In this document: positions 1 to 64,000 of the stretch, piece by piece
How positions within the stretch are numbered: position 1 is the first letter of the stretch
Layout of the letters: each line of letters begins with the position of its first letter
The notes under the pieces: generated by a model
What the model was told of the DNA's origin: nothing
Seen by the model: only the letters and a program-made list of their open reading frames with translations
Database searches by the model: none
Position numbers and translations under genes: made by a program
From: a bacterium
Lineage (GTDB): Bacteria; Patescibacteriota; Minisyncoccia; UBA6257; WO2-44-18
Direction: 5' to 3'
Assembly: GCA_030646995.1 (NCBI GenBank)
Contig: JAUSKF010000006.1
Location: forward strand, 8,624-72,623
Length of the DNA stretch: 64,000 nucleotides

Positions 1-1
1 A

Positions 2-115
2 TGGTGGTTTGCGTTGCGTCCCTCAAACACGGAAAATCTTTTGCGTTTAGTGATGGAAGCGAAAAACGAAGAAGTTTTGCGGTCAAAACTTGCGGAGATT
101 AAAGAGCTTCTATAG
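2..115 (+). CDS. 3' end of an upstream ORF cut by the window edge (…LVMEAKNEEVLRSKLAEIKELL*)
   Basis: Frame 2 is open from the window edge to a TAG at 113-115. It is too short to classify. A GAGGAGG Shine-Dalgarno sequence for the next gene follows. Confidence 0.15.
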   Translation, partial: WWFALRPSNTENLLRLVMEAKNEEVLRSKLAEIKELL

Positions 116-149
116 GATTTGATTAGCAACTTTATAGCGAGGAGGCGGA

Positions 150-935
150 ATGCAGATCCTATATGGCCACGCCGTAGTTAAAGGAGTCATCGACTATTTG
201 CGGGCGTCTCCAAAGCGAAATAAGCAGCTTGCGATTATTGTTCCCGTGAATGATGACGCGGCTAGCGATGGATTTGTCGCGGAAGTTAATAACTTTGCTT
301 CCAATTTGGCGATTTCTACCAGAACCCTTTTCAAGACGATTAATGCTACGACAGAAGAGTTGATTGCTGATTTGGATCGGTTATCAGCCGATAAGGACGT
401 TGGCGGCGTGGTTTTGGTTTTGCCTTTGCCGAAGAATATTGATCGTGAAAAAGTTCTTTTGGCGATTCCGATCCGGAAGGACGTTGATGTGCTCAATCCC
501 GGAAATAAGGTTAGTGAGCCACCGGCCGTTCGGACTGTTTCGGAGATTTGGAAAGAATTTAATGATGGCTATCATCCGCGAAATGGCCCACCAAAGAAGG
601 TAGCAGTTGTCGGGCGCGGCTTGTTGATTGGGGCGCCCATCGCTAAGTATTTGCGTATGTGGGGGCATAGCGTTGAAGTTTATAACAGCAAAACCTCGCT
701 GGATGGCTTGAGAGACGCAGACGTTGTGATTCTCGGCGCCGGAGTTCCCAAATTGGTTTCTCCTTCAATACTCAAAGCCGGGGCGCATGTAATCGATTTC
801 GGCTATCCGGGAGATTTCGATTCAAAACATCCCGAAGCAGGAAAGGTCGGAATATATGTACCGGCCCGAGGCGGTACCGGGACGATCCTGACCGTTTCGA
901 TGTTCTACAACTTTTACCTTCTGAATAGCTGGTAG
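150..935 (+). CDS. FolD-like methylene-THF dehydrogenase/cyclohydrolase paralog, divergent and possibly non-catalytic
   Basis: FolD-like architecture: VGGVVLVLPLPKNI (canonical DGILVQLPLP), KDVD, Rossmann VVGRGLLIGAPIAKYL, C-terminal GGTGTILTVSMFYNFY. The canonical S-x-x-Y-x-x-x-K catalytic stretch is FVAEV with no Lys. It is paralogous to the ORF at 31867..32646. A GAGGAGG Shine-Dalgarno sequence lies 7 nt upstream. Confidence 0.55.
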   Translation: MQILYGHAVVKGVIDYLRASPKRNKQLAIIVPVNDDAASDGFVAEVNNFASNLAISTRTLFKTINATTEELIADLDRLSADKDVGGVVLVLPLPKNIDREKVLLAIPIRKDVDVLNPGNKVSEPPAVRTVSEIWKEFNDGYHPRNGPPKKVAVVGRGLLIGAPIAKYLRMWGHSVEVYNSKTSLDGLRDADVVILGAGVPKLVSPSILKAGAHVIDFGYPGDFDSKHPEAGKVGIYVPARGGTGTILTVSMFYNFYLLNSW

Positions 936-994
936 CGAATTGACAGGACCGTCAAGGTAGGTTATTATCTTGACGGTCTTTTTTTAAGGAGAAA

Positions 995-1456
995 GTGATG
1001 ATTCGCTTGGTCACGGCAGTGCTGATGGCGCTCGTGGTGGTCTCGTGCGTCGGTTGCGGTGGCATGAATTGGAGCGTGACTCCATATGCCGGAGTTAGCG
1101 GCAATACGGATGATGAGTATTATCAGGGAATGGGCTGGCAAGCAGGAGTTTCCGTCACGCTTTATAGCGGGAGGTACCCGGCGCCTCCGGCAGTAATCCA
1201 GCCGGCTCCGGTCTATCGAAACGAGACCAAGGTGGAGAACAATGTTTCCAGCTCGTCCTCAAGTTCTTCGAGCTCGAATAGCTCGGCGACACAGAGTCAG
1301 ACGCAAAATCAGGAGCAGTCGCAGAGCCAGTCCCAGAGCCAGAATCAGGATCAGAGTCAGTCTGGTGGTGGTGAGGGAGGCGATGATGATGACCACGGTC
1401 ACGGCCATGACGATGAGCATGGTGGCCATGGTCATGATGACGACCATCCCGATTAG
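995..1456 (+). CDS. Small lipoprotein with Ser/Gln-rich low-complexity region and His/Asp-rich (HGHGHDDEHGGHGHDDDH) C-terminal tail
   Basis: N-terminal signal peptide with lipobox-like VVSC/VGC. The coding DNA has TCN/AGC and CAG-AGC microrepeats at 1255..1375. The His-rich tail suggests metal binding. A hairpin terminator follows directly. Confidence 0.45.
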   Translation: MMIRLVTAVLMALVVVSCVGCGGMNWSVTPYAGVSGNTDDEYYQGMGWQAGVSVTLYSGRYPAPPAVIQPAPVYRNETKVENNVSSSSSSSSSSNSSATQSQTQNQEQSQSQSQSQNQDQSQSGGGEGGDDDDHGHGHDDEHGGHGHDDDHPD

Positions 1457-1461
1457 CCGGA

Positions 1462-1490
1462 AGCCCCGCAGTACGCGGGGCTTTTTTATT
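1462..1490. terminator. Rho-independent terminator (8-bp GC stem AGCCCCGC/GCGGGGCT plus T-run)
   Basis: AGCCCCGCagtacGCGGGGCTTTTTTATTTG seen directly. It sits between the convergent genes at 995..1456 and 1502..2092. Confidence 0.65.
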
Positions 1491-1501
1491 TGTGAATAAT
1501 A

Positions 1502-2092
1502 CTAGAAAAGAGTTGCCGGCAGGGATTCTTCTTGCCAGTTGAATTCGGCCTTCGATAATTCTTCTGTGTATTTTTTCGGGACCATTAGGTGTTTTTGTTT
1601 TTTTGCCAAGTCGTACAATTCTTTGGTGATTTTCACGTCGTTGAGGCAATAGCTGGCGAGCTCATCCATTTTTCCTTCTTTGTATAGCCGGATAGCCTCC
1701 AAGCCAGAGGAATGTGTTTTTCCGATTCCTAGGTTAGTTTTGGCCAGCATGTCCAGGCTGATCCGGTGGCCGAGAGCCAACTCGATCTCATCCAGCAGGT
1801 CCAGCCGGGGGAGGGCCATAATATTGAACTTGCAATGCTTGGCAAGCACCGGAAGATCGAAGCGGTTGATGCTAAATCCAATAATCAGTCCGGCTTTTTG
1901 AATCAAGACAGCGAGTTTGTCTAATTCATTTTCAAAAAAAGAAAGATATTTATCTTGGTTGTAGGAATAAACTCCTACAAAGGAGACCTCCAATTTATCG
2001 ATATTACTTTGCCCGCCTACGTCGGCGAAGCTATTTTTAGTTTCGATATCTATGACCAATTTATCCATTTTATACGTGTTTATCCGCAACAT
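1502..2092 (-). CDS. DEDD-family 3'-5' exonuclease (DnaQ/RNase D-like, DEDDy type)
   Basis: Exo I motif LVIDIETKN, Exo II FSINRFDLPVL, Exo III YCLNDV. Confidence 0.5.
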   Translation of the reverse strand: MLRINTYKMDKLVIDIETKNSFADVGGQSNIDKLEVSFVGVYSYNQDKYLSFFENELDKLAVLIQKAGLIIGFSINRFDLPVLAKHCKFNIMALPRLDLLDEIELALGHRISLDMLAKTNLGIGKTHSSGLEAIRLYKEGKMDELASYCLNDVKITKELYDLAKKQKHLMVPKKYTEELSKAEFNWQEESLPATLF

Positions 2093-2555
2093 TTGAAGCG
2101 GCGTAGCTCTCCGGTTTGGTTTTCGCTTCGAAATTGTGGGCGCGGATCATTCCAACTAATTCCTGGATCATTACTTTCGTAGCCCCATTTTGTCCGATAT
2201 CAACGTGGATCTCGAAATCAAACTTTGGCGCGTCTTTAAAAGCCGCCAAGGATTCCGAGAACTGATTCGCGGAATCAAGCGAGATAAGCACCTCTCTGGT
2301 GATGCGGTCGCGAAGAGAATGAAATTTTATCGGCTCTCCGCTTCGAGTCCAAAAATAACGGGCGCCTTTGCCGATGCGGTGCACTACGATAGCAGTAACG
2401 AAGTCGGCTTTTTGTTCGATGTTGGCTTGAGAGTCCGTGCCAATCGTTACCCGGTATTCGGAGAGCCGATCATCTTTCATAAAATCAATAATTTGCTGAA
2501 CCACTTGTTCAGCCGTAATTGAAAATGGGAGACTGCTATTGAAGTATTTACTCAT
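2070..2555 (-). CDS. DUF458 (YkuK-like) predicted RNase H-like fold protein
   Basis: From memory it resembles the Bacillus YkuK family: TIGTDSQ, FVTAIVVHR, EIHVDIGQNG, KPESYAASNVADK. It overlaps the exonuclease gene by 23 nt. Confidence 0.4.
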   Translation of the reverse strand: MSKYFNSSLPFSITAEQVVQQIIDFMKDDRLSEYRVTIGTDSQANIEQKADFVTAIVVHRIGKGARYFWTRSGEPIKFHSLRDRITREVLISLDSANQFSESLAAFKDAPKFDFEIHVDIGQNGATKVMIQELVGMIRAHNFEAKTKPESYAASNVADKHV

Positions 2556-2598
2556 TGGTTATAAAATACCCTTTCTTGCCTGTTTTGGCAAGTATAAT

Positions 2599-3816
2599 AT
2601 GAAGATGAAAGAAGTTTATCTTGATTATGCGGCCTCTACTCCCGTAGATCCCAGAGTTGAGGAGGCAATGAAGCCATATTTAGGGGGAGTTTTTGGTAAC
2701 CCTCATTCTATGCATCGCTTTGGTCAGAAGGCTTCTCGGGCGGTTTTCGAGTCGCGTAAGGCCATTGCCGAATCTATCGGAGCTCATTACGAAGACATTA
2801 TCTTTACCGGATCGGCTACCGAAGCAAATAATTTGGCAATTCGCGGGTTAGTGAGCGGAGTATTGGCATCTCGTAAATTTTCTAAGCCAAGAATTATTAC
2901 TCTAGCAATTGAGCACGAGTCGATTTTGAGTACCTGCCAAGCCTTGTCGCTGAATGTAGAGACGATTTTTATTCCAGTCGACAAAAATGGCTTTGTGAAT
3001 TTGAAAAAGTTCAAAGAGGCGTTGAACGATCAGACGGTCTTAGTTTCGATAATGCACGCTAATAACGAAGTTGGGACAATCCAGCCGATTGCCGCCATAG
3101 CGGCAGAAATTAGAAATTGGAAATTGGAAATTAAGAGCGACTTGTTCCCTATTTTCCATACTGACGCCGCGCAGTCTTTCCAATATCTAGACTGTCAGGT
3201 AGAAAATTTGGGAGTGGATTTGATGACCTTGTCGGCTCATAAGATTTACGGCCCTAAAGGAATTGGGCTATTGTATGCTGGAAAAAATGCCCGCGAGATA
3301 ATGAAGCCGGTAATTACAGGAGCCGGCCAGGAAGGAGGTTTGCGTTCCGGCACGGACAACGTTCCGTATATAGTGGCCTTTGCGAAAGCCGTGGAGATTG
3401 CCGATAAGTTGCGGGAAAAAGAATCAAGGCGAATCGGAGAATTAAGGGATTATTTTTGGGTGAAGCTGGAAAAAGCGCTTGGCTTGAAGAAGGTGGTATT
3501 AAACGGAGTAATGCGAGACCGATTGCCTAATAATTTAAATCTTTATTTTCTAAAGCAAAAAGCTCACGATTTGTTAATTAAGTTGGATTTATTGGGTATT
3601 GCGGTTTCGCCGGGAGCGGCCTGTTCGGCGAGAGTTGCTAAAGCGTCTTATGTTTTGGAGGAGCTGGGCTTTTCGGAGGCGCGCGCTTCTGGAAGCTTGC
3701 GGTTCAGCCTCGGAAGACAGACCAGCAAGGATGACATTGATTACGTAATTTCTGCTACGTGTACCAGCCTTATAAAAACTAAGCGGGATGGTATAATTAA
3801 AGTATTGGATAGGTAG
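2599..3816 (+). CDS. iscS: Cysteine desulfurase (IscS/NifS type, class V aminotransferase)
   Basis: EVYLDYAASTP, GSATEANNLAI, HTDAAQS, SAHKIYGPKGIGLLY (PLP Lys), GTDNVPYIV, AACSA. The start was moved to the in-frame ATG at 2599, because the track's 2539 start adds a non-homologous leader. Confidence 0.85.
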   Translation: MKMKEVYLDYAASTPVDPRVEEAMKPYLGGVFGNPHSMHRFGQKASRAVFESRKAIAESIGAHYEDIIFTGSATEANNLAIRGLVSGVLASRKFSKPRIITLAIEHESILSTCQALSLNVETIFIPVDKNGFVNLKKFKEALNDQTVLVSIMHANNEVGTIQPIAAIAAEIRNWKLEIKSDLFPIFHTDAAQSFQYLDCQVENLGVDLMTLSAHKIYGPKGIGLLYAGKNAREIMKPVITGAGQEGGLRSGTDNVPYIVAFAKAVEIADKLREKESRRIGELRDYFWVKLEKALGLKKVVLNGVMRDRLPNNLNLYFLKQKAHDLLIKLDLLGIAVSPGAACSARVAKASYVLEELGFSEARASGSLRFSLGRQTSKDDIDYVISATCTSLIKTKRDGIIKVLDR

Positions 3817-3822
3817 CAGTTC

Positions 3823-3851
3823 TTGAAAATTAGTATTTTTATTGATATAAT
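3823..3851 (+). promoter_or_regulatory. Sigma70-type promoter for clpB: TTGAAA -17- TGaTATAAT (extended -10)
   Basis: -35 TTGAAA at 3823-3828. Extended -10 TGaTATAAT at 3843-3851. This is 15 nt upstream of the clpB ATG, so the leader is short. Confidence 0.45.
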
Positions 3852-3865
3852 CCGTTAAAATCAAA

Positions 3866-6481
3866 ATGCCTTCTTTTAATAGATTCACTATCCGAGCCCA
3901 AGAGGCTCTCCAAAATGCTCAAGAGTTAGCCGCTAAGAGAAGTCACGGCGAATTCCGCGTTTTGCATCTTTTGCATACTCTCTTGCAAGACGAGCAAACT
4001 CTCGTCAGGCCAATGCTGATTAAGGCAGGTTTGAATGTGGAAAACTTTTTGCGTTCAGTGGAGGCGGAAATGAAGAAAATGCCAAAGATTTTCACCGCTT
4101 CCAATGTCGGTCAGCTCTATCTTTCTCCGGAATTAATGCAGGTCTTGGAGCGGGCCGGAAAGATCGCTATTTCTCAAAAAGATGAATATATCTCCTGCGA
4201 GCATTTGCTTTTGGGTATTTTTGATTCTTCTTCTTCGGCGCAAAAAATGCTTGAGAAATTCGGTTTGAAAAGGGATTTGGCTTTCCGTGCGCTTGCGCAG
4301 CTACGTGGCTCTACTCGTATTACCGATGAAACGCCGGAAAGTAAGTTCCAAGTTTTGGAAAAATACGCAGTTAATCTCACTGATCGGGCTCGAGATGGTA
4401 AGTTGGATCCGGTAATTGGCCGACAGGAAGAGTTGCGCCGTTTAATTCAAGTTTTGAGTCGGAGAACCAAGAATAATCCCGTGTTAATAGGAGAGTCGGG
4501 TGTGGGTAAGACCGCAATCGTTGAGGGATTAGCCCAGAGGATTGTTTCCGGTGATGTGCCGGAGACTCTGAAGGATAAGGAGATTATTATGTTGGATTTG
4601 GGTTCATTAATCGCCGGAACTAAGTTCCGTGGTGAGTTTGAAGATCGTTTGAAGGCCTTCGTGAAGGAAATCCAGAACTCTGCCGGCCGGTTAATCCTGT
4701 TTATTGATGAGATACACATGATAGTAGGAGCCGGCGCCGCAGAAGGGGCAATTGATGCTTCTAATCTTCTCAAGCCACCGCTCGCCCGTGGTGAGTTGCA
4801 TGCAATCGGCGCCACTACTATTCGGGAATATCAGCGTCATATTGAAAAAGACCCGGCTTTAGAGCGCCGGTTTCAGCCGATTATGGTTGAAGAGCCGAAC
4901 ACGGAAGATGCGGTTTCTATTTTGCGTGGCTTAAAAGAAAAATATGAGATGCATCATGGGTTGCAGATTAGCGACGAGGCTATTAGAGCGGCTGTGAATC
5001 TTTCTGCTCGATATATCACAGATCGCTTTTTGCCCGACAAAGCGGTGGATTTGATTGACGAAGCCGCTGCGGCGCGACGTCTGGAAACCGAAAGTCTGCC
5101 GATTGAATTGGATAAGATTCGTAGAGAGATTACCCGCCGAGAAATTGAGCGTTCAGCGCTTTCTCAAGAGAGTTCGGTTAAAAATAAGAGTCGGATGAAG
5201 ACTATCGACGGTGAGGTGGGTAAGTTGAAGGAAAAGAACGATGATCTATCGGCCTCTTGGCATGCGGAAAAAATTACTTTTGAAAATTTACATAATCTAA
5301 GGAAAAAAATTGAAGATTTGAAACGACAGGCTGAATTAGCCGAGCGAGAGGGCGATTTGGAGGGAGTTGCGCAAATTGTTTATGGAAGCTTGCCGCAGGC
5401 CGAGAAAGATTATAAGAGCTTCACGAAAAAACACGCTAAATCGTCCGGATTCATCAAAGAGAAGGTGGATGCCGAAGATATTGCTGCGGTGGTGGCTCGG
5501 TGGACGGGCATTCCGGTGAGTCGGATGTTGGAATCTGAGGCAAAAAAATTGATAAGAATTGAAGAGGCTTTACAGGGTCGGGTTATCGGGCAGGGAGCTG
5601 CCGTTAAGGCCGTGGCTAGCTCCTTGCGGCGTGCCCGCGCAGGGCTTTCCGATGAAAATCGCCCTCTCGGCTCATTTATGTTCTTGGGGCCGACCGGAGT
5701 CGGAAAAACTGAACTCGCTAAAGCCCTAGCGGAGTTTATGTTTAACGATGAAAAGTCCCTAATTCGCATAGATATGTCTGAATATATGGAGAAACATTCG
5801 GTTGCGCGTTTAATCGGATCGCCGCCGGGATATGTTGGTTTCGAGGATGGCGGGCAGCTGACTGAATTAGTGCGGCATCGGCCATATAGTCTGATTTTGT
5901 TTGATGAGATAGAAAAAGCGCATCCGGAGGTGTTTAATATTCTGCTACAAATTTTGGATAACGGACGGTTAACGGACAGCAAGGGCCGAGTAATTAACTT
6001 TAAAAATTCCATTATTTTACTTACCTCCAACGTGGGCAGTCATTACTTCAAGGCAATGTCGAACATAGGGTTTTCTTCTTCTGGAGACTCCGCTCACGAG
6101 TCTCAAGAGGAGGGATTACGCTCTAAAGTCAGCGAATCTTTAAAGCGGACTTTTAAACCGGAATTTCTGAATCGTTTAGATGAAACAATTATTTTTAATA
6201 CCTTAACAAAAAAAGAGATTGAGCAGATTGTTGATTTGCAGATTGATCAGGTGAAAGAAAGGCTAAAAGAGCGCAGTATCATCATTAATGTAGACGTGGC
6301 TGCTAAAAAGTATATAGTTGAGAACGGATTTGACCCGGAATACGGAGCTAGGCCGATTAGACGGTTAATACAAAAAACTATTCTCGATAAGCTTGCCGAC
6401 AAGATAATCGGCGGGGAAATTAAAGATGGTGACAAAGTTAAAATCGGTTTTTCTAAGTCCTCAATCAGCGTTAGCGTTTAA
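3866..6481 (+). CDS. clpB: ATP-dependent chaperone ClpB (two AAA+ modules plus coiled-coil middle domain)
   Basis: N-terminal Clp repeats; Walker [19 protein letters not shown] and [15 protein letters not shown]; a long M-domain; 871 aa, typical for ClpB. Confidence 0.9.
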
Positions 6482-7136
6482 GGCGGCTGTTTTCGCCGGT
6501 TTTTTTGCTTTGGCAAAACTAGGCGATTTCAGCCTATTTTCGTTATCTGTATTTTTTGTGGCTGCCTGGGTTTTATACACCCGACCATTTTTTAGGACGT
6601 TTGAGATGGCCGGAACTTTTGTTGTGTTATTGGCTAGCTCAATTGTATTTAGCCACACATTTACTGATTCGATTGATTTCCTGTTCGCAATTGTATATTT
6701 CTCGGCGCTCTTCTATATACTGGTGGGAATTAAGGATTTAGTCCTGATTAACAGAGATGGTTGGAGGGTATTTTTGAACTTCGCTTTGGCCTATCCGGCC
6801 TTTCTTATGTACTTTTACTACAATCAAGGTCATTTTTGGTGGAAATTGCCCTTATTGTTCGCAGTCCTCTTGTTTTTATCCAAGGATTTTCTCAAGAAGA
6901 GGATTGTCTTCTGGTTGGTCGCATTTTTAGGTTCACAAATTGCCTGGGCTGCCGATTTTTTACCAATCGGCTTCGTTAGCTCTGCTAATTTAGCGATTCT
7001 CTTCTATGCTACGGCCGTGTCCTATTGCGACCAGTATTTACGGGAAGGCCTGACTAAAAGACACATTCTTGCGTCTTTTAGTATTTTTCTTGTTCTTTTA
7101 GTCGCTATTTTCGCCTTCTCCTCCTGGGGATTTTAG
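6426..7136 (+). CDS. Multi-pass integral membrane protein of unknown function
   Basis: Five or more hydrophobic helices. The start is ambiguous. The ATG at 6426 has a GGGGAA Shine-Dalgarno sequence but overlaps the clpB 3' end by 56 nt. An alternative ATG at 6606 has an AGGA Shine-Dalgarno sequence. Confidence 0.4.
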   Translation: MVTKLKSVFLSPQSALAFKAAVFAGFFALAKLGDFSLFSLSVFFVAAWVLYTRPFFRTFEMAGTFVVLLASSIVFSHTFTDSIDFLFAIVYFSALFYILVGIKDLVLINRDGWRVFLNFALAYPAFLMYFYYNQGHFWWKLPLLFAVLLFLSKDFLKKRIVFWLVAFLGSQIAWAADFLPIGFVSSANLAILFYATAVSYCDQYLREGLTKRHILASFSIFLVLLVAIFAFSSWGF

Positions 7137-7943
7137 GTATTCCCTGAACTCGGGCCCGAAGTCCTTATGCTTCAAGCCAAAATATACCTGCGCTTTTAAA
7201 ATCCCGATTTTGGATCCCGCATCAAACCTTTTACCAGGGAACTCCCAGGCATAAATTGAGCCTCCTTTAGACACATAGCTTCTTAGCGCGTCTGCTAGGG
7301 GGATTTCTTTGCCCGTGTATGGGTATAATTTTTCTAATTCTTCGAAAATCTCCGGAGTTAAAAGGTATCTGCCGATAATTGCCAGATTTGACGGCGCCTG
7401 GCCTTGGGCGGGTTTTTCCACAATATCCTCGATTAGTCGTAGGTCCTCATACTGCCCATCGGGCGCCACCTTAACCATGCCGTAGCTGGAGGCCAGCTCC
7501 GGAGGGACCGATTCTACCACTACTATCGGGGCATTAGCCTTTTTGAACTGGTCTACTAAGTTCTTTAGAGGCGGAATTTTGTCAGCCAGCAGGTCGTCGC
7601 CGAAACAAACCAAAAAGGGCTCATTTTTTATGAATTGGCGAGCCAGATATACCGCGTCGCCGTTTCCGGCCAGTTTTTCTTGTATAACGAAATCAAATTT
7701 TATTCCCAGCGTTTTCCAGCTGGGATCTTTTTCCAAATGGGTGATGTATTTTTTGAACTCCGGTTGATTTGGCCCGGTCACCAAAATAATATGATTGATT
7801 CCGGCGGCTACGATTTCGTCTATGACATAGTGAATAATCGGTCGGTCTACAATCCCAATCATTCCCTTTGGTTGATGTAGAGTCAGGGGCATTACTCGGG
7901 TCCCTAATCCGGCAACCGGCAAGATGGCTTTTTTGACTTCCAT
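7098..7943 (-). CDS. galU: UTP--glucose-1-phosphate uridylyltransferase
   Basis: KAILPVAGLGTRVMPLT...PKGMIGIVDRPIIHYVIDE is the classic GalU N-terminus. Its stop overlaps the end of the previous gene. Confidence 0.85.
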   Translation of the reverse strand: MEVKKAILPVAGLGTRVMPLTLHQPKGMIGIVDRPIIHYVIDEIVAAGINHIILVTGPNQPEFKKYITHLEKDPSWKTLGIKFDFVIQEKLAGNGDAVYLARQFIKNEPFLVCFGDDLLADKIPPLKNLVDQFKKANAPIVVVESVPPELASSYGMVKVAPDGQYEDLRLIEDIVEKPAQGQAPSNLAIIGRYLLTPEIFEELEKLYPYTGKEIPLADALRSYVSKGGSIYAWEFPGKRFDAGSKIGILKAQVYFGLKHKDFGPEFREYLKSPGGEGENSD

Positions 7944-7969
7944 ATTTGGGAAGTATAGAATAATTTCTA

Positions 7970-8611
7970 ATGTTTGTTAATCAAAAATCTACCGAAATCT
8001 GTTATGCCTTATTGCGGGTGGCGGCGCAGATTCGTCGTCAGCAACTAAAGCAGAACCTTGAGAAGTTGGCTTTCAGGTTTCTGGAAGCCGCCACCTCGGA
8101 GGATTTTGACTTGGCGTTGAAAACATCATCTTCTATTGATGCGATGCTGAAGATTGGTCAATCTCTCTATGAAATCGAACCGGTTAACTCTAAGGTTATT
8201 TCTGGCGAGCTTGAAGCGGTTAACGCGGCAATGCGGCAATCATTGGGCATAGATGGATTGCCGAATCTAGACAGGATTTTTGAAAAGGCGAATAATGCGG
8301 CAAGCTATTCGGCAAAAACTTTTGCCGATATACGGCCATCTGCCGGATTGCCGGATTCTTTGCCTGTTTCTGAAAATAATAACGGCAATAGCAATGGATT
8401 CTCGGCAACAATCCGGCAATCGGCAATTTTGGATAAGATTCGGCAATCCGGCAACAACCAGGCAGCACTTAAAGATATCATTGCCGCATTCCCGGAAATC
8501 AGTGAGCGGACTATGAGATATGACCTCCAAAAGCTATGTCTCCAAGGCTTAATAGAGCGTGTCGGTAGTGGTGGTCCGGGTAGCTACTATTCGGTCAAAA
8601 ATGGGGCGTAA
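7970..8611 (+). CDS. Hypothetical protein with C-terminal winged-HTH (DeoR / Fic-C-terminal-like ISERTMRYDLQKLCLQGLIERVGSG)
   Basis: The C-terminal 45 aa match the S-E-R-T-x-R-x-D-L wHTH pattern. The N-terminal domain is helical. The coding DNA at 8220-8500 carries CGGCAA microrepeats. It is transcribed divergently from galU. Confidence 0.35.
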   Translation: MFVNQKSTEICYALLRVAAQIRRQQLKQNLEKLAFRFLEAATSEDFDLALKTSSSIDAMLKIGQSLYEIEPVNSKVISGELEAVNAAMRQSLGIDGLPNLDRIFEKANNAASYSAKTFADIRPSAGLPDSLPVSENNNGNSNGFSATIRQSAILDKIRQSGNNQAALKDIIAAFPEISERTMRYDLQKLCLQGLIERVGSGGPGSYYSVKNGA

Positions 8612-8788
8612 TAAAACGAAAATAGCCTCGTTATATCTAGGTAATGACTTTGTGTGAGGCTGGGTCATTTACGAAGGCTTTTAATGTTTAAATATTTCAA
8701 TATTTAAATGTTGTAGCCCTTACCAGCCCTCCCACATCGGGAGAGTTTTTTTATTCCTCACAAGTAAAAAACTCCCAGTAATTACTTA

Positions 8789-8826
8789 AGACCTATAGGT
8801 CCTATAAGACTTATAAGTCCTATGTC
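8789..8826. repeat. Four tandem ~9-bp units (AGACCTATAGG / TCCTATAAG / ACTTATAAG / TCCTATGTC) including the palindrome GACCTATAGGTC
   Basis: Seen directly about 135 bp upstream of the 1250-aa surface protein gene. A GCGCGCactaGCGCG hairpin follows at 8874..8889. Confidence 0.5.
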
Positions 8827-8959
8827 AGCTTGAAACAAAGAAAAGATTGATTTTCGGTCCGTGGTCGATTCTTGCGCGCACTAGCGCGTCGGAAGGAACA
8901 GGAAACGATCTTTTAGTCAGTAATAAAAACAATTAAGTTAAAGGTAAAATAAATTAAAC

Positions 8960-11900
8960 ATGGGAAATATAACAAAGAAATTTGCTTCGATTGCCATTTC
9001 GGTGGCGACCGTCGCATCACTTTCGGGCTTCTCAATGTTGGTACCTGTCGCTCACGCGCAGACCAGCTTGCAAGCTCAAATCGATGCTTTGTTAGCTCAG
9101 ATTGCTGCGCTACAATCCCAGTTAGCTAGTTCGAGCCCTGTTAGCACCGCCCTCTGCTCTTTCACCCGAGACCTCACCTTGGGAGTAAGAGGAGATGATG
9201 TAATGTGCTTACAGAAATACTTGAATAGCACTGGACATAAAGTATCAACCAGTGGACCAGGTTCCATTGGAAACGAAACATCCTACTTCGGTGCATTGAC
9301 CGCTTCGGCTGTTGCCAAATGGCAGGCCGCTAACGGCGTTGCTCCGGCTGCTGGATATTTTGGACGCATCTCTCGAGCTAAATATGCATCATTGGCTGTC
9401 GTGGCCCCAGCTCCGGCCCCGGCTCCAGTTCCTGGCACTCCGGCCCCAGTTCCTTCTGGTTCTGGATTGACAGTCACATTAGCTTCCGATCAACCGTCCA
9501 ACGGCTTATTCGGCGAATCATTTGCTAGCCGCCCATTCACGAAACTCACGTTGCGTGCTTCGGCTGATGGCGATGTAACCGTTAAAGCTATGGTTGTTGA
9601 AAGGACTGGTCAGGGTAGTGATGCCGCCTTCTCTGGCGTTATCGCTACTGATGAATCAGGTCTCCGTCTTGGTCCGTCCAAAACTTTTGGTTCTGACCAC
9701 AGACTACGCTTGACCGAGAAAGTTGTTGTTAAAGCGGGTCAAACCAGGACCATCGTCTTGGCTGGTGATTCCGATAGCGATCAAAATGACTACAATGGTC
9801 AATTGGTTAGCTTGAGCTTAGTCGGTGTAGAAACCGAAGGAGCTACCGCCGTTAACGCTTCATTCCCGATGACTGGCGCGACTCACACAGTAAATAGCAC
9901 GTTGGCGATCGGTAGCATGACTATCGCTCGCGGCGCTTTCGATCCAGGCTCCGGCTTGACGAAAGAAATCGGAACCGTGGGATATACCTTCTCCGGTTTG
10001 CGGTTGAATGCCGGCACTAACGAAGATGTTTTGGTAAAAGCAATTCAGTGGAACCAATCCGGTTCGGCTGGTTTGGCTGATTTGACCAACGTCAAAGTTG
10101 TGCTTGACGGTACTACTTATGACGTCACCAGCACCGATGGCAAAGACTATGTTGCCAAATTCGGAGCCGGTTTGAAGATTGAAAAAGGTTTGAGCAAGGA
10201 AGTTTACATTAAAGGCGATGTTGCTGGCGGTTCCGCCCGTACCGTTGACTTTGACCTCTTCCGCTACTCTGACATTCAAGTTGTCGGCTTAACCTATGGC
10301 TACGCTTTGTTGCCATCGGGTACAGAAATCGCAGCTGATAACGATGATGACGGCGAAATACAAGACGCCGAGCCTCGTTTTGACGCTTATCAGGTTCACA
10401 TTGGCGCAGGCAGTATCAGCGCTCAAAACGCGCCGACTGTCGGATCCCAGAACGTTGCCGTCAACCTTTCCAACCAGCCTTTGGGTGGTTTGTTGATAGA
10501 CGTTAAGGGTGAAGATGTCACTGTCGCTGCGATGAACTTTGACTTGAGCATCATTGAGTCAACGTCTCAAACCGATGTTGATACCAATGACATCACCAAT
10601 ATCACTTTGGTTGATGAAAACGGAAAGGTAGTTGCGGGTCCGGTTGACGCTGTGGCTGGTGGCAATAATGCTATCCGCTTCTCCGACACCGTTACCTTCA
10701 AGCCTGGCCGTATGGTTTATACCTTGAAAGGTAAAGTCGGAACCGATGTTGGAACCAACGATACAATCGCTGCTTCCACCACTCCAAACTCTGATTGGAC
10801 CACTGTTCGTGGTGTAACCTCCGCGGTAACCATCACCCCAACCCCATCGAGCGCTGTTACTATGAGCACGATGACGGTGAAGGCTGCTTCTTTGAGCATT
10901 ACTTTGTCGTCCGATACCCAGCAGGGCGTTGCTAGCTCTACCGCGCAAACCGTGGTTTCCGGCACCTCTGGATATACGTTCACACAGTATGTGTTAGATG
11001 CTAGCGGTTCTGGTGAAGATCTTCGCATTAATGCTATGCAGTTGTTGTTAACCTTCAGCTCGGCTAACGCCGCTGATGATTTGACCAATTGCCAATTATT
11101 CGATGGCGCTACCGCGTTAAACACCGGAGGCAACATCGTCAATCCGAGCAACAGCGATTCTACCGGTGCAGCTAAGACCTTCAGCTTTGACTCGAGCTTA
11201 ATCGTTGCAAAAGGCACCGTTAAGACCTTGTCTATGAAGTGCAACTTAGTTTCCGGCGCTGCCTCTGGACATTATTGGAATTGGGGTATTGCTGATGCAG
11301 ATGCTTCCATCAACTCCACCGGTATGACCTCAGGTCAAACCGTTGACGGTTCGGATGCAATCACCGCTGATAACGGCCGCATCGTAATTGCCGCGACTTC
11401 CGGAACATTGTCTTTGGTATTGGATGCTTCGAGCCCGTCTCTAAAATGGGCCCAATCCGGTTCCACTGATAACATCTTGGCAGTCTTCCGCTTGAACGCT
11501 ACCAATGAATCGGTTCGCGTAGACACTCTTGGCTTGCAGTTAGCTACTTCTACCAATTCTTCTGCTGTAAACGGTTCCAGCACTCCGAGCGACTTAACTA
11601 AAGTCACTTTGTGGGTTGGCGCCTTGAAAGTTGGTGAAGTTGTCTTCACTGCCAGCGATTATGCTACCGCCACCCTTTCCGGAGTAACTGTTCCGAAAGA
11701 TGGTCAGGTGCTGATTACCGCTAAAGGCGATATCGGCAACATCGGCACTGGTTTGTCGGCTCGTCCGGGCCACTTGGTCAACGTCAATTATGACGCTTCC
11801 AATAGCTCCGATGAATCAAACCTTGGTGCAATTGGTGTAGGTCTTTCTTCCGGCACTACTATTAGCGCTGGTGGATCTGACACTGGTTCCAATGGCGCTA

Positions 11901-12712
11901 GAATCGCTCGGGCTATCCCGACGGTGTCTAAAGAAGCCTTGGCTTCTAACACGTTCTCCAATTCCTCCAATCAGGCACTGTACCGATTTAAGGTTACAGC
12001 TCCGTCTGGTGGTAATGGTGTGAGCTTGTACAAGATGACCTTTGCGATTGCTACTAGCACCCTTAGCTCTCAAGAGACTGATGGTCAAAAAGTAGCTTCG
12101 ACTTATAGGGTGACCAACTTCGATCTGTATTGCTATGAGAATGCAGCTTTCTCGGTTGCTTCTTGCAATACGTTTGATAACTCTGGTCTCTTGAACCAGG
12201 GAGGTTTGGCCAATGCTTCGCACGACAAGTTGGGTCTTAACAACACCAATGAAGGTGCATATAGCTCCTCTTCCCCGAGCGTTAGCGTTCGCTTCAACCC
12301 GACTGACACTACACAGGGTTCTACTGCTGAAGCTATTAGATTGGCTGCTGGTGAAACCAAATACTTCGTCTTACAGGCGGACGTAACTGGTGGAACCAAC
12401 ACCCCGTCTATCACTGTTAGAATGGATGGCGATGCAACTTTCGCTTCGCTGAACGATTCTACTGACTTCGGCGCGGATGCAACTGGTGAAGATAAAGACT
12501 TCACCAATGGTCACGACAACTGGTCCACGGGTCGTTATGTCTTCGCAACCACGGCTTCTATTGTGGATGCGTGGGATAATGATGACTTCATCTGGTCCGG
12601 TAACTCTACCAACACCTCGCAGGGCATTTCGTCTTACGATTGGTTCAACGGATTCTTAGTTCCGGGCCTGTCTAACTCCGACAACGGCGCCACCGAAGTG
12701 TTAACTCTCTAA
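8960..12712 (+). CDS. Large secreted cell-surface protein (candidate S-layer / wall protein): signal peptide, coiled coil, peptidoglycan-binding domain, Pro/Ala linker, ~1050-aa Thr/Ser/Gly/Ala-rich beta-type region
   Basis: Signal peptide ending AHA/QT. PG_binding_1-like motif LTLGVRGDDVMCLQKYLN...GYFGALTASAVAKWQAANGV. APAPAPAPVPGTPAPVP linker. Almost Cys-free and acidic. Codon usage is clearly shifted to C/T-ending codons relative to its neighbours. A strong terminator lies downstream. Confidence 0.8.
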   Translation: MGNITKKFASIAISVATVASLSGFSMLVPVAHAQTSLQAQIDALLAQIAALQSQLASSSPVSTALCSFTRDLTLGVRGDDVMCLQKYLNSTGHKVSTSGPGSIGNETSYFGALTASAVAKWQAANGVAPAAGYFGRISRAKYASLAVVAPAPAPAPVPGTPAPVPSGSGLTVTLASDQPSNGLFGESFASRPFTKLTLRASADGDVTVKAMVVERTGQGSDAAFSGVIATDESGLRLGPSKTFGSDHRLRLTEKVVVKAGQTRTIVLAGDSDSDQNDYNGQLVSLSLVGVETEGATAVNASFPMTGATHTVNSTLAIGSMTIARGAFDPGSGLTKEIGTVGYTFSGLRLNAGTNEDVLVKAIQWNQSGSAGLADLTNVKVVLDGTTYDVTSTDGKDYVAKFGAGLKIEKGLSKEVYIKGDVAGGSARTVDFDLFRYSDIQVVGLTYGYALLPSGTEIAADNDDDGEIQDAEPRFDAYQVHIGAGSISAQNAPTVGSQNVAVNLSNQPLGGLLIDVKGEDVTVAAMNFDLSIIESTSQTDVDTNDITNITLVDENGKVVAGPVDAVAGGNNAIRFSDTVTFKPGRMVYTLKGKVGTDVGTNDTIAASTTPNSDWTTVRGVTSAVTITPTPSSAVTMSTMTVKAASLSITLSSDTQQGVASSTAQTVVSGTSGYTFTQYVLDASGSGEDLRINAMQLLLTFSSANAADDLTNCQLFDGATALNTGGNIVNPSNSDSTGAAKTFSFDSSLIVAKGTVKTLSMKCNLVSGAASGHYWNWGIADADASINSTGMTSGQTVDGSDAITADNGRIVIAATSGTLSLVLDASSPSLKWAQSGSTDNILAVFRLNATNESVRVDTLGLQLATSTNSSAVNGSSTPSDLTKVTLWVGALKVGEVVFTASDYATATLSGVTVPKDGQVLITAKGDIGNIGTGLSARPGHLVNVNYDASNSSDESNLGAIGVGLSSGTTISAGGSDTGSNGARIARAIPTVSKEALASNTFSNSSNQALYRFKVTAPSGGNGVSLYKMTFAIATSTLSSQETDGQKVASTYRVTNFDLYCYENAAFSVASCNTFDNSGLLNQGGLANASHDKLGLNNTNEGAYSSSSPSVSVRFNPTDTTQGSTAEAIRLAAGETKYFVLQADVTGGTNTPSITVRMDGDATFASLNDSTDFGADATGEDKDFTNGHDNWSTGRYVFATTASIVDAWDNDDFIWSGNSTNTSQGISSYDWFNGFLVPGLSNSDNGATEVLTL

Positions 12713-12740
12713 CGGGACTTGAGACCCGCTTAGTGAATCA

Positions 12741-12768
12741 AAACCCCCCGCAAGGGGGGTTTTGATTT
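12741..12768 (+). terminator. Rho-independent terminator AAACCCCCCgcaaGGGGGGTTTTGATTT
   Basis: 6-bp G/C stem with a GCAA loop and a T-run, 29 nt after the stop of the surface protein gene. Confidence 0.75.
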
Positions 12769-12826
12769 GGGGAAGAAGGGTTGGAAATTAGATTAAAATC
12801 TGTTAGAATTCCAGTAATCTAAGATC

Positions 12827-13621
12827 ATGAAGAAAATCTTATTAACTTTAGGAGGACTAGTTGTAATCGGTGCGTCTACCGCCGTTTTTTATTCTAATTA
12901 TTACAAACCGAAAGGCGATGTGGTTACTCCGACGCAAGGTCAGAGCGATGACGGCATCGTTCTAGCAACCAGCTCTCCAGAAAAGCCGGCCGAGAAGCCG
13001 ATTGTTATTGATAGTACTCCGAAGTACAAAGGGCAGGATTTAAATTTTTTGGCTTCCCCAAAAGAGCTTTCCGGTTATCCGAAAGAATTCGTGGAGGCGC
13101 AGCAAAAGAAATTACTCGGAATTATTAAGTTGGTGAATGAAAACCCTAAAGATGAGACTAACTGGATAGACGTCGGGTTGGTGAAAAAAGTTTTTAATAA
13201 TTATATCGGCGCTCGTGATGTTTGGGAATATGCCAAACTGCTAAATCCGAATGCCTCAATGTCTTACAGTAATCTTGGCAAGCTTTATTCGGGATATTTA
13301 TCAGATAATAAAAAAGCGGAAGAAAATTTTTTGGCCGCCTTGAAACTAGACCCCGGAATAAGCGATGGCTATCTCGCTTTAGCCGAGTTTTACCGTGATT
13401 TTTATAAGGAAAAATTTGACCAAGTGGATGACGTTTTGCTCGCAGGAATTAAGGTTGTGCCATTGGATCTCAATTTGCATCTCCAGCTGGCCTTTTACTA
13501 TAAAAACATCGGAGATAAAGAAAATGCGATAAAGTATTTTGAGAAGTTTTTGAAGCTTCCTGACCTGACCGGAGCTCAACAAAAAGCCATTGAAGAAGAA
13601 GTGGTTGCTCTTAAGAGTTAA
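12827..13621 (+). CDS. N-terminally membrane-anchored protein with TPR-like helical repeats
   Basis: One N-terminal TM helix (ILLTLGGLVVIGASTAVFY). The rest is helical-repeat-like (…KAEENFLAALKLDP…NAIKYFEKFLKL). Its 3' end overlaps the convergent GT4 gene by 11 nt. Confidence 0.45.
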   Translation: MKKILLTLGGLVVIGASTAVFYSNYYKPKGDVVTPTQGQSDDGIVLATSSPEKPAEKPIVIDSTPKYKGQDLNFLASPKELSGYPKEFVEAQQKKLLGIIKLVNENPKDETNWIDVGLVKKVFNNYIGARDVWEYAKLLNPNASMSYSNLGKLYSGYLSDNKKAEENFLAALKLDPGISDGYLALAEFYRDFYKEKFDQVDDVLLAGIKVVPLDLNLHLQLAFYYKNIGDKENAIKYFEKFLKLPDLTGAQQKAIEEEVVALKS

Positions 13622-14738
13622 GATAGATCTTTTCTGTAGCGGCCACCATCAACTCTAAGTTTAGAGATTCTTTCAGGAAGGTATTCCCCTTTTGCGCTAA
13701 TTGCTCCGCCACCTCTTTATTGTTGATTAGGTGCTCGATGGCTCGGGCCAATTCGCCTGGCATATTGGGTTGCATCACCAGGCCGCGATCTGTGGCTATC
13801 TCGGTCATACCGCCTACTCGCGTGGTGATTACCGGCAGTCCGGCGGCCATAGCCTCAAGGAGGGTGTAGGGCAGACCTTCTTTGATTGACGACAGTAGGA
13901 AGATATCGAAGGCTTTCATATATGGCGCGGCCGGAGCAACGCCATTGACGATGTAGAATTTATTTTCCAGGCCCAGTTTTTTTATTCTGGAGAGCAAGCG
14001 GTCTTTCAGTGGCCCGTCGCCGATTATAAAAAATTGTACATTTTCGTTTTTTACTAAAGCAGCGGCATCAACGAAGTCGCGGTAGCTTTTTTCTATGACT
14101 AGCCGGCCGATTGAGCCGACCCAAATTGAGTTTGTGAGTTGATGAGTTGATAGGTTTAATCCGGCCAGAGTTGTCAGCGCCTTGCGGGAGGTTTTTTTAT
14201 CAAAAAATTTAAGGTTTTCCCAGTCCAAGCCATTATAAATGGTCACCAGTTTATTTAATGGAGCAATCTTATTTTGGATCGCCAAGCTTCTGTCATATTC
14301 GGATACGTTGATTATGACATCCTGATACCGGGCGGCCATTCTATGTATTAAAGTGAAAAGCTTTCTTTTTAAGTACCCCAAGGAGTTATCCGGATTAAAA
14401 ACCCATCCATGAGCGGTAAATACTACTTTGGGGACGCCGCTTAGTTTGGCGGCGATTGCTCCCACCACGCCGGCCTTTGAGCTGTTGAGGTGTACTACAT
14501 CCGGCTTTTCTTTTTTGAAGAAAAAGAACAATTCCGCAATTGCCAGCCAGTCATTGATGAATAAAAGGTGCGGCCAAAAAGAATTGGAGAGGAAGAAAAT
14601 CCCCTTTTTCCCTCCGGTAACTACCCTCACCTCAAATTTATCTTTATTTAAGTTGTCGGCGAGATCTTGGACGTATTTTTGCGCTCCGCCAACGTCTTCT
14701 TTGGTGATTAAATATAATACTTTCGTTCTCATATTCAC
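13611..14738 (-). CDS. GT4-family glycosyltransferase (GT-B, retaining)
   Basis: EGLPYTLLEAMAAGLPVITTRVGG E-x7-E motif and a GT4-like N-terminus (VGGAQKYVQDLA). Confidence 0.8.
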   Translation of the reverse strand: MNMRTKVLYLITKEDVGGAQKYVQDLADNLNKDKFEVRVVTGGKKGIFFLSNSFWPHLLFINDWLAIAELFFFFKKEKPDVVHLNSSKAGVVGAIAAKLSGVPKVVFTAHGWVFNPDNSLGYLKRKLFTLIHRMAARYQDVIINVSEYDRSLAIQNKIAPLNKLVTIYNGLDWENLKFFDKKTSRKALTTLAGLNLSTHQLTNSIWVGSIGRLVIEKSYRDFVDAAALVKNENVQFFIIGDGPLKDRLLSRIKKLGLENKFYIVNGVAPAAPYMKAFDIFLLSSIKEGLPYTLLEAMAAGLPVITTRVGGMTEIATDRGLVMQPNMPGELARAIEHLINNKEVAEQLAQKGNTFLKESLNLELMVAATEKIYLNS

Positions 14739-14776
14739 TCTTTAATTTTACCAATTTATAAGATAATATAAGACCA

Positions 14777-17032
14777 ATGTCAAAGCCCTGCGTTGCCGTC
14801 TTCAGTTTAGCTTACCACCCTTTTGTGGGGGGCGCGGAAATAGCAGTCAAGGAGATTATTTCCCGTAACCCTGCCAGTGACTTTGTGATTCTCACAAAGA
14901 AGTTTGATCGAGCTTGGCCGTCGGCGGAGTCCTCCGATAATTGCTCTATTTTGCGTCTTGGGCGGGGCGAAATTTCACCCCGCAGTTATTATGGCGGATT
15001 TTTCGGTAAGATTTTTTATATTTTCCAAGCGGTTCGAGTTGCCGAAAAGATTCACCGCTCCCAGCCATTTTCGGCTATTTGGGGAATGATGGCTTCCTAT
15101 GCCGGCATTGCCGCTTTAATATTTAAGTTGCGACACCCAAGCGTGCCCTTTTTGCTTACTTTGCAGGAAGGCGACTCCGAAGCGCATATTTTGAGAAAAG
15201 TAGGAATTTTTTATCCATTTTGGAGAAAGATATTTAAAAAGGCGGATAGCATACAAGTTATAAGTAGGTATTTGGCGAATTTTGCTAGGCGCCACGGAGC
15301 TATTTGCCCGATTGAGGTGATCCCGAACGGAGTGGATTTGTCTGATTATGGGACCGATAGGACTTATGAGTCTTATAAGACCAATACATCTAATGAGCCT
15401 TATGTGATCATCACCACTTCCCGATTAGTTCATAAGAACGGAGTAGATATTTTGATTGCTTCGTTGCCGTTGCTACATACTACTAACTACAAGCTACTAA
15501 TTTTAGGCGACGGCCCGGATAAAGAAAAATTAAAGGACCTGGCCATTCAGTTGGGTGTTTCCGATAAGATAGAGTTCCTTGGCCACGTCGAACCCGATCT
15601 CATTCCTTCCTACTTGCTACAAGCTACTATCTTCGTCCGCGCCTCTCGCTCGGAGGGCTTGGGAAACTCATTTCTTGAGGCGATGGCCGCCGGGTTGCCT
15701 GTAATTGGAACTCCGGTCGGCGGCATCCCGGATTTTTTGAAGGATGGAGAAACGGGCATTTTCTGCCGAGTGGACGATCCGAAGGATTTAGCGAGAAAGA
15801 TCAACCTCTTGATAGAGAATAAGGATTTATACAAAAAGATTTCGGAGTCGGGGCGGGTTTTGGTCGCCAAAAATTATTCTTGGGATGAAATATCTTCAAA
15901 AATGAGCTTAATTTTCCAATCCCTTAATACTAAATACTTGCTACTTACTACTCGTTTGTTGATTGCGACTGGAATATACCCCCCGGACATCGGAGGGCCG
16001 GCGACCTATACGGTGCTTATGGAGAAAGAGCTGCCAAAGCGTGGCTTTGCAGTGGATCATTTGGCCTTCACGGATTATCGGAAGAAGCCCAAGGTAATTC
16101 GCCATTTCCTATATTTATGGGATTGCTGGAGGAAGGCGAAAAATTTTGATGCGATTTACGCGCAAGATCCGGTAAGTGTTGGCTTGCCTGCGTTAATCGC
16201 CGCCCGACTTCGCGGCAAAAAGTTTTTCATCCGCGTCGCCGGAGATTATGCTTGGGAGCAATCGGCCCAGCGTTTTGGCGTAAAAGAGACGATAGACGAG
16301 TTCCAAAATAAGAAATATGGCTTCCGGGTCGGAGTGTTGCGGGCAATCCAGCGCTTTGTTGTTGGTCGCGCTGATTTAGTTATTACGCCGAGCAATTATT
16401 TCAGGAAACTTGTCGGCGGCTGGATAAAAAATCCGGAGAAAGTAAAAACTATCTATAACGGAATTGAGCTAGAAAGAATTCAGAAAACAAATCTACAAAA
16501 CTCGAACGCCAAACTTATTGCTTCCACCGGACGCCTAGTCCCCTGGAAGGGCTTTGATGTATTAATAGAATTGATGAAAGAAGAGGATCTAAAAGATTGG
16601 TCCCTTCGAATATACGGCGATGGCCCGGACAAACAAAAACTGCAGAATCTGATATCCAAAAATGATCTTCAAGACAGAGTTTTATTAGTAGGGGCGCAGG
16701 ATAGAAAAACTTTACTTAGCGATGCCGAAGCCGCCTCAATATTTGTGTTGAATACCACTTTCGAGAGTTTTTCTTTTCAGGTCGTTGAAGAGATGTATCG
16801 AGGTGTTCCCGTTGTTACTACCAATATTGGCAGCCTGCCTGAATTGATTGAAAACAATAAAGAGGGCATATTGGTTGAGCCAAACAATAAGGGTCAGATA
16901 TTGGATGCTATAAAGAAAATTTCCCAAGATGAAGCTTTTCGGGAATTGATTGTTAAAAATGCCCAGGAGAAAGCCCAACAATTTTCTATAACCAGAACTG
17001 TCGATAATCTAGTAAAATTAATAAGCAATTAA
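14777..17032 (+). CDS. Tandem double GT4 glycosyltransferase (two complete GT-B modules fused, 751 aa)
   Basis: Module 1 EGLGNSFLEAMAAGLPVIGTPVGG; module 2 starts LLIATGIYPPDIGGPATY and carries FQVVEEMYRGVPVVTTNIGS. There is no stop between the modules. Confidence 0.8.
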   Translation: MSKPCVAVFSLAYHPFVGGAEIAVKEIISRNPASDFVILTKKFDRAWPSAESSDNCSILRLGRGEISPRSYYGGFFGKIFYIFQAVRVAEKIHRSQPFSAIWGMMASYAGIAALIFKLRHPSVPFLLTLQEGDSEAHILRKVGIFYPFWRKIFKKADSIQVISRYLANFARRHGAICPIEVIPNGVDLSDYGTDRTYESYKTNTSNEPYVIITTSRLVHKNGVDILIASLPLLHTTNYKLLILGDGPDKEKLKDLAIQLGVSDKIEFLGHVEPDLIPSYLLQATIFVRASRSEGLGNSFLEAMAAGLPVIGTPVGGIPDFLKDGETGIFCRVDDPKDLARKINLLIENKDLYKKISESGRVLVAKNYSWDEISSKMSLIFQSLNTKYLLLTTRLLIATGIYPPDIGGPATYTVLMEKELPKRGFAVDHLAFTDYRKKPKVIRHFLYLWDCWRKAKNFDAIYAQDPVSVGLPALIAARLRGKKFFIRVAGDYAWEQSAQRFGVKETIDEFQNKKYGFRVGVLRAIQRFVVGRADLVITPSNYFRKLVGGWIKNPEKVKTIYNGIELERIQKTNLQNSNAKLIASTGRLVPWKGFDVLIELMKEEDLKDWSLRIYGDGPDKQKLQNLISKNDLQDRVLLVGAQDRKTLLSDAEAASIFVLNTTFESFSFQVVEEMYRGVPVVTTNIGSLPELIENNKEGILVEPNNKGQILDAIKKISQDEAFRELIVKNAQEKAQQFSITRTVDNLVKLISN

Positions 17033-17034
17033 AT

Positions 17035-17673
17035 ATGGATGTACAAGTAAATAAAACTCATTACTTCCGCAAAAAATACGACGACCTTGATCGGTTTATT
17101 TCCTATTTCTATCAGGTCGATCTATCGCAGGAAGCGATCAGTAAAGAAGCGAAGGTTTTGGAGATTGGAAAAGGAAACGGGTTTTATTCTGACTATATGA
17201 AAAAACTCGGGTATCAGGTTTCGACCTGTGATTTTGATAAGGATCTTAGCCCAGATGTGGTGGCCGATATCCGCAAACTTCCTTTCCCGGATAACAGTTT
17301 TGATCTGGTGACGGCGTTTGAGGTTCTTGAGCATCTTCCTTTTGAGGACGTTGAGGTCGCATTAGCTGAATTAAAAAGAGTTTCCAGCGGCAAGGTTCTT
17401 ATTTCTGTTCCATATAAATCTACTTATTTTGAGATGGTTTTAAAGTTTCCCTTTGTTCGCACGATTCTTCGCCGGATGTTTTTGGATATACACTTCCGGA
17501 TTCCGCTGGTTTTCGGCGGCATCAAGGTTTCCGGCCAGCATTATTGGGAAGTAGATTTGTTTAAAACCCCTTTGCGAAAAGTTCGGAAGGTAATCCGGAA
17601 ATTCTTTGCGATTGAGAAAGAGGTCAGCCCGGTGCTGGATCATTATCACCGATTCTTCGTTCTGAAAAAATAA
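17035..17673 (+). CDS. Class I SAM-dependent methyltransferase
   Basis: Motif I VLEIGKGNGF, post-I acidic D, FDLVTAFEVLEHL. Confidence 0.7.
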   Translation: MDVQVNKTHYFRKKYDDLDRFISYFYQVDLSQEAISKEAKVLEIGKGNGFYSDYMKKLGYQVSTCDFDKDLSPDVVADIRKLPFPDNSFDLVTAFEVLEHLPFEDVEVALAELKRVSSGKVLISVPYKSTYFEMVLKFPFVRTILRRMFLDIHFRIPLVFGGIKVSGQHYWEVDLFKTPLRKVRKVIRKFFAIEKEVSPVLDHYHRFFVLKK

Positions 17674-18731
17674 TGAAGGTTTTACTACTATCAACCGATA
17701 GTCAGATATTCAACGAAGCGAGCCAAGTGCGCGCTCGAATTTTAGAATACGGGAAATTGTTTGAGGAGTTGCATGTCATCGTTTACACAAAACCAGGGTA
17801 TAAAGAAAAAATAATCGGCAATGTTCATCTCTGGCCAACGAATAATAAATTCCGGGTGGGATACCAAAGAGCCGTGTTCGGCTATGTTCGCAAAAATTGC
17901 AAAAAGGGCAGTGATTGGACCGTTTCGTCGCAGGACCCTTTTGAGGCGGGTTGGGTGGGATATAAGTTAAAATCTTTTTTAGGGGCCCATTTCCAGATCC
18001 AGATTCATACGGATTTTTTAAGCCCATTTTTTGCCAAGGAGTCCTGGAGGCATCGTACCCGGGTTTTATTGGCGAAGTGGCTGGTTAAAAAGGCAGACCG
18101 AATCCGGGTAGTTTCAGAACGTATTAAAAAATCTTTAATTGCCTTGGACGCCGATTTAGAAAGGAAAATTGTAGTCCTGCCTATTTTTGTGGACAGGGAA
18201 GTTTTTCATTTAGCTATCTCCGAGAGCCGAGAAATAAATGTCGTTGGTCCGGATGACGTCTTGGTGCTGACCGTGGCGCGGAAAGGCCCGGAAAAGAATA
18301 TAGATTTAGCAAATAGTATAATTGGGGAGCTAAAGAGCAGAGGCAACAAAGTGAAGTGGCTTCATATTGGATATAAAGCCAGCGACAAGGAGCCTGAGTG
18401 GCTCGTTCAATTTATAGAAAATCCGAAATCCATAGCTTCCTTCTATAAAATGGCCGACCTGTTTTTATTGACCTCAAATTACGAAGGGTACGGAATGGCC
18501 GCCGTTGAAGCAGCGGCTGCGGGCGTACCGGTAGTAATGACTGATGTTGGCGTAGCTTTGGGCGCAACATTTCCCGTTGGCGACAAAGAAAGAGCGGTCG
18601 CGATAATTGAGGAATTAATTCAGAGCCCGGAGAAGCGACGGCAATTAGTGGAAAAACAAAACGAATTTTTCAAGAATTGGCCGACCAAGGAGCAATACTT
18701 GGAGCAATTTAAAAAAAGTCTAACTTTTTAA
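17673..18731 (+). CDS. GT4-family glycosyltransferase
   Basis: NYEGYGMAAVEAAAAGVPVVMTDVG E-x7-E region. Confidence 0.7.
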   Translation: MKVLLLSTDSQIFNEASQVRARILEYGKLFEELHVIVYTKPGYKEKIIGNVHLWPTNNKFRVGYQRAVFGYVRKNCKKGSDWTVSSQDPFEAGWVGYKLKSFLGAHFQIQIHTDFLSPFFAKESWRHRTRVLLAKWLVKKADRIRVVSERIKKSLIALDADLERKIVVLPIFVDREVFHLAISESREINVVGPDDVLVLTVARKGPEKNIDLANSIIGELKSRGNKVKWLHIGYKASDKEPEWLVQFIENPKSIASFYKMADLFLLTSNYEGYGMAAVEAAAAGVPVVMTDVGVALGATFPVGDKERAVAIIEELIQSPEKRRQLVEKQNEFFKNWPTKEQYLEQFKKSLTF

Positions 18732-18733
18732 AC

Positions 18734-19837
18734 ATGCGCCTATTATTTATTACTCAAAAAGTTGATAAGAACGATGACGTGCTTGGCGTCTATCACCGTT
18801 GGATAGAGAAGCTTGCCGCAAAAACCGAAAAAATAAATGTTATCTGTTTGTATAAAGGAAAAGTGGAGATGCCCGGCAATGTAGTGGTCCATTCTCTGGG
18901 CAAAGAGCTGACGGGGCATAATCGTTTCCGATATCTTGGGAACTTTTTCCGGTTAGTTTGGAAATTGCGTTCGGAGTATGATGTTGTCTTTGTCCACATG
19001 AACCCGGAGTATGTGATTCTGGCGGGGTGGCTCTGGCGGATGTTGGGCAAGCGCGTGGTTCTTTGGTATGCCCACTATTTATCCAACTTGAAATTGCGGA
19101 TTGCCGCCATATTCCCGAATATTATCGTCACCTCTACTCGTCGAGCCTTTCCTTATGCCAGTAAAAAATTAATAGTGTTGCAGCAGGGCATAGATACGGG
19201 AAATTTTTCTTCGCTTCCTCGGCCCGTGTCCTCCGAAGGAGGATCCGCCTCCGGCGGAAAGGACGCCGCAGTTGTTAAGTTTTTGTTTTTGGGTCGGATC
19301 GCTCCGGTAAAGAAGCTGGAGGTATTGGTCCGCGCGATACAGTTGGCTTCCCAGAGAATTAACGCGCGATTGTCGGTGGTGGGATCGCCGACGGCCGGCA
19401 AGCCGGTGGAGGCGGAATATTTAAGGGAGGTTCAGAAATTAGTTTCCGGGTTGGGCCTGTCGGGCCGGATAGGTTTTGAAAAGCCGGTTGCTAATATTCT
19501 CACTCCGGAGATTTATCGGAAGCATGATATTTTCGTGAACCTGACCGTGACCGGAAGCTTTGATAAAAGCACTCTGGAAGCGATGGCGTGTGGATCTCCG
19601 ATTTTGGTAAGCAACTTGGCCTTTCGGGATGTTCTGCCTGAAGATTTACAGAGCTTATTGATGTTCCAAGAGGGCGATCATCGGGATTTAGCCGAGCAAA
19701 TGGTCAAATTAGCTGCTTTGTCGGCTCAAGATAGGGAGGCAATAGGGGGCCGGTTGCGTGATATTATAGTTGAGAAGCACGGACTAGATGGTTTGGTGGA
19801 TAAATTGTATAGTGCCCTTTCAGCCAATGATAATTAA
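18734..19837 (+). CDS. GT4-family glycosyltransferase
   Basis: FDKSTLEAMACGSPILVSN; GRIAPVKKLEVLV; a Gly/Ser linker between lobes. Confidence 0.75.
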   Translation: MRLLFITQKVDKNDDVLGVYHRWIEKLAAKTEKINVICLYKGKVEMPGNVVVHSLGKELTGHNRFRYLGNFFRLVWKLRSEYDVVFVHMNPEYVILAGWLWRMLGKRVVLWYAHYLSNLKLRIAAIFPNIIVTSTRRAFPYASKKLIVLQQGIDTGNFSSLPRPVSSEGGSASGGKDAAVVKFLFLGRIAPVKKLEVLVRAIQLASQRINARLSVVGSPTAGKPVEAEYLREVQKLVSGLGLSGRIGFEKPVANILTPEIYRKHDIFVNLTVTGSFDKSTLEAMACGSPILVSNLAFRDVLPEDLQSLLMFQEGDHRDLAEQMVKLAALSAQDREAIGGRLRDIIVEKHGLDGLVDKLYSALSANDN

Positions 19838-21224
19838 TGCTTCGGACCAGAAACACTCCTTGTTGCACTACTTCTTTAAGGGCGAGGCCCTGAAGAGGTT
19901 TTTTGATACGCTGGCGACCGGCATCGGGTTAATCAATTCCTACTTCATCATCAGCACTCTCTCCGTTTTCCACTTCGGTTTGTATCAGTTAGTACTATCT
20001 TTCATAGCCATACTGGACGGCTTCAGTTTGGATGTGATGGATGGAGTGGTAGTGGTAGATATGCGTAGTTATCTTAATAAAGGTTTGAGGGGAGCCGCTA
20101 AAAAACTTTATTTGGCGTATATAAAGTTGAAACTTGGAATCTCTATCATGATGGCGGTCGGCGCTTTTTTCCTTTCCGGCATAATTGCCAAGTCTTATAG
20201 CGAGGACATCGGACTGCTGATAAAGATCGCCAGCTTGCTGCTGATATTCAGATCCCTTCAATCATTGGAGTCGTTGATTCTGAAAGTGATAATGAACTTT
20301 ACTTATTGGAGTTATCCGGCCGTGCGCGAGGTCGCCAAGTTGGGTCTTATTATATTTTTGTTGGTTACGAGTGGAAGTTTTTCAATAGTTCAACTGCTGA
20401 CCGCCCACGTTATAGCCGATGGCGTGGCGGTGCTGTTTCTGACCTTGGTTTTGTTTTGGAGGAATTTTTATAAGGTATTTCACGGGGTCGTTAGCGATGC
20501 CGAGAACCACTTGTGGGGGGTAATCAAAACATATGGCCATTGGACGGTTTTGCGTTATGTTTTTTCCAAGATCAGCAAAAATGTCACACCCTGGTTCTTG
20601 AAGTTCTTTATTAACACAGAGGCGGTCGCTTTTTATTCGTTAGCGATCAATCTCATAGCCTTTATCGAGAATCTATTTCCTCTGGATGGGCTTTCCCCGA
20701 TCCTGGCTCTTAAGTCGGACAATCGGGGGGAAATTAGCTTTATCTTCAAGAGGGCGGTTAAGTACGCTTTTTGGTTGGGAATGATTCTAATGGTAGTGAG
20801 TTTTATCTTCGTGCCTCCGGTGGTGACGTTTATTTTCCCCAAGTATCAGCCGGCCATGCCCATCTTCAAGGTAATGATTTTGGCTTTGCCTATTTTCGGA
20901 TTCTATAAGATTCTTAAGGCTACTTTGACGGTTTTGAAAGAGCAGAGAGTGCTAACGATGCGTCTACTGAACGAATCATTGATGGTGCCGCTGGGTTTGA
21001 CTATCTTCCTGCCAATCTTTAAATTGGCGGGAGCTGGCGCGGCATACGCTATGGCTTACGTAGAAAGAGTTTGGTTCTTTTATTCCCAGCTGATTAAGAA
21101 ATATCCGGAATTTCGGATTAAGATTCGGCAGTTCTTCAAGATTGATGAATATGACCGCGAAATTTTTCGTCGTACGATCCGGCGTCCTTTGCAGGCGATT
21201 AAAGAATTGCGAAAAAATAAATAA
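19827..21224 (+). CDS. Polysaccharide biosynthesis/export membrane protein (Wzx/MOP flippase-like, about 12 TM helices)
   Basis: Roughly 465-aa multi-pass protein with a Wzx-like N-terminus (LKRFFDTLATGIGLINSYFI). The start is set to the internal ATG at 19827 (MIINAS), which overlaps the upstream GT4 by 11 nt. Confidence 0.5.
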   Translation: MIINASDQKHSLLHYFFKGEALKRFFDTLATGIGLINSYFIISTLSVFHFGLYQLVLSFIAILDGFSLDVMDGVVVVDMRSYLNKGLRGAAKKLYLAYIKLKLGISIMMAVGAFFLSGIIAKSYSEDIGLLIKIASLLLIFRSLQSLESLILKVIMNFTYWSYPAVREVAKLGLIIFLLVTSGSFSIVQLLTAHVIADGVAVLFLTLVLFWRNFYKVFHGVVSDAENHLWGVIKTYGHWTVLRYVFSKISKNVTPWFLKFFINTEAVAFYSLAINLIAFIENLFPLDGLSPILALKSDNRGEISFIFKRAVKYAFWLGMILMVVSFIFVPPVVTFIFPKYQPAMPIFKVMILALPIFGFYKILKATLTVLKEQRVLTMRLLNESLMVPLGLTIFLPIFKLAGAGAAYAMAYVERVWFFYSQLIKKYPEFRIKIRQFFKIDEYDREIFRRTIRRPLQAIKELRKNK

Positions 21225-22570
21225 TGCAAACCAAAACCGTTTTTATATCCTGTTTTTTTAATCTGGTGGCGCGCAATGTTTTGGAAACCAGTTTTTTTCA
21301 AAAATTGCGCAGCCGTACCGATTTGAAGATTGTTCTTCTTGCTCCGCAGGGCAAAGGAGATTTTTTTCGTAAGGAATTTGGTGGATCGAATGTGGCGGTG
21401 GAGGAGGTGCCGACGCGTCCGATGTCCAAACCTGGTCTTTTGTTTCACTTGTTGGCGTGGAATTTATTAAGAACAAAGAGCAAGGAGATACACCGCTTTG
21501 TTCAGTTAGGAAAGGACCGTAATTATGCGCGATATTTTTTCACGTCGGCCATGAATTGGTTTGGTGGTCGGCCGCTTATTCGCCGAGCGTTTCGTTATTT
21601 CGATGCCTTTATGCCTAGCGGTGGCTTTGACTATCTTTTTGATCGTTATCGGCCAGATTTGGTGTTTGCCACAGATATTCAAGATCTACGTGTGCAGGAG
21701 TTAAGCGATACCGCGCTTATCCGGGCCGCTCGGCGACGGGGAGTGAACAGCGTGGGTATGTCGCGCTCGTGGGACAGCATGACCACTAAGGGGTTGCTGC
21801 GCACCCTGCCCGATTTGTTAGTAGTTCAAACAGACAATATCAAAAGCCAGGCAGTCGCCTACCACAGCGTCCCCGCTGATCGTGTGGTCGTAGTCGGCGT
21901 GCCACACTATGATTCCTATATAACCGGTACTCGGACATCCCGAGAAGATTTTTTCAAAAGGATCGGGTTGGATCCGGCTAAAAAACTTATATTTTTTGCC
22001 CCACCCAGCGATATTTGGACCGGCGACAAGTCTTTGAACCCATTTTTATTCAAAACGATCGCTTCCATTGGGGAGCAAGTGGTCGCCCGCTTTCCTATAT
22101 TTGGAGAGTTGGACCTAGGGGATTTCGCGCGACCCGCTAATATGGTTTTTGACCGACCAACCAACTCGGATAATTTAGCGGAGGCTTTATTAGCGAAAAA
22201 AGACGATGCCCACTTTGCTAATCTTCTCTACCACAGCGATGTAGTAGTTACTGGGCCGTCGAGTGTGATCTTAGATGCTTCTCTATTCAATAAGCCAACG
22301 ATCTTGATCGGTTTTGATGGAGAAAAAATAAAGCCCTATTGGCAAAGATTGAGTCGATATTATGATTACGAACACCAGGATGCGGCGATCAGGTTAGGCG
22401 AGCTTAGGGTCGCCAAAAGCCGGGGAGAGCTGGTAGAGTATATAAAAGAAGGTCTTAGTCAGCCTAAGCGCGGAGAAGAGGGTCGTCGACGGTTAGCAAA
22501 TAGTTTCTGCCAGGATTTAGACGGAAGATCCGGGGAGCGTTTGGCGGCAGCGATCACTGATAATCTATGA
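21224..22570 (+). CDS. TagB/TagF-like (CDP-glycerol glycerophosphotransferase family, PF04464-like) polyol-/glycosyl-phosphate transferase, paralog 1
   Basis: C-terminal TagF-like signatures VVTGPSSVILDASLFNKPTILIGFDGE (compare ITDYSSVFFDYALLDKPIIFF) and terminal DGRSGERLAAAI. One of five paralogs in the window. Confidence 0.5.
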   Translation: MQTKTVFISCFFNLVARNVLETSFFQKLRSRTDLKIVLLAPQGKGDFFRKEFGGSNVAVEEVPTRPMSKPGLLFHLLAWNLLRTKSKEIHRFVQLGKDRNYARYFFTSAMNWFGGRPLIRRAFRYFDAFMPSGGFDYLFDRYRPDLVFATDIQDLRVQELSDTALIRAARRRGVNSVGMSRSWDSMTTKGLLRTLPDLLVVQTDNIKSQAVAYHSVPADRVVVVGVPHYDSYITGTRTSREDFFKRIGLDPAKKLIFFAPPSDIWTGDKSLNPFLFKTIASIGEQVVARFPIFGELDLGDFARPANMVFDRPTNSDNLAEALLAKKDDAHFANLLYHSDVVVTGPSSVILDASLFNKPTILIGFDGEKIKPYWQRLSRYYDYEHQDAAIRLGELRVAKSRGELVEYIKEGLSQPKRGEEGRRRLANSFCQDLDGRSGERLAAAITDNL

Positions 22571-23256
22571 AATATTTGAGCCCCGAAGATATAAAGAATT
22601 CTCCAGATGAGTTGATGGCGCTACAACAGCACGCTAGCTGGGATATCCGTAGTGGCCGGGCTTTAAGCTTGGTCCAGCGGTATGTCCCCGATAAAGATGG
22701 AGCGATTTTGGATTGCGCCTCTGCTAGCGGCGGATTTTTGTTACAGTTGGCGAAAAACGGCTATTCCAACGTCAACGGATTGGATATTGACGACTATCGC
22801 CAGCCGGAAGCGAAGAAATTTAATTTCAAAACAGGCGATGTTTGTCTGCAACCGATACCTTGGCCGGACCATTCCTTTGACGCAGTAGTTTCTTTGCAGA
22901 CCATAGAGCATTTGGAGAATCCATATTATTTTGTTCGTGAGGTAAGTCGGGTTTTAAAGCCCGGCGGTATTTTTACTGTTTCTATGCCGAATCCATTTCA
23001 TATTTTAAATCGCCTGCTCTTTTTATCCCGCGGCAATCTATATCATTGGCTGGAAAGTGACAATCACATCACCTTTTTTACTAAAGCGACTTTTAAAAAG
23101 GCATTTTTGAATAATTTTAAATTGTTGGAGATGGGTTATTCCAAGCCGGAGTTTAAGTACCACATCTTCAGCCGCCTACGAGCTTTTTGGAAGATTTTGC
23201 CCGCAAATCAGTGGTTTGGCCGCTATACTTATTTTGTATTGAAGAACAAGGAATAA
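22567..23256 (+). CDS. Class I SAM-dependent methyltransferase
   Basis: Motif I ILDCASASGGF, DAVVSLQTIEHLENP, LKPGGIFTVSMPN. Confidence 0.65.
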   Translation: MKYLSPEDIKNSPDELMALQQHASWDIRSGRALSLVQRYVPDKDGAILDCASASGGFLLQLAKNGYSNVNGLDIDDYRQPEAKKFNFKTGDVCLQPIPWPDHSFDAVVSLQTIEHLENPYYFVREVSRVLKPGGIFTVSMPNPFHILNRLLFLSRGNLYHWLESDNHITFFTKATFKKAFLNNFKLLEMGYSKPEFKYHIFSRLRAFWKILPANQWFGRYTYFVLKNKE

Positions 23257-23269
23257 GATTTCAGGATGA

Positions 23270-23299
23270 TTGACTGATCCGCCTCTTTATCTTAAATTG
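23270..23299 (+). promoter_or_regulatory. Candidate promoter TTGACT -18- TAAATT
   Basis: Hexamers only. It lies upstream of the NeuC-like gene, which has an AAGGAAA Shine-Dalgarno sequence at 23328-23334 and a TTG start. Confidence 0.2.
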
Positions 23300-23340
23300 T
23301 GGCTAGTTGTTTTATATCAGTTTTTTAAAGGAAATCAAAA

Positions 23341-24498
23341 TTGCGCAGAAAAATTTGTGTGTTCTCCGGTAAGCGCGGTGGATTCGGGGCTTATCTGAAC
23401 TTGATGCGTTTAATCGAGAATGATCCTGATCTAGAATTGCAGATCATTTTGAGCGATATGCACGCTTCCGATAAATTCGGAGCGACCGCAAAAGAGGTGA
23501 AAGGATTTTTCCCTAACGTAGATATGGAAGTGGTTCCGATGAATTCCTCCAGCTCAGATTCTCCGGTGGCTCGCGCAACGAATCTTGGTGCCTGCCTAGA
23601 AGGCTTGGCTCCGGCGCTCGAGCGTCTTAAGCCGAATATTCTGATGGTGCACGGAGATCGCGGAGAACATTTGATGGCAGCATTTGCAGCTCTCAATCTT
23701 GGCATCCCCGTTACTCACACCCAAGGAGGCGAGACTTCCGGAAACATCGATGATGTTCAGCGTCATGCGATTACCAAGTTGGCACATTTGCATTTTCCGG
23801 AAACAGAGAAGGCAGCCCAGAAGATCCGCGCACTTGGAGAAGATGATTGGAGAATCCGAGTTGTCGGGTCTTTGTATATCGATCGGATCGTGGGAAAGCA
23901 GTACTCCGATGTCGGTGAGATGAAGAAGCGTTATGATGCGCCCGGTGAGTACGTTCTCGTGTTGTATCATCCCGACACCTTTCTTACCCCTGCCGAGAAT
24001 CGACAAGTGATGACGGACATCCTGGTTGCGGTTATGCACGTATGGAGGATTAGGACGATCGTCGTTCATCCTTGCTCTGATCCCGGTCATGAGGAAGTGA
24101 TTAGCACAATCAACGCCGCGAAAAAAGAAGACGTTTTTGACCACCTTCGGGTTTACAAGAACATCGATAACTTAGACTTCTTGGGGTTGATGGCCGGTGC
24201 CAGTGCCCTGATTGGAAATTCTTCCGCCGCCTTGGTCGAGGCTCCTTATTTTCATCTGCCGGCAGTCAATGTCGGAGATCGGCAGCGAGGGCGTGATCAC
24301 GAGCTGAACATCATCAACTCCGCAACGGAAATAAATTCCATCGTGAACGCCGTGGGTAAGGCGATCAACCCCTCTGGCGATTTGCGGGATATTTTGAAGA
24401 GTTGTGGGCAGAGATTGGGCGATGGGCATGCCTCCGAAAAGATTTTTGCGGCTCTGAAAGCAGTAGAGATCAACGAAAAACTTTTGCGTAAAAGTTAA
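23341..24498 (+). CDS. UDP-N-acetylglucosamine 2-epimerase, hydrolysing type (NeuC/LegG-like)
   Basis: RKICVFSGKRGGFG...DPDLELQIILSDMH (compare NeuC ILCITGTRADFG...HPDLELHLIVTGMH); HGDRGEHLMAAFAALNLGIPVTHTQGGE. TTG start with a good Shine-Dalgarno sequence, and an in-frame TAA 12 nt upstream. Confidence 0.7.
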   Translation: MRRKICVFSGKRGGFGAYLNLMRLIENDPDLELQIILSDMHASDKFGATAKEVKGFFPNVDMEVVPMNSSSSDSPVARATNLGACLEGLAPALERLKPNILMVHGDRGEHLMAAFAALNLGIPVTHTQGGETSGNIDDVQRHAITKLAHLHFPETEKAAQKIRALGEDDWRIRVVGSLYIDRIVGKQYSDVGEMKKRYDAPGEYVLVLYHPDTFLTPAENRQVMTDILVAVMHVWRIRTIVVHPCSDPGHEEVISTINAAKKEDVFDHLRVYKNIDNLDFLGLMAGASALIGNSSAALVEAPYFHLPAVNVGDRQRGRDHELNIINSATEINSIVNAVGKAINPSGDLRDILKSCGQRLGDGHASEKIFAALKAVEINEKLLRKS

Positions 24499-24523
24499 CC
24501 CGGCTAGAAAGGCCGGGTTTTTA
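24499..24523 (+). terminator. Rho-independent terminator CCCGGCtagaaagGCCGGGTTTTT
   Basis: Starts immediately after the stop codon. Confidence 0.6.
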
Positions 24524-24570
24524 ATTTGTTGTAAAATAATGCGTGCGCAGTTATATTGAGATTGGTTTAC

Positions 24571-25284
24571 ATGATAAATTATGAACATAGTGCCGTTGCG
24601 ATTATTCCTGCTCGTGGCGGATCCAAGGGGCTACCGGGCAAGAATACTAAGTTATTAGCCGGAAAGCCGCTGATCGCCTACAGCATTGAAGCAGCCAAAA
24701 AAAGCCGGTTCGTTAGTCGGGTAATCGTCACCACCGACGATCCAAAGATAGCGGAAGTTGCCAAGGCCGCGGGTGCCGAAGTCCCCTTTTTGCGTCCGGC
24801 GGAGATAGCCCAAGACAGCACCCCGATGTTGCCGGTGGTCCGCCATACCCTAGAATGGTTACAGCAAAATGAAAATTTTGCGCCGGAATTTGTGTTGATG
24901 ATCCAGCCGACTTCTCCATTCGTGAAAACTGAGCAGATAGATGCTCTATTCGAACTTTTGGTTTCCAAAGGAGCTGATTCAGGAATTACTACTATCGAAT
25001 TGCCGCGCCCATTCCATCCATATCACGTGCGCCATCTCACCGAGAGCGGGTATTTAGAATTTGATCAACCGGAATTACATTATCAGCACCCGACTAGGCA
25101 ATCCGATCCGAAACGCTACGCCTTCGCGAGCGTTTATTGGTTCAATCGTGACCTTTTTCTGAAAGAAAATAAAATTGAACCGGGTAAAAGAGTAGGTTTA
25201 CCGGTGGACCCGGCAACCGCGCACGATATCAACAATGCTTTTGATTGGGAAATAGCGGAAGTCCTGGTTAAGAAATACGGCTAG
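24571..25284 (+). CDS. Acylneuraminate/nonulosonate cytidylyltransferase family (NeuA/LegF/PseF/KdsB-like, CTP_transf_3)
   Basis: AIIPARGGSKGLPGKN...VIVTTDDPKIAEVAKAAGAEVPFLRP is a near-textbook NeuA N-terminus. The ATG at 24571 is chosen over the TTG at 24556. Confidence 0.75.
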   Translation: MINYEHSAVAIIPARGGSKGLPGKNTKLLAGKPLIAYSIEAAKKSRFVSRVIVTTDDPKIAEVAKAAGAEVPFLRPAEIAQDSTPMLPVVRHTLEWLQQNENFAPEFVLMIQPTSPFVKTEQIDALFELLVSKGADSGITTIELPRPFHPYHVRHLTESGYLEFDQPELHYQHPTRQSDPKRYAFASVYWFNRDLFLKENKIEPGKRVGLPVDPATAHDINNAFDWEIAEVLVKKYG

Positions 25285-25294
25285 AGCCATATTT

Positions 25295-26191
25295 ATGGAA
25301 CCCACAAAAGAGCAGTATATAATTGTTGCCTATCACTATGTAAGGGATCCGGATCCCAAATGGACCGGTATTCATTCTTGCTCAATTCGCGAATTTGATC
25401 GGCAGATCAAGCTTCTGTCGGAGCAATTCAAGATTGTTTCCGTTTCCGAAGTGGCCGAAGCGGCCCGACAGGCACGGGCTGGGAAGTTTTGCGCAATAAC
25501 TTTTGACGATGGACTTTTGGATAATTATCAGAATGCTCTGCCTGTATTGGAAAAATATGGAGCGAAGGCCACCTTTTTTATAATCACCTCGGTTTTTGAC
25601 GGTGGAGTGCCTCTTACTCACAAACTGCATGCTCTTTTCTCTCAGGCTTCTGCCGGCGAGTTGATCGATATTTTTAATCAGTGGGCAGCTGGTCGCTATT
25701 CGATTCCAAAAGACAAACGATTGGATCAGCGCCGCGTGCACGGTGATATCCTGACCAATAATTTTAAGGAAACGATGGTGATGTTGGATGAGGATACCCG
25801 TAAGAATTTTTTAGATTTTTGTTTTCAAAAGTTCCGTATCAATGAGCCTCTCCTTAATAAGCAGTTGTTTATGACTCGAGAGCAGGTAGTAGATATGAAG
25901 CGACGCGGTATGATCATTGGCAGTCATTCTCATAGCCATCATTCTTTTGAGTCCTTAAAGGCACCAGAGGCGGAAGATGATGTGTTTAGATCTAATGAGA
26001 GCTTAACGAAATTATTGGGGCGGACGCCTGATGTATTTTGCTACCCGCACGGACGCCATTCCAAGGTGACGCCCGTGATTCTGCAACAAGCCGGTTTTTC
26101 TTATGCGGTAGTCATCGAGCGCCGCGCGGTTTCTAAGAACGACGATTCATTTTTACTTCCTCGTTACGACGCTAATGATCTACGCGCTTAG
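25295..26191 (+). CDS. Polysaccharide deacetylase (NodB-homology / CE4 family), paralog A
   Basis: FCAITFDDGLLDNY, His-rich GSHSHSHH, CYPHGR; paralogous to the ORF at 42172..43113. Confidence 0.7.
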   Translation: MEPTKEQYIIVAYHYVRDPDPKWTGIHSCSIREFDRQIKLLSEQFKIVSVSEVAEAARQARAGKFCAITFDDGLLDNYQNALPVLEKYGAKATFFIITSVFDGGVPLTHKLHALFSQASAGELIDIFNQWAAGRYSIPKDKRLDQRRVHGDILTNNFKETMVMLDEDTRKNFLDFCFQKFRINEPLLNKQLFMTREQVVDMKRRGMIIGSHSHSHHSFESLKAPEAEDDVFRSNESLTKLLGRTPDVFCYPHGRHSKVTPVILQQAGFSYAVVIERRAVSKNDDSFLLPRYDANDLRA

Positions 26192-26255
26192 TTTTGACTA
26201 TCCCACGTATTTTATTGCATACTACCCCTAGTTGTTTAACAAGAGAGGAGTAGAT

Positions 26256-28343
26256 ATGGCGAGCGATGAGGTTGTTAAACCAAAGCTTGTTTATCTTAGC
26301 GATCTTACGCATACCTACCAGACAGTCGCTCTGAATACGGTTCCCTTTTCTGTTGCCGGATTGGTGTCTTACGCAAAGGCTAAACTCAAAGATTCGCAAG
26401 GTTTTCGGTTCCGCATTTTTAAGTATCCGGAAAAATTGATCACTGCTCTGCTGGAAGCCCCGCCTGATATCTTGTGTTTCAGCAATTACGTCTGGAACCT
26501 GGACCTGGGATATAGCATTGCCGAGCAGGTCAAGAAGGACCATCCGGAGGTCATCGTGATCTTCGGTGGCCCGAACTATCCCACCGATTTCAGCGAACAG
26601 GAGAAATTTCTTGCGGACCATCCGGCGATCGATTTTTATGCCTACAAAGAAGGTGAGATCGGTTTTACGGAACTGCTGGAAAGCCTAGCCACTAAGAATT
26701 TTGATGTTGCTATGGTTAAGGCTCTGAAGCCGCGCAGTTTTCATTACCTACTCGCCGGAGCTTTGGAAGTCGGCTTCTTGGCCGACCGCATCAAAGATTT
26801 GGAGGACATTCCTTCGCCATACCTGACTGGCGAGCTGGATGAGTTTTTCGACGCAACGCTAATCCCGATGATTCAGACTAATCGTGGCTGCCCGTTCACC
26901 TGCACTTTTTGCGTTGAGGGCTTGGGCTACTACAATAAGGTTAATAAGCGTTCGGTGGATACGGTGCGCAAAGAGTTGGAGTACATCGCCGGTCACAAGC
27001 ACCCCAACATCCACGATCTGCATATCGTCGATTCCAATTTCGGAATGTATAAGGAAGACGAGGCGATCGCCGATGCTATCGCGGGAGTACAGGAAAGTCA
27101 CGGCTGGCCGCAATATATCCATGTGGCTACCGGGAAAAACCAAAAGGAGCGCGTTTTGAGGGTTGCGAAGACCATCAACGGCGCTTTGCGGCTGGCCGGT
27201 TCGGTCCAGTCGCTATCGGAAAAAGTTCTCGAGAATATCAAGCGGGGGAATATCTCCGCTGATCAGCTGATGGATCTCGCTCACAAGGCAAAAGAGCTTG
27301 GTAGCAATACCTATTCCGAGATCATCGTGGCTCTGCCCGGTGAGACCAAGGAATCACACTTCGAAACGATCGGTACAATCGTCAACGCCAAATTCAATTG
27401 GGTTAGGATCTATACCCTGATGATGTTGTCGGGCGTGGAGATGTCCAATAATGAAACTCGCAAGAAGTATGAGATGCAGACCCGCTATCGGGTATTGCCT
27501 CGCTGCTTCGGATCATACAAGTTCGGCAACGAATTACTATTGAGCGCCGAGGTGGAAGAGGTTTGTGTGGCGACCAAAGATATGTCGTTTGAAGATTATC
27601 TTGATTGCCGCCTATTCCATCTGACGGTGGAGATTTTCTACAACGACAGCGTCTCTTCCGAGCTGGTGGAATTCCTGAACCTGTTCGGTATCTCGGTTTT
27701 CGACTGGCTGAAGCACATCCATGATCAACGTGATAGTTTCCCCGAACCGCTGAAGAAGATCTACCAGAATTTCTCGAGGTTGAGCCATGAAGAGCTTTGG
27801 GATTCCAAAGAACAGCTTTTGAAATTCACCAAAGACGAGCAGGTAATTCAGAAATACCTAACCGGAGAATACGGCAGCAACCTAATCTTTACCCACAAAG
27901 CGATGGCGATGACCGAAGCCCTGGAGGAGGTGTTGGCCGTTGCTTTCATCAGCGCCCGCTCCATTTTGGGTGGCACGCGACCGGAAACTCTAGGCGAATA
28001 TTCCGATTACCTTTCTAACTTGCAGGTTTACAGTGAGCTGAAGAAGAGAAGTCTCTTTGACGACAAGCTCCTGTCCGGGCCTGGAAATAGTCCGGAATTC
28101 AGCCGCTTGCTCTTCTTTGATTTTTTGGGTCTGGAAAATCAGGGATTCCGGGTTCTGCCCGACAACTTCCGCAAGCCGAACGGAGTGCTGGCAAGCTTCG
28201 TCCATACGGACGATCAGAGGAAGATCATCAAAGACAGTCTGGACCTATATGGCCGGAATATCATCGGCATTGCCCGAGTTCTGAGCAAGGTCCACGTTAC
28301 CAAGATTTACCGTATGTTGGTTCAGAATGATATCGTCGATTAA
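26256..28343 (+). CDS. Cobalamin-binding (class B) radical SAM enzyme, large (about 695 aa)
   Basis: N-terminal B12-binding-like Rossmann (ILCFSNYVWNLD...VIVIFGGPN), radical SAM cluster motif NRGCPFTCTFC (CxxxCxxC), and a long C-terminal extension. The start is moved to the ATG at 26256 (MASDEVV). Confidence 0.7.
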   Translation: MASDEVVKPKLVYLSDLTHTYQTVALNTVPFSVAGLVSYAKAKLKDSQGFRFRIFKYPEKLITALLEAPPDILCFSNYVWNLDLGYSIAEQVKKDHPEVIVIFGGPNYPTDFSEQEKFLADHPAIDFYAYKEGEIGFTELLESLATKNFDVAMVKALKPRSFHYLLAGALEVGFLADRIKDLEDIPSPYLTGELDEFFDATLIPMIQTNRGCPFTCTFCVEGLGYYNKVNKRSVDTVRKELEYIAGHKHPNIHDLHIVDSNFGMYKEDEAIADAIAGVQESHGWPQYIHVATGKNQKERVLRVAKTINGALRLAGSVQSLSEKVLENIKRGNISADQLMDLAHKAKELGSNTYSEIIVALPGETKESHFETIGTIVNAKFNWVRIYTLMMLSGVEMSNNETRKKYEMQTRYRVLPRCFGSYKFGNELLLSAEVEEVCVATKDMSFEDYLDCRLFHLTVEIFYNDSVSSELVEFLNLFGISVFDWLKHIHDQRDSFPEPLKKIYQNFSRLSHEELWDSKEQLLKFTKDEQVIQKYLTGEYGSNLIFTHKAMAMTEALEEVLAVAFISARSILGGTRPETLGEYSDYLSNLQVYSELKKRSLFDDKLLSGPGNSPEFSRLLFFDFLGLENQGFRVLPDNFRKPNGVLASFVHTDDQRKIIKDSLDLYGRNIIGIARVLSKVHVTKIYRMLVQNDIVD

Positions 28344-28345
28344 CT

Positions 28346-28377
28346 AAAAGAGCCCTTTACTGGGCTCTTTTTTTACA
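28346..28377 (+). terminator. Rho-independent terminator AAAGAGCCCtttactGGGCTCTTTTTTT
   Basis: Seen directly, 3 nt after the stop. Confidence 0.65.
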
Positions 28378-28383
28378 GTATGC

Positions 28384-28409
28384 TGGAGGCAGAATTTTGA
28401 CAGCCTCCA
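28384..28409 (+). promoter_or_regulatory. 7-bp hairpin (TGGAGGC...GCCTCCA) with TTGACA in its loop, immediately upstream of the AAGGAG Shine-Dalgarno sequence of the SQD1-like gene
   Basis: Seen directly. Its function as a 5'-UTR structure or promoter element is unknown. Confidence 0.3.
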
Positions 28410-28421
28410 AAAGGAGAAAAA

Positions 28422-29576
28422 ATGAAGAAGATCTTGGTGTTGGGGATTGACGGATATCTCGGTTGGCCGACTGCGATGCGTTTTTCTCAGTTGGGTTATG
28501 AAGTGGCCGGCGTAGATAATATGGCGAAGCGTGGCTGGGAGGACGAAGTCGGCGCCAAGCCCTTGTGGCCGGTGCCGACCTTGCAAAAGCGAGTCCGGGT
28601 CTGGGAAAAAGTTTCCGGCAAAAAGATTCGGGTATTTGTTGGGGATATCACGGGCGGACGTTTCATCTACAAAGTTTTTGAAGATTTCCGTCCGGACGTA
28701 GTTATTCATTATGCCGAACAGCCTTCGGCGCCGTATTCCATGAAGAATCGTCAGCATGCCGTTTTCACTCAGGAGAACAACGTCTCAGGTACGCTGAACG
28801 TGATTCATGCAATGATGAGTTTTTGCCCCAAAGCGCACCTGGTTAAGCTGGGTACGATGGGTGAGTATGGAACTCCGAACATCGACATTGAAGAAGGCTG
28901 GCTGGACATTGAGCACAACGGTCGTAAGGATCGGATGATGTTTCCGAAGCGGCCGGGATCTTTCTATCACCTGAGTAAGGTGCACGACAGTCACAACATT
29001 GAATTTTGCTGTCGGGTCTGGGGTTTGAGGGCGACCGATCTTAACCAGGGAGTGGTTTATGGTATCGCAACCGACGAAACGGAACTCCACCCGGAATTGC
29101 TCACCAGTTTTCATTACGATAGCGATTTCGGGACTGCCCTGAATCGCTTCTGCGTTGAAGCAGTGGCGGGAGTTCCTTTGACCGTTTACGGAAATGGTGG
29201 CCAGAAGCGCGGATTTTTGAATATCCGTGATACGCTCCAGTGCGTCCAGATCGCTACGGAGAATCCAGCCGAATCCGGAGAGTTTCGGGTATTCAATCAG
29301 TTCACGGAAGTATTTTCTGTGACGGAGCTGGCTAAGTTGGTTCAGAGTGGCGCAAAGGAGCTGGGTTTGTCGGTGAAGATCGCCAACCTGCCCAACCCTC
29401 GCGTCGAAAGTGAGGCGCATCACTATAATCCGAAAAACGATTCGCTTCTGAAGCTCGGATTGCAGCCGAATATGCTTTCTGGAGAGTTGGTTGACTCCAT
29501 GCTCCGGAAGATCCAAGACGCCCGGGAATTGATTGATCTCGAGGTCATTCATCCTAAGACGAAGTGGAAACGTTAA
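28422..29576 (+). CDS. sqdB: UDP-sulfoquinovose synthase (SQD1/SqdB/Agl3 family)
   Basis: Near-identical blocks to plant/cyanobacterial SQD1 from memory: LVKLGTMGEYGTPNIDIEEG, FYHLSKVHDSHNI, ATDLNQGVVYG, GTALNRFCVEA, YGNGGQKRGFLNIRDTLQCVQIA, EFRVFNQFTEVFSVTELA. It is a monocistronic unit flanked by terminators. Confidence 0.85.
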   Translation: MKKILVLGIDGYLGWPTAMRFSQLGYEVAGVDNMAKRGWEDEVGAKPLWPVPTLQKRVRVWEKVSGKKIRVFVGDITGGRFIYKVFEDFRPDVVIHYAEQPSAPYSMKNRQHAVFTQENNVSGTLNVIHAMMSFCPKAHLVKLGTMGEYGTPNIDIEEGWLDIEHNGRKDRMMFPKRPGSFYHLSKVHDSHNIEFCCRVWGLRATDLNQGVVYGIATDETELHPELLTSFHYDSDFGTALNRFCVEAVAGVPLTVYGNGGQKRGFLNIRDTLQCVQIATENPAESGEFRVFNQFTEVFSVTELAKLVQSGAKELGLSVKIANLPNPRVESEAHHYNPKNDSLLKLGLQPNMLSGELVDSMLRKIQDARELIDLEVIHPKTKWKR

Positions 29577-29580
29577 AATC

Positions 29581-29610
29581 AGCTCCGCATTAATGCGGAG
29601 CTTTTTATTT
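29581..29610 (+). terminator. Rho-independent terminator (perfect 22-bp palindrome AGCTCCGCATTAATGCGGAGCT plus T-run)
   Basis: Seen directly, 5 nt after the sqdB-like stop. Confidence 0.7.
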
Positions 29611-29671
29611 CTTAAATTGCCAAACCGGCTTTAAATTGTTAATTTATGGTTATAACTTCCGTCTATCAGAT

Positions 29672-30634
29672 ATGTTGAATATTCTATTAGCAGAAAAAGT
29701 TTTCAGCCCTGATGCCAAGAAGATCCTAGCCAAAAAAGGCAGGGTTGTGGATTTTGTTTCTCGCCGGGAATTTATGAAAAATCTATCGAAGGCCGATGTT
29801 TTAGTGAATGCCTTAGAGATAAAGCTGGATAAGAATATCTTGCAAAAGGCGATCCGGTTGAAGCTGATAGGTAGCCGCACCACCCAGCTTCGCTATATTG
29901 ATTTGGACGAATGCAAAAAACGAGGAATTGAAGTAGTAAATATCAAGGCCGACTCACCGGTATTGCAGATTACCCCGTCCACCGCCGAAGAGGCGATGGC
30001 TCTGATTTTTTCCGTCCTCCGTCATATTCCTTGGGCGTTCGATTCAATTAAAAATGGCCAATGGGATCGGAAAAAATATGAAGGCCGCGAACTTTATGAA
30101 AAAACAGTCGGTCTAATCGGCTTTGGACGCTTAGGAAAGATGGTAGCAAAATTCTGCCAGGCTTTTGGCGCGATAGTGATTGCTTGCGACCCTAATATAA
30201 CCGCTAAGGCTATGCAAAAATCTAAAGTAAGAAAGGTTCCTATGAAAGAGTTGCTTAAAAAAGCTGATATTATTTCTCTGCATTCTGTTTATAATGACGC
30301 TACCTTCGGGATGTTAAAGGAGGAACATTTTCGATCCATGCGGCCGACGGCGATTTTTATCAATACTGCCAGAGGAGAGATAACTGATGAAAAGGCTTTG
30401 CTGAAAGCCCTAAGGCAAAATTGGATCGCCGGATCAGGGATTGATACTTTGGCCGGAGAAATGCCCGACGGCAGACATCTGATAGGTAATCCGCTAGTGG
30501 ATTATGCGCGGAAGAATAATAATTTGATTATCCTTCCACACCTGGGGGGATCCACTAAAGAGGCGACCGAGAGAACCCAGGTCTACATAAGCGAGCTTGT
30601 AGCCCGGGAGTTAAAAGGCGCTAAATATGAATAA
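29672..30634 (+). CDS. D-isomer-specific 2-hydroxyacid dehydrogenase (SerA-like 3-phosphoglycerate/glycerate dehydrogenase)
   Basis: NAD-binding GLIGFGRLGKMVA, catalytic R/E/H context (FINTARGEITDE, HLGGST). It sits upstream of glyA. Start at the ATG at 29672 (MLNILLAEKVF). Confidence 0.65.
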   Translation: MLNILLAEKVFSPDAKKILAKKGRVVDFVSRREFMKNLSKADVLVNALEIKLDKNILQKAIRLKLIGSRTTQLRYIDLDECKKRGIEVVNIKADSPVLQITPSTAEEAMALIFSVLRHIPWAFDSIKNGQWDRKKYEGRELYEKTVGLIGFGRLGKMVAKFCQAFGAIVIACDPNITAKAMQKSKVRKVPMKELLKKADIISLHSVYNDATFGMLKEEHFRSMRPTAIFINTARGEITDEKALLKALRQNWIAGSGIDTLAGEMPDGRHLIGNPLVDYARKNNNLIILPHLGGSTKEATERTQVYISELVARELKGAKYE

Positions 30635-31865
30635 AGATCATCAATTAGGAAAATTAGTTAAAGCCGAGATCAAGAGACAGGAGGAAACCTTGGATCTTAT
30701 CCCGTCCGAAAATTACGCCTCTCCGGAAATTCTAGAATTGCTGGGTTCGCCCCTCACTAATAAATATTCCGAGGGTTATCCGGGCAAGCGCTATTATCCG
30801 GGCAATGTTTTTTATGATGAGATAGAGCGGCTGGCTCAAAAGAGGGCGTTGGAGGTCTTTACTCTGGACCAGAATGAGTGGGCGGTGAACGTACAGCCAT
30901 ATTCCGGATCCCCCGCCAATCTGGCGATCTATTCGGCCCTGATGGAGTTCGGCGATACCCTGCTTGGTTTAAAGTTAGACGCGGGTGGTCATCTCACTCA
31001 TGGGCATAAGGTTAATTTTTCCGGCAAGGCCTACAAGGTTGTTCATTATGGAGTTTCCGAAAAAACGGGATTAATAGACTACGATCAATTGGAAAAGTTG
31101 GCGCGGGAGAATAAGCCCAAGGTAATCGTTTCCGGTTTAACTGCATATCCTCGGGAGATTGATTTTAAAAGGATTGGCGCAGTGGCCAAATCGGTTGGCG
31201 CTTATCACCTGGCGGACATTTCTCATATTGCCGGATTAGTTTTGGCCGGCTTGCACCAATCCCCATTTGATTATGCCGACGTGGTGATGACCACCACTCA
31301 TAAGGCCCTCCGTGGGCCGAGAGGAGCAGTAATCTTTTCGAGAAAATTCCCAATTACTAATTCCCAATTACTAATTTCTGAAGCAATCGATAAGGCGGTT
31401 TTTCCGGGGATGCAGGGCGGGCCCCACAACAACTCCACGGCCGCCCGCGCTTTGATGTTTTGGGAGGCTGGCCAGCCATCGTTCAAAAAATATCAGGAGC
31501 AGACTCTGAAGAACTCTAAAAAACTGGCGGAATCGTTGATGAAATTGGGTTTTAAATTGCTGACCAATGGCACCGACAATCATTTGATGGTAGTAGATTT
31601 GAAGAATTTTAATTTGGATGGAAAGATAGCCGAGCAGATGTTGGAAGCTAATAATATTAATGCTAATCGCAATTCTATTCCCGGAGATCTTTCGCCTCTG
31701 AAGCCGAGCGGTATTCGTATAGGCACTCCAGCGGTTACGACTCGTGGAATGAAGGAGCGAGAAATGGAATTAATCGCTGATTTTATTTATCGGGTATTAG
31801 TTAAAAAGGAAGACGTGGGCGCAGAGGCCAAGAAGCTTTGCAAAAAGTTCCCGCTCCCTTATTAA
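30627..31865 (+). CDS. glyA: Serine hydroxymethyltransferase
   Basis: DLIPSENY, VQPYSGSPAN, TTTHKALRGPRGAVIF, AVFPGMQGGPHNN. It contains a perfect 14-bp tandem duplication at 31347..31374. Confidence 0.9.
   Translation: MNKDHQLGKLVKAEIKRQEETLDLIPSENYASPEILELLGSPLTNKYSEGYPGKRYYPGNVFYDEIERLAQKRALEVFTLDQNEWAVNVQPYSGSPANLAIYSALMEFGDTLLGLKLDAGGHLTHGHKVNFSGKAYKVVHYGVSEKTGLIDYDQLEKLARENKPKVIVSGLTAYPREIDFKRIGAVAKSVGAYHLADISHIAGLVLAGLHQSPFDYADVVMTTTHKALRGPRGAVIFSRKFPITNSQLLISEAIDKAVFPGMQGGPHNNSTAARALMFWEAGQPSFKKYQEQTLKNSKKLAESLMKLGFKLLTNGTDNHLMVVDLKNFNLDGKIAEQMLEANNINANRNSIPGDLSPLKPSGIRIGTPAVTTRGMKEREMELIADFIYRVLVKKEDVGAEAKKLCKKFPLPY
31347..31374 (+). repeat. Perfect 14-bp tandem direct repeat (TTCCCAATTACTAA x2) inside glyA coding sequence
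   Basis: Seen directly. It encodes PITN|SQLL inside the variable loop between the PLP-Lys region and the FPGMQGGP motif. Confidence 0.6.
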
Positions 31866-31866
31866 A

Positions 31867-32646
31867 ATGATTATTAACGGCAAAGAAATAGCCGCTAAAG
31901 TTTTGGCGGAGTTGAAATCTCGACCACGGCCCTTGAAAAGCTTAGTGGCTGTTTTGGTTGGAGATGATGCCGCTTCTTTGAGTTTTTTAAAACAGAAAGA
32001 AAAGATTGCGAAGGAGTTAGAGGTGCCATTTACGTTGGAGAGAATTGCTGAAGAGACCAACGAAGAAGATTTAAAAGAAAGGATTGAAGAGATTTGCTCC
32101 GACAAGGGGGTGGGTGGAGTGATTGTGCAATTGCCGTTGCCGGAAAAATTTAATCGCAGCGAGGTTTTGTCGGCGATTGCGCCGGAAAAAGACGTTGATG
32201 GCTTAGTCGGCGCCGCCTTGCCGCCTGCGGCTTTAACCGTTAAAGAAATTTTGAATAATTTGAGTTTTGATTTGGAGGGAAAGACAGTCGGAGTAGTCGG
32301 CAAAGGATTTTTAGTCGGTGCACCGATTGCGAAGTGGCTGGCCGGAAAATGCGGGGAGGTGATAGTTTTCGATAGCAAAAGTGATTTATCCGGACTAAAA
32401 AAGGCCGACTTAGTGATAACTGGCACCGGAAGGGCCGGCTTGATCAAGCCGGAAATGTTAAAAGTTGGCGCGGGAGTAATTGATTTTGGTTTTGGAATGG
32501 TGGACGGGAAGATTCGTGGCGACCTCGACACTTTTAACTTTGAACTTTTAACTTTAAACTTGTCTTTTTATACCCCGACTCCCGGAGGCACGGGCCCAAT
32601 CTTAGTTGCAGAATTGTTTCGGAACTTTTACGATCTGAATAAGTAA
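31867..32646 (+). CDS. folD: Bifunctional methylene-THF dehydrogenase / methenyl-THF cyclohydrolase (FolD), divergent
   Basis: IINGKEIA, VLVGDDAAS, catalytic-region Lys retained (ASLSFLKQKEK), VGGVIVQLPLPEKF, KDVDG, VVGKGFLVGAPIA, PGGTGPILVAELFRNFY. Confidence 0.7.
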   Translation: MIINGKEIAAKVLAELKSRPRPLKSLVAVLVGDDAASLSFLKQKEKIAKELEVPFTLERIAEETNEEDLKERIEEICSDKGVGGVIVQLPLPEKFNRSEVLSAIAPEKDVDGLVGAALPPAALTVKEILNNLSFDLEGKTVGVVGKGFLVGAPIAKWLAGKCGEVIVFDSKSDLSGLKKADLVITGTGRAGLIKPEMLKVGAGVIDFGFGMVDGKIRGDLDTFNFELLTLNLSFYTPTPGGTGPILVAELFRNFYDLNK

Positions 32647-33674
32647 TGCGTATATTATTTTTTAACCACAGTATCAGTCCTTATTCCGGAGTAGGGCGAT
32701 TTTATATTTATTTAACCTCCGCCCTGAAGCACATAATTCCCGACCTATCTATAAAGGTGGCTACCTCCGAAGATTTAATTTCTCGGAGTAAATTTAAGTT
32801 ATTGTGGAATTTCCCGAAAATTTTGAAAATGGCTAGGCAGAGCGATATACTCCATGCCCTTGATGGCTGGCCCTACGGCTTTGTTGCCGCGGTCTGCGCC
32901 AAATTGTTGAATAAAAAATTAGTGATTACTGCGGTTGGCACTGGAGGAGTGAAGCCGCTATATAATTTTTGGCAGCGCCCATTATTGCGCTGGGCCTACC
33001 GATTCGCCGATCAGTTAGTATCTGTCAGCAATCAGACAAAAAAAGAAATTCTTAAAGTAGTTCCCGGATTGGAGATTGAGGTGATTAATCACGGAGTTTC
33101 TCCGGGACGCTATCAATCCTCTTCGGAGAGTTTTAAAGAGTTCCAGCCGTATATTTTGAGCGTTGGAGCCTGGAAGCCGCGCAAGGGGCTGGAGACATCA
33201 ATTCAGGCATTCAATGAATTACGGAAAAATTTCCCCAAGCTCAACTACTTAATTTTGAGTAATCCGCCGGAGGAAGTTAAAAAGAAATATAATCAGGTGA
33301 ATTTTTTAAGTGGACTCTCCGAGAAGCAATTAATTGCTTTATATCAGAATGCGGAATTATTTATTTTACTTCCCCAAGACGATAAAAAAGATATTGAAGG
33401 TTTCGGATTGGCTTATTTAGAGGCCGCCGCCGCCGGCTTGCCGGTGATTGGCGCTAGAGATACCAGTGCCGAAGACGCGATGTTGGACGGCAAGAGCGGA
33501 TTTTTGGTTGACGGGAAAGACGCGGGAGAGGCCTCTTATAAGATGCTAGAAATCCTCAACGATCCTGCCTTGCGCTCAAAGATGTCTGAAGAGTCCAAGA
33601 AATTTGCTCAACTAATGACTTGGGAAAAAGCGGCTAGCTCTTATTCGCGACTCTACTCTTCTGCCACTCAATAG
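32646..33674 (+). CDS. GT4-family glycosyltransferase
   Basis: EGFGLAYLEAAAAGLPVIGARDTSAEDAM. Confidence 0.75.
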   Translation: MRILFFNHSISPYSGVGRFYIYLTSALKHIIPDLSIKVATSEDLISRSKFKLLWNFPKILKMARQSDILHALDGWPYGFVAAVCAKLLNKKLVITAVGTGGVKPLYNFWQRPLLRWAYRFADQLVSVSNQTKKEILKVVPGLEIEVINHGVSPGRYQSSSESFKEFQPYILSVGAWKPRKGLETSIQAFNELRKNFPKLNYLILSNPPEEVKKKYNQVNFLSGLSEKQLIALYQNAELFILLPQDDKKDIEGFGLAYLEAAAAGLPVIGARDTSAEDAMLDGKSGFLVDGKDAGEASYKMLEILNDPALRSKMSEESKKFAQLMTWEKAASSYSRLYSSATQ

Positions 33675-34620
33675 TCCTCTTTAATCCCTTTTCGAATTTT
33701 ACTTTCGGGTCATAGCCAAGCCATTCTTGAGCTTTGGAAATATCTGCGTAGGAATGTTTGATATCTCCGGCGCGAGATGGGCGGTTCTCCAGTTCCAGTT
33801 TTTTTCCGGAATATTTTTCTATCAATTCGCGGACCTGGTTCACGCTGGTTTTGTCGCCACAGGCGATATTGAAAACTTCTCCGCCGAGCGGTTTCGGATA
33901 TTGCATTGCCAAAATATTCGCTTCAACAACATTGTCGATATAGCAGAAATCCCGCGACTGTTCGCCGTCCCCTTCTATGAATAAATGTTTTTTGCTGTCC
34001 GGTTGGTAAATTGCCTCCAGCCATCCGGAAATGACACTGGCGTAAGGCGAGTCGCCGTATTGGCCTGGGCCGAAAACATTGAAGTATCTCAAAACTACGG
34101 TATCCAGGCCATAAAGCTCGCTGAATATTCTGCAAAGCGGTTCGCCTGCGTATTTCTGAAAAGCATACGGTGATTTTGGATTCGGGGCATTTTCCGATTC
34201 TTTTGTCGGGAGCTTGGCCGCTCCGCCATATACGGAGGATGAGGAGGAATAGATGAAGCGTTTTGCTTTGTGATCTTTTGCCGCTTCAAGGAGGGCAACC
34301 GTGCCTACCACGTTATTTTCGGTCGTCTCCCGGGGGTGCTCCACCGAATAAGCTACGCGAGGGATGGCGGCGAAATGGAAAACATATTCCGGCTTGTGTT
34401 TCCGGAAGATCTGCTCCAGTAGGTTTTTGTCTAGCACCGATCCTTCATAGAAAGTGACGTTCGGATCAATGGCCGAGCGACGCCCGGTGGCAAAGTTATC
34501 TACGCCAACCACCGCTGTTCCCGGGAATCTTTCTCGGAACTGGTTCACAAAATTACTCCCGATAAATCCGGCGCAACCCGTTACCAATATAGCTTTCGGC
34601 CCTTCTTTCACATCTTCCAT
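33634..34620 (-). CDS. NAD-dependent nucleotide-sugar epimerase/dehydratase (extended SDR; UDP-hexose/GlcNAc 4-epimerase-like)
   Basis: GCAGFIGSNFV, catalytic S...YAFQK. Its 3' end overlaps the convergent GT4 gene by 41 nt. Confidence 0.7.
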   Translation of the reverse strand: MEDVKEGPKAILVTGCAGFIGSNFVNQFRERFPGTAVVGVDNFATGRRSAIDPNVTFYEGSVLDKNLLEQIFRKHKPEYVFHFAAIPRVAYSVEHPRETTENNVVGTVALLEAAKDHKAKRFIYSSSSSVYGGAAKLPTKESENAPNPKSPYAFQKYAGEPLCRIFSELYGLDTVVLRYFNVFGPGQYGDSPYASVISGWLEAIYQPDSKKHLFIEGDGEQSRDFCYIDNVVEANILAMQYPKPLGGEVFNIACGDKTSVNQVRELIEKYSGKKLELENRPSRAGDIKHSYADISKAQEWLGYDPKVKFEKGLKRTIEWQKSRVANKS

Positions 34621-34733
34621 ATATGGTCATTCTATAAGCGGCGTCGGTTTTAATCAATTGCTAAAACTAACTATTTTGGGTATAGTGTGCTTGGAACTTT
34701 CACATTTCATTTACACAAAAAGGAGACTCAAAG

Positions 34734-36023
34734 ATGTCTGACGGAGTCAAGAAAACGGTTGGCGAACTCCGCAAGGAAGCGGTGGCCACCCACGATGAAC
34801 GCTCTGAAAAGATCTTCAATTGGGCCAAGGAGCATGGGGGCGTGCACCACCGGGTAAGTCGCTATAAGACCAGGGCAACTCCGGAAAACGTGCAGAAACT
34901 GATCGATTTGATCTCCGGCGCGCTGGAGGCCAGCGTCCGACCGGATGCTTCTATTCTGATTTCGGTGATGGCCTACCTTCAGAAGTATGATCCTACCAAT
35001 ACTGATGAAGCGGGGCGGGACACCGGTGGTTTCTCCCTTGCTCTAAGCGAGATTGACGTCGCATTGACGCATCTCGATGACAGCCAAGAGAAAGCGCTCC
35101 GTTACCTGGCATATCGCTACAAATCCAAAATGTATCCGGATGAGAGCCGAGTCGTGGATTTCCCGACTATTCTTTATGTTGAATCGGCGTTGGCCTGCAA
35201 TCTGATGTGCACGATGTGCTATCAGTCGGATAAGAAACTTGTCGAAGTGATAAGATCTACAGAAAAGAAGGTAATGGATTGGGATCTTTATCAGAAAGTG
35301 ATCGATGAGGGCGCGGAAAACGGCCTTTGCGCGGTTGTATTTGCCGGCAGGGGCGAGCCTACGCTGAATAAAAACTTCACCCAGATGCTCCGGTACGCCG
35401 ACGATAAGGGAGTCCTGGACATCAAGATCAATACCAACGCCACTAGACTCACGGAGCAGATGGTTCGCGATTGGCTTTCCATCGGCGCTCCTCTGACTGT
35501 GGTTTTCTCGGTAGACGCCGCCGACAAAGAAGGCTTCGAGGCAATCCGCCTTGGCGCTAACTTCGACGAGGTGATTGCCAACATCAAGATGTTTGACCGG
35601 ATCCGCTCGGAAGAATTTCCGGACTCTCCGGTCCGCACCCGCATCTCGATGACTCTTTTTCAGGATAGTCAGGATCCGGAAGCGGCGAGAAATTTGTGGG
35701 GTAGTCTGGTTGATGAGTTTACCGCCAAGAACGCTCGTGGCGAGCAGTCCGGCAGTATTTATCAGACCGGCATTGGCGGCCAGCCCAAGAATCTGAATCC
35801 CGGTAAGAAGTGTCGAGTACTCTTCGACCGCCTGTATATCTGGTGTGATGGCAAGGTGAATCCTTGCGAGGATGATTACTTGAGCACGCTTCAACTCGGC
35901 AATGCCTACACGCACACACTGAAGTCTCTTTGGGGTTCCAAGGAGATGAACACGATGCGGATCCGGCATATGACCGGCTGTAAGAACAAGATCAGCCCGT
36001 GCAACGGCTGCAACGGATACTAA
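34734..36023 (+). CDS. Radical SAM enzyme with C-terminal SPASM/twitch Cys-rich domain and a ~140-aa N-terminal extension
   Basis: CNLMCTMC (CxxxCxxC) at residues ~155-162, glycine-rich GRGEPTL, C-terminal Cys cluster CRVLFDRLYIWCDGKVNPCED...CKNKISPCNGCNGY. AAAGGAG Shine-Dalgarno sequence. Confidence 0.7.
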   Translation: MSDGVKKTVGELRKEAVATHDERSEKIFNWAKEHGGVHHRVSRYKTRATPENVQKLIDLISGALEASVRPDASILISVMAYLQKYDPTNTDEAGRDTGGFSLALSEIDVALTHLDDSQEKALRYLAYRYKSKMYPDESRVVDFPTILYVESALACNLMCTMCYQSDKKLVEVIRSTEKKVMDWDLYQKVIDEGAENGLCAVVFAGRGEPTLNKNFTQMLRYADDKGVLDIKINTNATRLTEQMVRDWLSIGAPLTVVFSVDAADKEGFEAIRLGANFDEVIANIKMFDRIRSEEFPDSPVRTRISMTLFQDSQDPEAARNLWGSLVDEFTAKNARGEQSGSIYQTGIGGQPKNLNPGKKCRVLFDRLYIWCDGKVNPCEDDYLSTLQLGNAYTHTLKSLWGSKEMNTMRIRHMTGCKNKISPCNGCNGY

Positions 36024-36033
36024 AGGAGAAAAC

Positions 36034-36999
36034 ATGAAAAACAAAGTTTACCTAGCTGGTCTGGGAAACTTCGGGAAGAAGATCGGGGAGTATCTCGAAA
36101 AGATGGGCAAGAACGTTTGCGTTCTGCCGAAAGACTTGGCGGCGCAGACCGAGGCCCTCAAAGATCCCGAAGTGGAAGCCCTGTTTGTAGTCACTCCCAA
36201 CGATCGGCATTATGAATTGCTGGATAAAGCCTTGAAGGGAGGGCGGCACCACATTTTTGTGGAAAAGCCGATCACGTCTTCTTGGGGGGATGCTTTGCAG
36301 CTTCGCGATCTAGCGAAAGCAAACAGGAACATTTTGATGGTTGGTCACAACCAGCGGCGTGAAGCAGTTTTCCGGAAAGCAAAAGAAATTTTGGATTCCG
36401 GAAGGATCGGCAAGGTTGTCAGTGCGTACTTCAACTACTCTCACGGCGCGGCGTTCAATATCTCGCCGGATAATTGGCGAGCGCAGATCAAGCGGCATCG
36501 TGAAGGCCCGTTGATCACTCTTGGTAGTCATAGCATTGATACCCTGCATTATCTTCTGGGCCCGGTGAAATTGGTCACGGCGTTCATTCAGAATTTGACC
36601 GGCAAGATCGAGGCACCGGATGCGAATGCGGTGACGATGTTGATGGAAAACGGAGCAACTGTTTTTTTGCAGGCGGATTACAATATCCCCAGCGAGAAGA
36701 TCTGCTTGATCCACGGGACGGAAGGAGTAATCGGGATTAACCGCGACAAGATTCACCTGCGGATCGGCCGGGACGTTGATCGGAAACCTTCCGAGTATGA
36801 AGAGATCCCGGTCGCTCACGTGGATACGATTGAAGAAGAGCTGGAAGAGTTCTTTGCGGCGATTGAAGGCAGGGCCACCGTGGAGACTGGTTTTTCCGAA
36901 GCCTTCAACGTGATGGCCGTGATAGATAGTTGTTTTCATAGCGATAGACATCGCCCACTGCTTTCTGTGGCTGATGAATCGCCCGGCTACTTTTCTTAG
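36034..36999 (+). CDS. Gfo/Idh/MocA-family NAD(P)-dependent oxidoreductase (sugar/cyclitol dehydrogenase-like)
   Basis: N-terminal Rossmann KVYLAGLGNFGKK, HIFVEKP motif, C-terminal alpha/beta domain. Forms a two-gene unit with the radical SAM/SPASM gene, and a terminator follows. Confidence 0.7.
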   Translation: MKNKVYLAGLGNFGKKIGEYLEKMGKNVCVLPKDLAAQTEALKDPEVEALFVVTPNDRHYELLDKALKGGRHHIFVEKPITSSWGDALQLRDLAKANRNILMVGHNQRREAVFRKAKEILDSGRIGKVVSAYFNYSHGAAFNISPDNWRAQIKRHREGPLITLGSHSIDTLHYLLGPVKLVTAFIQNLTGKIEAPDANAVTMLMENGATVFLQADYNIPSEKICLIHGTEGVIGINRDKIHLRIGRDVDRKPSEYEEIPVAHVDTIEEELEEFFAAIEGRATVETGFSEAFNVMAVIDSCFHSDRHRPLLSVADESPGYFS

Positions 37000-37001
37000 A
37001 T

Positions 37002-37028
37002 GAGCCCCTTGTAAGGGGCTCTTTTTTA
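37002..37028 (+). terminator. Rho-independent terminator GAGCCCCTtgtaAGGGGCTCTTTTTT
   Basis: Seen directly, 3 nt after the stop. Confidence 0.7.
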
Positions 37029-37044
37029 ACTTAATAATTAGGGA

Positions 37045-38364
37045 ATGCGAACCATCTTTTTATTCGTGGATAAGCCGACTTTCATAGGGGACCTGTTGGA
37101 CACCTCTTATCTGCCTTACCTAGCCTCCAAATATAAGGTGATAGTTTTTACTCGCAAAGTAGACCAGCGGGAGGCGGCGGCGCGCGGTTACCACCAGTCG
37201 CCAAATATTACTTATATGAAATGGCAGATCGAGAACAATCGTCTGCTGGGAGCGATGAAGTTTTTCCGATTTTCCTGCATACGGGAATTCGATTATCTGA
37301 TTACCACAAAATATATACGCAATCGCCGCGGTGAAGATGGAAATAGTTCTCTATTAAGAATTGCCTCTTGGCCCTTAGCCTGGTTGTTCACCTCAAAGTT
37401 TTTTAATTTCATTGAGCGTTTGCTGATGAGGCGTTCGGCCAAGTTTTCCGAATATTGCCGGACTTATCAGCCATCACTGGTCATCACCGCCACCCCCGGT
37501 TTGAATAATTTTGAGGCGGAAGCGGTTTGGCTCGCTAAAAAAGCCGGCCTGCCTACGGTAGCGGTCGATTGCGCTTGGGACAACCTCACTACCCGTGTTA
37601 CCCGCGTTCGTCCCACTGACTATTTTTTTGCCTGGCATGAGCCGATGCGTCAGGAGGCGATAAGGATACACGGCCTTTCTCCGGAACGAGTGCAGGTTAC
37701 CGGACCTTTGCGTTTTGATTATTACTTCACCAAGGAGCCTCAGCAGCCAACCAAGGAAGAGTTTTTGCAATCGTGCGGGCTGGATCCGAAGCTGCCGGCC
37801 ATTTTATATACCACGCAAAAATCCCATCTTTTTGAGGATGATTTTTTAAGGAATCTTATCCAGATGCGTAATGAGCAGCAGATCCCATATGCCAGCATCT
37901 TTATCAGAGTGCACCCACTGGCAAAGCCGGGCCGTTTTCAGGAATTTGAAAAGTTGAAAGATATTTTTGTTGATAGGCCGACAGAAGTTATGTCGTCTGC
38001 CGATCTACGTCATTTAAAATACTCGCTTATGTATGCCGACCTGAATATTAACTATTCCTCCACCATTTCTTTGGAGGCGATGGCTTTTGATAAGCCGGTG
38101 ATAAATTATTTCGAGCCCAGCCTGAAAAGTTTTGAGTTGAATCATTATAAGCCCTTGTTGGATATGAAAGCGTTAAAGTTGGTTTATGACACCAAAAATG
38201 AGCTGGCCAAAGCCATCCGCGATTATTTAGAAGATCCGAGTATTGATCGGGAAGCCCGCAATAAGGTTTTGAATATCTATTTCCCGTTCCGGGACGGCCT
38301 GTGTTATAAGAGGAATGTAGATTTCCTAGAGGAAATTGCAAATTATGGAAATAAGAAAGATTAA
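37045..38364 (+). CDS. TagB/TagF-like polyol-/glycosyl-phosphate transferase, paralog 2
   Basis: LVITATPGLNNFEAEAVWLAKKAGLPTVAVDCAWDNLTTR; C-terminal INYSSTISLEAMAFDKPVINYFEP. Homologous to the ORFs at 21224, 39444, 40809 and 53823. Confidence 0.5.
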   Translation: MRTIFLFVDKPTFIGDLLDTSYLPYLASKYKVIVFTRKVDQREAAARGYHQSPNITYMKWQIENNRLLGAMKFFRFSCIREFDYLITTKYIRNRRGEDGNSSLLRIASWPLAWLFTSKFFNFIERLLMRRSAKFSEYCRTYQPSLVITATPGLNNFEAEAVWLAKKAGLPTVAVDCAWDNLTTRVTRVRPTDYFFAWHEPMRQEAIRIHGLSPERVQVTGPLRFDYYFTKEPQQPTKEEFLQSCGLDPKLPAILYTTQKSHLFEDDFLRNLIQMRNEQQIPYASIFIRVHPLAKPGRFQEFEKLKDIFVDRPTEVMSSADLRHLKYSLMYADLNINYSSTISLEAMAFDKPVINYFEPSLKSFELNHYKPLLDMKALKLVYDTKNELAKAIRDYLEDPSIDREARNKVLNIYFPFRDGLCYKRNVDFLEEIANYGNKKD

Positions 38365-39439
38365 AAAATCAGAGCTTGGCAAAGTTATGGAATTCAACCG
38401 GAAGGAATATCCGGCTGGCCATATTTTGCAGAACGAAACTTACTACAATTGGCAGTTTGATAATGTTTTCAATCCGGAATCGGACAGTTATACCTCCCTC
38501 GGCCTTTTTAATGATGCGGGAGAGTTGGTCGGCACTAATGGATTATTCCCTGCCCCAATCACTTTTTTAAGCAAAAGTCTCCCGTGTATTTGGTTCGCCA
38601 ATTTGATCGTTCGTGAAGATCTACGTAGTTTGGGATATGGCTATCTTCTGATGGAGAAAAGTGTATCGATGGCGGATATGGCGGTAGACCACAATATAAA
38701 TGCTGCGGCGTGGCCTCTTTTTATTAAATCTGGCTGGCAAGGCGGAGATATTGAGCGGTATTTGGGAATTATTAATCCGGAAGGGGCCGAGAGAGTGATT
38801 GGTCAGAGTAATTTAGGGTTGAAGGTCTTGAGTTCTCTGCCGACTAATGATTCCGGTTTGAATTTTGAGTCAGTTTCCAAATTTGATTCGGAAGTGGATG
38901 CTTTGTGGGAAAGCGTCTCGCAGCGTTATCCAATTTCTATAGAGCGAAGTAGTAAATATCTCAATTGGAGATATGCCGAGCATCCGATGACGAAATATCA
39001 CATTTTTTCGGCCAACGCTGGAAACGAAATGAAAGGATTTATTGTGTTGCGCATAGATGAGATCACCGAAGGACCGGAACGAAAGCCGTCGGGAGTTAAG
39101 ATCGGCAGGATAATTGATTGGGTGGCTGACTCGAGCGCAGAAGAATTTATTTTGTTGCAGGCAATCGAGTGGTGCCGGGATCAAAAAGTGGATTTTATTG
39201 ATTATTTCACTACTGAGAATTTTCACGCCGAAAGTCTGAAGAAGTTGGGTTTCGTGAATGATAGGGAAGAGCCTTATTCTTTGATGCCAACCCTCCTGAA
39301 CCCGATCGACCGAGTTAAAAGGACGCGACATAATTTTGCCTTTAAGATTTCTAATCCTGAAAGATTAGATTCCAAGGCGCAAGATTTGGGTAATTGGTAT
39401 GCAGTTAAAGGTTGTGGCGACCAGGATCGGCCATATTAA
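38345..39439 (+). CDS. Acyltransferase of the GNAT fold, FemAB-like tandem architecture (tentative)
   Basis: About 365 aa, in two roughly 170-aa halves with GNAT-like beta-strand/helix patterns (…GYGYLLMEKSV…; …KGFIVLRIDE…). Weak call from sequence alone. Confidence 0.3.
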   Translation: MEIRKIKKSELGKVMEFNRKEYPAGHILQNETYYNWQFDNVFNPESDSYTSLGLFNDAGELVGTNGLFPAPITFLSKSLPCIWFANLIVREDLRSLGYGYLLMEKSVSMADMAVDHNINAAAWPLFIKSGWQGGDIERYLGIINPEGAERVIGQSNLGLKVLSSLPTNDSGLNFESVSKFDSEVDALWESVSQRYPISIERSSKYLNWRYAEHPMTKYHIFSANAGNEMKGFIVLRIDEITEGPERKPSGVKIGRIIDWVADSSAEEFILLQAIEWCRDQKVDFIDYFTTENFHAESLKKLGFVNDREEPYSLMPTLLNPIDRVKRTRHNFAFKISNPERLDSKAQDLGNWYAVKGCGDQDRPY

Positions 39440-39443
39440 AAAG

Positions 39444-40799
39444 ATGAAAACGATTTTTCTAACTAGTTTTAATCCGTTTATCGCGCGCAACATTCTGGCT
39501 ACGGATGTTTTGCGGATTTTGAAGGAATGCAGCGATTTGAAGATCGTAGTTTTTGTGCCAGATTATAAAATTGATTGGTTTAAGAAGAATTTTTCCGGAC
39601 TGAATGTGGTTTTTGAAGGCATTATGTCGCAAAAGATTTCCCGCACCGATGTTATTTTTACCTACCTTGCCAGCTCTCTTTTAGACAGTAAGACCTTGGC
39701 CATTCATAAGAGAGAAGAATTGGCGAAGGATCATAATTATTTTAAATTCGCAGCCTCTTGGGCGCTCAGGAAAATCATTGGCCGCGCAAAAACCTTTCGC
39801 TGGTTAGTTCGATTGCTGGATAGTAAATTTTCTTTCAGATTGGAGTTGAAAAAATATTTTGATAGTTATAAGCCAGATCTTTTGTTTGCGACTGATGTTT
39901 ATCACAATGACGATGTCCATTTTCTATTGGAGGCCCAGCGGCGCTGTGTCTCTACGATCGGAATGATCCGTTCTTGGGATAATATTACTAACAAGGGAAT
40001 TTTCCGGGCCAAGCCCGATCAGTTGATTGTGCACAATGAAACCATTCGGGATGAGGCGGTCCAATTCAATGATTTCAATTCTGAGAAAATTTTTGTTTCC
40101 GGCATCCCTCAATATGATGACTTCGTTAAAGGGCAGAGGATGGAGCGAGCGGAATTTTTCGCCAAGCTCGGGCTGGATCCAGCGAAGAAACTTATTATGT
40201 ATTCTCCGTTTGGAGGTCGTTTTTATAAATATGACGGAGAAATATTAGAAATTTTAAAGGAGTTAGGTGAGCAAGTTCTGGTGCGCATGCCCCCAAACGA
40301 CAAGACTGAATTGATAGGCTTCCAGCCAACAAAACTTTTTTATATTGATCAGTCTGGTCACAAATTCCAAAAAGATACTTTGCGTGATGTGGAATTAAAC
40401 CAGCAGGATATGCGTTGGCTCGGAGATTCCTTGTATCATACCGATGTGCTGGTCGCCTGCGGGGCAAGTATCGCTATTGATGCCGCGCTATTCAACAAGC
40501 CGTCCGTATTCATTTATTTTGATGGCTTAGAAGAAGATTTGCCGTACATGAAGAGTGCTCGCCGATGGCTAGATTTTGACCATGCGAGAAAGCTTCGGGA
40601 TCTCGGCGGATCAGTGTCGGCGATGAGTAAAAAGGAATTACTGGAATTCGTCGGGTCTTTTTTGAGGAATCCGGCCAAGGATCAAGAGAAGAGGAGGGCT
40701 CTAGCCGAAAAGCAGTGCTGGAAGTTGGACGGAAGATCGGGCCATCGGATTGCCGAATTTATTTTAGCCAGAATTGACCTTCAGCGTTTCGGAGGATAG
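39444..40799 (+). CDS. TagB/TagF-like polyol-/glycosyl-phosphate transferase, paralog 3
   Basis: MKTIFLTSFNPFIARNIL N-terminus shared with the paralogs; LVACGASIAIDAALFNKPSVFIYFDGLEEDLPY; terminal LDGRSGHRIAEFI. The start is moved to the ATG at 39444. Confidence 0.5.
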   Translation: MKTIFLTSFNPFIARNILATDVLRILKECSDLKIVVFVPDYKIDWFKKNFSGLNVVFEGIMSQKISRTDVIFTYLASSLLDSKTLAIHKREELAKDHNYFKFAASWALRKIIGRAKTFRWLVRLLDSKFSFRLELKKYFDSYKPDLLFATDVYHNDDVHFLLEAQRRCVSTIGMIRSWDNITNKGIFRAKPDQLIVHNETIRDEAVQFNDFNSEKIFVSGIPQYDDFVKGQRMERAEFFAKLGLDPAKKLIMYSPFGGRFYKYDGEILEILKELGEQVLVRMPPNDKTELIGFQPTKLFYIDQSGHKFQKDTLRDVELNQQDMRWLGDSLYHTDVLVACGASIAIDAALFNKPSVFIYFDGLEEDLPYMKSARRWLDFDHARKLRDLGGSVSAMSKKELLEFVGSFLRNPAKDQEKRRALAEKQCWKLDGRSGHRIAEFILARIDLQRFGG

Positions 40800-40808
40800 A
40801 TTGAATGA

Positions 40809-42161
40809 ATGAAGACAGTCTTTTTAGCGGTGCCGCACGCGGTATTTTCCTCGGACCTTTTACGGACAAAATATATAGAGTATTTGGCTCAGAAATATAA
40901 AGTAGTGGTTTTGAGCGAAATGTTTGATGCCGCCGAGGCTAAGGAGCGAGGATATTTCCAGTCTTCAAATGTTGCATACATAAAGCGTGATATAGAGAAT
41001 CCGCGTTTTTGGGGCCGAATGAAATTTTTGCGCGTTGCCCTAATCAATGAGTTTGATTACTTAATTTCGATCAAGCATTTTTATAAGCGCCCCAACTATG
41101 CCAATAACTGGAAGAGAAGGGTGGTTCGCATGATTGGTTTGCCGTTCAAATATTTTTTGACCGCTGATTTTTTTACAAAATGGGAATTAAAATACTGCCC
41201 CATCTCCCCCCAATTCAATTCTTTACTTTCGGAGTATAAACCGGATCTACTGATTACCGCTACGCCGGGCTTTTCTCCTCTAGAGGCGGAATTAGTTGTT
41301 TTAGCGAAGCGCTCCGGCTTGCCGTCGGTAGCGGTTAACTTTAGCTGGGATAACCTGACTATGAATTCCAAGCATATCCGCAAAACCGATTGGTTGATCG
41401 CTTGGAATGAGGTGATGCGGCAAGAAGCTATTAATATACATAAATATTCTCCTGAAAAAGTTTCTGTGTCGGGTACTTTGAGATTTGACCCATATTTTGA
41501 TGACTCCGACGCTGTGATCGGAGCAGGTAAAGAAGAGCCAACGCGGAAAACTTTTTTGGAGTCCAAGGGATTGAACCCAGAGAATAAAACCGTTTTTCAC
41601 ACTACGGTTACTAAGGCTTACCCGTTCCAGAAAAAATATATTAATGATCTGATCAAATTGAGGGATTCCAAAAAAATCCCCTACGTTAATTTCTTGATCC
41701 GAATCCATCCCTTGGATTTGATAGAGAACTATTCGGAATTCAAGAATATTCCCGATCTTTGCTTGGAAAGGTCCGGTCAAAATGTAGAAATGAGCTATAC
41801 CGACCTGCTGAACCTTAAATATTCTTTGAAATATACCGATCTGAACATCAATTATGCTTCTACGATCACCATTGAGGCCTGTATTTTCGATAAGCCGGTC
41901 ATCAACATTGGCTATTTGGATCGCTTCGCCTTGGCCTATGAGTTCAACCATTATCAACCAATTTATGAAAGTGGAGCGATAAAGTTAGCGAAGACTGACG
42001 AGGACTTACCGATCCTTATTAATCAATACTTAGAGCATCCGGAATCAGGAAGGGAGCAGCGGTTAGCAATCGTGGATAAGTATGTACAATTCACTGATGG
42101 TTTATCATATAAACGTAGCGTAGACGCGCTAAGCGCAATATTTAAATATTTAAATATTTAA
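40809..42161 (+). CDS. TagB/TagF-like polyol-/glycosyl-phosphate transferase, paralog 4
   Basis: MKTVFLAVPH…; LLITATPGFSPLEAELVVLAKRSGLPSVAVNFSWDNLT; INYASTITIEACIFDKPVINIGY. Confidence 0.5.
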   Translation: MKTVFLAVPHAVFSSDLLRTKYIEYLAQKYKVVVLSEMFDAAEAKERGYFQSSNVAYIKRDIENPRFWGRMKFLRVALINEFDYLISIKHFYKRPNYANNWKRRVVRMIGLPFKYFLTADFFTKWELKYCPISPQFNSLLSEYKPDLLITATPGFSPLEAELVVLAKRSGLPSVAVNFSWDNLTMNSKHIRKTDWLIAWNEVMRQEAINIHKYSPEKVSVSGTLRFDPYFDDSDAVIGAGKEEPTRKTFLESKGLNPENKTVFHTTVTKAYPFQKKYINDLIKLRDSKKIPYVNFLIRIHPLDLIENYSEFKNIPDLCLERSGQNVEMSYTDLLNLKYSLKYTDLNINYASTITIEACIFDKPVINIGYLDRFALAYEFNHYQPIYESGAIKLAKTDEDLPILINQYLEHPESGREQRLAIVDKYVQFTDGLSYKRSVDALSAIFKYLNI

Positions 42162-42171
42162 ACTTAAAAAT

Positions 42172-43113
42172 ATGTCTGATTTATCGAAAGATAAATATAT
42201 CATTGTTAACTACCACTACGTGGAAGATCCGCGCCCTAAGTCGGCGGGAATTTCTCCCTGTTCGATTGCTGAGTTTGATCGTCAGATCAGTTATTTGTCA
42301 AAGAATTTTAAAATAGTCAACTTGGGAGAGATTTATCAGGCCGCGGTTTCCGGTAAGGAGGGGAAGTTTTGTGCTATTACTTTCGATGATGGCCTGAAAG
42401 ACAATTATGTTAATGCTTTTCCAATCCTCCAGAAATATCAGGCAACGGCTACTTTCTTTATCATTACCTCTGTATTCGAGCATCGTCTACCCGCAGCTCA
42501 CAAGATCCATATTTTACTTTCTAGATTTACCGCTGATCAGATTATCGATCTTTTCCATACTTTCATAGGTGAGTTTTATCCAGACCTAAAAAACCAATAT
42601 ATCATTCCCAAGGACCGTCGTTTAACAGAGCGTAGGATGCATGAAGGAGTAGCAATGGCTAATTTCAAAGAAACAATGATCGCCTTGCCGGAAGATGTGC
42701 GGAGTCAGTTTTTGCGTTATGGATTTAAGATTAATAAATTGAACGAGGAAAAAATCAGTAGCCATTTATTTTTAAATCGAGAAGAAATCAAGGCTTTGCT
42801 GGATGGGGGCATGCAAATCGGTTCGCACTCCCATGGTCATTATTCTATGTCAGGAGACGATGAATCTTTTTTGCGAAAAGACGTAAAACTTTCCAAAGAA
42901 ATTTTATCAGGGATCATCGGCGCTTATCCCAAATGGTTTTCCTATCCGCATGGGCGTTCTAGCGCGGTGGCCGAACGGGTTCTGCGAGAGGAGGGTTTTG
43001 ATTTAGCGGTGACTATTCAGCGGAAAAAAATAGAGAGCACCGATAGTCCGTTGACGATCCCTCGGTATGATACGATAGATATAAAAGAGTATTTGGATGA
43101 GCAAAAGATTTAG
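42172..43113 (+). CDS. Polysaccharide deacetylase (NodB-homology / CE4), paralog B
   Basis: FCAITFDDGLKDNY, GSHSHGHY, SYPHGR; paralogous to the ORF at 25295..26191. Confidence 0.7.
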   Translation: MSDLSKDKYIIVNYHYVEDPRPKSAGISPCSIAEFDRQISYLSKNFKIVNLGEIYQAAVSGKEGKFCAITFDDGLKDNYVNAFPILQKYQATATFFIITSVFEHRLPAAHKIHILLSRFTADQIIDLFHTFIGEFYPDLKNQYIIPKDRRLTERRMHEGVAMANFKETMIALPEDVRSQFLRYGFKINKLNEEKISSHLFLNREEIKALLDGGMQIGSHSHGHYSMSGDDESFLRKDVKLSKEILSGIIGAYPKWFSYPHGRSSAVAERVLREEGFDLAVTIQRKKIESTDSPLTIPRYDTIDIKEYLDEQKI

Positions 43114-44929
43114 TTTTTTAATTCTGGGTTTGGCAGTGTTAGTTGGGGTGCTTTATCTAGCACCTCAACTCCTAATCAAGCGCGCTGTGGAAAATTCCGG
43201 TCGTACTTTCGTATTGGCTCAATTCAACCAGCTGCATGATGGGGGAGAAGTCTATTTCCAGTTTGCTCGCGAGGCCGCTGAAGGCCATATTCCGCCTGCC
43301 GATCTTTATTTTGACCAGCAGCTCCCCAATATTTATCCGCCTCTTCCACCGGTGATTTTGTCGGTATTGATCCGAATATTCGGAGACGTGACCGGGGCTT
43401 ATTTGGCCGCGTTGTTTATTTTTCCGGCGATTACCTTTCTGTTCTTCTTTTGGTTGGGCTGGATTGTTTTTGATCGCAATAAGCTTTGGTCGGTTTTTAT
43501 GGCTTTGACTGGAATTCTAACTCCTATATTTTTAGTAACCTCGCAAATATTTTTAGGCCCTTCATATTTTGCAAATATCGTATTGAAGAATTTTTATCCC
43601 GGCATCCAGACCCTGCTACCGCTTTTATTCTTCTCCCGGGTTGATCACCCCCTGATTACCAGCTTAATTTACCTTCCGGCCATCGCTTCGTTGTTGATCT
43701 TTTGGAAAAGACCGAGCGCCAAGACGGCGGTTTTAACCGGGTTTGTTTCCGGGCTGCTTTTCTACACCTACTTTCACTTCTGGGCCTATTGGGTGGTGGT
43801 GGGCGGGTTGTTGTTGGTAGCGTCACTACTCTTGTGGCGCCATGAAAAAGCTTTGATAAAAAATTTCCTTGGACTGATCGGCGTTTTTATTGTGATAAGT
43901 ATCCCATATGTAGTTAATCAGTTTCGGTTAAGTCGGTTGCCGGGGTATGACGAGTTTATTAAGCGGGTGGGGGTGGATTTTGGACACGGTGTCGGTTGGC
44001 AGTGGTGGCCATATTATTTGATTTACGCCGGAATGGCGATTTTGATTTACGCGGTTCTTTGGAAGAAAGAGAATGAAAAAAAACGAGCGGTTTTTTACTG
44101 GGTGGCGTTGTTGTCCGGAGTGGTGGCGTTGAATGTTCAGGTGATTACAGGATTCGTACCGCATCCAGATCATTGGTCTAGAGCCGTAGATCCAATCTTG
44201 GCATTGATGATATTTGAGATCATTTATCATCTAGCGAAGAGAGCTTCGGCTCGTTATCCAAATTTCAAAAAGGCGTTGCCGATAGCACTCGCTTTGCTGA
44301 TGGTTCTACTTGTGGCGAAAAAGGCGGTGAACGTGGCCGGCTTTGTGAGGCCTGACCCGGAGTCGCTGGTTCAGTACGCGATGCCGGAGGATTTGTTGGA
44401 ATCTTGGCGATGGATGGATGAAAACCTGAAAGAACCAAAGATTATTTCGCCTTCTATCATCACGACTATTTATTCCACGGCATTCAGTTCGGCGCGGCCG
44501 TTTTTGCCATCAGGTGGCGTTATCCCAATAACCAACGAAAAACTGGAAGACCTTTTTTTGATTGCCAATAAAGTTTTTGGAGTGAGTGTGGATGTAGTGG
44601 AGAAGCGATTAAGAGGGGGCGTGGGATTAGATTGTAAATATCTTTGCGATTGGAACCCTGCGCTCGTGAACATCGAGGGAGCTTCAGGGTTTCTGTACTC
44701 CTCTTATTTTAAGCACCTGACGGGCTCTAAGGCGGTACCGGAAGAAAAGATTGCCGAACTTTCTCGTAAGTATCGGAAAATTCGAGCTGATTGGGATAAC
44801 TTGGGGGCGAATTATGTCTATTATGGGCCGCTCGAGAGGCAATTTTCCACAATTGATCCAAAGAAAGATTCTCGGTTGGAATTGGTTTATAAAAATACCT
44901 CGGTAGAGATTTATAAAATTAAGCGCTAG
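43097..44929 (+). CDS. Large polytopic membrane protein, GT-C-like (ArnT/PMT-like lipid-linked-sugar transferase candidate)
   Basis: About 14 TM helices. Homologous to the C-terminal 600 aa of the GT2 fusion at 61116..63629 (HEKALIKNFLGL versus HDKALIKNFLIL; YVYYGPLERQF versus YVYYGPWEKQF). Confidence 0.5.
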   Translation: MSKRFSFLILGLAVLVGVLYLAPQLLIKRAVENSGRTFVLAQFNQLHDGGEVYFQFAREAAEGHIPPADLYFDQQLPNIYPPLPPVILSVLIRIFGDVTGAYLAALFIFPAITFLFFFWLGWIVFDRNKLWSVFMALTGILTPIFLVTSQIFLGPSYFANIVLKNFYPGIQTLLPLLFFSRVDHPLITSLIYLPAIASLLIFWKRPSAKTAVLTGFVSGLLFYTYFHFWAYWVVVGGLLLVASLLLWRHEKALIKNFLGLIGVFIVISIPYVVNQFRLSRLPGYDEFIKRVGVDFGHGVGWQWWPYYLIYAGMAILIYAVLWKKENEKKRAVFYWVALLSGVVALNVQVITGFVPHPDHWSRAVDPILALMIFEIIYHLAKRASARYPNFKKALPIALALLMVLLVAKKAVNVAGFVRPDPESLVQYAMPEDLLESWRWMDENLKEPKIISPSIITTIYSTAFSSARPFLPSGGVIPITNEKLEDLFLIANKVFGVSVDVVEKRLRGGVGLDCKYLCDWNPALVNIEGASGFLYSSYFKHLTGSKAVPEEKIAELSRKYRKIRADWDNLGANYVYYGPLERQFSTIDPKKDSRLELVYKNTSVEIYKIKR

Positions 44930-44945
44930 AAGATCTTTGCGTAGG

Positions 44946-44975
44946 TTGATTTTTTTGGGCTAAATGGTCTAGTAT
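44946..44975 (+). promoter_or_regulatory. Candidate promoter TTGATT -18- TAGTAT, ending 8 nt before the rfbF ATG (leaderless-type)
   Basis: Hexamers only; no Shine-Dalgarno sequence upstream of the ATG. Confidence 0.2.
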
Positions 44976-44982
44976 TCAGGGT

Positions 44983-45786
44983 ATGAAAGTAGTTATCTTG
45001 TGCGGCGGGAAAGGAATGCGGCTCCGCGAGGAAACCGAGCACAAACCTAAGCCATTAGTAACTATCGGCGAGATGCCGATTCTTTGGCATATTATGAAAA
45101 CCTACGCCCACTATGGGTTCAGGGATTTTGTGCTTTGCCTGGGTTATAAAGGCGAAATGATTAAGGATTATTTTCTTGGCCTTGATGAAGCGGCCAACGA
45201 TTTCACCCTGAAGCTTGGTTCCGGACCGAAAGTGATTACTCATCACAACAAGCGTGGTTTGGCGGATGACTGGAATATCACCTTCGTGAATACCGGCCTG
45301 AATTCCAATACCGGCTCCCGCCTCGCTAAAATAAAAGATTTCATTGGCAATGACGAAGAGTTTTTGTTGACCTACGGCGATGGCGTCGCGGACATTGATA
45401 TCAACGCTGCGGTGGCCTACCACAAGCAGAAGGGGAAGGTGGCTACACTTTCCGGAGTGAATTGGATTAATCCTTTTGGTGTCATTGAGCCGCAAGATGG
45501 ATTAGTGGCGGCCTTCAAAGAGAAGCCCCGCTCCAAGGCCTTCATCAACGGCGGATTTTATATATTAAACAAGAAAGTTTTTGACTACGTGAAAAAAGAC
45601 GAGGACTGCATTTTGGAAAAAGAACCGATGGAAAAATTATCGCGGGAAGGTCAGTTGGCAATCTATGAGCATCACGGATTCTGGTACTGTGTAGATACGA
45701 TGAAGCACTTAGAAGATTTGAATGTGATGTATGCCTCCGGTAATCGTCCGTGGATGGTTTGGGAAAATAAAACGACCGAAGTTTAA
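44983..45786 (+). CDS. rfbF: Glucose-1-phosphate cytidylyltransferase
   Basis: MKVVILCGGKGMRLREET..KPKPLVTIGEMPILWHIMK...FLLTYGDGVADIDI...INGGFYILN...HHGFWYCVDT closely matches RfbF/DdhA. Confidence 0.8.
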   Translation: MKVVILCGGKGMRLREETEHKPKPLVTIGEMPILWHIMKTYAHYGFRDFVLCLGYKGEMIKDYFLGLDEAANDFTLKLGSGPKVITHHNKRGLADDWNITFVNTGLNSNTGSRLAKIKDFIGNDEEFLLTYGDGVADIDINAAVAYHKQKGKVATLSGVNWINPFGVIEPQDGLVAAFKEKPRSKAFINGGFYILNKKVFDYVKKDEDCILEKEPMEKLSREGQLAIYEHHGFWYCVDTMKHLEDLNVMYASGNRPWMVWENKTTEV

Positions 45787-45803
45787 ACTTCGGTCGTTTT
45801 ATT
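45766..45803. terminator. Perfect 38-bp palindrome (AAAACGACCGAAGTTTAAACTTCGGTCGTTTT core), a bidirectional terminator shared by convergent genes whose stop codons overlap at its centre
   Basis: Seen directly. The GTTTAAAC centre supplies TAA on both strands, and both genes end with the peptide NKTTEV. Confidence 0.7.
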
Positions 45804-46847
45804 CCAGTAGAGTTTTTCGTCAATCTCCTTCTTGTCTTTCAGGTGATTGATTTGCTTAAGACGAATGAAATGCCGCTGTTCTAAGGGTTTTTCCGGTAAT
45901 CCATGTTTTTGGAAATCATCCCGTAGTTCTTCCGCCGCTTTTTTCAGGTCCCATTTAAATTTGAAATCTGGAAGTATTTTCTGCAGTTTTTGGAAAGACA
46001 CTCGATAACTGCGGGAATCTTTATCGGGCTTGTCCGATAGGGAAATTTTGGCCTTTGGGAAGACTCCTTGAACTATCTGCGCTATTTCTTTGACTTGATA
46101 GTTTTCTTTATCCTGGCCGCAATTAATCGCTTCTCCGCGCACTTTTTCTTCCGGAGTCTCCAGAAAGGCCACGAATAGCCGAGCGATATCTTCTGCGTGA
46201 ATCATCGGCCTCCACGGAGTTCCGTCGCTCAAGATTTTCACCTCGCCAGCCGAGAAGGCATTGGCGGCGAAATTATTCAGCACTATGTCTAGGCGAAGCT
46301 TGCTGGAAGAGCCATAGGCGGTGGCGTTACGGAGGATTATCGGGCAGAATTTTTCATCGGCCATTCCTTTTAATACTTTTTCAAATTCTACTTTTGATAT
46401 TGCATAAGCTGTTCGTGGGTCGGTGGGCGTTTCTTCGTCCACTGGTTTTTCTCCGCCGAGAGCTCCATAGATACTACAAGAAGAAGAGAAGAGGAATTTT
46501 TTTACGCCTGATTCTTTGGCGAGCTTGGCGAGCCGGATGGAGCCGTTGAGGTTGATGTCCATTGTGAGCTGGGAGTCTAGTGCTCCCATCGGATCGTTAG
46601 AGAGGGCGGCCAGATGGCAGATGGCATCTACGCTGGAGAGGTCGCTTTCATTGATATCCCGCACGTCTTTTTTAATGGCGGTAAAATTGGCGGTCTTTTT
46701 GAAAACGCATTCCGGGTCGTCAAAATAGCCGGCATCCACGCCGAGCACTTCGTATCCTTTTTCCTGCAATAACGGCACCAGCAGAGAGCCAATATAGCCA
46801 TTACTGCCGGTTACCAGCACCTTTTTTAGCTTATCCATATAGCGCAA
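45783..46847 (-). CDS. NAD-dependent nucleotide-sugar epimerase/dehydratase (extended SDR)
   Basis: VLVTGSNGYIGS, catalytic S…YAISK. Convergent with rfbF; 354 aa. Confidence 0.7.
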   Translation of the reverse strand: MRYMDKLKKVLVTGSNGYIGSLLVPLLQEKGYEVLGVDAGYFDDPECVFKKTANFTAIKKDVRDINESDLSSVDAICHLAALSNDPMGALDSQLTMDINLNGSIRLAKLAKESGVKKFLFSSSCSIYGALGGEKPVDEETPTDPRTAYAISKVEFEKVLKGMADEKFCPIILRNATAYGSSSKLRLDIVLNNFAANAFSAGEVKILSDGTPWRPMIHAEDIARLFVAFLETPEEKVRGEAINCGQDKENYQVKEIAQIVQGVFPKAKISLSDKPDKDSRSYRVSFQKLQKILPDFKFKWDLKKAAEELRDDFQKHGLPEKPLEQRHFIRLKQINHLKDKKEIDEKLYWNKTTEV

Positions 46848-46875
46848 TGATTATGAAACAAAAACTGGAAAATAT

Positions 46876-46900
46876 AAAGCCCCGATTTTGTCGGGGCTTT
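46876..46900 (-). terminator. Hairpin terminator AAAGCCCCGAttttgTCGGGGCTTT
   Basis: Immediately downstream (on the minus strand) of the stop of the DUF218-like gene. Confidence 0.5.
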
Positions 46901-46904
46901 GTTT

Positions 46905-47576
46905 TTACATTTCGTCGCGAATTCTAAGATATTCAAACATCTCGGGGATGGTGGCGTTTGGAGTGAAGTCGACGCCGTCCTTTTGAGCGTACTTCACGAT
47001 TCGGTCGTATTCACCCTGTACGTGGTCTACGAGCGTCCCGTCCATCGTTCCGCCACCGAGTAGCGGTTTCGCGAGCGGTTTGCTCCAATCCACTACGTGG
47101 AAAGTGCGATTGTACGCCTTCACGAAGATGCCCAACTTTTTCATCGAGGCGATGATTTGCAGGAAACAGCGGAGTTGGTGATGTGGAGCAGTAACGATTG
47201 TCACTGCTCTAAGATCTTGATCGTGCATCATCTTCAGCAAAGTTTCCGATTCGGCAGCGGTGTGATCGGCTCCTGCGATTATGCTGATGTCATCACGCCT
47301 AACTCCACAGCGCTCTAGTTCATCGGTAAATACTTCTAGGCCGGGATAGGCGAGGCCGCGCAAGCTGCAGACTAGATGCGAATGGCCGTTCAAGAAAATA
47401 TTCTTCGTCATCTTCTCTTTGTAGAACCGACCGATTGTGATTGCGGCCTCTCGGTTGTGTGCGGTGCTGGTGGTCGGGCTCCCATGCCAGAACAGACAGT
47501 CGGTTTTCTTCTCCTTGTCCATGAGGACCATCAGCACGGCCTTCATCATTTCGGCGCTTGTCGGCTCCCACTTCAC
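46905..47576 (-). CDS. DUF218 (YdcF/ElyC/SanA-like) domain protein
   Basis: AVTIVTAPHHQLR matches the DUF218 T-x-x-x-H-x-x-R signature; Rossmann-like; about 220 aa. Confidence 0.45.
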   Translation of the reverse strand: MKWEPTSAEMMKAVLMVLMDKEKKTDCLFWHGSPTTSTAHNREAAITIGRFYKEKMTKNIFLNGHSHLVCSLRGLAYPGLEVFTDELERCGVRRDDISIIAGADHTAAESETLLKMMHDQDLRAVTIVTAPHHQLRCFLQIIASMKKLGIFVKAYNRTFHVVDWSKPLAKPLLGGGTMDGTLVDHVQGEYDRIVKYAQKDGVDFTPNATIPEMFEYLRIRDEM

Positions 47577-47676
47577 GGGCCACCTCCTTTGTTGGGGTTC
47601 TGTGGGAAATAATAAATCAAAAAACCAGTAATGTCAAGGTTGAAAGAAAGCCGATTTTATCGTAAAATATCGGAGT

Positions 47677-48630
47677 ATGTTAAGTGAACCGAAAGCGGTT
47701 TTAGTGACCGGGGCGACCGGTTTTGTGGGTTCTCATTTGGTGCAGAGATTGACCAATGAGGGATATCAGACCCATATCTTATTGAGAACAAAGTCCGATC
47801 CGTGGAGGATAGCGGACATTTTGCCGAAACTGAAAGCGCATAATGTGGACCTGACTGATAGAGAAGGATTAGTAAAACTGATGGAAGAGGTGAGGCCGAA
47901 CTTTATATTCCATTTGGCAACCGCCGGGGTTTATGGAGGGAAGTCTTTACCTGATCAAGATCTTTTGAAAATAAATTTGGGCGGATTCTTAAATTTGGTG
48001 GAGGCAACTAATGATCTCGAATATTCTTTGTTCGTTAACACTGGAAGTTCAAGTGAATACGGTCCCAAAAATGAAGCGATGAAAGAGGGTGATGTGTGTC
48101 AACCTTCAAATATGTATGGGATCACCAAGTTGGCCGCCACTTTATACGGCCAGGCAGTCGCTGCGACCCACAAAAAGCCGATCGTGACTTTGCGGCTTTT
48201 CTCTCCGTTCGGCTCGCACGACGATGCCAAGCGTTTTATGGCGATTGCTGTAAGCGGGGGAATAAAAAATGAGGAATTGATCCTTAGTAACCCCACAGCT
48301 GTGCGCGACTTTATTTATATTGACGATGTGATTGATGCCTATCTACAATGTATGAGCAAAGCGGAAGCGCTTCGCGGCCAGGTGCTCAATATCGGCAGTG
48401 GCATAGAGATTGGCATTCCGTCCCTGTGCGAGAAGCTAAAAGAAATAGGCAAGTTTACCAACACTATCCGTAAGGAGCCGGGTCAGCCGAGGCTGGGAGA
48501 GTCTCCGAGTTGGCAGGCGGACATCACGAAAGCCAAAAAGTTGTTGGGGTGGCAACCCAAGCGTTCGCTGGAAGAGGGGCTGGAAAAGACTATTACTTGG
48601 TTTAGGGAGAATCTTAAATCTTATGAATAA
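47677..48630 (+). CDS. NAD-dependent nucleotide-sugar epimerase/dehydratase (extended SDR)
   Basis: VLVTGATGFVGSHLV, S…YGITK catalytic motif. First gene of the 16-kb co-directional operon. Confidence 0.7.
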   Translation: MLSEPKAVLVTGATGFVGSHLVQRLTNEGYQTHILLRTKSDPWRIADILPKLKAHNVDLTDREGLVKLMEEVRPNFIFHLATAGVYGGKSLPDQDLLKINLGGFLNLVEATNDLEYSLFVNTGSSSEYGPKNEAMKEGDVCQPSNMYGITKLAATLYGQAVAATHKKPIVTLRLFSPFGSHDDAKRFMAIAVSGGIKNEELILSNPTAVRDFIYIDDVIDAYLQCMSKAEALRGQVLNIGSGIEIGIPSLCEKLKEIGKFTNTIRKEPGQPRLGESPSWQADITKAKKLLGWQPKRSLEEGLEKTITWFRENLKSYE

Positions 48631-49573
48631 CCATCTGACACAAAAGAAAATTTCCGTAGTGATTGCCTGCTACAACGAGGAGGCAAACATCCGGACCTTA
48701 TACGACCGGCTGATTAACGTTTTTAAAGACATCACCCCTCACTACGAATTTATCTACGTTGATAACAACAGCACTGATAGTTCGCCGCAGATCTATAAAG
48801 AGCTGGCGGCGCAGGACAAATCCGTTTCCGCCATATTAATGGCCAGGAATTTCGGAACTTCCGATTCTTCTTTTTCGGCCGGTACCGAATATGCCTCCGG
48901 CGACGCCGTGATCTGGATAGACGGTGACATCCAAGATCCTCCGGAGTTGATAAAAGAATTCGTGCAGAAATGGTTGGAAGGCAATGATGTTGTTTATGGC
49001 ATCCGGGCGAAGCGCGATGCCAGCTTGGTAATGAAGCTAGGTTCTAAGTTGTTCTATCGTGTCTTTAACAAAATGTCTTATATCCATATGCCGGTGGACG
49101 CGGGAGATTTCGGCTTGATGGACCGAAAGGTGGTGGACGTCTTCAATCAGCTGCCGGAGCGCGACCGGTTCGTGCGTGGATTACGGGCTTGGGTAGGCTT
49201 TAAGCAGACCGGAATACCGTACAAGCGAGCCGACCGCCAAGCAGGAGTGAGTACGCAAAAGATTTCGCGTTATTTTTACACCTTCCGCAAAGGAATCTTC
49301 TCCTTTTCTTATTACCCACTTTCCCTGATCACTTATCTGGCTGTTTTCGCTTTCTTTATTTTGGTGGCGGCAGGAATTATTTACCCGATTTGGTCCATTA
49401 TTGATCCCGCGCCTTCCGGATTCCTGACAATCTTAATGATTGTTTTGTTTATCGGCAGTGTGCAAATGATTTCTCTGGCAATCTTGGGCGAATATCTTGG
49501 AAGAATTTTTGAAGAAGTGAAGGGTCGGCCGAAGTATGTAATTCGGGAGATTATTAACGATAAAAGAAAATAA
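48623..49573 (+). CDS. GT2 polyprenyl-phosphate glycosyltransferase (ArnC/GtrB/DPM1-like) with C-terminal TM helices
   Basis: ISVVIACYNEEANI, YVDNNSTDSS, WIDGDIQDPPE (DxD region), two C-terminal TM helices. Confidence 0.75.
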   Translation: MNNHLTQKKISVVIACYNEEANIRTLYDRLINVFKDITPHYEFIYVDNNSTDSSPQIYKELAAQDKSVSAILMARNFGTSDSSFSAGTEYASGDAVIWIDGDIQDPPELIKEFVQKWLEGNDVVYGIRAKRDASLVMKLGSKLFYRVFNKMSYIHMPVDAGDFGLMDRKVVDVFNQLPERDRFVRGLRAWVGFKQTGIPYKRADRQAGVSTQKISRYFYTFRKGIFSFSYYPLSLITYLAVFAFFILVAAGIIYPIWSIIDPAPSGFLTILMIVLFIGSVQMISLAILGEYLGRIFEEVKGRPKYVIREIINDKRK

Positions 49574-51351
49574 TGAAGTTATCCGACTATTTAATTGAAT
49601 ATCTACGCGACCAAGGGGTGAAGGATGTTTTTTTGGTAACCGGAGGAGCGGTGGCGCACATCGTGGACTCTTTTCGAAACATAAAGGGCATTGATTATGT
49701 GTGCACCCAACACGAACAGCCGGCGGCGATGGCGGCAGAGGCTTACGCGCGTGTTACCGGAAATATTGGAGTGGCGATGGCGACCAGTGGGCCGGGAGCG
49801 ACTAATTTAATTACCGGAATGTGTTGCGCTTGGTTTGATTCTATCCCGACGGTTTATATCACGGGGCAGGTCAATCGCGGAGAGTCAAAAGGAAAGAGCG
49901 GAGCGCGGCAGGTCGGTTTCCAGGAAACCGACATTGTCAGCATGGTGAAGCCAATCACTAAGTACGCAGTATTAGTGGATGATCATTTGAAAATAAAATA
50001 TTACTTAGACAAAGCTTTTTATATGGCCAAAGAAGGCCGGCCCGGACCGGTTCTGATTGATGTGCCGATGGATGTCCAGCGGCAGGAAATTGACCCAGCG
50101 AAACTCAGGGGTTTTAACGCGCCGAAAGAAAAAACTGTGGATGCGGTTTTAAAAAAGAAAATTAAATCCGCCTTGGCATTGGTTGCGAAATCCCAGCGCC
50201 CGGTAATCCTTGCGGGTGGGGGAATTAAGTTAGCTAAGGGCAATGCTGAGCTTTTGGAATTCATTAAGAAAACCGGCTTCCCGGTAGTTACCTCTTGGAG
50301 CGGATTTGACCTAGTGCCGCACAACCATAAAATGTTGGTAGGGCAATTCGGAGTTTATGGAAACCGAGGAGCTAACTTTGCCGTGCAAAATGCTGATTTG
50401 ATAATTAGCGTGGGTTCTCGTTTGGATACAAGGCAAACCGGCGGCCGTCCGGCTACTTTTGCCAGAGAGGCAAAAAAAATTGTTGTGGACATTGATCAGT
50501 CTGAGCTGGATAAGCGCCGAGGTCTGACTCCTGATGTTGAGATTTGCGCCGACGCTAAGTTATTTTTGAAAGAGATGAATCAATCTCTTAAAGATATAAA
50601 AATTCCCAAGATTGATTCATGGCTGAAAAAGGCGGCTGAATGGAAAGTGAAATATCCTACAGTTCTCCCTGAATATGAAAAGCAAAAGGGCAGCGTTAAT
50701 TCCTATGTTTTCGCTAAAACTCTTTCCGAAGAAGCCGCGGCGAATTCAATCGTCCTTCCCGATGACGGAGGCAACCTTACTTGGACAATGCAGTCTTGGC
50801 AGCTGAAAGAAGGCCAGATGCTTTTTTCGGCCTTCGGGAATTCTCCGATGGGTTATTCTTTCCCGGCGGCGATTGGCGCTTCTTATGCCGCCGACCACAA
50901 ACGTCCGGTGATTTGTATCATCGGTGACGGCAGTTTCCAGATGAATATTCACGAACTGCAAACCGTTGCTCACTATAAGATTCCAATCAAGATATTTATT
51001 TTGAATAATCACTCTTACGGAATCATCAAGCAATTCCAGGATATGTATTTTGGTGGCCGACACGAGGCTTCTTCCTCGGACAAAGGCTATAGCTGTCCGG
51101 ATTTTATTAAAGTTGCTCAAGCATACGGGCTAAAGACTGTTTCTATTAATAATCATCAGGAGTTACGGAAAAAGATTAAGGAGGTGCTGGCCTCTAAGGA
51201 GGCAGTTCTATGTGATGTGTTGTTGGATGAAGGGCAAAAGTTGATGCCGAAATTGGAATTCGGAAAATCGATTGAAGACTTGATGCCTTATTTGCCGCGC
51301 GAGGAGTTTAAGAAAAATATGATCGTGAAGCCGTTGGACGAACCAAGATAA
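49573..51351 (+). CDS. Thiamine-pyrophosphate-dependent enzyme, acetolactate-synthase-like (YerE/IlvB family)
   Basis: TPP_enzyme N/M/C architecture; TPP-binding GDGSFQMNIHELQT with NN…; about 590 aa. Confidence 0.75.
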   Translation: MKLSDYLIEYLRDQGVKDVFLVTGGAVAHIVDSFRNIKGIDYVCTQHEQPAAMAAEAYARVTGNIGVAMATSGPGATNLITGMCCAWFDSIPTVYITGQVNRGESKGKSGARQVGFQETDIVSMVKPITKYAVLVDDHLKIKYYLDKAFYMAKEGRPGPVLIDVPMDVQRQEIDPAKLRGFNAPKEKTVDAVLKKKIKSALALVAKSQRPVILAGGGIKLAKGNAELLEFIKKTGFPVVTSWSGFDLVPHNHKMLVGQFGVYGNRGANFAVQNADLIISVGSRLDTRQTGGRPATFAREAKKIVVDIDQSELDKRRGLTPDVEICADAKLFLKEMNQSLKDIKIPKIDSWLKKAAEWKVKYPTVLPEYEKQKGSVNSYVFAKTLSEEAAANSIVLPDDGGNLTWTMQSWQLKEGQMLFSAFGNSPMGYSFPAAIGASYAADHKRPVICIIGDGSFQMNIHELQTVAHYKIPIKIFILNNHSYGIIKQFQDMYFGGRHEASSSDKGYSCPDFIKVAQAYGLKTVSINNHQELRKKIKEVLASKEAVLCDVLLDEGQKLMPKLEFGKSIEDLMPYLPREEFKKNMIVKPLDEPR

Positions 51352-52517
51352 TGGAGCATCAATTTTCTAAAGACGCAAAAAATTTAGTTGGCAGCCCGAT
51401 GTTCAAAATGATGGCGCGGGTGCAGGAGCTGGAAAAGTCCGGCAAGAAGATCATCCATTTTGAAATAGGCGATCCCGATTTTTCCACGCCTCAGCGTATT
51501 ACCGATGCGGCAATCGATGCTTTGAAGGCCGGAGAAACTCACTATGTGAATTCTTCCGGTATGGCCCAGCTACGCGATGCTATCTGCGATTCCACCGAAA
51601 AAGATCTGGGTTGGAGGCCGGAGCGTGAGCAGGTCGTCGTTGCCCCAGCGATTTCTTTTATTTATTTTACCGTCCGGGCGTTGGTTAATCCCGGTGAAGA
51701 AGTGATTGTAGCAGAGCCGGGCTATTCTTCATATTTTTCTACTTTTGACTTCATCGGCGTAAAGGCCGTCACCGTTCCGGTATTTGAAAAGAATAATTTT
51801 CGGCTAGCGGCGGCCGATCTGGAAAAAGCGATTACTCCAAAAACTCGGTTGGTAATTCTCACTTCTCCTAGTAATCCGACCGGGGCGATGATGACCAAGG
51901 AGAATTTGACGGCCATCTACAAGCTGGCGGAGAAGCATAATTTTTATATCTTGAGCGACGAGGTTTATAAAAAAATGACTTACGACTTGCCCTTTAGCTC
52001 CATTTCGGCCAACGACCGTTGCCAGGAACGGGTGATTATTTTGGATGGATTTTCAAAGGCTTATGCAATGACTGGCTGGCGTCTGGGTTATTCTATTGCT
52101 CCGAAGCCAATCGCTGAAAAATTAGGATTAATGATTCAGACGGTCATTTCCAATGTGCCCCCATTTATTCAATTGGCAGGCGTTGAGGCCCTTTCCGGAG
52201 ATCAGAGCAGTATAAAAGTGATGATGGATGAGTATCGAAAGAGAAAGGATGTGATGATTAAAGGATTTAATGAATTGCCTGGAGTTTCCTGCATAGATCC
52301 CGATGGAGCTTTTTATGCATTTCCGAATATTCAGAAAACCGGAATGACCAGCAAAGAATTTGCGGAATTTATTTTAGAAAAGGCCAACGTTGCGCTGTTG
52401 CCCGGCACTGATTTTGGGCCGCACGGCGAGGGATATTTACGTGTTACCTTTGCCACCTCTTTGTCTAATATTGAAGAAGGGCTTCGCCGGATGAAAGAAG
52501 CGCTGTCAAAAAAATAA
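51351..52517 (+). CDS. PLP-dependent aminotransferase, class I/II (AspB-like)
   Basis: IHFEIGDPDF, SPSNPTG, PLP-Lys SKAYAMTGWRLGY. Confidence 0.7.
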   Translation: MEHQFSKDAKNLVGSPMFKMMARVQELEKSGKKIIHFEIGDPDFSTPQRITDAAIDALKAGETHYVNSSGMAQLRDAICDSTEKDLGWRPEREQVVVAPAISFIYFTVRALVNPGEEVIVAEPGYSSYFSTFDFIGVKAVTVPVFEKNNFRLAAADLEKAITPKTRLVILTSPSNPTGAMMTKENLTAIYKLAEKHNFYILSDEVYKKMTYDLPFSSISANDRCQERVIILDGFSKAYAMTGWRLGYSIAPKPIAEKLGLMIQTVISNVPPFIQLAGVEALSGDQSSIKVMMDEYRKRKDVMIKGFNELPGVSCIDPDGAFYAFPNIQKTGMTSKEFAEFILEKANVALLPGTDFGPHGEGYLRVTFATSLSNIEEGLRRMKEALSKK

Positions 52518-52518
52518 A

Positions 52519-53823
52519 ATGGATAAAGAAATAGCGGGTTTCATAAAAAAGTATTACCAGAAGAACTTCGCGGGGAAGAAATTCGTTCCCGGCGAAACAC
52601 ATATTCCCGCTTCGGGAAAATCTTTTGATTATCAGGAGATGGTTTTGATGACGGAAGCCGTTTTGGATGGTTGGTGGACCGAGGGACGGTTCGCGGCGGC
52701 TTTTGAGAAGCAGTTGGCCGAATTCGTAGGCGTCAAACATTGCGTTACCACCAATTCCGGATCTTCGGCCAATCTTCTGGCTATTTCCGCGCTGACTTCT
52801 TATCATCTGGGCGAACGACGCTTGAAACCGGGAGATGAAGTGATTACTTTGGCAGCCGGATTCCCAACCACTATTAATCCGATAATTCTTCATCAAGCCA
52901 TCCCGGTTTTCGTGGATATTGATCTCGCGACTGCCAACGTGGATATTGGAAAATTAGAGAAAGCTTTCTCTAAAAAAACTAAAGCTGTGTTCCTTCCTCA
53001 CCATCTCGGCAATCCATTTAACGTGGCAGCCGTTCAGAAGCTTTGCAAAAAACATAAAGCCTGGCTGATAGAGGATTGTTGCGATGCTCTGGGGGCGAAA
53101 TTCGGTGGGAAGCGCGTCGGCAGCTTCGGCGACTTGTCCACCTTCAGTTTTTATGCCGCACACCACATAACCAGCGGAGAAGGAGGAGCGATAATGACCA
53201 ATGATGAGCGGCTGGCCGCCATCGTGCGTTCATTCCGTGATTGGGGTCGGGAATATTGGTTCAAGACTGGCGAGGATATCCGACGCAACAAAGGCCTGGG
53301 AACGGTTAAGCACAGCAAGCTTCCGGCTGATTACGATGATAAATTTATCTTCTCCGAGATCGGCTACAACCTGCGCCTGACCGATATGCAGGCCGCGCTG
53401 GGTTTAGTTCAACTCGGAAAGATCGGAGAGTTCGCGAAACGTCGGGAAAGCAATTTCCAATATTTGTATAAGTTGATGAGCCCGTATAAAAAGTTCTTTA
53501 TTTTGCCGGGCATGGAAAAATCCGCAGCGCCTTCTTGGTTTGGATTTTTAATGACCCTGAAGCCGGATTGCCCATTTACTCGTAAGGAATTCGTGGATTA
53601 TTTGCACAAACACAACGTTGGTACCCGTATGTTCCTCGCCGGCAACGTTATCAAGCAGCCGTACTTCCAGATATATAAGGTAAAGTTTAAAGCTGGGAAT
53701 CTTGCCAGCACGGATTACGTTTTGAGTAATTCCGTTTGGGTCGGAGTCCATCAGGCGATTGATAATGAGAGGAGGGAATATATGGGGAAAGTCTTGAAGT
53801 CGTTTTTGGCGAAGTATAAATAA
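52519..53823 (+). CDS. DegT/DnrJ/EryC1/StrS-family PLP/PMP enzyme, RfbH/DdhC-like (CDP-4-keto-6-deoxyglucose 3-dehydratase-like)
   Basis: KKFVPGETHIPASGKSFDYQEMVLMTEAVLDGWWTEGRF…VKHCVTTNSGSSANLLAISALTS matches the RfbH N-terminus; 434 aa, which is the RfbH size class. Confidence 0.7.
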   Translation: MDKEIAGFIKKYYQKNFAGKKFVPGETHIPASGKSFDYQEMVLMTEAVLDGWWTEGRFAAAFEKQLAEFVGVKHCVTTNSGSSANLLAISALTSYHLGERRLKPGDEVITLAAGFPTTINPIILHQAIPVFVDIDLATANVDIGKLEKAFSKKTKAVFLPHHLGNPFNVAAVQKLCKKHKAWLIEDCCDALGAKFGGKRVGSFGDLSTFSFYAAHHITSGEGGAIMTNDERLAAIVRSFRDWGREYWFKTGEDIRRNKGLGTVKHSKLPADYDDKFIFSEIGYNLRLTDMQAALGLVQLGKIGEFAKRRESNFQYLYKLMSPYKKFFILPGMEKSAAPSWFGFLMTLKPDCPFTRKEFVDYLHKHNVGTRMFLAGNVIKQPYFQIYKVKFKAGNLASTDYVLSNSVWVGVHQAIDNERREYMGKVLKSFLAKYK

Positions 53824-55172
53824 TGACAAAGACCATTTTTATTACGATCTTCCAAGGAGTGGAGGCGCGTAATATTCTCCGAACCGATATATATAAGGAA
53901 TTGGTTGGTCGTCCGGATGTTCGGCTGGTTCTTTTTACCGACAGTGAAGAGAAAAGGAATTATTATCAAAAGGAATTTAACGGTCCGAACGTGATCTATG
54001 AGGTCGTTGGGGAATATCACGCTCGCGGCATTCAGAAATTTTTTGGTGCAGCCAAATTCAATCTAATTAATACTGCCACGGTTGATATTAAAAGAGATAT
54101 CCTGTTTTTCAAAGAACATAGTTATCTGAAATTTTATCGGCGGTGGCTGATCAATCGGCTGTTCGCGCGCAATTTTGTTCGCCGGATAGTTCGCTGGTTG
54201 GACTGGCGGTTGGTTTCTGACCAGTTTTTTAAAAAGTATTTTGATCAATACGATCCGGATCTAGTCCTATCAGCACATCTTTTTGGTGGCACAGAGACCG
54301 CAGTGATTCGGGAGGCGCGCCGTCGTGGAGTTGTCAGCGTCGGATTGATCAATTCCTGGGATAAACTGACCGCCAGAGCAATGATCCGTTTGCTTCCGGA
54401 TTGGATGATTGTTCATAACGATTCAGTGAAAAAAGATGCGATTATTTATGCCGATATGCCAGCTGGTCGCATCTTCGTTTCCGGCATACCCCACTTCGAT
54501 CGGTATAAGACCGGGACCAGGGCTCCGCGCGATCGCTTTTTGCAAGAGATCGGCCTTGACCCCGATAAAAAAACCATTTTGTATCTTCCAGTCGGTCGCG
54601 CCGCCAGTGATGATGATGCCGATATGATGAAATTTTTTGCCGATCTGTTATCGGATAAACGTTTGAAATTTCCGACTCAGCTGATTTTTCGATTCCCGCC
54701 TAATGATGAGATTGTCGCGGAGGGAAAATTTCCAAATGGTGTAGTTATTCAAACACCGGGACGAAGATTCTCTTTGAAACGTGGATCGGATTGGGATATG
54801 AATGAGGACGATTTCCGGATCCTAGCCGACACAATTACTAGCAGTGATGTCGTGGTCGGGTATCCTTCAACGATGATGATAGATGCGGCGATTTTTGATA
54901 AGCCGGTGATTAACATTGCATATGAGCGGCGCCCGCATCCCCGAAATTTCATCCTCTGGGCTTACGAGGTGGATCACTATCGGTCCGTGCTCAATACCGG
55001 CGCCGTCCGGTTGGTTAAGAATGACGATGAATTAATTGATCAGCTGAATGCTTATTTTGCGGATCCTTCATCGGATCGTGAGGGGCGCCGTCGTTTAGTC
55101 GCGGAGCAATGCGGCGCACAGGACGGTAAGGCGGGAAAGCGGGTGGCGGATTTTTTGCTAAACCGTATTTAA
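53823..55172 (+). CDS. TagB/TagF-like polyol-/glycosyl-phosphate transferase, paralog 5
   Basis: MTKTIFITIFQGVEARNIL; VVGYPSTMMIDAAIFDKPVINIAYE; terminal QDGKAGKRVADFLLNRI. Confidence 0.5.
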   Translation: MTKTIFITIFQGVEARNILRTDIYKELVGRPDVRLVLFTDSEEKRNYYQKEFNGPNVIYEVVGEYHARGIQKFFGAAKFNLINTATVDIKRDILFFKEHSYLKFYRRWLINRLFARNFVRRIVRWLDWRLVSDQFFKKYFDQYDPDLVLSAHLFGGTETAVIREARRRGVVSVGLINSWDKLTARAMIRLLPDWMIVHNDSVKKDAIIYADMPAGRIFVSGIPHFDRYKTGTRAPRDRFLQEIGLDPDKKTILYLPVGRAASDDDADMMKFFADLLSDKRLKFPTQLIFRFPPNDEIVAEGKFPNGVVIQTPGRRFSLKRGSDWDMNEDDFRILADTITSSDVVVGYPSTMMIDAAIFDKPVINIAYERRPHPRNFILWAYEVDHYRSVLNTGAVRLVKNDDELIDQLNAYFADPSSDREGRRRLVAEQCGAQDGKAGKRVADFLLNRI

Positions 55173-55190
55173 AACGATACTATTAAACCA

Positions 55191-55667
55191 ATGATCTCAT
55201 TTGAAATATTAAGGAAATACAGTGACCGGGATCGAGCTGATATTAATCGGCTCCTTCCTCAAATTGCCGAAAAACCTCATTTGTTATCAAAGAAAGAATT
55301 CCAGAAAGTTTTGAACGAGAAGGACAATTGCAATCTGGTGGTGGCCAGAGACAGCATTAAGAAAAGGATCGCGGGGATGGCTGCCGTCACTTTTGCTCGA
55401 GTCCCTACTGGTCTTTTGGCGATGGTTGAGGACGTGGTAGTGGATTCCGATTATCGTGGAATGGGTATTGGAGCTAAGCTGACCGAAAAGTTGATCGCCT
55501 TAGCGAAGAAAAGGATGGCGAAGCACATCAGTCTTACGACTAATCCGGCGCGCGAAGCTGCCAACGCCATGTATAAGAAAATGGGGTTTTTTTTGAAGGA
55601 AACTAATTATTACCGCATCAACTTGCACCTACCAAAGCCCAACCTTAAGAGGGGTAAGAATCTATAG
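55191..55667 (+). CDS. GNAT-family N-acetyltransferase
   Basis: Motif A VVVDSDYRGMGIGAKL; 158 aa. Confidence 0.65.
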   Translation: MISFEILRKYSDRDRADINRLLPQIAEKPHLLSKKEFQKVLNEKDNCNLVVARDSIKKRIAGMAAVTFARVPTGLLAMVEDVVVDSDYRGMGIGAKLTEKLIALAKKRMAKHISLTTNPAREAANAMYKKMGFFLKETNYYRINLHLPKPNLKRGKNL

Positions 55668-55717
55668 GGTGTATTGGATTTTTCCTGATTTTGTTGCATA
55701 GTCTTAGGGAAATTATG

Positions 55718-55939
55718 GAGTATATAAAGCTCAAGCGGCGCAAGGACAACCTGATTATCCTGCGTTATCCCGACGGCCACGAAGTGGTCAGCTTGGTAAG
55801 TGAAGTTCAGCATCCCGTGATTCGGGAAGCCTTGGAGTCTCGGAGCTTTCGTGGCGGGCTGGATTTGGTGGCCAGTTCCGCAATCGCCAAGCGAGAAGAT
55901 GTCCTGCAGGCATTGGATCGCGAATCGTTAACCTCTTAA
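55718..55939 (+). CDS. Small hypothetical protein (74 aa)
   Basis: An ORF with no recognisable motif, between the GNAT and acpS genes. Kept only because the operon is tightly packed. Confidence 0.15.
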   Translation, partial: EYIKLKRRKDNLIILRYPDGHEVVSLVSEVQHPVIREALESRSFRGGLDLVASSAIAKREDVLQALDRESLTS

Positions 55940-55943
55940 AAAA

Positions 55944-56291
55944 ATGGAAAAAATTTTGGGTATCGGTGTGGATCTTGCAGAGGTCGGGAGGTTTCGGAAA
56001 ATGCCGTTTAAGCGGCATTCCGATTTCTATAAAAAAATTTTTACCGCGTCGGAGATAAAGTATTGTTTATCGAAAGAAAATCCTTATCCGCACTTCGCCG
56101 CTCGCTTTGCCGCCAAAGAAGCGGTGCTTAAGTGTATTCAAGGTACTATTTATAAAATTTTGGATGTGGAGATTTTCAATGATAAAAATGGAGCTCCGAG
56201 TGTTAAAGTTAAAAAGCAGCGAGGAAGATTTTTGGTTTCGCTTTCGCACACCAAAGATCACGCTATTGCCACAGCAATATGGTTAAATTAA
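55944..56291 (+). CDS. acpS: Holo-[acyl-carrier-protein] synthase (4'-phosphopantetheinyl transferase, AcpS type)
   Basis: ILGIGVDLAEV, RFAAKEAVLKCIQ, SLSHTKDHAIATAI. Confidence 0.7.
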   Translation: MEKILGIGVDLAEVGRFRKMPFKRHSDFYKKIFTASEIKYCLSKENPYPHFAARFAAKEAVLKCIQGTIYKILDVEIFNDKNGAPSVKVKKQRGRFLVSLSHTKDHAIATAIWLN

Positions 56292-57757
56292 TTCAAGAAT
56301 ATTTTTCCGCATCAGCCGAGAAATTTCCGGATAAGATTGCGGTTAACTGGAAAGATCAAAATATTACTTTTGCGGAATTAGAGAGCCGGAGTAATCAGCT
56401 GGCTTTCGCTCTCAAAGGATTAGGGGTGAAGCGAGGAGATCGCATAGCTTTTTGTCTTCAAAAATCTCCCAAAGCAATTCAAGTAATTCTCGGAATTTTG
56501 AAGGTAGATGCGGCCTATGTACCTTTGAATCCCAGAGCTCCGGAAGCAAGGATCGCGCAAATGATTAACGACGCGCAGCCATCGGTTGTGATTTGCGAAC
56601 GGGCTACTAAGGCTTTGGTGAAAAGTGGCAAGGTTTTTGATTTGGACGAAAAGGCAGAAATGCTAGCAGATATGCCGGTCAGTGCGATGCATTGCAAAAA
56701 TACCTCCGTTGATCTTGCCTACATCCTTTACACTTCCGGCTCTACTGGTATTCCTAAGGGCGTAATGATTACGCATGGCAATATTATCAACGCAACCGAT
56801 TGGGCAGTAGAAGAATTTGGTATTAGCGAAAAAGATAGGATGTCTCAGCATCCGCCGTTGCACTTTGACCTCTCCACTTTTGATCTTTATTGCGCTTTTA
56901 AGGCAGGAGCGACTTTGTATTTGGTGCCGGAGGAGTTATCCTTATTCCCGGGCCAGCTTCTGAAATTTATTGAAGAGAGTAAATTAACTATTTGGAATTC
57001 TGTGCCATCAGTTTTAGTTTATCTTTGGAACTCGGGTTTAATTAAAGAGGATCGTTTATCACTGGTACGGAAATTTTTCTTCAATGGCGAAGGATTTCCG
57101 ACCCGATTTTTGGCCGAGTGGATGAAAACTTTTCCGAAAAAAGAATTCGTGAATATGTATGGGCCGACCGAGACGACCGTTCAGTGTACTTTCTATCGGA
57201 TACCAGAGGCGCCGACCGATCTGACCAAGTTGGTGCCTATCGGCAAGGCCTGTCGCAATGTGGAAGTTTTTCTTGTGGATGGAGAATTGTGTGTTGCCGG
57301 CGACGGCGTGGGGCTGGGGTATTGGAATAACCCCGAAAAGACAGCAGTCTCATTTGTGGATATTACGGGCAAGGGGCGAGTCTATAAAACCGGAGATTCG
57401 GGTCGGTTACTTCCGGATGGCAACTATGAATTTATCGGGCGGAAGGATTTTCAGGTAAAAATAATGGGCAATCGGATAGAATTGGGCGATGTGGAGGCGG
57501 CTTTGTTAGCTTTGCCATATATCGAAGACGCTGCAGCGGTTGCGATAGACGCGTCCGCAACAGGAGGGCAGGAGCTTATCGGTTTTGTGAAGTTGAAAGA
57601 AGCGAAGGAGGAATTGATGATCAAAATAGATTTGGCAAAACTTATTCCGCAATATATGGTTCCGGCAAAGATAGTAGTGCGTCCTCTTTTGCCCCGTACC
57701 AGCACCGGGAAGGTGGATCGTAATGCTTTAAAATCAGACTATGGAGATAAAAAATAA
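56279..57757 (+). CDS. Stand-alone adenylation (AMP-binding) enzyme, DltA-like carrier-protein ligase
   Basis: A3 YILYTSGSTGIPKGV, A5 YGPTETTV, A7 YKTGDSGRL, A8 GRKDFQVKIMGNRIELGDVE, A10 PRTSTGKVDRNAL. About 490 aa with no condensation domain. Confidence 0.75.
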   Translation: MVKLIQEYFSASAEKFPDKIAVNWKDQNITFAELESRSNQLAFALKGLGVKRGDRIAFCLQKSPKAIQVILGILKVDAAYVPLNPRAPEARIAQMINDAQPSVVICERATKALVKSGKVFDLDEKAEMLADMPVSAMHCKNTSVDLAYILYTSGSTGIPKGVMITHGNIINATDWAVEEFGISEKDRMSQHPPLHFDLSTFDLYCAFKAGATLYLVPEELSLFPGQLLKFIEESKLTIWNSVPSVLVYLWNSGLIKEDRLSLVRKFFFNGEGFPTRFLAEWMKTFPKKEFVNMYGPTETTVQCTFYRIPEAPTDLTKLVPIGKACRNVEVFLVDGELCVAGDGVGLGYWNNPEKTAVSFVDITGKGRVYKTGDSGRLLPDGNYEFIGRKDFQVKIMGNRIELGDVEAALLALPYIEDAAAVAIDASATGGQELIGFVKLKEAKEELMIKIDLAKLIPQYMVPAKIVVRPLLPRTSTGKVDRNALKSDYGDKK

Positions 57758-57962
57758 AGTTCGGGAATTTCTTAAAACAGAAACTCAAAAAGAAATTACC
57801 AACGATTCGGAGAATCTGATTACTTCCGGAGTGCTCGATTCTTTTTCGATGATTAAATTGATTACTTTTATTGAGAGCGAGCTAAAGATCAAGGTGGATA
57901 TGGAAAAATTATCTGCGGAAAATTTTAATTCCATCGAGAAGATAGATGAATTTCTTCGGTAA
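57741..57962 (+). CDS. Acyl/aminoacyl carrier protein (DltC-like)
   Basis: 73 aa with GVLDSFSMIKLITFIE; the Ser in the LDS motif is the phosphopantetheine attachment site. Overlaps the adenylating enzyme gene by 17 nt. Confidence 0.6.
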   Translation: MEIKNKVREFLKTETQKEITNDSENLITSGVLDSFSMIKLITFIESELKIKVDMEKLSAENFNSIEKIDEFLR

Positions 57963-58004
57963 ATAGGCTTGCCAAAAGCAGTAAATTCTCGTATATTTTT
58001 TATT

Positions 58005-59012
58005 ATGAAAAAGGCGCTTATTACTGGAATCGCCGGCCAAGACGGAAGCCATTTGGCAGAGCTTTTACTCGGAAAGGGATATGAGGTTCACGGAGTCATC
58101 CGACGTTCTTCCAGCTTCAATACCGCCCGCATCGCCCATCTTTTTAGCGATATTCATGAGCCCAACCAACGGCTCCATCTCCACTATGGAGATCTCTCTG
58201 ATGCGGCGATGATTCGTAAAATTATTTATAAGATATCCCCGGATGAGATATATAATTTGGGCGCTCAATCGCATGTGCGGGTGTCGTTCGATATTCCGGA
58301 GTACACCGCTGACATTACCGGTTTGGGCGCGCTTCGGGTTTTGGATGCAATTAAGGATTTTCAGGAACACACAGGCAAGAAAGTAAAATATTATCAGGCA
58401 TCTTCTTCGGAGATGTTTGGGGCTGCTGTTCCGCCGCAGAATGAAGAAACGCCGTTTTGGCCAAGAAGTCCGTATGGCGTGGCCAAGACCTTCGCCTATT
58501 ATACAACTAAGAATTATCGGGAGGCCTACGGAATTTTCGCAGTGAACGGAATTTTATTTAATCATGAAGGTCCGCGCCGTGGAGAGACGTTTGTGACCCG
58601 GAAAATTTCCCGAGGAGTTGCCAGAATTAAAGCCGGATTGGATAAGAAAATTTATCTGGGATATTTAGATTCGCGGAGAGATTGGGGGTATGCTCCGGAA
58701 TACGTAGAGGCCATGTGGATGATGCTTCAGCAGGACAAGCCGGAGGATTATGTTATCGGTACCGGAGAATCCCATTCAATTCGGGACTTTTTGGATGTTG
58801 CGTTCGCTCATGCCGGATTAGGAGATTGGAAGCCCTATGTGGAAATCGATCCTCGCTACCATCGTCCAGCGGAGGTAGAGAATCTGGTCGCCGATACTCG
58901 GAAGGCCAAAGAAAAACTCGGATGGGTCGCCAAGACTAAATTCCATGATTTAGTGAAGATAATGGTGGACGCTGACATTAAAGCGATATGCCCAGACAAA
59001 TTAGAAAAATAG
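58005..59012 (+). CDS. gmd: GDP-mannose 4,6-dehydratase
   Basis: [34 protein letters not shown], catalytic [18 protein letters not shown]. Start at the ATG at 58005. Confidence 0.85.
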
Positions 59013-60190
59013 GGGTTGGCACGGTGAAGATATCGCCGCTTGCCAAAAAATACGTCAACGAAGCTTTGGATAATCACAGGCTTTCTTATGGGCCGTTTTT
59101 ACGCAGATTTGAAAATGAATTCGCTAAGTTGCATGCGAGAAAATATGCGATCAGTTGCAATAGTGGCACCGGAGCCTTGCAGATCGCAATCGGGGCCTTG
59201 AAAGAAGTTCACAATTGGAAAGATGGAGACGAGGTGATCGTGCCGGCGCTGACTTTTATCGCCACTTCTAATGTGGTTATTCAAAATGGACTGAAGCCGA
59301 TCTTCGTGGATATCGATCCAGTTACCTATAATATCGACCCTTCGAAAATAGAGGAGAAGATCACCAAGCGCACCCGGGCGATCATGCCGGTCCATCTTTT
59401 CGGTCTTTCTTCCGATATGGAAGCCGTGATGAAGATTGCAAAGAAATATAAATTGAAAGTAGTGGAGGATTCTTGTGAGTCCATGTTCGCTGATCATAAG
59501 GGAATGCCTGTGGGTTCTCGGGGAGATATTTCCTGCTTCTCTACTTATGCCGCCCATCTTGTGGTCACCGGCGTCGGCGGTTTGTCGCTGACCAACAATC
59601 CGAAGTACGCCGTGGTGATGAAAAGCATGATGAATCATGGCCGTGATTCTATTTATATGAATATTGACGACGATGATAAGCTGACTGACGATCGATCAAT
59701 TTTTAAAATGGCCGACCGGCGTTTTTCTTTCGTTAGAATGGGTTACAGCCTTCGCCTAACAGAGCTGGAGGGCGCGCTTGGCGTTGCGGAGCTGGAAAAT
59801 CGGCACAGTAATCTGAAAAATCGTTCGATTAACGCCGACTACTTACTCAAAGGACTCTCGAAATTTTCCAATTTGATCCAGCTTCCTTCCTGGCCGAAGC
59901 ATTCCGAACACGCCTTTATGATGTTCCCGATAGTGGTGAAGGATAAGCAAATCAGCAGGGATAAGTTGATTACTTATCTAGAAAAGAACGGTGTTGAGAC
60001 GCGCTACATGCTTCCTTTGTTGAATCAGCCCTATTACAAAAAGATCTTTGGTGATATCGAGAAAAATTATCCGGTGGCCCAATGGATCAATAATAATGGT
60101 TTTTATATCGGTTGCCATCAGAATCTTTCCCGCAAAGATCTGGATTACGTCATCGAAGTTTTCTCTGATTTTCTTAAAAAATGGATCTAA
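58988..60190 (+). CDS. DegT/DnrJ/EryC1/StrS-family sugar aminotransferase (GDP-perosamine synthetase-like)
   Basis: [26 protein letters not shown]; sits immediately after gmd. Confidence 0.75.
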
Positions 60191-61116
60191 GTAAAAAAAA
60201 TATACTTATTACCGGCGGAGCCGGTTTTTTGGGCCGTAGGGTTTTTGACAAGTTGGTTGAGCGCGGCGTGCCGGCTGAGAAGATTTCCGTTACTCGGTCA
60301 AAAGAGTACGATCTGCGTGATGCCGCGGCCTGCAAAGAGGTCGTTAAGGGGAGGGATATCGTTATTCATCTGGCGGCCATCGTCGGCGGTATCGGCTACA
60401 ATCGTAAGCATCCCGGAGTGGCATTTTACGACAATGCGGCGATGGGGATGAATATTTTGGAGGCCTTTCGGTTGGCGGGTGGAGAAAAATTTGTGGGAGT
60501 TGGCAGTGTCTGCTCCTATCCGAAGTTTGCCCCGGTACCTTTTCAGGAAAAAGATCTATGGAACGGTTATCCGGAGGAAACCAATGCTTCTTATGGTCTC
60601 GCTAAGAAAATGATGTTAGTGCAATCGCAAGCCTATCGGCAAGAATATGGGACTAATGCCGTCCACCTTTTAATGGTGAATCTCTATGGCCCCGGTGACA
60701 ATTTTGACCCGGAGAATTCTCATGTAGTCCCGGCTCTGATTCGAAAGGTGGCGGAGGCAAAAAAGGAGGGTCGCCCATTCATAGAAGCTTGGGGCACCGG
60801 CTCTGCCACCCGTGAGTTTCTATACGTTGATGATGCTGCCGAAGCGATTGTGCTGGCGGCAGAAAAATATGACAAAGGTGAGCCAGTAAATATCGGCTCC
60901 GGTCAGGAGATGAGCATTAAAGACCTGATGGTTACTATCTGTCGGTTGATGGATTATAATGGAGAAATCCGTTGGGATAGTTCTAGGCCCGATGGCCAAC
61001 CTCGCCGCTGTTTGGATGTCGGTTTAGCTGAAAAAGAATTTGGTTTTCGGGCCAAGACTTCCATGGAAGAGGGGTTTCGTAAAACTATTAATTGGTTTTT
61101 GGAAAATCATAAATAA
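60181..61116 (+). CDS. fcl: GDP-L-fucose synthase-like 3,5-epimerase/4-reductase (Fcl/WcaG family)
   Basis: ILITGGAGFLGRRV, SVCSYPKFAPVPFQE, YGLAKKM, NLYGPGDNFDPENSHVVPALIRK. Confidence 0.8.
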   Translation: MDLSKKNILITGGAGFLGRRVFDKLVERGVPAEKISVTRSKEYDLRDAAACKEVVKGRDIVIHLAAIVGGIGYNRKHPGVAFYDNAAMGMNILEAFRLAGGEKFVGVGSVCSYPKFAPVPFQEKDLWNGYPEETNASYGLAKKMMLVQSQAYRQEYGTNAVHLLMVNLYGPGDNFDPENSHVVPALIRKVAEAKKEGRPFIEAWGTGSATREFLYVDDAAEAIVLAAEKYDKGEPVNIGSGQEMSIKDLMVTICRLMDYNGEIRWDSSRPDGQPRRCLDVGLAEKEFGFRAKTSMEEGFRKTINWFLENHK

Positions 61117-63629
61117 TGAAATTAGCGCTCTGCTTTTTAACTTATAACGAAGCGGAATGTTTGAAGAAAATTTTACCTGGCCTCGATACTTCAATGTTCG
61201 ATGAGGTTTTTGCTGTTGATGGCGGTTCTACCGATGGCACTTTGGATATCTACCAGCAGAAGAATATCCGGGTTATTCCGCAGAAGTCTCGGGGTCGTGG
61301 CGAGGCGTTTAAGTTGGCGGAAAAATCTACCGACGCGGATGCTGTCGTGTATTTTAGCCCGGACGGCAATGAAGACTCGGCCGATTTTCCTAAATTTAGA
61401 ATTTTGTTGGAGCAAGGAGCGGACATCGTGATTGCCTCTAGGATGATGAGGGGGGCTATAAATGAAGAAGATATTTCCTGGTGGCGGCCGCGCAAGTGGG
61501 TAAACAATGCCTTTAATTTGGCTGCCAATATTTTATGGAATCGTTCGGGAAAATATATTACCGACTCTATCAACGGTTTCCGGGCTCTGCGTCGGGGAAT
61601 TATTGAGAGGCTTGGTCAGGACGCCATCGGATACACTATTGAATATCAAAATACGATTCGGGCAATGAAAGCCGGTTTGAAGATCGTGGAATTTCCGACT
61701 CATGAAGGTCAGCGCCTTGCCGGTGGAACCCAGGCGCAGTCCTTGAAAGTTGGGCTGCAATTCGTCAAATGTCTTTTTCGGGAAATCGGATTAAGTTTTT
61801 CAAAAAATAGGTTCCTTTTGTTACTAGCTGCGAGCGCGGTTTTTGTTGGGTTGGTTTATGTTCTCCCGCCACTTCTAATCGAGAGAAAAATATTGAGTCA
61901 GGGGGATTCTTTTTTATTAGTCCAGCCGGAAACTTATCGGGATGAGTTTTTCAGCTATGTTCCGCGTGATCGGGAGGTTTTCGACGGGCACTTCCCGGCG
62001 GCGGGCCCCTACGCGAACGATAATCCGCAAACGCTGATGAATCAGTTCCCGCCATTGATATTCTCCGCCTTCATTTATTTGTTTGGCGGTAATGTAGAGT
62101 CCGGATATCTTGCTTTGCAATTTGTTTTTTCCGCCCTGGCTTTTTTGTTATTTTTTTCCCTAGGATCGGCAATGATGAAGTCGCGGTTGTGGGGAGTTCT
62201 GCTGGGTTTTATTGGAGTTTTCACCTATCTTGCCCAACAGATATTTTATTATGCTTATCGCAATCCGCTTGCTATCTACTTCAATAATTTCATTCCGTTC
62301 GTCCGGACGCCGATCTCGAAAATGCCGCTTGCGCGTATTGAAGACCCGCTGATCACCCTCCCTGTTTTTCTAGCCGTGCTTATCGCCTTCTATTCTTTTT
62401 GGAATAAACCCAGACGTTCTACTGCGATTATTACCGCCCTGCTTTCTGGATTGCTGGCCTACACCTATCTTCATCATTGGCTTATGATGATGGTCATCAT
62501 CGGATCAGTTTTTATTCTGGTTCTGCTGACGCGTCGCCACGACAAGGCCTTGATCAAAAATTTCTTGATTTTATTCTCCGTCGCTGGGGTAGTAGTTTTG
62601 CCATATTTGATAAATAATTTTTCTTTCCTGGCCACCCATGGAAAAGACTTTGCTTTGCGTTTGGGATTGGAGCAGGGCCGAGGTCATATTTGGCAGATGA
62701 TCTTTGAAACCCCGATCGTTTTCGACCATATCATCTACTCAATCCTTTTCGCCGTAGTTTATCTGGTTTATTTCCGCTGGCGCCCTGATAGAAAAAAAGG
62801 GCTTTTTATGGCCGGCCTTACCTTATCAATGTTCTTGGTTTGGCAGATACCGTTGATTTTGGGATCTTTTCCTCAGATCTCGCATTTTATAAAATCGGTA
62901 AGTTTAGTAGCTTTGTTGATCATCGTAAATCTCATTTATGACGTGCTGGTTGGATTGGGTAAACGGGGAAGATTGGCGGCCTTGGCGTTGGGTATTTCTT
63001 TAATCGCTGGCCTAGCAGGCAAAAAATTAGTGAATACTTTGATATTCATCAACCCGCCCGCAGGCATCGTGAAAGAGTATAGTTTTCCTAAAGAAATGTT
63101 GGATTCCTGGAGTTGGATAGATGCTAATTTGGGCAAAGAGCCGAAGATCGTTTCTTCATCTTTAGTGACCTCGCTTTATCTTGCCGGTAACACCAAGGCG
63201 CGCCCTTATCTTCCGACCGGATTTATTTCGGCTTTACCAACGACCGAATTGGAGAAAAGATTTATGTTGGTGAATAAATTATTTGGAGTTACTCCGGAGA
63301 TGTTGAGTCGGAGGATAAAAGATTTTGACGATGATTTTAGTGACATCTGCGCCGGAGAAGAGTGCTTTAAGGCCTCGCATTTTAATTTTACAAAAAACCG
63401 ATGGTACTTGGCTGAGCATGGTTGGTATATGACAGAGATGGCTTCTAGTCCGGAAAAGGCGATTGCGGGGTACCGGAAAATGAAGGCCTCTTGGAAAGAC
63501 ACTAACGCTGACTATGTTTATTATGGCCCCTGGGAAAAACAGTTTGGCGCTGCCCGTCTTTCGAGCGACCCCAATCTTAAGCAGGTCTTCAAAAATTCTT
63601 TGGTAGAGATATATCAGATCCAGAGATAG
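61116..63629 (+). CDS. Fusion protein: N-terminal GT2 (DPM1/ArnC-like polyprenyl-phosphate glycosyltransferase) plus C-terminal ~600-aa GT-C-like polytopic membrane domain
   Basis: GT2 domain KLALCFLTYNEAECL…FAVDGGSTDGT…; multi-TM C-terminal domain homologous to the ORF at 43097..44929. 837 aa. Confidence 0.7.
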   Translation: MKLALCFLTYNEAECLKKILPGLDTSMFDEVFAVDGGSTDGTLDIYQQKNIRVIPQKSRGRGEAFKLAEKSTDADAVVYFSPDGNEDSADFPKFRILLEQGADIVIASRMMRGAINEEDISWWRPRKWVNNAFNLAANILWNRSGKYITDSINGFRALRRGIIERLGQDAIGYTIEYQNTIRAMKAGLKIVEFPTHEGQRLAGGTQAQSLKVGLQFVKCLFREIGLSFSKNRFLLLLAASAVFVGLVYVLPPLLIERKILSQGDSFLLVQPETYRDEFFSYVPRDREVFDGHFPAAGPYANDNPQTLMNQFPPLIFSAFIYLFGGNVESGYLALQFVFSALAFLLFFSLGSAMMKSRLWGVLLGFIGVFTYLAQQIFYYAYRNPLAIYFNNFIPFVRTPISKMPLARIEDPLITLPVFLAVLIAFYSFWNKPRRSTAIITALLSGLLAYTYLHHWLMMMVIIGSVFILVLLTRRHDKALIKNFLILFSVAGVVVLPYLINNFSFLATHGKDFALRLGLEQGRGHIWQMIFETPIVFDHIIYSILFAVVYLVYFRWRPDRKKGLFMAGLTLSMFLVWQIPLILGSFPQISHFIKSVSLVALLIIVNLIYDVLVGLGKRGRLAALALGISLIAGLAGKKLVNTLIFINPPAGIVKEYSFPKEMLDSWSWIDANLGKEPKIVSSSLVTSLYLAGNTKARPYLPTGFISALPTTELEKRFMLVNKLFGVTPEMLSRRIKDFDDDFSDICAGEECFKASHFNFTKNRWYLAEHGWYMTEMASSPEKAIAGYRKMKASWKDTNADYVYYGPWEKQFGAARLSSDPNLKQVFKNSLVEIYQIQR

Positions 63630-63674
63630 CTTCTTGATTCACTAGTGATTCTATGATTAAATCTTTGTATTATG

Positions 63675-64000
63675 GAAAAAGTTGGGTGCGAGGTCTGCGC
63701 TTTTCGTAATCCCAGGGCGACGGTCACGGCTTTGATTTTGAAAGATAAAAAAGTTCTTTTGGCGAAGCGCACACAGGAACCCTTCTTGGGCTGGTGGGAT
63801 CTAATAGGCGGGTATATGAGTGAGCAAGAAGTTCCTGAGGACGCCCTGCGAAGAGAAATCAAGGAAGAGTTGTCTATAGATTGTGGTAAAATGGAACTTG
63901 TCGGATTTTTCCCCGGTTACGCGGAATGGAAGGGGGTAAGTAATCCGATTCTTTCTATCGTATATCGAACTGATTTATCTGATCAGAAAATTAATTTAAG
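63675..64000 (+). CDS. NUDIX hydrolase (5' part; continues beyond the window)
   Basis: Nudix box GGYMSEQEVPEDALRREIKEELS (GX5EX7REUXEEXGU); N-terminal CEVC zinc-ribbon-like Cys pair; no stop before the window end. Confidence 0.6.

Follow-up and report, generated by a model that had tools for sequence, protein, structure and literature searches.

Organisation of the locus

The window, meaning the whole 64-kb stretch of DNA analysed, holds the genes and sequence features collected in Table 1. Four of the ORFs between 44983 and 53823, the cytidylyltransferase, the convergent SDR (SDR-B), the TPP enzyme and the RfbH-like protein, had been named in the first-pass annotation, and all are present where it placed them. 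The same interval contains four further genes, for the DUF218-like protein, a second SDR (SDR-A), an ArnC/PgfS-like GT2 and a class I aminotransferase; all four had been missing from its parts list, and the last three belong to the same operon.

Table 1. Genes and sequence features of the locus, in order of position in the window
Feature	Position	Strand	Detail
Polytopic membrane protein, 610 aa, GT-C glycosyltransferase fold	43097..44929	+	Just upstream of 44983; ~9-10 hydrophobic segments
RfbF-like glucose-1-phosphate cytidylyltransferase, would make CDP-hexose	44983..45786	+	PF00483 (NTP_transferase); TIGR02623
SDR-B, extended SDR	45783..46847	-	Convergent with 44983-45786, overlapping its end; conserved SSSCSxYG / YAxSK motif; start in the public annotation at ATG 46838
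Strong bidirectional terminator-like hairpin	46874..46902	.	Between DUF218-like gene and SDR-B; 13-bp stem, 6 G-C pairs, T runs on both sides
Soluble 223-aa protein, weakly DUF218/YdcF-like	46905..47576	-	PF02698 E=0.0038, 17.6 bits, below cut-off
Divergent promoter-like sites	47609..47668	.	In the 100-bp gap opening the main operon
SDR-A, reductase/epimerase-type extended SDR	47677..48630	+	Motif GSS[SA]EYG / YGITK
GT2, ArnC/PgfS/GtrB type	48623..49573	+	PF00535; PgfS 233.6 bits, ArnC 152.9 bits, both full-length
YerE-like ThDP-dependent carboligase	49573..51351	+	Three TPP domains, GDG...NN motif
Class I (Asp/aromatic-type) alpha-amino-acid aminotransferase	51351..52517	+	PF00155 211 bits; best PDB matches 1dju, 1gd9
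E1/RfbH-family PMP-dependent C3-dehydratase	52519..53823	+	NF011936, E1 (3bcx); 3 of 4 [2Fe-2S] ligand cysteines gone
TagF-like (Glyphos_transf) GT-B enzyme	53823..55172	+	PF04464 48 bits; start codon overlaps RfbH stop, translationally coupled

Start and stop codons abut or overlap throughout the genes from 47677 to 55172, which indicates that they form one operon. The sites preceding it resemble sigma-70 promoters more closely than any others in the region, scoring 11/12 on the minus strand and 10/12 on the plus strand; overall, such matches are no more numerous than shuffled sequence would give. The DUF218-like protein gave no match in a PDB search and is conserved in one sister locus only (L001, 61%), making its membership of the pathway uncertain. 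Downstream, in the window as in L001, lie genes for a GNAT, a PPTase, an adenylating enzyme and a 73-aa carrier protein, and a true ColD-like gene (58988-60190) is also found beyond the operon enzymes.

Cytidylyltransferase and SDR-B

The cytidylyltransferase matches TIGR02623 over its full length at 292 bits, 8 bits short of the equivalog cut-off of 300.25, and shares 49-54% identity with NTP-transferases encoded in sister cassettes (L002, L006, L101 and L009). The first-pass remark that no canonical CDP-glucose 4,6-dehydratase is obvious is borne out in the window. Neither of the two SDRs passes any model of that enzyme (74.9 and 21.7 bits against TIGR02622, cut-off 278), and a tblastn search of the whole 64 kb with a bona fide S-D-K-type 4,6-dehydratase from a sister locus returned no ortholog, the best match being an epimerase-like SDR at 30% identity. 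The window thus contains no S/T-D-K-type enzyme; a canonical dehydratase could be encoded beyond it.

Known 4,6-dehydratases have an acid/base pair that is missing at the corresponding positions of SDR-B. Among PDB entries SDR-B matches 6vo6 best (114.6 bits over an alignment of 283 residues), taken here, going by the depositor's name, to be the C4-dehydrogenase Cj1427 of Campylobacter jejuni. Both share an RLDxxxNxF motif, but the match is weak, the catalytic-region motif is SSSCSIYG in SDR-B and PNTNSGYG in Cj1427, and the substrate of Cj1427 is a GDP-heptose. No CPR cassette combines SDR-B with the S-D-K dehydratase, the former alone occurring in the window, L001, L091 and L102, the latter alone in L002, L006 and L101. 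The SDR-B family is widespread, and in other phyla fills the RfbG slot of rfbF-rfbH clusters; it adjoins NTP_transferase and RfbH genes in L108/L109, L110 and L111, all without an S/T-D-K enzyme. Bacteroidales and Magasanikbacteria have RfbH clusters that lack that dehydratase and place the SDR-B family directly beside a cytidylyltransferase-like gene. These arrangements strengthen the earlier suggestion that the convergent SDR stands in for the 4,6-dehydratase, and SDR-B is proposed to act on C4 of a CDP-hexose, oxidising it in place of a 4,6-dehydratase or as a C4-dehydrogenase like Cj1427.

An RfbH-like dehydratase lacking three of four cluster cysteines

The RfbH-like protein scores 569 bits against NF011936 (cut-off 423) and 445 bits against E1 (3bcx), with ColD at no more than 199 and aminotransferases at no more than 160. 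Where E1 has H220-H221 it carries His-His (AAHHIT), the position occupied by Lys in the H220K mutant (3bb8) and in true aminotransferases. The active-site comparison proposed in the first-pass annotation thus finds the dehydratase His, and not the aminotransferase Lys. The cluster loop, in contrast, has diverged, reading REYWFKTGEDIRRNK in place of E1's RDCYCAPGCDNTCKK. C251, C253 and C261 are kept by 0/33 members of the clade to which the protein belongs, against 87/87 other homologs, and are replaced by Y, F and R, Q or K, respectively, in all 33; D250E and R264G accompany the loss, and no new clade-specific Cys was found among the 33 members. The Cys-less clade is CPR-dominated and monophyletic (44/50 bootstraps), with the catalytic His invariant. 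As E1 C193 is retained, and every clade member has C75 and the C192-equivalent, an unconventional metal site is conceivable.

A tblastn search with the E3 reductase of L039 (Fer2+FAD_binding_6+NAD_binding_1) found no match in the window, and no Cys-less locus contains E3. The first-pass annotation had recorded the missing reductase, but had overlooked both the loss of iron-sulfur ligands that accounts for it and the GT2/GT-C delivery route described below. Local absence is by itself weak evidence, as E3 lies within 10 kb in just 20/79 canonical (Cys+) loci. With the [2Fe-2S] site lost, an E1-family enzyme would be unable to take electrons from E3, and the Cys-less enzyme probably works without this reductase in the manner of ColD. 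ColD (GDP-4-keto-6-deoxymannose 3-dehydratase) and the C. jejuni HS:5 C3-dehydratase likewise have His for the Schiff-base Lys and lack both an iron-sulfur cluster and a dedicated reductase, both absences being predicted for the window enzyme. Nevertheless, the latter is outside the ColD lineage: it is nested within Cys-containing E1 sequences, is ~45 residues longer, and presumably acts on a CDP-sugar rather than a GDP-sugar.

ThDP enzyme and aminotransferase

The TPP enzyme falls under every AHAS cut-off (480.9 against 538.35 for the biosynthetic acetolactate synthase equivalog). Its nearest solved relatives are PpYerE (5ahk, 376 bits) and JanthE (8rph, 369 bits), every AHAS scoring 306 or less; it has RLDTR instead of the AHAS RFDDR, and Phe instead of the AHAS III Trp. 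In a neighbour-joining tree, the phylogenetic check that the first-pass annotation had called for, it sits within a clade of RfbH-adjacent TPP enzymes together with the ketone-accepting PpYerE and JanthE, apart from E. coli IlvB/IlvI. By cut-off, motifs and tree, it is not a bona fide AHAS. Approximately 20 canonical RfbH loci also have a TPP homolog beside RfbH. Its homology suggests that the enzyme branches a 4-keto sugar by attaching an acyl group at C4.

The aminotransferase retains the SPSNPTG and SDEVY motifs, the Schiff-base Lys in SKAYAMTGWRLGY and the alpha-carboxylate Arg in LRVTFA. Twelve Cys-less loci have its gene next to RfbH, as do Cys+ sister loci and the proteobacterial loci L039 and L045. 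It is a conserved cassette member that probably supplies the 2-oxo-acid donor, and is proposed to supply glutamate as well. The cassette, this gene included, is also found where E1 is Cys+ (L105, L107) or accompanied by E3 (L039, L045), so the aminotransferase is no adaptation to the loss of the cluster and must do more than supply glutamate. Donor-forming enzymes are known to be encoded beside YerE-like enzymes, and donors include 2-oxo acids besides pyruvate (PMC9306805, PMC12247030).

SDR-A, transferases and cassette conservation

Aligned to the window's own Gmd, SDR-A shows no dehydratase acid/base pair. Its orthologs (48-52% identity) adjoin the GT2 or TPP gene in L002, L006, L093, L101, L105 and L107, and it is proposed to be a YerF-like reductase of the branch carbonyl. 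The GT2, which has hydrophobic C-terminal segments consistent with TM helices and is present in all cassettes at 50-60% identity, is the candidate for moving the completed sugar off CDP and onto undecaprenyl phosphate. The polytopic membrane protein matched nothing in Pfam or NCBIfam; among its fifty homologs, the few with a source name are 'hypothetical proteins' of CPR/Patescibacteria or unclassified-bacterium MAGs. Its AlphaFold2 model (pLDDT 91.8) was searched against the PDB with Foldseek, and the top 16 matches were all GT-C enzymes (STT3, PglB, AglB, AftA, ArnT, AftD; probability 1.0, TM 0.42-0.54). Homologs occur with the cassette in L001, L091 and, distantly related, L006, and this modelled fold makes the protein the proposed final transferase, from undecaprenyl phosphate to a surface acceptor. 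The TagF-like gene has the same arrangement in L001, with another near the RfbH gene of L104, and may encode a cytidine-nucleotide-dependent transferase of uncertain role.

SDR-A, GT2, TPP enzyme, aminotransferase and RfbH recur together at 45-75% identity in L002, L006, L093, L101 and L103, as well as in the Cys+ sister loci L105 and L107, and GT-C genes of sister loci encode PMT_2 or YfhO. In L091, L102 and L104 a split transketolase, a different type of ThDP enzyme, fills the YerE-like slot, which points to ThDP-dependent carbon-branching of a 3-deoxy-4-keto sugar as the logic of the module.

Proposed pathway

Genes 43097-53823 probably constitute a self-contained module for a CDP-activated, C3-deoxygenated, C4-branched hexose of the yersiniose type, delivered to the surface on a lipid carrier. 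Every step is assigned by homology and conserved gene order. The RfbF-like enzyme would convert glucose-1-phosphate and CTP to CDP-glucose, from which SDR-B, replacing RfbG/DdhB, would form a CDP-4-keto sugar, as an atypical 4,6-dehydratase or a Cj1427-like C4-dehydrogenase. The E1-family PMP enzyme would then remove the 3-OH, most likely by releasing an enamine for hydrolysis and regenerating PMP from L-glutamate, for which ColD is the working model. Pairing of a C4-dehydrogenase with a glutamate-dependent C3-dehydratase has precedent in Cj1427, where it yields a 3-deoxy-4-keto sugar without 6-deoxygenation (PMC10680097). The aminotransferase would turn an amino acid and 2-oxoglutarate into a 2-oxo acid, the donor for the ThDP enzyme, and glutamate, which would return to the dehydratase. 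Decarboxylation of the 2-oxo acid by the YerE-like enzyme would deliver an acyl anion to C4, SDR-A would reduce the branch carbonyl as YerF does, and the ArnC/GtrB-like GT2 would charge undecaprenyl phosphate with the sugar, for the GT-C enzyme to pass to an extracytoplasmic acceptor. The first-pass reading of a CDP-activated branched or dideoxy sugar pathway, possibly non-canonical, is supported by the catalytic His and by the grouping of the TPP enzyme with YerE.

An ordinary yersiniose or 3,6-dideoxyhexose pathway is an unlikely alternative, in which the E1 homolog would still receive electrons, through an unconventional metal site or a general ferredoxin/flavodoxin as SpnQ does, the canonical dehydratase and reductase would lie elsewhere in the genome, and SDR-B would be a terminal 4-reductase or epimerase. 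General reductases do serve SpnQ (PMC8987622), 59/79 canonical loci likewise have no nearby E3, and the window covers just 64 kb of a 169-kb contig; moreover, L108 and L111 need both a dehydratase and a 4-reductase, and only one suitable SDR is seen locally. Set against this are the Tyr, Phe and Arg/Gln/Lys at three of four cluster ligands otherwise invariant, the strict separation of SDR-B from the S-D-K dehydratase in CPR cassettes, and L110, which has an RmlD-like reductase besides SDR-B, yet no S/T-D-K enzyme. Furthermore, no 4-keto group remains for reduction once C4 is branched.

It is similarly improbable that the aminotransferase acts after branching, converting the branch ketone (acetyl or glycolyl) to an amine and giving a 4-C-(1-aminoalkyl) sugar, which the downstream GNAT, DltA-like ligase and carrier protein could acylate. 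Acetyl branches are known to be modified by transaminases, among other enzymes (PMC9306805), the gene is kept with the YerE-like enzyme or split transketolase whether or not the E1 cluster is present, and in the window and L001 those acylation genes come next. However, the enzyme is a textbook class I alpha-amino-acid aminotransferase whose carboxylate-binding Arg is retained, whereas those known to act on sugars are DegT-family members; most cassettes (L002, L006, L101, L105, L107) lack acylation genes, and the conserved SDR-A is the natural candidate for that ketone. Less probable still is that the cluster-less E1 homolog is a C4 aminotransferase making CDP-4-amino-4,6-dideoxyhexose, with the TPP enzyme and aminotransferase producing an unrelated small-molecule substituent. 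SpnQ does transaminate without its reductase, given glutamate and PLP, but E1 and ColD do not under the same conditions, and E1 H220K does so only non-catalytically (PMC8987622); the clade-invariant residue is His, not Lys. As two architecturally unrelated types of ketone-accepting ThDP enzyme are tightly and repeatedly linked to the RfbH-like gene, a 4-keto product appears to be needed.

Relation to known systems

The module is best read as a variant of the yersiniose-type pathway. With yersiniose A of Yersinia pseudotuberculosis (DdhA/RfbF, DdhB/RfbG, DdhC/E1, DdhD/E3, YerE, YerF) the window would share a cytidylyltransferase, a 4-keto sugar, C3-deoxygenation by an E1-family PMP enzyme with catalytic His, YerE-like ThDP acyl addition at C4 and a candidate SDR reductase. 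It differs in having neither S/T-D-K CDP-glucose 4,6-dehydratase nor E3, in the three [2Fe-2S] cysteines missing from its E1 homolog, in the class I aminotransferase encoded between ThDP enzyme and E1, in the proposed route of the product to an ArnC-like GT2 and GT-C enzyme rather than an O-antigen repeat unit, and in its CPR host. The ErwE and MMAR_2332 clusters (erwiniose, caryophyllose) also encode a YerE-like enzyme beside makers of a special 2-oxo-acid donor (PMC9306805), there an aldolase and dehydrogenase pair, whereas the candidate here is an aminotransferase.

The pairing of a GT2 bearing C-terminal TM helices with a GT-C enzyme recalls the three-component surface glycosylation systems ArnC/ArnT, GtrB/GtrC and CsbB/YfhO. 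In the window, unlike these, no flippase was identified, the GT-C family lacks any Pfam or NCBIfam match, and the donor would be a CDP-sugar, not a UDP-sugar. The stretch most likely provides an uncultivated, ultra-small (CPR/Patescibacteria-like) bacterium with the means to synthesise a rare carbon-branched deoxysugar and export it to the cell surface.

Gene organisation

The interval 44983-53823 contains eight open reading frames, four of which had been named in the first-pass annotation, and the window as a whole forms a single very large glycan island. The RfbF-like protein matches the glucose-1-phosphate cytidylyltransferase model (TIGR02623) along its full length, 8 bits below the cut-off of 300.25. 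From the second extended SDR (SDR-A) onwards, start codons overlap or abut the preceding stops, and the run extends into a TagF-like gene. The 100-bp gap 5' of the SDR-A gene holds the region's best promoter-like matches, on both strands, and a bidirectional terminator hairpin is present between the minus-strand genes.

Features of the glycan island discussed in the text
Feature	Position	Strand	Evidence
FolD-like protein, second copy	150-935
1250-aa protein	8960-12712		peptidoglycan-binding domain near N-terminus, sole match
TagF-like paralogue	21224-22570		Glyphos_transf, weak
NeuC-like UDP-GlcNAc 2-epimerase	23341-24498
CMP-sugar-type cytidylyltransferase	24556-25284
B12-binding radical SAM protein	26232-28343		703 aa
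UDP-sulfoquinovose synthase-like protein	28422-29576		475 bits, cut-off 575
D-2-hydroxyacid dehydrogenase, serine hydroxymethyltransferase, FolD	29636-32646
Radical SAM/SPASM enzyme	34734-36023
TagF-like paralogue	37045-38364		Glyphos_transf, weak
TagF-like paralogue	39399-40799		Glyphos_transf, weak
TagF-like paralogue	40809-42161		Glyphos_transf, weak
610-aa membrane protein	43097-44929		no family match
RfbF-like cytidylyltransferase	44983-45786	+	TIGR02623, 292 bits
SDR-B, extended SDR	45783-46847	-
Terminator hairpin	46874-46902		13 bp, bidirectional
223-aa protein	46905-47576	-	DUF218, sub-threshold, sole Pfam match
SDR-A, second extended SDR	47677-48630	+
GT2	48623-49573	+	full-length similarity to PgfS, ArnC
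Three-domain ThDP enzyme	49573-51351	+
Class I aminotransferase	51351-52517	+
RfbH-like protein	52519-53823	+	NF011936, 569 bits, cut-off 423
TagF-like paralogue	53823-55172		Glyphos_transf, weak
GNAT	55191-55667		followed by an 82-aa ORF
AcpS-type PPTase	55944-56291
DltA-like adenylating enzyme	56279-57757
73-aa carrier protein	57741-57962		DSF motif
Gmd, DegT-family protein, Fcl-like SDR	57969-61116		Gmd TIGR01472, 511 bits, above cut-off; Fcl-like 269 bits
DegT-family protein	58988-60190		YAAHLV

An E1-family dehydratase lacking three of its four cluster ligands

The RfbH-like protein is full-length, exceeds its curated cut-off, and aligns end to end with the Yersinia dehydratase E1 (3bcx; 445 bits, residues 3-429). 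Its catalytic site reads AAHHIT, as against PAHHIT in E1 and PAKHIT in the H220K mutant (3bb8), and the His at the H220 position is invariant throughout the clade described below. Alignment to 3bcx and 3bb8 thereby upholds the first-pass reading of a dehydratase rather than an aminotransferase, the residue being His and not Lys. In the same alignment the cluster loop, RDCYCAPGCDNTCKK in E1, has become REYWFKTGEDIRRNK in the window protein. Counting residues along it, the loop cysteines of E1 are C251, C253, C257 and C261, with C193 lying within EDCCDALG. The [2Fe-2S] ligand set, reportedly described by Agnihotri et al. in 2004, is presumably C193/C251/C253/C261; the equivalent of C193 is the sole ligand kept in the window protein, which has Y, F and R in place of C251, C253 and C261, respectively. 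A four-cysteine [2Fe-2S] motif is common to E1 and SpnQ, and is lacking in ColD (PMC8987622).

Among the 120 best database homologues, C251, C253 and C261 are kept in 0/33 of the closest sequences (at least 59% identity), being replaced by Y/F, F/Y and R/Q/K, respectively, whereas all three are present in 87/87 of the others; C193 is kept in both groups. D250E and R264G accompany the cysteine loss, and a search of the 120 homologues for cysteines specific to the Cys-less clade, as a replacement metal site, found none. In a neighbour-joining tree the Cys-less sequences group together as one clade (44/50 bootstraps), with Cys-containing CPR sequences as sister; this, together with the absolute split, shows that the cluster loop was remodelled once and has been inherited stably, and that sequencing noise is not the cause. 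The nearest named relatives belong to the Parcubacteria, Ryanbacteria and Buchananbacteria, all CPR/Patescibacteria. A DNA pattern specific for DWGREYWF, the Cys-less version, retrieved 14 further Cys-less loci from metagenomes, groundwater being the source of many; a scan with patterns common to all E1 homologues yielded 79 canonical loci and a single short Cys-less one, and was used purely as a control.

The E1 reductase, E3 (Fer2, FAD_binding_6 and NAD_binding_1), had not been obvious at first pass, and tblastn with the E3 of a proteobacterial locus (L039) gave no match within the window, nor at any of the 9 Cys-less loci searched. Its local absence was set aside as a discriminator, and is weak evidence alone, because E3 lies within 10 kb at just 20/79 canonical loci. 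With the cluster lost, the PMP-glucoseen intermediate would not be reducible through E3, and to our knowledge the only alternative is the route taken by ColD. In this route, PMP-glucoseen is hydrolysed to PLP and an enamine sugar, which yields the 3-deoxy-4-keto product and ammonia, and L-glutamate regenerates PMP (PMC8987622), as it does in the C. jejuni HS:5 enzyme (PMC10680097). ColD-like turnover is the most likely mechanism for the window dehydratase, and is consistent with the lack of E3 homologues, both within the window and at every Cys-less locus searched.

The window enzyme resembles ColD in carrying His where aminotransferases have Lys and in lacking an iron-sulfur motif, but differs in its ancestry, scoring 199 bits against ColD versus 445 against E1 and being nested in the E1 family. 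It is, as judged by sequence and catalytic His, an E1-family dehydratase, but one without three of the four defining cluster ligands, and is proposed to work like ColD while standing outside the ColD lineage. A review of nucleotide-sugar dehydratases lists E1/SpnQ (with cluster) and ColD (without) as the only types (PMC8987622), and no description of a cluster-less E1-type enzyme was found in the open-access literature.

Proposed ThDP-dependent branching and the adjacent aminotransferase

The ThDP enzyme contains all three expected domains (PF02776, PF00205 and PF02775), and its translation carries HEQ, with the catalytic Glu, and a GDGSFQMN...NN motif. Against the biosynthetic acetolactate synthase equivalog TIGR00118 it scores 480.9, below the cut-off of 538.35, and it falls far below every cut-off of the specific AHAS, Gcl, Xsc and AlsS models. 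The top solved relatives are 5ahk (376 bits) and 8rph (369 bits), compared with 306 bits for the best AHAS. We take 5ahk to be PpYerE, a structure said to have been reported by Hampel et al. in 2018. Structures of PpYerE and JanthE exist, and the hallmark of JanthE, a CDG variant of the ThDP motif (PMC12247030), is carried by 8rph. The AHAS motif RFDDR is RLDTR in the window enzyme and RMDVR in 5ahk, and the QWQ Trp of E. coli IlvI is Phe in both. In a neighbour-joining tree without bootstrapping, the enzyme and its CPR orthologues fall inside a clade of ~20 RfbH-adjacent ThDP enzymes with 5ahk and 8rph, apart from E. coli IlvB, IlvI and Gcl. Its gene is flanked by those for GT2 and the aminotransferase, with no ilvN/ilvH small subunit beside it; it shares an operon with the E1 homologue, and is likewise co-located in all sister cassettes. 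The PpYerE/JanthE scores, AHAS cut-offs, RLDTR motif and tree favour the earlier assignment as YerE-like, not IlvB, and support a putative ketone-accepting ThDP carboligase.

The gene order SDR-A, GT2, ThDP enzyme, aminotransferase and Cys-less RfbH is repeated, at 45-75% protein identity, in loci of other genomes and metagenomes (L002/L003, L006, L093, L101 and L103), L101 being a compact cluster of GT2, RfbF, dehydratase, SDR-A, ThDP enzyme, aminotransferase and Cys-less RfbH. The same genes are found in sister loci that keep the cluster cysteines (L105/L106 and L107), close to GT-C genes of the PMT_2 or YfhO type; the cassette is thus older than the cluster loss. Small unknown proteins of the sister loci gave no Pfam match. 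In further Cys-less cassettes (L091, 5529-7270; L102; L104, 7103-8406), the YerE-like slot is occupied by a split transketolase, consisting of Transketolase_N (the N-terminal ThDP domain) and Transket_pyr/Transketolase_C. Transketolase-type enzymes are a second ThDP architecture proposed to branch keto sugars (PMC12247030). Because a non-homologous ThDP enzyme fills the same slot, this replacement is strong contextual evidence that the module centres on a ThDP-dependent reaction adding a carbon branch to the dehydratase product. L091 also encodes a sugar N-formyltransferase and a DegT aminotransferase. In a Pseudomonas locus (L048, 6659-7975), rfbF-rfbG-rfbH and a YerE-like ThDP gene follow directly after a flagellin gene, an arrangement that suggests flagellin glycosylation with a branched dideoxysugar.

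The aminotransferase is a regular class I enzyme, with PLP-binding SPSNPTG and SDEVY, the Schiff-base Lys in SKAYAMTGWRLGY and the alpha-carboxylate Arg in LRVTFA; its best PDB matches are the Pyrococcus aromatic and aspartate aminotransferases. It adjoins the Cys-less RfbH in 12 independent loci, and is also found in the Cys-containing sisters. A homologue of 49% identity is encoded in L039 (7104-15249) and L045, from Burkholderiaceae and Gammaproteobacteria MAGs whose RfbH keeps its cysteines, in the order E3-RfbF-RfbG-RfbH-aminotransferase-ThDP enzyme-SDR. The pairing with a YerE-like enzyme therefore occurs outside the CPR too, alongside a canonical E1/E3 system.

An adaptation to cluster loss was considered for the aminotransferase and rejected, since the same gene is present in Cys-containing cassettes and in cassettes with E3; this distribution ties its role to the branching step. 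As pyruvate needs no dedicated supplier, and as there are precedents for adjacent donor-forming enzymes, we infer by analogy that it turns an amino acid into a 2-oxo-acid donor other than pyruvate. The 2-oxo acids used by YerE-like enzymes range from C2 to C8, and in ErwE-type clusters the genes for donor formation are immediate neighbours (PMC9306805, PMC12247030). Using 2-oxoglutarate as amino acceptor, the aminotransferase would return glutamate to the ColD-like dehydratase. With lower probability, it may instead transaminate the branch ketone. The cassette is thereby suggestive of a form of YerE-type sugar branching that an aminotransferase supplies. Elsewhere among the glycan genes, the D-2-hydroxyacid dehydrogenase, serine hydroxymethyltransferase and FolD-like proteins could provide one-carbon units for sugar N-formylation, or serine/hydroxypyruvate metabolism for the branching donor.

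The 4,6-dehydratase position

A canonical CDP-glucose 4,6-dehydratase (RfbG/DdhB), not obvious at first pass, did not emerge from closer analysis. SDR-A and SDR-B score 74.9 and 21.7 bits against TIGR02622 (cut-off 278), and carry SSSE and SSCS where the enzymes of L002, L006, L105, L107 and L039 have SDK or TDK; no orthologue of the S-D-K dehydratase was found in the window, and the homologous locus L001 is also without such a gene. A Ser-Asp-Lys SDR of 332-336 aa is encoded in L002, L006, L101, L105 and L107, and the proteobacterial RfbG of L039 has Thr-Asp-Lys.

SDR-A (SSSEYG) was weighed as a hidden 4,6-dehydratase and rejected: alignment with the window's own Gmd and the S-D-K enzymes, by which its register was checked, places the Glu one position off the catalytic site, and the orthologues read SSAEYG. 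It is conserved in all cassettes, adjoining the ThDP or GT2 gene, and this position, with the Glu out of register, makes it a candidate YerF-like reductase.

Within CPR cassettes, SDR-B (SSSCSIYG) is confined to those that lack the S-D-K enzyme (the window, L001, L091 and L102), and its gene is convergent with an NTP-transferase gene in both lineages. It belongs to a large family, with members of ~50% identity in many phyla and a near-invariant SsSCSxYG. All three distant members with contexts examined lie in RfbH clusters without an S/T-D-K enzyme. The Bacteroidales clusters (L108/L109 and L111) comprise NTP_transferase, SDR-B, an RmlC-like protein, Cys-containing RfbH and an NAD_binding_1 reductase; in the Magasanikbacteria (L110), a Cys-containing RfbH is divergent from SDR-B, with RmlC-like, RmlD-like reductase and NTP_transferase genes adjoining. 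These contexts place SDR-B in the RfbG position, in keeping with the initial suggestion that the convergent SDR may substitute for the 4,6-dehydratase, and point to an unrecognised SDR family that, in several phyla, stands in the place of CDP-glucose 4,6-dehydratase. The Bacteroidales NAD_binding_1 protein (L108, 10720-11445; L111, 10058-10789), of 241-243 aa, follows RfbH, is without the Fer2 domain of E3, and may be a shortened reductase partner.

The best solved relative of SDR-B is 6vo6 (114.6 bits, 283 aligned residues), which, from the depositor's molecule name, we take to be C. jejuni Cj1427. Cj1427 is a C4-dehydrogenase recycled by 2-oxoglutarate (PMC10680097). SDR-B could be either an atypical 4,6-dehydratase or a C4-dehydrogenase alone, two activities that its sequence does not separate; if the latter, the product would retain its 6-OH.

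Proposed delivery to the surface, and the surrounding island

The GT2 protein matches PF00535 (96.8 bits) and, over its full length, PgfS (233.6 bits) and ArnC (152.9 bits), below the equivalog cut-offs, and has C-terminal hydrophobic segments at 228-292. The AlphaFold2 model of the 610-aa membrane protein has a pLDDT of 91.8, and its top 16 Foldseek PDB matches are all GT-C transferases. Those of its homologues that carry a source name are from CPR/Patescibacteria or unclassified-bacterium MAGs, and homologues accompany the cassette at other loci. By similarity and predicted fold, the two proteins are an ArnC/ArnT or CsbB/YfhO arrangement, in which a cytoplasmic step would attach the sugar to undecaprenyl phosphate, and its onward transfer would take place outside the membrane. 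The 1250-aa protein, encoded at the island's upstream edge, may lie on the surface and be a target of glycosylation.

Several other genes extend the repertoire of the island. In the group containing Gmd and an Fcl-like SDR, the DegT-family protein aligns along its whole length with E1 and ColD and has His at the position of the perosamine synthase Schiff-base Lys; this looks like a second, independent 3-deoxygenation pathway, of the GDP-colitose type (ColD/ColC). The carrier module running from GNAT to the 73-aa protein lies directly after a TagF-like gene, is present as the same set in L001, and may acylate or aminoacylate a glycan. The five TagF-like paralogues (~440-466 aa), which co-occur with the NeuC-like epimerase and CMP-sugar-type cytidylyltransferase, may be transferases using cytidine-nucleotide donors, including nonulosonic acids. 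A sulfonated sugar, or a related one, is hinted at by the sulfoquinovose synthase-like protein. The two radical SAM enzymes are possible catalysts of C-methylation or of some other radical modification of sugars, and in L002, L006 and L105 the cassette likewise has B12-radical SAM genes at its flanks.

A proposed pathway and its implications

The module would work in the same way as the yersiniose A pathway, with a YerE-like ThDP enzyme. The gene-level facts are solid, and from them we infer the chemistry. In its boldest form, which is rather unlikely to be correct throughout, an E1-family C3-dehydratase that has lost its cluster and E3 would have converged on ColD chemistry, in a closed glutamate/2-oxoglutarate loop with the aminotransferase, which would also make the non-pyruvate 2-oxo-acid donor; a Cj1427-like C4-dehydrogenase would replace the 4,6-dehydratase; and the product would be an undescribed 3-deoxy (6-hydroxy) hexose with a 4-C-acyl or hydroxyalkyl branch, displayed on the CPR envelope. 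One such donor could be hydroxypyruvate from scavenged serine, which would be usable by both YerE-like enzymes and the split transketolase. Aminotransferase-fed branching would enlarge the range of ThDP carboligases and donors of interest for making tertiary alcohols.

The cassette suggests that CPR bacteria, which are ultra-small and have essentially uncharacterised surfaces, invest in rare branched deoxysugars via a lineage-specific GT-C. E1 with E3 is the classic B6 enzyme using an iron-sulfur cluster for radical-type deoxygenation, and ColD is the cluster-free alternative. Evolutionarily, the Cys-less E1 clade would be a natural halfway stage between these two mechanisms, and it would offer a ready-made way to test what purpose the cluster serves.

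Follow-up and report, generated by a model that had tools for sequence, protein, structure and literature searches.

The DNA analysed here (the window, 64,000 nucleotides) carries at positions 47677-63629 a run of 15 open reading frames, all on the plus strand and overlapping or abutting in the ORF listing. Nine junctions are overlaps of 1-25 nt, and the five gaps measure 1, 18, 23, 4 and 6 nt. The longest gap, 23 nt, would become 42 nt if gmd began with the ATG at 58005, as its counterpart does in a sister contig; this ATG is likely the true start, the ortholog in contig L001 having 335 aa. Families were assigned by Pfam and NCBIfam profile searches, which bear out the family-level identities proposed in a first-pass annotation; the gene arrangement described there holds as well.

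47677..48630, plus strand, extended SDR of the NDP-sugar epimerase/dehydratase/reductase family (PF01370, 1.8e-48)
48623..49573, plus strand, GT2 of the polyprenyl-phosphate sugar synthase type, ArnC/PgfS/GtrB-like (PF00535, 1.7e-27)
49573..51351, plus strand, ThDP enzyme (TPP enzyme), YerE-like, a ketone-accepting carboligase (three TPP domains, ALS-like)
51351..52517, plus strand, class-I (AspC/AlaT-type) aminotransferase (PF00155, 2.8e-62)
52519..53823, plus strand, E1/RfbH-type PMP-dependent NDP-4-keto-6-deoxyhexose 3-dehydratase without the [2Fe-2S] site (NF011936, 569 bits, cutoff 423)
53823..55172, plus strand, TagF-like GT-B protein (TagF4), 5' member of the cassette (PF04464, 1e-12)
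55191..55667, plus strand, small GNAT acetyltransferase, optional cassette member (PF00583, 2.1e-16)
55691..55939, plus strand, 82-aa ORF (no Pfam or NCBIfam match)
55944..56291, plus strand, dedicated AcpS-type phosphopantetheinyl transferase (TIGR00516, 64.2 bits, cutoff 59.8)
56279..57757, plus strand, stand-alone amino-acid adenylation enzyme (A domain), DltA-like (TIGR01733, 370 bits, cutoff 317)
57741..57962, plus strand, 73-aa carrier protein (CP) with an 'LDSFS' phosphopantetheine-attachment motif (PF00550, 3.6e-5)
57969..59012, plus strand, GDP-mannose 4,6-dehydratase, Gmd (TIGR01472, 511 bits, cutoff 415)
58988..60190, plus strand, ColD/E1-type PMP-dependent 3-dehydratase of the DegT family (His in place of the Schiff-base Lys)
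60181..61116, plus strand, Fcl/ColC-family GDP-4-keto-(3,)6-deoxyhexose epimerase/reductase (NF047922, 269 bits, cutoff 500)
61116..63629, plus strand, GT2-GT-C fusion of 837 aa (PF00535; AglJ, 81 bits)

Genes upstream of the run that bear on its interpretation are given below.

38336..39439, plus strand, tandem-GNAT protein of ~360 aa, displaced sixth cassette member, 17 kb upstream of the cassette
42172-43113, polysaccharide deacetylase directly before the GT-C gene at 43097 (PF01522, 1.2e-22)
43097..44929, plus strand, stand-alone GT-C domain paralog of 610 aa (33% identity over 638 columns, E 9e-104)
44983..45786, plus strand, glucose-1-phosphate cytidylyltransferase-like enzyme, RfbF-like (TIGR02623, 292 bits, just below the 300.25 cutoff)

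Organization of the run

All 15 genes recur in unchanged order on the independent contig L001, with 49-93% amino-acid identity, indicating that the 15 ORFs are real conserved genes. Even the 82-aa ORF corresponds to a called 78-aa gene in L001 (72% identity); it was not found in the other compared loci. A promoter/terminator scan gave no excess of sites in the run over shuffled sequence and did not detect a strong terminator inside it. The sole strong hairpin is at 46874-46902, upstream of the run, and directly 5' of the first gene there is a promoter-like site (47640-47668), so that co-transcription of all 15 genes is plausible.

A surface-glycan island of ~50 kb occupies roughly 13.6-63.6 kb of the window, and the 16-kb run makes up its 3' third. 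The island includes GT4s, a Wzx-like flippase, five TagF-like paralogs, NeuC-like and PseF-like genes, and deacetylases. Three proteins have their closest homologs in Parcubacteria MAGs, and the host is Patescibacteria-like, as had been considered at first reading. The run is a real set of 15 genes, plausibly one operon, of an uncultured Parcubacteria-type bacterium, and is predicted to make rare dideoxy sugars for the cell surface.

Two predicted dideoxyhexose branches

The RfbF-like enzyme is likely the entry point of a CDP-hexose branch. The SDR at 47677, in which 'GSSSEYG' and YxxxK motifs can be read, reached no NCBIfam equivalog and is a candidate 4,6-dehydratase or 4-ketoreductase. On alignment with Yersinia E1 (3BCX), the RfbH-like enzyme keeps His220 ('FYAAHHITSGEGG') but has Y, F and R in place of C251, C253 and C261, so that three of its four [2Fe-2S] cysteines are missing. 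The scanned window ORFs include no E3-like reductase. Since no clear CDP-glucose 4,6-dehydratase was identified (the two nearby SDRs score at most 75 bits on TIGR02622), any substrate assignment for the E1-like enzyme is tentative.

The best PDB matches of the TPP enzyme are 5AHK (376 bits), which we take to be YerE-like, and JanthE (8RPH, 369 bits), against 306 bits for plant AHAS. JanthE has been described as YerE-like (PMC12188165). Because its best solved relatives are YerE-like carboligases, the TPP enzyme is better explained as a sugar-branching enzyme than as the source of an acyl donor, and it would add a two-carbon branch onto a 4-keto sugar. At the L004 locus the same slot, between the GT2 and the aminotransferase, is occupied by a split transketolase-type ThDP enzyme. 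The class-I aminotransferase, for which no NCBIfam equivalog was reached, accompanies the E1-like gene in L001, L004 and L010 and does not track the cassette described below; it may recycle glutamate for both cluster-free PMP dehydratases and be the source of a 2-oxo-acid donor for its two neighbours. Together, the RfbF-like cytidylyltransferase, the SDR, the cluster-free E1-type 3-dehydratase and the YerE-like ThDP carboligase would produce a 3,6-dideoxy sugar, possibly C4-branched (yersiniose-like).

The second branch is encoded by the genes from 57969 to 61116, where the gene of the DegT-family enzyme lies between those of a bona fide Gmd and a reductase of the Fcl family. In the alignment the DegT-family enzyme has His at the position of the catalytic Lys of Caulobacter perosamine synthetase (3BN1; 'FSFFGNKIIT'). 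This substitution is the defining difference between the 3-dehydratases E1, ColD and SpnQ and the aminotransferases (PMC8987622). E1 and ColD align with the enzyme end to end in one piece, but Per in two pieces. The N-terminal domain gives its best PDB score with perosamine synthetase (194 bits versus 159 bits for ColD), and since Per outscores ColD, the ColD-type assignment rests on one active-site residue and the gene context. The first-pass annotation had named this enzyme perosamine-synthetase-like: its DegT family stands, but its identity as a perosamine synthetase is not supported. The window showed no DegT aminotransferase that retains Lys and would form an amino sugar. The Fcl-like protein retains the Ser-x-Cys and YxxxK motifs, and its best PDB matches are GDP-L-fucose synthases (215 bits). 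Gmd, the ColD-type 3-dehydratase and the Fcl/ColC-like reductase would thus lead to a colitose-type GDP-3,6-dideoxyhexose and not to perosamine.

This result bears directly on the model initially proposed for the operon by analogy with Vibrio cholerae O1, in which GDP-perosamine is N-acylated with an unusual keto or amino acid made by the TPP enzyme and the aminotransferase, through the A domain, CP and the small GNAT. All the gene families are indeed present and adjacent, and the best structural score of the DegT-family enzyme agrees with it. The His substitution, however, largely refutes the model: the Gmd branch would yield no 4-amino sugar, leaving the analogy without an acceptor. The YerE-like nature of the TPP enzyme also speaks against it, and with the data from related loci given below we consider this model very improbable.

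The putative aminoacylation cassette

All ten of the closest genome loci share the unchanged order TagF4-AcpS-A-CP-tandem GNAT, as do L002, L004 and L006, and in L005 one additional gene is inserted between CP and the tandem GNAT. TagF4 orthologs are located immediately 5' of AcpS-A-CP in L002, L004, L005 and L007-L014. AcpS is found near the tandem GNAT in 15/15 compared loci, and in 16 of the 44 scanned loci (L007-L050). The sugar contexts are unrelated between loci (heptose, NeuB/CMP, sulfotransferase), and in the loci examined the orthologs of AcpS, A and CP are always within glycan loci; by this distribution the set is not of the housekeeping type. The joining of nucleotide-sugar synthesis to a dedicated AcpS, adenylating enzyme and carrier protein, as first noted, is thus borne out by the cluster content.

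The perosamine model is at variance with the related loci. Most loci have the cassette without the TPP, aminotransferase, Gmd or DegT genes; the 10-residue code of the A domain, DLFSFNMVQK, is invariant among 59 homologs, down to ~50% identity, whether these genes are present or not; and the small GNAT, which had been taken for the acyltransferase, is optional, being found in only 4 of the 15 compared loci, whereas the constant candidate is the tandem GNAT outside the run. The A domain retains the alpha-amino-acid-binding Asp197 ('FDLS') and Lys478 ('GKVDR'), and a keto acid is therefore an unlikely substrate. The supply of an acyl donor by the TPP enzyme and the aminotransferase is contradicted.

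For the cassette as a whole we propose that AcpS primes the carrier protein, that the A domain would load one fixed small alpha-amino acid onto it as a thioester, and that the tandem GNAT might transfer this amino acid to an amine, or with lower probability a hydroxyl, on a sugar linked to a nucleotide or a lipid. The cassette, composed of the TagF-like GT-B protein, the optional small GNAT, AcpS, A, CP and the tandem GNAT, would operate in the cytoplasm.

The tandem GNAT is the best candidate for the aminoacyl transferase, a role that we infer from synteny alone. Its structure model is confident, with the amine-acylating, pantetheine-thioester-using enzymes Eis and NMT as the nearest folds. 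The protein carries an R-x-x-G-x-G motif compatible with CoA, and as judged from its motifs acetyl-CoA fits as well as a carrier-protein thioester. It might accordingly be an ordinary acetyl-CoA sugar N-acetyltransferase, the aminoacyl group being passed on by another protein (TagF-like, small GNAT or an unrecognised enzyme) or modified on the carrier before transfer. Eis and NMT are acyl-CoA users, distant homologs (25-29% identity; Verrucomicrobiota, Acidobacteriota) mostly have no A domain nearby, and a weakly FkbH/HAD-like gene follows the GNAT in L004, all in line with such a role. The adjacency of CP and tandem GNAT in the ten closest loci and the recurrence of AcpS near the tandem GNAT argue against it, as does the lack of any other constant acyltransferase in the cassette; on balance we regard acetyl transfer as unlikely.

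CP scores 34 bits on DltC and 44 bits on the OlsHI ACP, both under the NCBIfam cutoffs. As this best match is an ornithine-lipid ACP (cutoff 130), A-CP-AcpS might instead make a small non-glycan product, such as an aminolipid or a minimal NRPS-like metabolite, and be a passenger in glycan islands; GNAT-fold enzymes using acyl-ACP do exist, including OlsB, FeeM and LuxI. In every locus examined, however, the cassette lies between nucleotide-sugar and transferase genes with the TagF-like GT-B gene first, and the window ORFs scanned contain no condensation, thioesterase or reductase domain. We give this explanation hardly any weight. Aminoacylation is the reading we retain: this conserved, uncharacterised cassette probably adds a small amino acid to the surface sugar coat.

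GT-C proteins and comparison with known systems

The terminal protein of the run consists of a GT2 (residues ~1-225, AglJ or dolichyl-phosphate hexose transferase-like) and a GT-C part (~226-837), with at least 10 hydrophobic segments and an invariant Asp in 'YRDEFF' after TM1. In a Foldseek search of the PDB with the AF2 model of the C-terminal part (pLDDT 84), the top 36 matches were all GT-C proteins (STT3, PglB, AglB, DPY19, AftA/D, ArnT), the best ~27 at TM 0.40-0.52. By this model the 837-aa protein is, at the fold level, a genuine fusion of GT2 and GT-C, as the first-pass annotation had stated. The GT-C paralog at 43097 aligns to residues 231-837 of the fusion, and GT-C paralogs adjoin the cassette in L004 and L011. 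The GT2 at 48623 matches PgfS (234 bits) and ArnC (153 bits), missing the NCBIfam cutoff in both cases, and has C-terminal transmembrane helices, with hydrophobic segments at residues 235-288. Two polyprenyl-phosphate GT2 and GT-C pairs may be formed, one by the GT2 at 48623 together with the GT-C at 43097, the other within the fused protein at 61116; each would load a sugar onto polyprenyl phosphate inside the cell for transfer to an acceptor outside the membrane.

We therefore favor, with a probability of about 0.55, the view that the island is a mosaic of four modules: the CDP-hexose branch, the aminoacylation cassette, the colitose-type GDP branch and the GT2/GT-C pairs. From the observed gene families, active-site residues, folds and synteny we propose which substrates are used, in which order the steps occur, and what kind of acceptor and amino acid are involved.

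A rival view is a Dlt-like system. In it, a teichoic-acid-like poly(alditol/sugar phosphate) would be built by the TagF-like paralogs, and D-alanine supplied by the DltA-like and DltC-like pair would be esterified to this polymer outside the membrane. The five TagF-like genes in the window and the weak similarity of the carrier to DltC agree with this, as does the pocket segment of the A domain, whose five best PDB matches are all DltA structures (Asn269 stands at the position of Cys269 of BcDltA). In addition, some homologs are named D-alanine--poly(phosphoribitol) ligase by NCBI, and a TagD-like cytidylyltransferase is present in L004. Against these, neither MBOAT (DltB) nor DltD was detected in the window or in five related loci of 20 kb, and the equivalog cutoffs were missed both for DltC and for DltA (TIGR01734, 322 bits, cutoff 560). 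TarL was the sole PDB match of the TagF4 ortholog profile, at E 7e-4 only, while the best NCBIfam match of TagF4 is the BFO_1060 glycosyltransferase family (60 bits). A Dlt-like system is thus doubtful. In Dlt the transfer takes place outside the membrane, whereas the conserved partner of the present cassette is a soluble tandem GNAT, indicating transfer in the cytoplasm; the cassette is probably a carrier-protein-dependent system of envelope aminoacylation.

Organization of the operon and of the surrounding glycan island

A total of 15 consecutive ORFs are aligned on the plus strand between positions 47677 and 63629, with overlaps of 1-25 nt at nine junctions and gaps of 1-23 nt at five in the ORF listing. 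The families named for these genes in the first-pass annotation were all confirmed by Pfam and NCBIfam.

Genes of the operon, in order
47677-48630, plus: extended SDR (family level)
48623-49573, plus: ArnC/PgfS-like GT2 (family level)
49573-51351, plus: ALS-fold ThDP enzyme (family level)
51351-52517, plus: class-I aminotransferase (family level)
52519-53823, plus: RfbH equivalog, the E1-like enzyme (NF011936, 569 bits; cutoff 423)
53823-55172, plus: TagF-like protein (TagF4)
55191-55667, plus: small GNAT
55691-55939, plus: 82-aa ORF without matches
55944-56291, plus: AcpS, above cutoff (TIGR00516, 64.2 bits; cutoff 59.8)
56279-57757, plus: amino-acid adenylation domain (A domain)
57741-57962, plus: PP-binding carrier protein
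57969-59012, plus: Gmd (TIGR01472, 511 bits; cutoff 415)
58988-60190, plus: DegT-family enzyme
60181-61116, plus: Fcl-family reductase
61116-63629, plus: 837-aa GT2 with a long hydrophobic C-terminus (GT2-GT-C fusion)

The 82-aa ORF gave no Pfam family even at E values up to 5. All 15 genes recur in unchanged order on an independent Logan contig (L001, hereafter the sister contig), with 49-93% amino-acid identity to the window, and the 15-gene run is confirmed by the ORF packing, the family matches and this conserved order. The sugar genes of the two contigs are 81-93% identical, and the identity is 63% for the TagF-like protein, 49% for the small GNAT, about 71% for the 82-aa ORF and 76% for AcpS. 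The TagF-like gene (53823-55172) is no nearer to the sister contig than to a more distant related locus, L004. This pattern suggests faster evolution or recombination within the 5' part (53823-56291 in the window, 7522-10004 in the sister contig) of the carrier-protein gene set, hereafter the cassette.

A consensus scan for promoters and terminators performed at the level of shuffled sequences. It revealed no strong terminator inside the run, and a promoter-like site directly 5' of the first gene. Judged from the gene packing, co-transcription of the 15 genes is likely. The translation of Gmd might start from ATG at 58005 instead of TTG at 57969, leaving a 42-nt gap as in the sister contig. 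Directly 5' of this ATG, which is the Gmd start used in the sister contig, lies a promoter-like sequence, TTGCCA-17-TATATT (57969-57997), which could be, from its match to the consensus alone, an internal promoter for the genes from Gmd to the GT2-GT-C fusion. The sole convincing terminator-like structure near the operon is a strong bidirectional hairpin at 46874-46902 (13-bp stem with six G-C pairs, T-runs on both sides), located between the minus-strand genes 45783-46847 and 46905-47576. The latter gene, divergently oriented, encodes a 223-aa protein with 61% identity at the same position in the sister contig, and its sole match in a Pfam search at E up to 5, to DUF218 (E 0.004), was below the threshold.

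The operon is not self-contained, being the final third of an island of glycan genes that spans about 50 kb. The domain scans identified the following genes in the rest of the window.

Genes upstream of the operon
150-935, plus: second FolD-like gene, at the start of the window
first 12 kb: ClpB, class-V aminotransferase and RNase H-like genes (housekeeping or other)
21224-22570, 37045-38364, 39399-40799 and 40809-42161, plus: four more TagF-like (PF04464) paralogs, five with 53823-55172
26232-28343 and 34734-36023, plus: two radical SAM enzymes, of which one (703 aa) has a B12-binding domain and the other a SPASM domain
28422-29576, plus: UDP-sulfoquinovose-synthase-like SDR (NF041015, 475 bits; strong, below the cutoff of 575)
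29636-32646, plus: PGDH-like dehydrogenase, SHMT and FolD in a row, inside the island
38336-39439: tandem GNAT, between TagF-like paralogs
43097-44929, plus: stand-alone 610-aa GT-C paralog
44983: glucose-1-phosphate cytidylyltransferase-like (RfbF-like) gene (292 bits; cutoff 300)
elsewhere in the island: GT4 glycosyltransferases, methyltransferases, a Wzx-like flippase, a NeuC-like hydrolysing 2-epimerase, a PseF-like cytidylyltransferase, two polysaccharide deacetylases and a GFO/IDH/MocA oxidoreductase

The five TagF-like paralogs belong to at least three orthologous types, each kept in other Parcubacteria loci. The SDR at 28422-29576 hints at a sulfonated sugar in this Parcubacteria glycan island. 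The related locus L005 is likewise flanked by a B12-radical SAM gene. The plus-strand gene 8960-12712 encodes a 1250-aa protein, of which an N-terminal peptidoglycan-binding domain is the sole recognised feature. Scans of the window for tRNA genes and Rfam families gave no match. By tblastn, NeuB, formyltransferase, transketolase, cupin and the FkbH-like protein of L004 were absent from the window. The nonulosonic-acid and formylation steps of relatives, in which NeuB and formyltransferase genes adjoin the cassette, are therefore not encoded in the window. As for the host, the A-domain, tandem-GNAT and GT2-GT-C proteins have their nearest named relatives in Parcubacteria group bacteria and Candidatus Harrisonbacteria, in agreement with the earlier proposal of a Patescibacteria-like organism.

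Predicted rare-sugar pathways and polyprenyl-phosphate transfer

The operon had been proposed to make perosamine and to N-acylate it after the logic of Vibrio cholerae O1. The DegT-family enzyme (58988-60190), however, aligns a His with the Schiff-base Lys of Caulobacter perosamine synthetase 3BN1 (Lys186, in the synthetase segments 'FSFFGNKIITTGEGG' and 'FSFFGNKIIT'), and the same alignment column holds His220 in Yersinia E1. Its assignment as a GDP-perosamine synthase (Per/RfbE) was thus largely ruled out, the Lys that forms the PLP Schiff base being replaced by His. In addition to this His, the protein has no [2Fe-2S] C-x-C-x7-C motif downstream, as expected of the ColD type, and both E1 and ColD align to it end to end in a single stretch while perosamine synthetase aligns in two pieces. 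Replacement of the catalytic Lys by His is the rule for ColD-type PMP 3-dehydratases, and ColD carries no [2Fe-2S] cluster and regenerates PMP with glutamate (PMC8987622).

The gene is flanked upstream by the Gmd equivalog and downstream by the Fcl-family gene. In gene context this fits the ColD-type enzymes, which lie between Gmd and ColC and use GDP-4-keto-6-deoxy-D-mannose as substrate. The Fcl-like reductase scored 269 bits against the equivalog cutoff of 500 (NF047922) and is a family-level member with the Ser-x-Cys and YxxxK motifs; Gly stands at the position of His179 of E. coli GDP-fucose synthase. This position was dropped as a discriminator between ColC and Fcl, as the best-matching solved Fcl (7LL6) has Asn there. 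The arrangement is that of the canonical colitose gene set, and the predicted product is a GDP-3,6-dideoxyhexose. In the GDP-L-colitose pathway of E. coli O55/O111, Yersinia pseudotuberculosis and V. cholerae O139, the same three families (Gmd, ColD and ColC) occur in the same order, and the middle enzyme likewise has His for Lys without the Fe-S motif (PMC8987622). In contrast to that pathway, the similarity to ColD is just moderate here (159 bits) and the reductase stays below the Fcl cutoff.

The V. cholerae O1 rfb region, with RfbD/RfbE (perosamine) and RfbKLMNO (ACP-borne tetronate), does resemble the present operon in being an O-antigen-type cluster in which Gmd and a DegT-family enzyme are accompanied by an ACP and an AMP-binding enzyme, and in the general logic of carrier-mediated N-acylation of a sugar. 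The operon differs in carrying a His-type dehydratase, which would make no perosamine, and an A domain of the amino-acid type rather than the acyl-CoA-synthetase type; RfbM/N/O-like genes were not recognised. Because the triad of Gmd, DegT-family enzyme and reductase is predicted to form a 3-deoxygenation route without an amino group, this branch would offer no amine and the analogy loses its acceptor.

The E1-like enzyme (52519-53823) has a His aligned to His220 of 3BCX. Among the cluster ligands of E1, C193-X57-C251-X1-C253-X7-C261, just the equivalent of C193 is kept in the alignment with 3BCX: the Yersinia E1 segment 'DCYCAPGCDNTC' aligns to 'EYWFKTGEDIRR', so that three of the four [2Fe-2S] Cys are gone. 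No E3 (AscD)-type, FNR-like or 2Fe-2S reductase domain was detected in the scanned ORFs of the window. The loss of the three Cys, together with this result for E3, leads us to infer a ColD-like hydrolytic chemistry, which would act on a CDP- (or other NDP-) 4-keto-6-deoxyhexose. A weak point for this substrate is that neither of the adjoining SDRs is recognisable as a CDP-glucose 4,6-dehydratase. As a natural variant lacking the Fe-S cluster, this E1 homolog is of use when the mechanisms of E1 and ColD are compared.

The best solved relatives of the ThDP enzyme (49573-51351) are 5AHK (376 bits), presumably the YerE homolog of Pseudomonas protegens, and JanthE (8RPH, 369 bits), followed by plant AHAS (306 bits). 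With an ALS fold of three domains, the protein is nearer to the YerE-like enzymes than to AHAS, and IlvN or IlvC was not seen in the domain scans of the window. The reaction that characterises YerE-like carboligases is the transfer of an acyl anion to the C4 ketone of a CDP-3,6-dideoxy-4-hexulose. JanthE is a YerE-like carboligase that accepts ketones (PMC12188165). L004 has a split transketolase-type ThDP enzyme in this place, between its GT2 and class-I aminotransferase genes, as would be expected if the transfer of two carbons to a keto sugar were a conserved requirement beside the E1-like dehydratase. The class-I aminotransferase co-varies with the E1-like gene (in the sister contig, L004 and L010) rather than with the carrier-protein genes. 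We propose, at low to moderate confidence, that it regenerates the glutamate used by the two cluster-free PMP dehydratases and also yields a 2-oxo acid, such as pyruvate from alanine, for the YerE-like enzyme.

The CDP-3,6-dideoxyhexose/yersiniose A pathway of Y. pseudotuberculosis (RfbF, RfbG, E1, E3, YerE and YerF) shares with this locus the RfbF-like gene, the E1 equivalog with its His220 and the YerE-like ThDP enzyme. The locus departs from it in the lost E1 cysteines, in the absence of E3 from the scanned ORFs of the window and of a clear RfbG, and in the inserted aminotransferase; the relative L004 departs further with its transketolase-type enzyme. Each sugar module is a member or a variant of a known pathway, that of colitose in one case and that of CDP-3,6-dideoxyhexose/yersiniose in the other.

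Residues of about 226-837 of the GT2-GT-C fusion form at least 10 hydrophobic segments and match neither Pfam, even at an E value of 5, nor any NCBIfam model. This C-terminal part is 33% identical to the stand-alone paralog at 43097-44929. An AF2 model built with 11 homologs (pLDDT 84, pTM 0.86) gave GT-C enzymes for all the top 36 Foldseek matches in the PDB (STT3, PglB, AglB, DPY19, AftA, AftD, ArnT, ALG3, PimE, Pmt and Emb), the best 27 or so of the 36 (STT3, PglB, AglB, DPY19, AftA/D and ArnT) having TM scores of 0.40-0.52. In GT-C enzymes the catalytic acidic residue follows closely on the first helix, within the first extracytoplasmic loop; here an invariant Asp in 'YRDEFF' lies about 15 residues past the first long helix in the predicted topology. 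The family is small, with 15 clusters found, six fused to a GT2 and nine stand-alone.

Two-step systems of a GT2 and a GT-C enzyme are well known, such as ArnC/ArnT, GtrB/GtrC and PgfS/PgfM. As in these and in CsbB/YfhO and PpgS/Rv3779, an ArnC/PgfS-like GT2 with C-terminal transmembrane helices accompanies an enzyme of predicted GT-C fold, whose conserved acidic residue the predicted topology places in the first external loop. The window thus encodes two predicted pairs of polyprenyl-phosphate sugar synthase and GT-C enzyme, one being the fusion and the other the GT2 at 48623 with the stand-alone GT-C. The earlier proposal of sugar loading on a lipid phosphate and extracytoplasmic transfer is supported at the level of predicted fold and architecture. 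Unlike the known systems, the GT-C family here has no Pfam or NCBIfam model. On the plus strand at 42172-44929, the gene of a polysaccharide deacetylase runs into the beginning of the stand-alone GT-C gene, an order that recalls, in function, ArnD before ArnT.

The putative aminoacyl-carrier-protein cassette

Gene neighbourhoods were compared for the loci of A-domain homologs and for 44 genome loci recovered with an alignment of the tandem GNAT. The same gene order, a TagF4-type gene, sometimes a small GNAT, AcpS, the A domain, the carrier protein and lastly a protein of some 360 aa that matches GNAT weakly, was found in all 10 of the closest genome loci (L007-L016) and in L002, L004 and L006; in L005 it is interrupted by a FolD gene between the carrier and the GNAT. 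The ortholog of the last protein in the window (35-52% identity) is the tandem GNAT at 38336-39439, outside the region that the first-pass annotation had delimited. In 22 of the 48 clusters of this family, the longest contig has the length of that of an A-domain homolog, which indicates that the two lie on the same contigs. The sugar genes around the cassette differ fully by locus, being those for heptose, NeuB/CMP, sulfotransferase/PAPS or, in the window, dideoxyhexose. In 11 of 15 loci the cassette is accompanied by NeuC-like and PseF-like genes.

Tandem-GNAT homologs with 34-37% identity and AcpS nearby were also observed in two Nanoarchaeota MAGs (L017 and L018), and an A-domain homolog of 42% identity (P0084) is labelled Nanoarchaeota. 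Gene sharing between CPR bacteria and DPANN archaea is possible, as is mis-binning. FkbH-type enzymes load glyceryl units on carrier proteins, and in L004 a 523-aa gene after the tandem GNAT (12815-14386), the one without a homolog in the window, has weak FkbH_N and HAD matches (E 0.01-0.04).

The A domain scored 370 bits against the TIGR01733 cutoff of 317, and contains both the A4 motif 'FDLS' with Asp197 and the A10 motif 'GKVDR' with Lys478. The Asp of 'FDxS' in A4 corresponds to Asp235 of PheA and the Lys of A10 to Lys517. Asp197 also corresponds to the amino-group-binding Asp-197 of Bacillus cereus DltA. The 10 specificity positions read DLFSFNMVQK in 59 A-domain homologs, down to about 50% identity, and the genes for the TPP enzyme and class-I aminotransferase, as well as the E1, Gmd and ColD-like genes, are missing from most cassette-bearing loci. 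From the invariant code and the missing TPP and aminotransferase genes, the activated acid appears to be the same everywhere, independent of those two neighbours. The acyl donor had been suggested to come from the adjacent TPP enzyme and aminotransferase, but the cassette occurs mostly without both; the most striking claim of the first-pass annotation, N-acylated perosamine with a custom acyl donor, is unsupported. Against the PDB, the segment of the A-domain pocket gave DltA structures only among its best matches, with Asn at the position of Cys269 of DltA and Val301 conserved. The substrate is most likely a small alpha-amino acid. The code matched none of the Stachelhaus codes with which it was compared and yielded no substrate prediction.

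The window and five related 20-kb loci (the sister contig, L002, L004, L005 and L006) yielded no DltB (MBOAT), DltD, AlmG-like (LpxL-like) acyltransferase or NRPS condensation domain, and the cassette proteins have no predicted transmembrane segments. On these grounds, a cytoplasmic mechanism is the best-supported one. AcpS would prime the carrier and the ligase would load the amino acid. As the synteny suggests, the tandem GNAT would then pass it to the amine, or less likely the hydroxyl, of a nucleotide- or lipid-linked sugar, and the TagF-like GT-B protein would handle or provide the acceptor sugar. Candidate acceptors are the amines exposed by polysaccharide deacetylases, one of which is encoded directly 5' of AcpS in L006, or the amino groups of CMP-activated sugars. 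PF04464 covers the C-terminal half alone of TagF4 (48 bits; cutoff 22), for which the BFO_1060 glycosyltransferase family was the best NCBIfam match. The chemistry of TagF/TarL, CDP-alditol phosphotransferases that have catalytic histidines and use CDP-glycerol or CDP-ribitol, was considered for TagF4; its ortholog profile matched TarL alone in the PDB, at an E value (7e-4) too weak to assign. No TagD or TarIJ was found in the window.

Taken together, these results lead us to propose, with a probability of roughly one in three, that the cassette is an undescribed cytoplasmic, DltB-independent route, by which Patescibacteria, and also some DPANN archaea, would link one fixed small amino acid (perhaps D-Ala-like) through an amide bond to an amino sugar in the surface glycan. 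The tandem GNAT would take an aminoacyl-S-carrier protein instead of acyl-CoA, making the route a counterpart, in ultra-small episymbionts, of teichoic-acid D-alanylation. In this locus it would be joined to two 3-dehydratase routes, both cluster-free, that lead to rare dideoxy or branched sugars. No published description of the cassette was found in the literature searched on Patescibacteria/CPR, Dlt-like and carrier-protein glycan topics. The phylum is understudied, and the locus, itself uncharacterised, is real and coherent, while the amino acid, the acceptor and the transferase are proposals. Patescibacteria live on host cells and their surface chemistry is almost unknown; for this surface the locus predicts 3,6-dideoxy sugars and perhaps branched ones, together with an amino-acid substituent and transfer by GT-C enzymes outside the membrane.

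Comparison with known aminoacylation systems

The first two steps of the cassette would work like those of Dlt or AlmEFG, and yet it belongs to neither, having no DltB/DltD and no AlmG and missing the cutoffs for DltA and DltC. The A domain reached 322 bits against the DltA equivalog cutoff of 559.85 (TIGR01734), and the carrier reached 34 and 21 bits against the DltC cutoffs of 68 (NF003464) and 52 (TIGR01688). With the Dlt system (DltA/DltC/DltB/DltD), by which Firmicutes D-alanylate teichoic acid, the cassette shares a stand-alone A domain with a DltA-like pocket (Asp197, and position 269 in the floor of the pocket), a small carrier of its own that AcpS primes, and a proposed target in a cell-envelope glycopolymer (PMC4176424, PMC9338922). 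In contrast to Dlt, the host is a Patescibacterium, Asn replaces Cys269, and the fixed partners of the DltA/DltC-type pair, in a compact cassette kept across many Parcubacteria genomes, are a soluble tandem GNAT and a TagF-like GT-B protein, so that transfer is probably cytoplasmic.

The known tandem GNATs Eis and N-myristoyltransferase have only 11-14% sequence identity with the present protein, and are free-standing, whereas this one is strictly linked to a carrier protein and its donor would be the aminoacyl-S-carrier protein. If so, it would be the first GNAT known to use an aminoacyl-carrier-protein donor for glycan modification.

AlmEFG of V. cholerae El Tor adds glycine to lipid A, and resembles the cassette in that, with no DltB/DltD, a DltA-like ligase and a DltC-like carrier bring a small amino acid to its glycolipid at the cytoplasmic face of the membrane (in part PMC4278540). 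AlmG, however, is a membrane acyltransferase of the LpxL type, whereas the candidate here is a soluble tandem GNAT like Eis and N-myristoyltransferase, and the proposed acceptor is a sugar or glycan, not lipid A. If the proposal is true, the cassette would represent, after Dlt and AlmEFG, a third mechanistic solution for the aminoacylation of envelope glycoconjugates.

Follow-up and report, generated by a model that had tools for sequence, protein, structure and literature searches.

In the DltABCD system, by which Firmicutes D-alanylate teichoic acids, the amino acid that will decorate the envelope polymer is first loaded by a stand-alone adenylation enzyme onto a small phosphopantetheinylated carrier, and the transfer itself is extracytoplasmic and forms an ester. 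The D-Ala pocket of DltA is made up of Leu, Met, and Cys268, the Cys being responsible for enantioselection (PMC8972799). The AlmEFG system of Vibrio cholerae, which places glycine on lipid A, combines a DltA/DltC-like ligase and carrier with a transferase other than DltB/DltD (PMC4278540). Several GNATs, namely SbzI, FeeM, and GdvG/AprG, take the acyl group from a phosphopantetheinyl carrier and not from CoA (PMC11685415); all are single-domain proteins with an altered P-loop and belong to natural-product or N-acyl-amino-acid pathways. In the lincosamide pathway (work cited in PMC11685415), amide formation involves an A-domain, a carrier (CcbZ/LmbN), and a carrier-dependent enzyme that condenses the aminoacyl-S-carrier with an amino sugar. 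Unlike the locus described here, this is a secondary-metabolite pathway. Its condensing enzyme is not known to be a GNAT. The flagellar-glycan locus of Campylobacter jejuni (Cj1295, FkbH-domain cj1302) is associated with a di-O-methylglyceric-acid derivative of pseudaminic acid (PMC7099621, PMC3068675). Genetically, it sets a precedent for the decoration of a nonulosonic acid with an acyl group other than acetyl, with involvement of an FkbH-domain gene; a tandem GNAT has not been reported there. The same locus presumably also holds ACP genes. The attachment of amino acids and other non-acetyl acyl groups to bacterial surface sugars is mechanistically largely unexplained, and for Tannerella forsythia the genes behind the N-glyceroyl and N-acetimidoyl groups on nonulosonic acids were said by the authors to remain "a major challenge" (PMC5378307).

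The locus described here, from an uncultured candidate-phyla-radiation (CPR) bacterium, lies in a 64-kb stretch that was analysed as a whole and is referred to as the window, part of a 169-kb contig (169,423 bp); every gene given below with both its coordinates is on the + strand. Computational evidence makes it reasonably probable that a cassette in this window is responsible for carrier-protein-dependent aminoacylation of a surface glycan, in which the carrier is unloaded by a soluble tandem GNAT (tGNAT). The core of the cassette, at 55944-57962, comprises three overlapping genes, correctly delimited in the first-pass annotation. The first (55944..56291) codes for a single-domain AcpS-type 4'-phosphopantetheinyl transferase of 115 aa, recognized by both PF01648 ACPS (E 2e-17, 63.5 bits against a cut-off of 25) and TIGR00516 acpS (64.2 bits against 59.8). 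The second (56279..57757), overlapping the first by 13 nt, codes for a stand-alone amino-acid adenylation enzyme of 492 aa with AMP-binding and AMP-binding_C domains, which scores 370 bits with TIGR01733 "amino acid adenylation domain" (cut-off 317). A pattern search found its motifs A1-A10 complete, A3-A10 having been reported before, and the equivalents of Asp235 and Lys517 are the Asp of F-D-L-S and the Lys of T-G-K-V-D-R; these features characterize it as an NRPS-type adenylation domain. The third gene (57741..57962), with a 17-nt overlap, codes for a predicted aminoacyl carrier protein of 73 aa, which passes PF00550 PP-binding with 24.4 bits (cut-off 20.8) and has its phosphopantetheine site at Ser34 in GVLDS, the LDS site noticed at first pass, as was the dedicated AcpS. 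The solved structures closest to the carrier are peptidyl and D-alanyl carrier proteins, its resemblance to DltC is of a low level, and CcbZ is among its weak solved relatives. CPR bacteria generally lack fatty-acid synthesis and hence a housekeeping AcpS, which may be why an AcpS is needed in the cluster. Promoter and terminator sites in 55100-58100 were no commoner than in shuffled sequence, and an 82-aa ORF in the 276-nt gap before the AcpS gene, having neither homolog nor family, was taken as non-coding.

Judging from comparisons of related loci, the transferase that unloads the carrier is most likely the 364-aa tGNAT encoded at 38345-39439 (the ORF is open from TTG at 38336), 17 kb upstream of the trio, with a stop codon that overlaps the start of the next TagF-like gene by 41 nt. 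Since the genes are so far apart here, their coupling is inferred from relatives. The set compared comprised 14 distinct Patescibacteria loci, this window among them, and two non-CPR loci, including L024. Each of the 14 Patescibacteria loci has an AcpS ortholog immediately before the A-domain gene, and in every related locus a carrier ortholog comes after that gene. The tGNAT gene comes directly after the carrier gene in 12 of the 14, often with an overlap of 4-19 nt; in L003/L013 it is located two genes downstream of the carrier, with a paralog just before AcpS, and only in this window is it displaced from the trio. No other acyltransferase is conserved around the trio in the 14 loci. The close tGNAT family comprises 48 clusters, of which all those named are Patescibacteria MAGs, and in 22 of them an A-domain homolog is present on apparently the same contig; P0148, the sole apparent exception checked, proved to have the trio.

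Two further observations connect the tGNAT with the carrier. First, more distant A-domain relatives with the pockets DLFLFTMVE and DLFNTCQCA (L007, L011) are accompanied by an MBOAT and a DltD-like gene, in one of the two loci also by an alanine racemase, and not by a tGNAT. The pocket follows the partner and not the overall identity: P0075 (47% identity) goes with a tGNAT and P0069 (49%) with an MBOAT. Second, the tGNAT occurs fused to a carrier in P0168, P0225, P0228, and 15 clusters of 424-451 aa, to FkbH and a carrier in P0224 and P0213, and to an AMP-binding domain in P0239, the PP-binding scores of the fused domains being marginal, 18.5-23 bits around the cut-off of 20.8. Adjacency and fusions together point to a dedicated carrier partner. 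A cassette of a loader (A-domain or FkbH), a carrier, and a tGNAT recurs from Patescibacteria to Planctomycetes and Acidobacteria, and a literature search for it in CPR or nonulosonic-acid contexts returned nothing.

In the mechanism proposed, AcpS would place phosphopantetheine on Ser34 of the carrier, as suggested by its family membership and the operon structure, and the A-domain, with its complete motifs and the Asp235 and Lys517 equivalents, would adenylate an alpha-amino acid and thioesterify the carrier with it. We infer that the tGNAT would then catalyse an N-aminoacylation in the cytoplasm, with the aminoacyl-S-carrier as acyl donor and the amine of a sugar as the site of amide formation; the grounds for this step are that the tGNAT replaces MBOAT/DltD, together with synteny, phyletic coupling, and domain fusions. 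As acceptor, a nonulosonic-acid or hexosamine precursor is probable, its amine perhaps freed by a CE4 deacetylase; this part of the scheme is suggested less firmly, by the co-travelling genes. Finally, TagB/TagF-like transferases might place the modified sugar into the glycan.

The fold of the tGNAT consists of two GNAT domains in one chain and can be superposed on Eis and N-myristoyltransferase (NMT), with which it shares 11-14% sequence identity; a tGNAT profile run against PDB sequences gave generic GNAT matches only, with E values of 0.007 or worse. The FemAB-like reading of this ORF proposed at first pass, and with it a place among the FemABX aminoacyl-tRNA-dependent transferases, is rejected because of the Eis/NMT-type tandem GNAT fold. 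In Eis and NMT the N-terminal domain binds the pantetheine arm of acyl-CoA, and the fold of the tGNAT is alike; this, like the known carrier-dependent GNATs, counts in favour of the proposed transfer. In the strongest alternative the tGNAT is an ordinary acetyl-CoA N-acetyltransferase acting on the carrier-bound alpha-amine or on a sugar amine, the carrier being unloaded by another, unrecognised enzyme. Its nearest structural relatives use acyl-CoA donors; unlike the cassette, they have no associated carrier or adenylating enzyme. The loop R94-x-x-G97-x-G99, corresponding to the canonical CoA pyrophosphate loop, is invariant across the tGNAT family, and the altered P-loop of SbzI and FeeM is not found in it. 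Because the loop is canonical here and altered in the known carrier-dependent GNATs, from which the tGNAT also differs in being tandem and in sitting in glycan clusters, an acyl-CoA donor has to be considered. Small enzymes of a capping type are present inside A-carrier operons of relatives, L007 having a GNAT and both L008 and L003 a formyltransferase, and a fused or neighbouring carrier might serve to present the acceptor, e.g., an aminoacyl amine for acetylation, instead of the donor. Against this, carrier-fused members of the family keep the loop too, which shows that loop and carrier can at least go together; where FkbH, carrier, and tGNAT are fused, the group on the carrier would be a glyceryl group, which has no amine to acetylate; the tGNAT takes the place of the unloading enzymes MBOAT/DltD of the sister systems; and no other candidate for unloading is conserved in the 14 loci, L023, or L024. 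Acetylation from acetyl-CoA is therefore regarded as unlikely, and transfer from the carrier by the tGNAT is preferred.

The first-pass annotation had listed three candidates for the transfer step, and of these the comparisons single out the 38345 ORF. The small single-domain GNAT (158 aa; 55191..55667; PF00583 E 2e-16), encoded upstream of AcpS, is a bona fide GNAT of a kind for which carrier dependence is known, e.g., SbzI, and it adjoins AcpS in this window, L005, and L014. Its homologs are restricted to the window, L005, L014, and L017, being missing from 10 of the 14 trio-bearing loci; the copies in L005, L014, and L017 are found also beside TagF-like genes away from the trio, and the similarity is of a generic RimI-like type. 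On this distribution it was rejected as the main transferase, a role that is highly improbable for it; speculatively, it is an accessory enzyme that may cap the amino acid, once transferred, at its alpha-amine. The GT-C-like membrane proteins, the third candidate, show no link to the trio. Of the membrane proteins (GT-C or other) considered as transferases and discarded, 43097 has no family, 61116 is recognized as GT2 only, and neither shows any similarity to MBOAT.

A canonical Dlt pathway, with DltB/DltD encoded elsewhere in the genome and extracytoplasmic esterification of a teichoic-acid-like polymer, is of still lower probability. It gains some ground from the presence of five TagF-like genes, from the MBOAT and DltD-like partners of the more distant A-domain relatives, and from the window being 64 kb of a 169-kb contig. 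The D-alanylation by a DltA/DltC-like pair that the first-pass annotation envisaged does not agree with the proteins themselves. With the DltA equivalog models the A-domain scored 322 bits (TIGR01734, cut-off 559.85) and 327 bits (NF003417, cut-off 476), with the DltC models the carrier scored 34 bits (NF003464, cut-off 68) and 21 bits (TIGR01688, cut-off 52), and among PDB structures NRPS A-domains rank above those of DltA for the A-domain. The substrate pocket, whose prediction had been recommended, was read with a GrsA ruler, by which DAWTIAAIC was recovered, and it is D L F N F N M V Q + K (DLFNFNMVQK), not DltA-like. At the positions equivalent to the Leu, Met, and Cys268 of DltA there are Leu, Phe, and Asn throughout the clade, DltA Met200, Cys268, and Thr297 being replaced by Phe, Asn, and Met in the A-domain of the window; the pocket differs from that of the MBOAT-linked relatives. 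A Cys equivalent to Cys268 is present in the relatives P0084 and P0105, which go with an MBOAT and/or alanine racemase, and in P0090. With the models below their cut-offs and the enantioselective Cys missing, the A-domain/carrier pair, as judged from its sequence, is not a true DltA/DltC. No pocket code known to us agrees with DLFNFNMVQK at more than 5 of 10 positions, and assignment of an amino acid from the code was dropped, none being close enough.

The search for the membrane partners gave a concordant picture. All window ORFs of at least 300 aa outside annotated opposite-strand genes were scanned against Pfam and/or NCBIfam, and among them there was no match to MBOAT (PF03062) or DltD. 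Nor did phmmer, run with the MBOAT, DltD-like, and alanine-racemase proteins of the related loci, find anything among window ORFs of at least 55 aa. The two MBOAT queries (L007, L011) had no match in the window or the Patescibacteria loci, the DltD-like queries from the same two loci and Pfam had none in the window, and within 10 kb of the cassette an MBOAT or DltD-like homolog was found in 0 of the 14 Patescibacteria loci; likewise, phmmer found no alanine racemase near the cassette in the window and the 14 loci. The first-pass observation of no DltB or DltD was confirmed for the window, and its central suggestion, an A-domain/carrier pair with AcpS and a non-canonical transfer onto a surface glycan, held. 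The cassette differs from DltABCD in having no DltB (MBOAT), DltD, or alanine racemase in the window, in encoding AcpS in the operon, and in the proposed transfer, which would be cytoplasmic, carried out by a soluble GNAT, and probably amide-forming. From AlmEFG it differs in its soluble tandem GNAT, AlmG being a membrane lipid A acyltransferase with lipid A as the acceptor, and in its context of sugar-nucleotide and nonulosonic-acid genes; the window ORFs scanned with Pfam and NCBIfam yielded no family match to an AlmG-type lipid A acyltransferase.

The five TagF-like ORFs of the window (21224, 37045, 39399, 40809, and 53823), all named in the first-pass annotation, were confirmed: four pass PF04464, and 40809 falls just short (21.1 against 22.1 bits) and matches 53823 with a phmmer E of 3e-38. 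They had been taken to make a polyol-phosphate polymer plausible. The transferase encoded directly ahead of the small GNAT (449 aa; 53823..55172; PF04464 E 1e-12) instead leans towards the BFO_1060 family, with 59.9 bits from NF046086 (below the cut-off of 200) and 24 bits from the TarF model (cut-off 550), and no match to a TagD-type cytidylyltransferase (PF01467) was found in the window. The BFO_1060 family includes the TagB-like nonulosonic-acid transferases of Tannerella forsythia (PMC5420450). An ortholog of 53823 (44-45% identity) is located directly upstream of AcpS, or of the small GNAT and AcpS, in 12 of the 14 loci, and this transferase may install the modified sugar. Three TagF-like genes flank or overlap the tGNAT gene (37045-38364, 39399-40799, and 40809-42161; PF04464), all matching 53823 (phmmer E 3e-29 to 6e-77). 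The TagF-tGNAT-TagF-TagF block ends with a CE4 polysaccharide deacetylase gene (42172..43113; PF01522 E 1e-22), a candidate for exposing the acceptor amine. A second CE4 deacetylase gene (25295..26191; PF01522 E 8.5e-27) is situated directly 3' of the genes for a NeuC-type hydrolysing UDP-GlcNAc 2-epimerase (23341-24498; TIGR03568 NeuC_NnaA, 308 bits, above its cut-off of 236) and a PseF-like cytidylyltransferase (24556-25284; 162 bits with the PseF model, below its cut-off of 206).

These genes travel with the cassette. The NeuC-like and cytidylyltransferase pair follows the tGNAT in most related loci; about 11 of the 14 from Patescibacteria have it together with the cassette, and so does L024, which is non-CPR. 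No NeuB was found in the window. Four of the 14 Patescibacteria loci, and both non-CPR ones, have CE4 deacetylase genes, which adjoin the cassette in L006/L020, L022, L014, L023, and L024. The idea that the product of the trio is a small non-ribosomal molecule or a lipid head group, e.g., an aminoacyl lipid, unrelated to the glycan genes, which could appeal to the A-domain scoring highest against NRPS A-domains and to the ornithine-lipid ACP as the top NCBIfam match of the carrier (44.5 bits, below the cut-off of 130), is the least probable of all, as the cassette is always found amid sugar-nucleotide, glycosyltransferase, flippase, and Wzy genes, and no condensation, thioesterase, or lipid acyltransferase gene is present in the window and related loci. 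In this window the carrier gene is followed by genes for GMD (511 bits, above the cut-off) and a DegT aminotransferase. N-acylation of perosamine, after RfbK/L of V. cholerae O1, is not favoured because no GMD-type gene follows the cassette in the relatives whose genes were tabulated. PADLOC gave zero matches in the window.

The cassette offers a concrete four-gene candidate for the attachment of amino acids and other non-acetyl acyl groups to surface sugars: its loader is modular, being either an A-domain or FkbH, and the transferase that goes with the carrier would be the tandem GNAT. One kind of loading module appears to be served by two unloading routes, MBOAT with DltD outside the membrane and the tGNAT, which would act inside the cell. 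Tentatively, the tGNAT may represent a widespread class of carrier-protein-dependent N-acyltransferases by which nonulosonic acids or amino sugars receive acyl groups other than acetyl before they are assembled into surface glycans—aminoacyl groups with an A-domain loader and glyceryl-derived ones with an FkbH loader. If so, the class would provide enzymes that have so far been missing to account for much of the N-acyl diversity among bacterial sialic-acid-like sugars, and the coat of Patescibacteria would carry nonulosonic acids that had been aminoacylated in the cytoplasm by a counterpart of the Dlt pathway. CPR bacteria live attached to host cells, and a charged surface decoration is plausibly relevant to their attachment and to phage or host recognition. 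In the Maribacter relative (L008), Cj1295-like (DUF4910) and Cj1296/7-like (Antibiotic_NAT) genes are located around the A-carrier pair.

The adenylation-carrier trio lies in the window within one long glycan-biosynthesis region, oriented almost entirely on the + strand and with a G+C content of about 45%. It comprises three + strand genes, the first (55944-56291) coding for an AcpS-type phosphopantetheinyl transferase of 115 aa (PF01648, E 2e-17; TIGR00516, 64.2 bits against a cut-off of 59.8), the second (56279-57757) for a stand-alone adenylation enzyme (A-domain) of 492 aa with all ten core motifs, A1-A10 (TIGR01733, 'amino acid adenylation domain', 370 bits against 317), and the third (57741-57962) for a 73-aa carrier (PP-binding, 24.4 bits against 20.8) with its serine in GVLDS34. 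The first-pass annotation had placed the trio at these positions, and the three overlapping genes were confirmed there; the overlaps, 13 nt between the AcpS and A-domain genes and 17 nt between the A-domain and carrier genes, suggest translational coupling. Relatives of the A-domain down to about 45% identity belong to Parcubacteria/Patescibacteria wherever the source is named. A gene for a small, single-domain GNAT (55191-55667, + strand, 158 aa) is separated from the AcpS gene by a 276-nt gap (55668-55943) with no convincing promoter or terminator and an 82-aa ORF of no homolog or family match; in L005, a related locus, the same two genes overlap.

The Dlt label given to the A-domain and carrier was abandoned. 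DltA equivalog models scored 322-327 bits on the A-domain, against cut-offs of 560 and 476, and DltC models 21-34 bits on the carrier, against 52-68. Among solved structures, adenylation domains of nonribosomal peptide synthetases outscore DltA as matches to the A-domain (PltF 298 bits, TycA 275, each LgrA domain 230-239; DltA 200-224). The specificity pocket was read against a GrsA segment; this ruler returned the published code DAWTIAAIC and agreed with the HMMER alignment to LgrA. The pocket so obtained, D-L-F-N-F-N-M-V-Q plus Lys, is kept across the clade, and its Asp and Lys, which hold the alpha-amino and carboxylate groups, point to an alpha-amino acid as the predicted substrate, the pocket giving no specific assignment. 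In DltA, the methyl group of D-alanine lies among Leu197, Met200, and Cys268, the last setting enantioselectivity (PMC8972799), and the equivalent residues here are Leu, Phe, and Asn. By these measures the pair is not a true DltA/DltC. Clustering with acyl-CoA synthetases, also considered in the first-pass annotation, is contradicted by the models of these enzymes, which reach 130-240 bits, far below their cut-offs.

No MBOAT (DltB) or DltD was found among the scanned ORFs of the 64-kb window (most of those under 300 aa, and all longer ones, 300 aa included, except any inside an annotated gene of the other strand), and phmmer searches of the window with MBOAT, DltD-like, and alanine-racemase proteins from related loci gave no match; the reported absence of DltB and DltD holds within it. 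In the neighbourhoods of A-domain homologs, the carrier gene is directly followed by a gene coding for a protein of 328-367 aa with weak Pfam matches or none, orthologous (40-48% identity) to the 364-aa product of the window ORF 38336/38345-39439 (+ strand), here called tGNAT; hmmsearch with the family profile gave E values of 1e-119 to 1e-170. Scanning of species-representative genomes with this profile yielded 11 loci, all from Patescibacteria, and the ten complete ones carry an uninterrupted AcpS, A-domain, carrier, and tGNAT order except for L013 (the same locus as L003), where a single gene, FolD, intervenes between the last two.

Fourteen distinct loci were counted (the window, L001, L003, L005, L006, L009, L010, L012, L014-L018, and L022), in 12 of which the tGNAT gene lies directly 3' of the carrier gene, in several with a 4-19-nt overlap. 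In L003 it lies two genes downstream of the carrier gene, and a tGNAT paralog precedes AcpS. The window is the sole locus with a displaced tGNAT gene, situated 17 kb upstream of the trio in a TagF-tGNAT-TagF-TagF-deacetylase block. The close tGNAT family numbers only 48 clusters, 22 of them on a contig matching in size that of an A-domain homolog, and one apparent case of tGNAT without the trio proved on checking to contain it. L017 has a second A-domain homolog (13231-14952) about 2 kb downstream of the cassette. A block upstream of the cassette in L001, L003, L009, and L010 (about 0.5-7.3 kb in each), absent from the window, contains transaldolase/FSA-like, SIS (GmhA-like), HAD, GHMP kinase, and nucleotidyltransferase genes, which suggests a nucleotide-activated heptose pathway travelling with the cassette.

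The tGNAT protein is predicted to be a tandem GNAT of the Eis/NMT type, in favour of which its earlier FemAB-like identity was dropped; no hydrophobic segment is present, and a cytoplasmic location is expected. Among solved structures it has no sequence-level relative beyond generic GNAT matches. Searched with the profile, 1.84 billion representative proteins gave 259 clusters at E <= 1e-30, the long members of which are fusions: carrier with tGNAT (P0168, P0225, P0228), FkbH, HAD, and carrier with tGNAT (P0224, P0213), and an AMP-binding enzyme with tGNAT (P0239). These link tGNAT physically to carriers and loaders. With P0228 as query, 15 clusters of 424-451 aa covering 93-100% of the fusion were obtained, some named 'acyl carrier protein/GNAT superfamily N-acetyltransferase' by JGI; relatives occur in MAGs of Pirellulaceae, Acidobacteria, and Chloroflexia. 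On PP-binding, the fused domains reach marginal scores (18.5-23 bits), and all have the serine motif W-D-S-(L/M)-N-H-L. The main rival explanation makes the tandem GNAT a plain acetyl-CoA enzyme; the loop equivalent to its R-x-x-G-x-G is altered in known carrier-dependent GNATs (PMC11685415). Carrier-fused tGNATs retain this loop, which can thus at least go together with a carrier partner.

The explanation we favour, and consider rather probable, is that the tandem GNAT would N-aminoacylate a glycan precursor in the cytoplasm in a carrier-dependent manner. The domain identities are observed; the further claims draw on comparative genomics and the predicted fold. The first-pass annotation was right to propose a non-canonical transfer route, and of its three transfer candidates one, the tandem GNAT, is supported. 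The loading half of the cassette works like that of Dlt and of AlmEFG, a characterised case of a DltA/DltC-like pair feeding a different transferase (PMC4278540). The unloading half is similar to SbzI, FeeM, and GdvG/AprG, all of them rare carrier-dependent GNATs, from which it differs in tandem architecture and context. Cj1295 and cj1302 of Campylobacter jejuni, with an FkbH-domain gene involved, provide genetic precedent for attaching a non-acetyl acyl group to a nonulosonic acid, but no tandem GNAT is described there (PMC3068675, PMC7099621), and our literature search found no paper describing this cassette. Enzymes of such N-acyl substitutions were stated to be unknown by authors working on Tannerella forsythia (PMC5378307).

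More distant A-domain relatives occur together with unloading genes of the canonical kind. In L007 (from a Nanoarchaeota MAG; 42% identity) the genes run A-domain, GNAT, carrier, alanine racemase, MBOAT, DltD-like, and AcpS, and L011 (an archaeal-looking contig; 49% identity) contains an A-domain, a carrier, an AcpS fusion, MBOAT, and a DltD-like gene. Their pockets read DLFNTCQCA and DLFLFTMVE, while P0075, at 47% identity, has DLFNCNMVQ and a tGNAT; on this comparison, pocket and partner switch together, regardless of overall identity. The L007 genes (10001-17528), small GNAT included, make up a complete Dlt-like operon in a DPANN MAG, after which comes an LPG_synthase_TM protein; it is unusual for an archaeon to have a Dlt-type system. 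The L011 AcpS (11883-12983, - strand), adjoining the A-domain-carrier pair, DltD-like gene, and MBOAT, carries a fused 2-oxoacid dehydrogenase acyltransferase domain, and the contig also carries proteasome and aCPSF-like genes. In L008, a Maribacter MAG (8712-13744), a DUF4910 aminopeptidase-like gene (cf. Cj1295), A-domain, formyltransferase, 93-aa carrier, and Antibiotic_NAT acetyltransferase (cf. Cj1296/7) are set in a NeuB/NeuC/cytidylyltransferase cluster with alanine racemase; in this arrangement the same loader has a third type of unloading partner.

The acceptor may, with moderate-to-low confidence, be a sugar amine on a nonulosonic-acid or hexosamine precursor, as judged from the neighbouring genes. 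In most Patescibacteria loci tGNAT is followed by NeuC-type epimerase, CMP-sugar synthetase-like, and 2-hydroxyacid dehydrogenase genes, with NeuB further on; in the window, NeuC scores 308 bits against 236 and the cytidylyltransferase, which is PseF-like, 162 bits (below cut-off), with NeuB absent. L024, from outside the CPR, comprises NeuB, epimerase, cytidylyltransferase, 2-hydroxyacid dehydrogenase, FkbH, carrier-tGNAT, MaoC, and CE4 deacetylase genes, then glycosyltransferases and Wzy, and L023 a CE4 deacetylase, carrier-tGNAT, AcpS, and FkbH. L006, L022, L014, and the window likewise have CE4 deacetylases flanking the cassette; these enzymes may expose the acceptor amine. The TagF-like gene preceding the cassette in 12 of the 14 loci matches, below cut-off, the BFO_1060 family, which includes TagB-like pseudaminic/legionaminic-acid transferases of T. 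forsythia (PMC5420450); such TagB/TagF-like enzymes would install the aminoacylated product, and the teichoic-acid label is not supported.

The window also contains genes for a CDP-3,6-dideoxy or branched-chain hexose (44983-53823): a glucose-1-phosphate cytidylyltransferase-like gene (292 bits against 300), an acetolactate-synthase/YerE-like TPP enzyme (49573; replaced in L005 by a split transketolase), a class I aminotransferase (51351), and RfbH (52519; 569 bits against 423). Inside the glycan cluster lie genes for a B12-binding radical SAM enzyme (26232-28343, 703 aa) and a radical SAM/SPASM enzyme (34734-36023, 429 aa). A UDP-sulfoquinovose-synthase-like protein (28422-29576; NF041015, 475 bits against 575) may point to a 6-deoxy sugar that is sulfonated or unusual in some other way. 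One-carbon genes occur inside glycan clusters as well: in the window, consecutive genes for a 2-hydroxyacid dehydrogenase (PGDH-like), SHMT, and FolD (29636-32646), with a second FolD at the window start (150-935), and in L003 (11784-14536) FolD between carrier and tGNAT and a formyltransferase after the latter; they may indicate that the attached amino acid, or a sugar, is N-formylated. An 837-aa GT2-membrane fusion (61116-63629) has an N-terminal GT2 domain similar to AglJ and dolichyl-phosphate hexose transferases, joined to a polytopic membrane domain (about 600 aa) without a family match, and a 1250-aa protein (8960-12712) has an N-terminal peptidoglycan-binding domain (PG_binding_1) as its sole recognisable domain.
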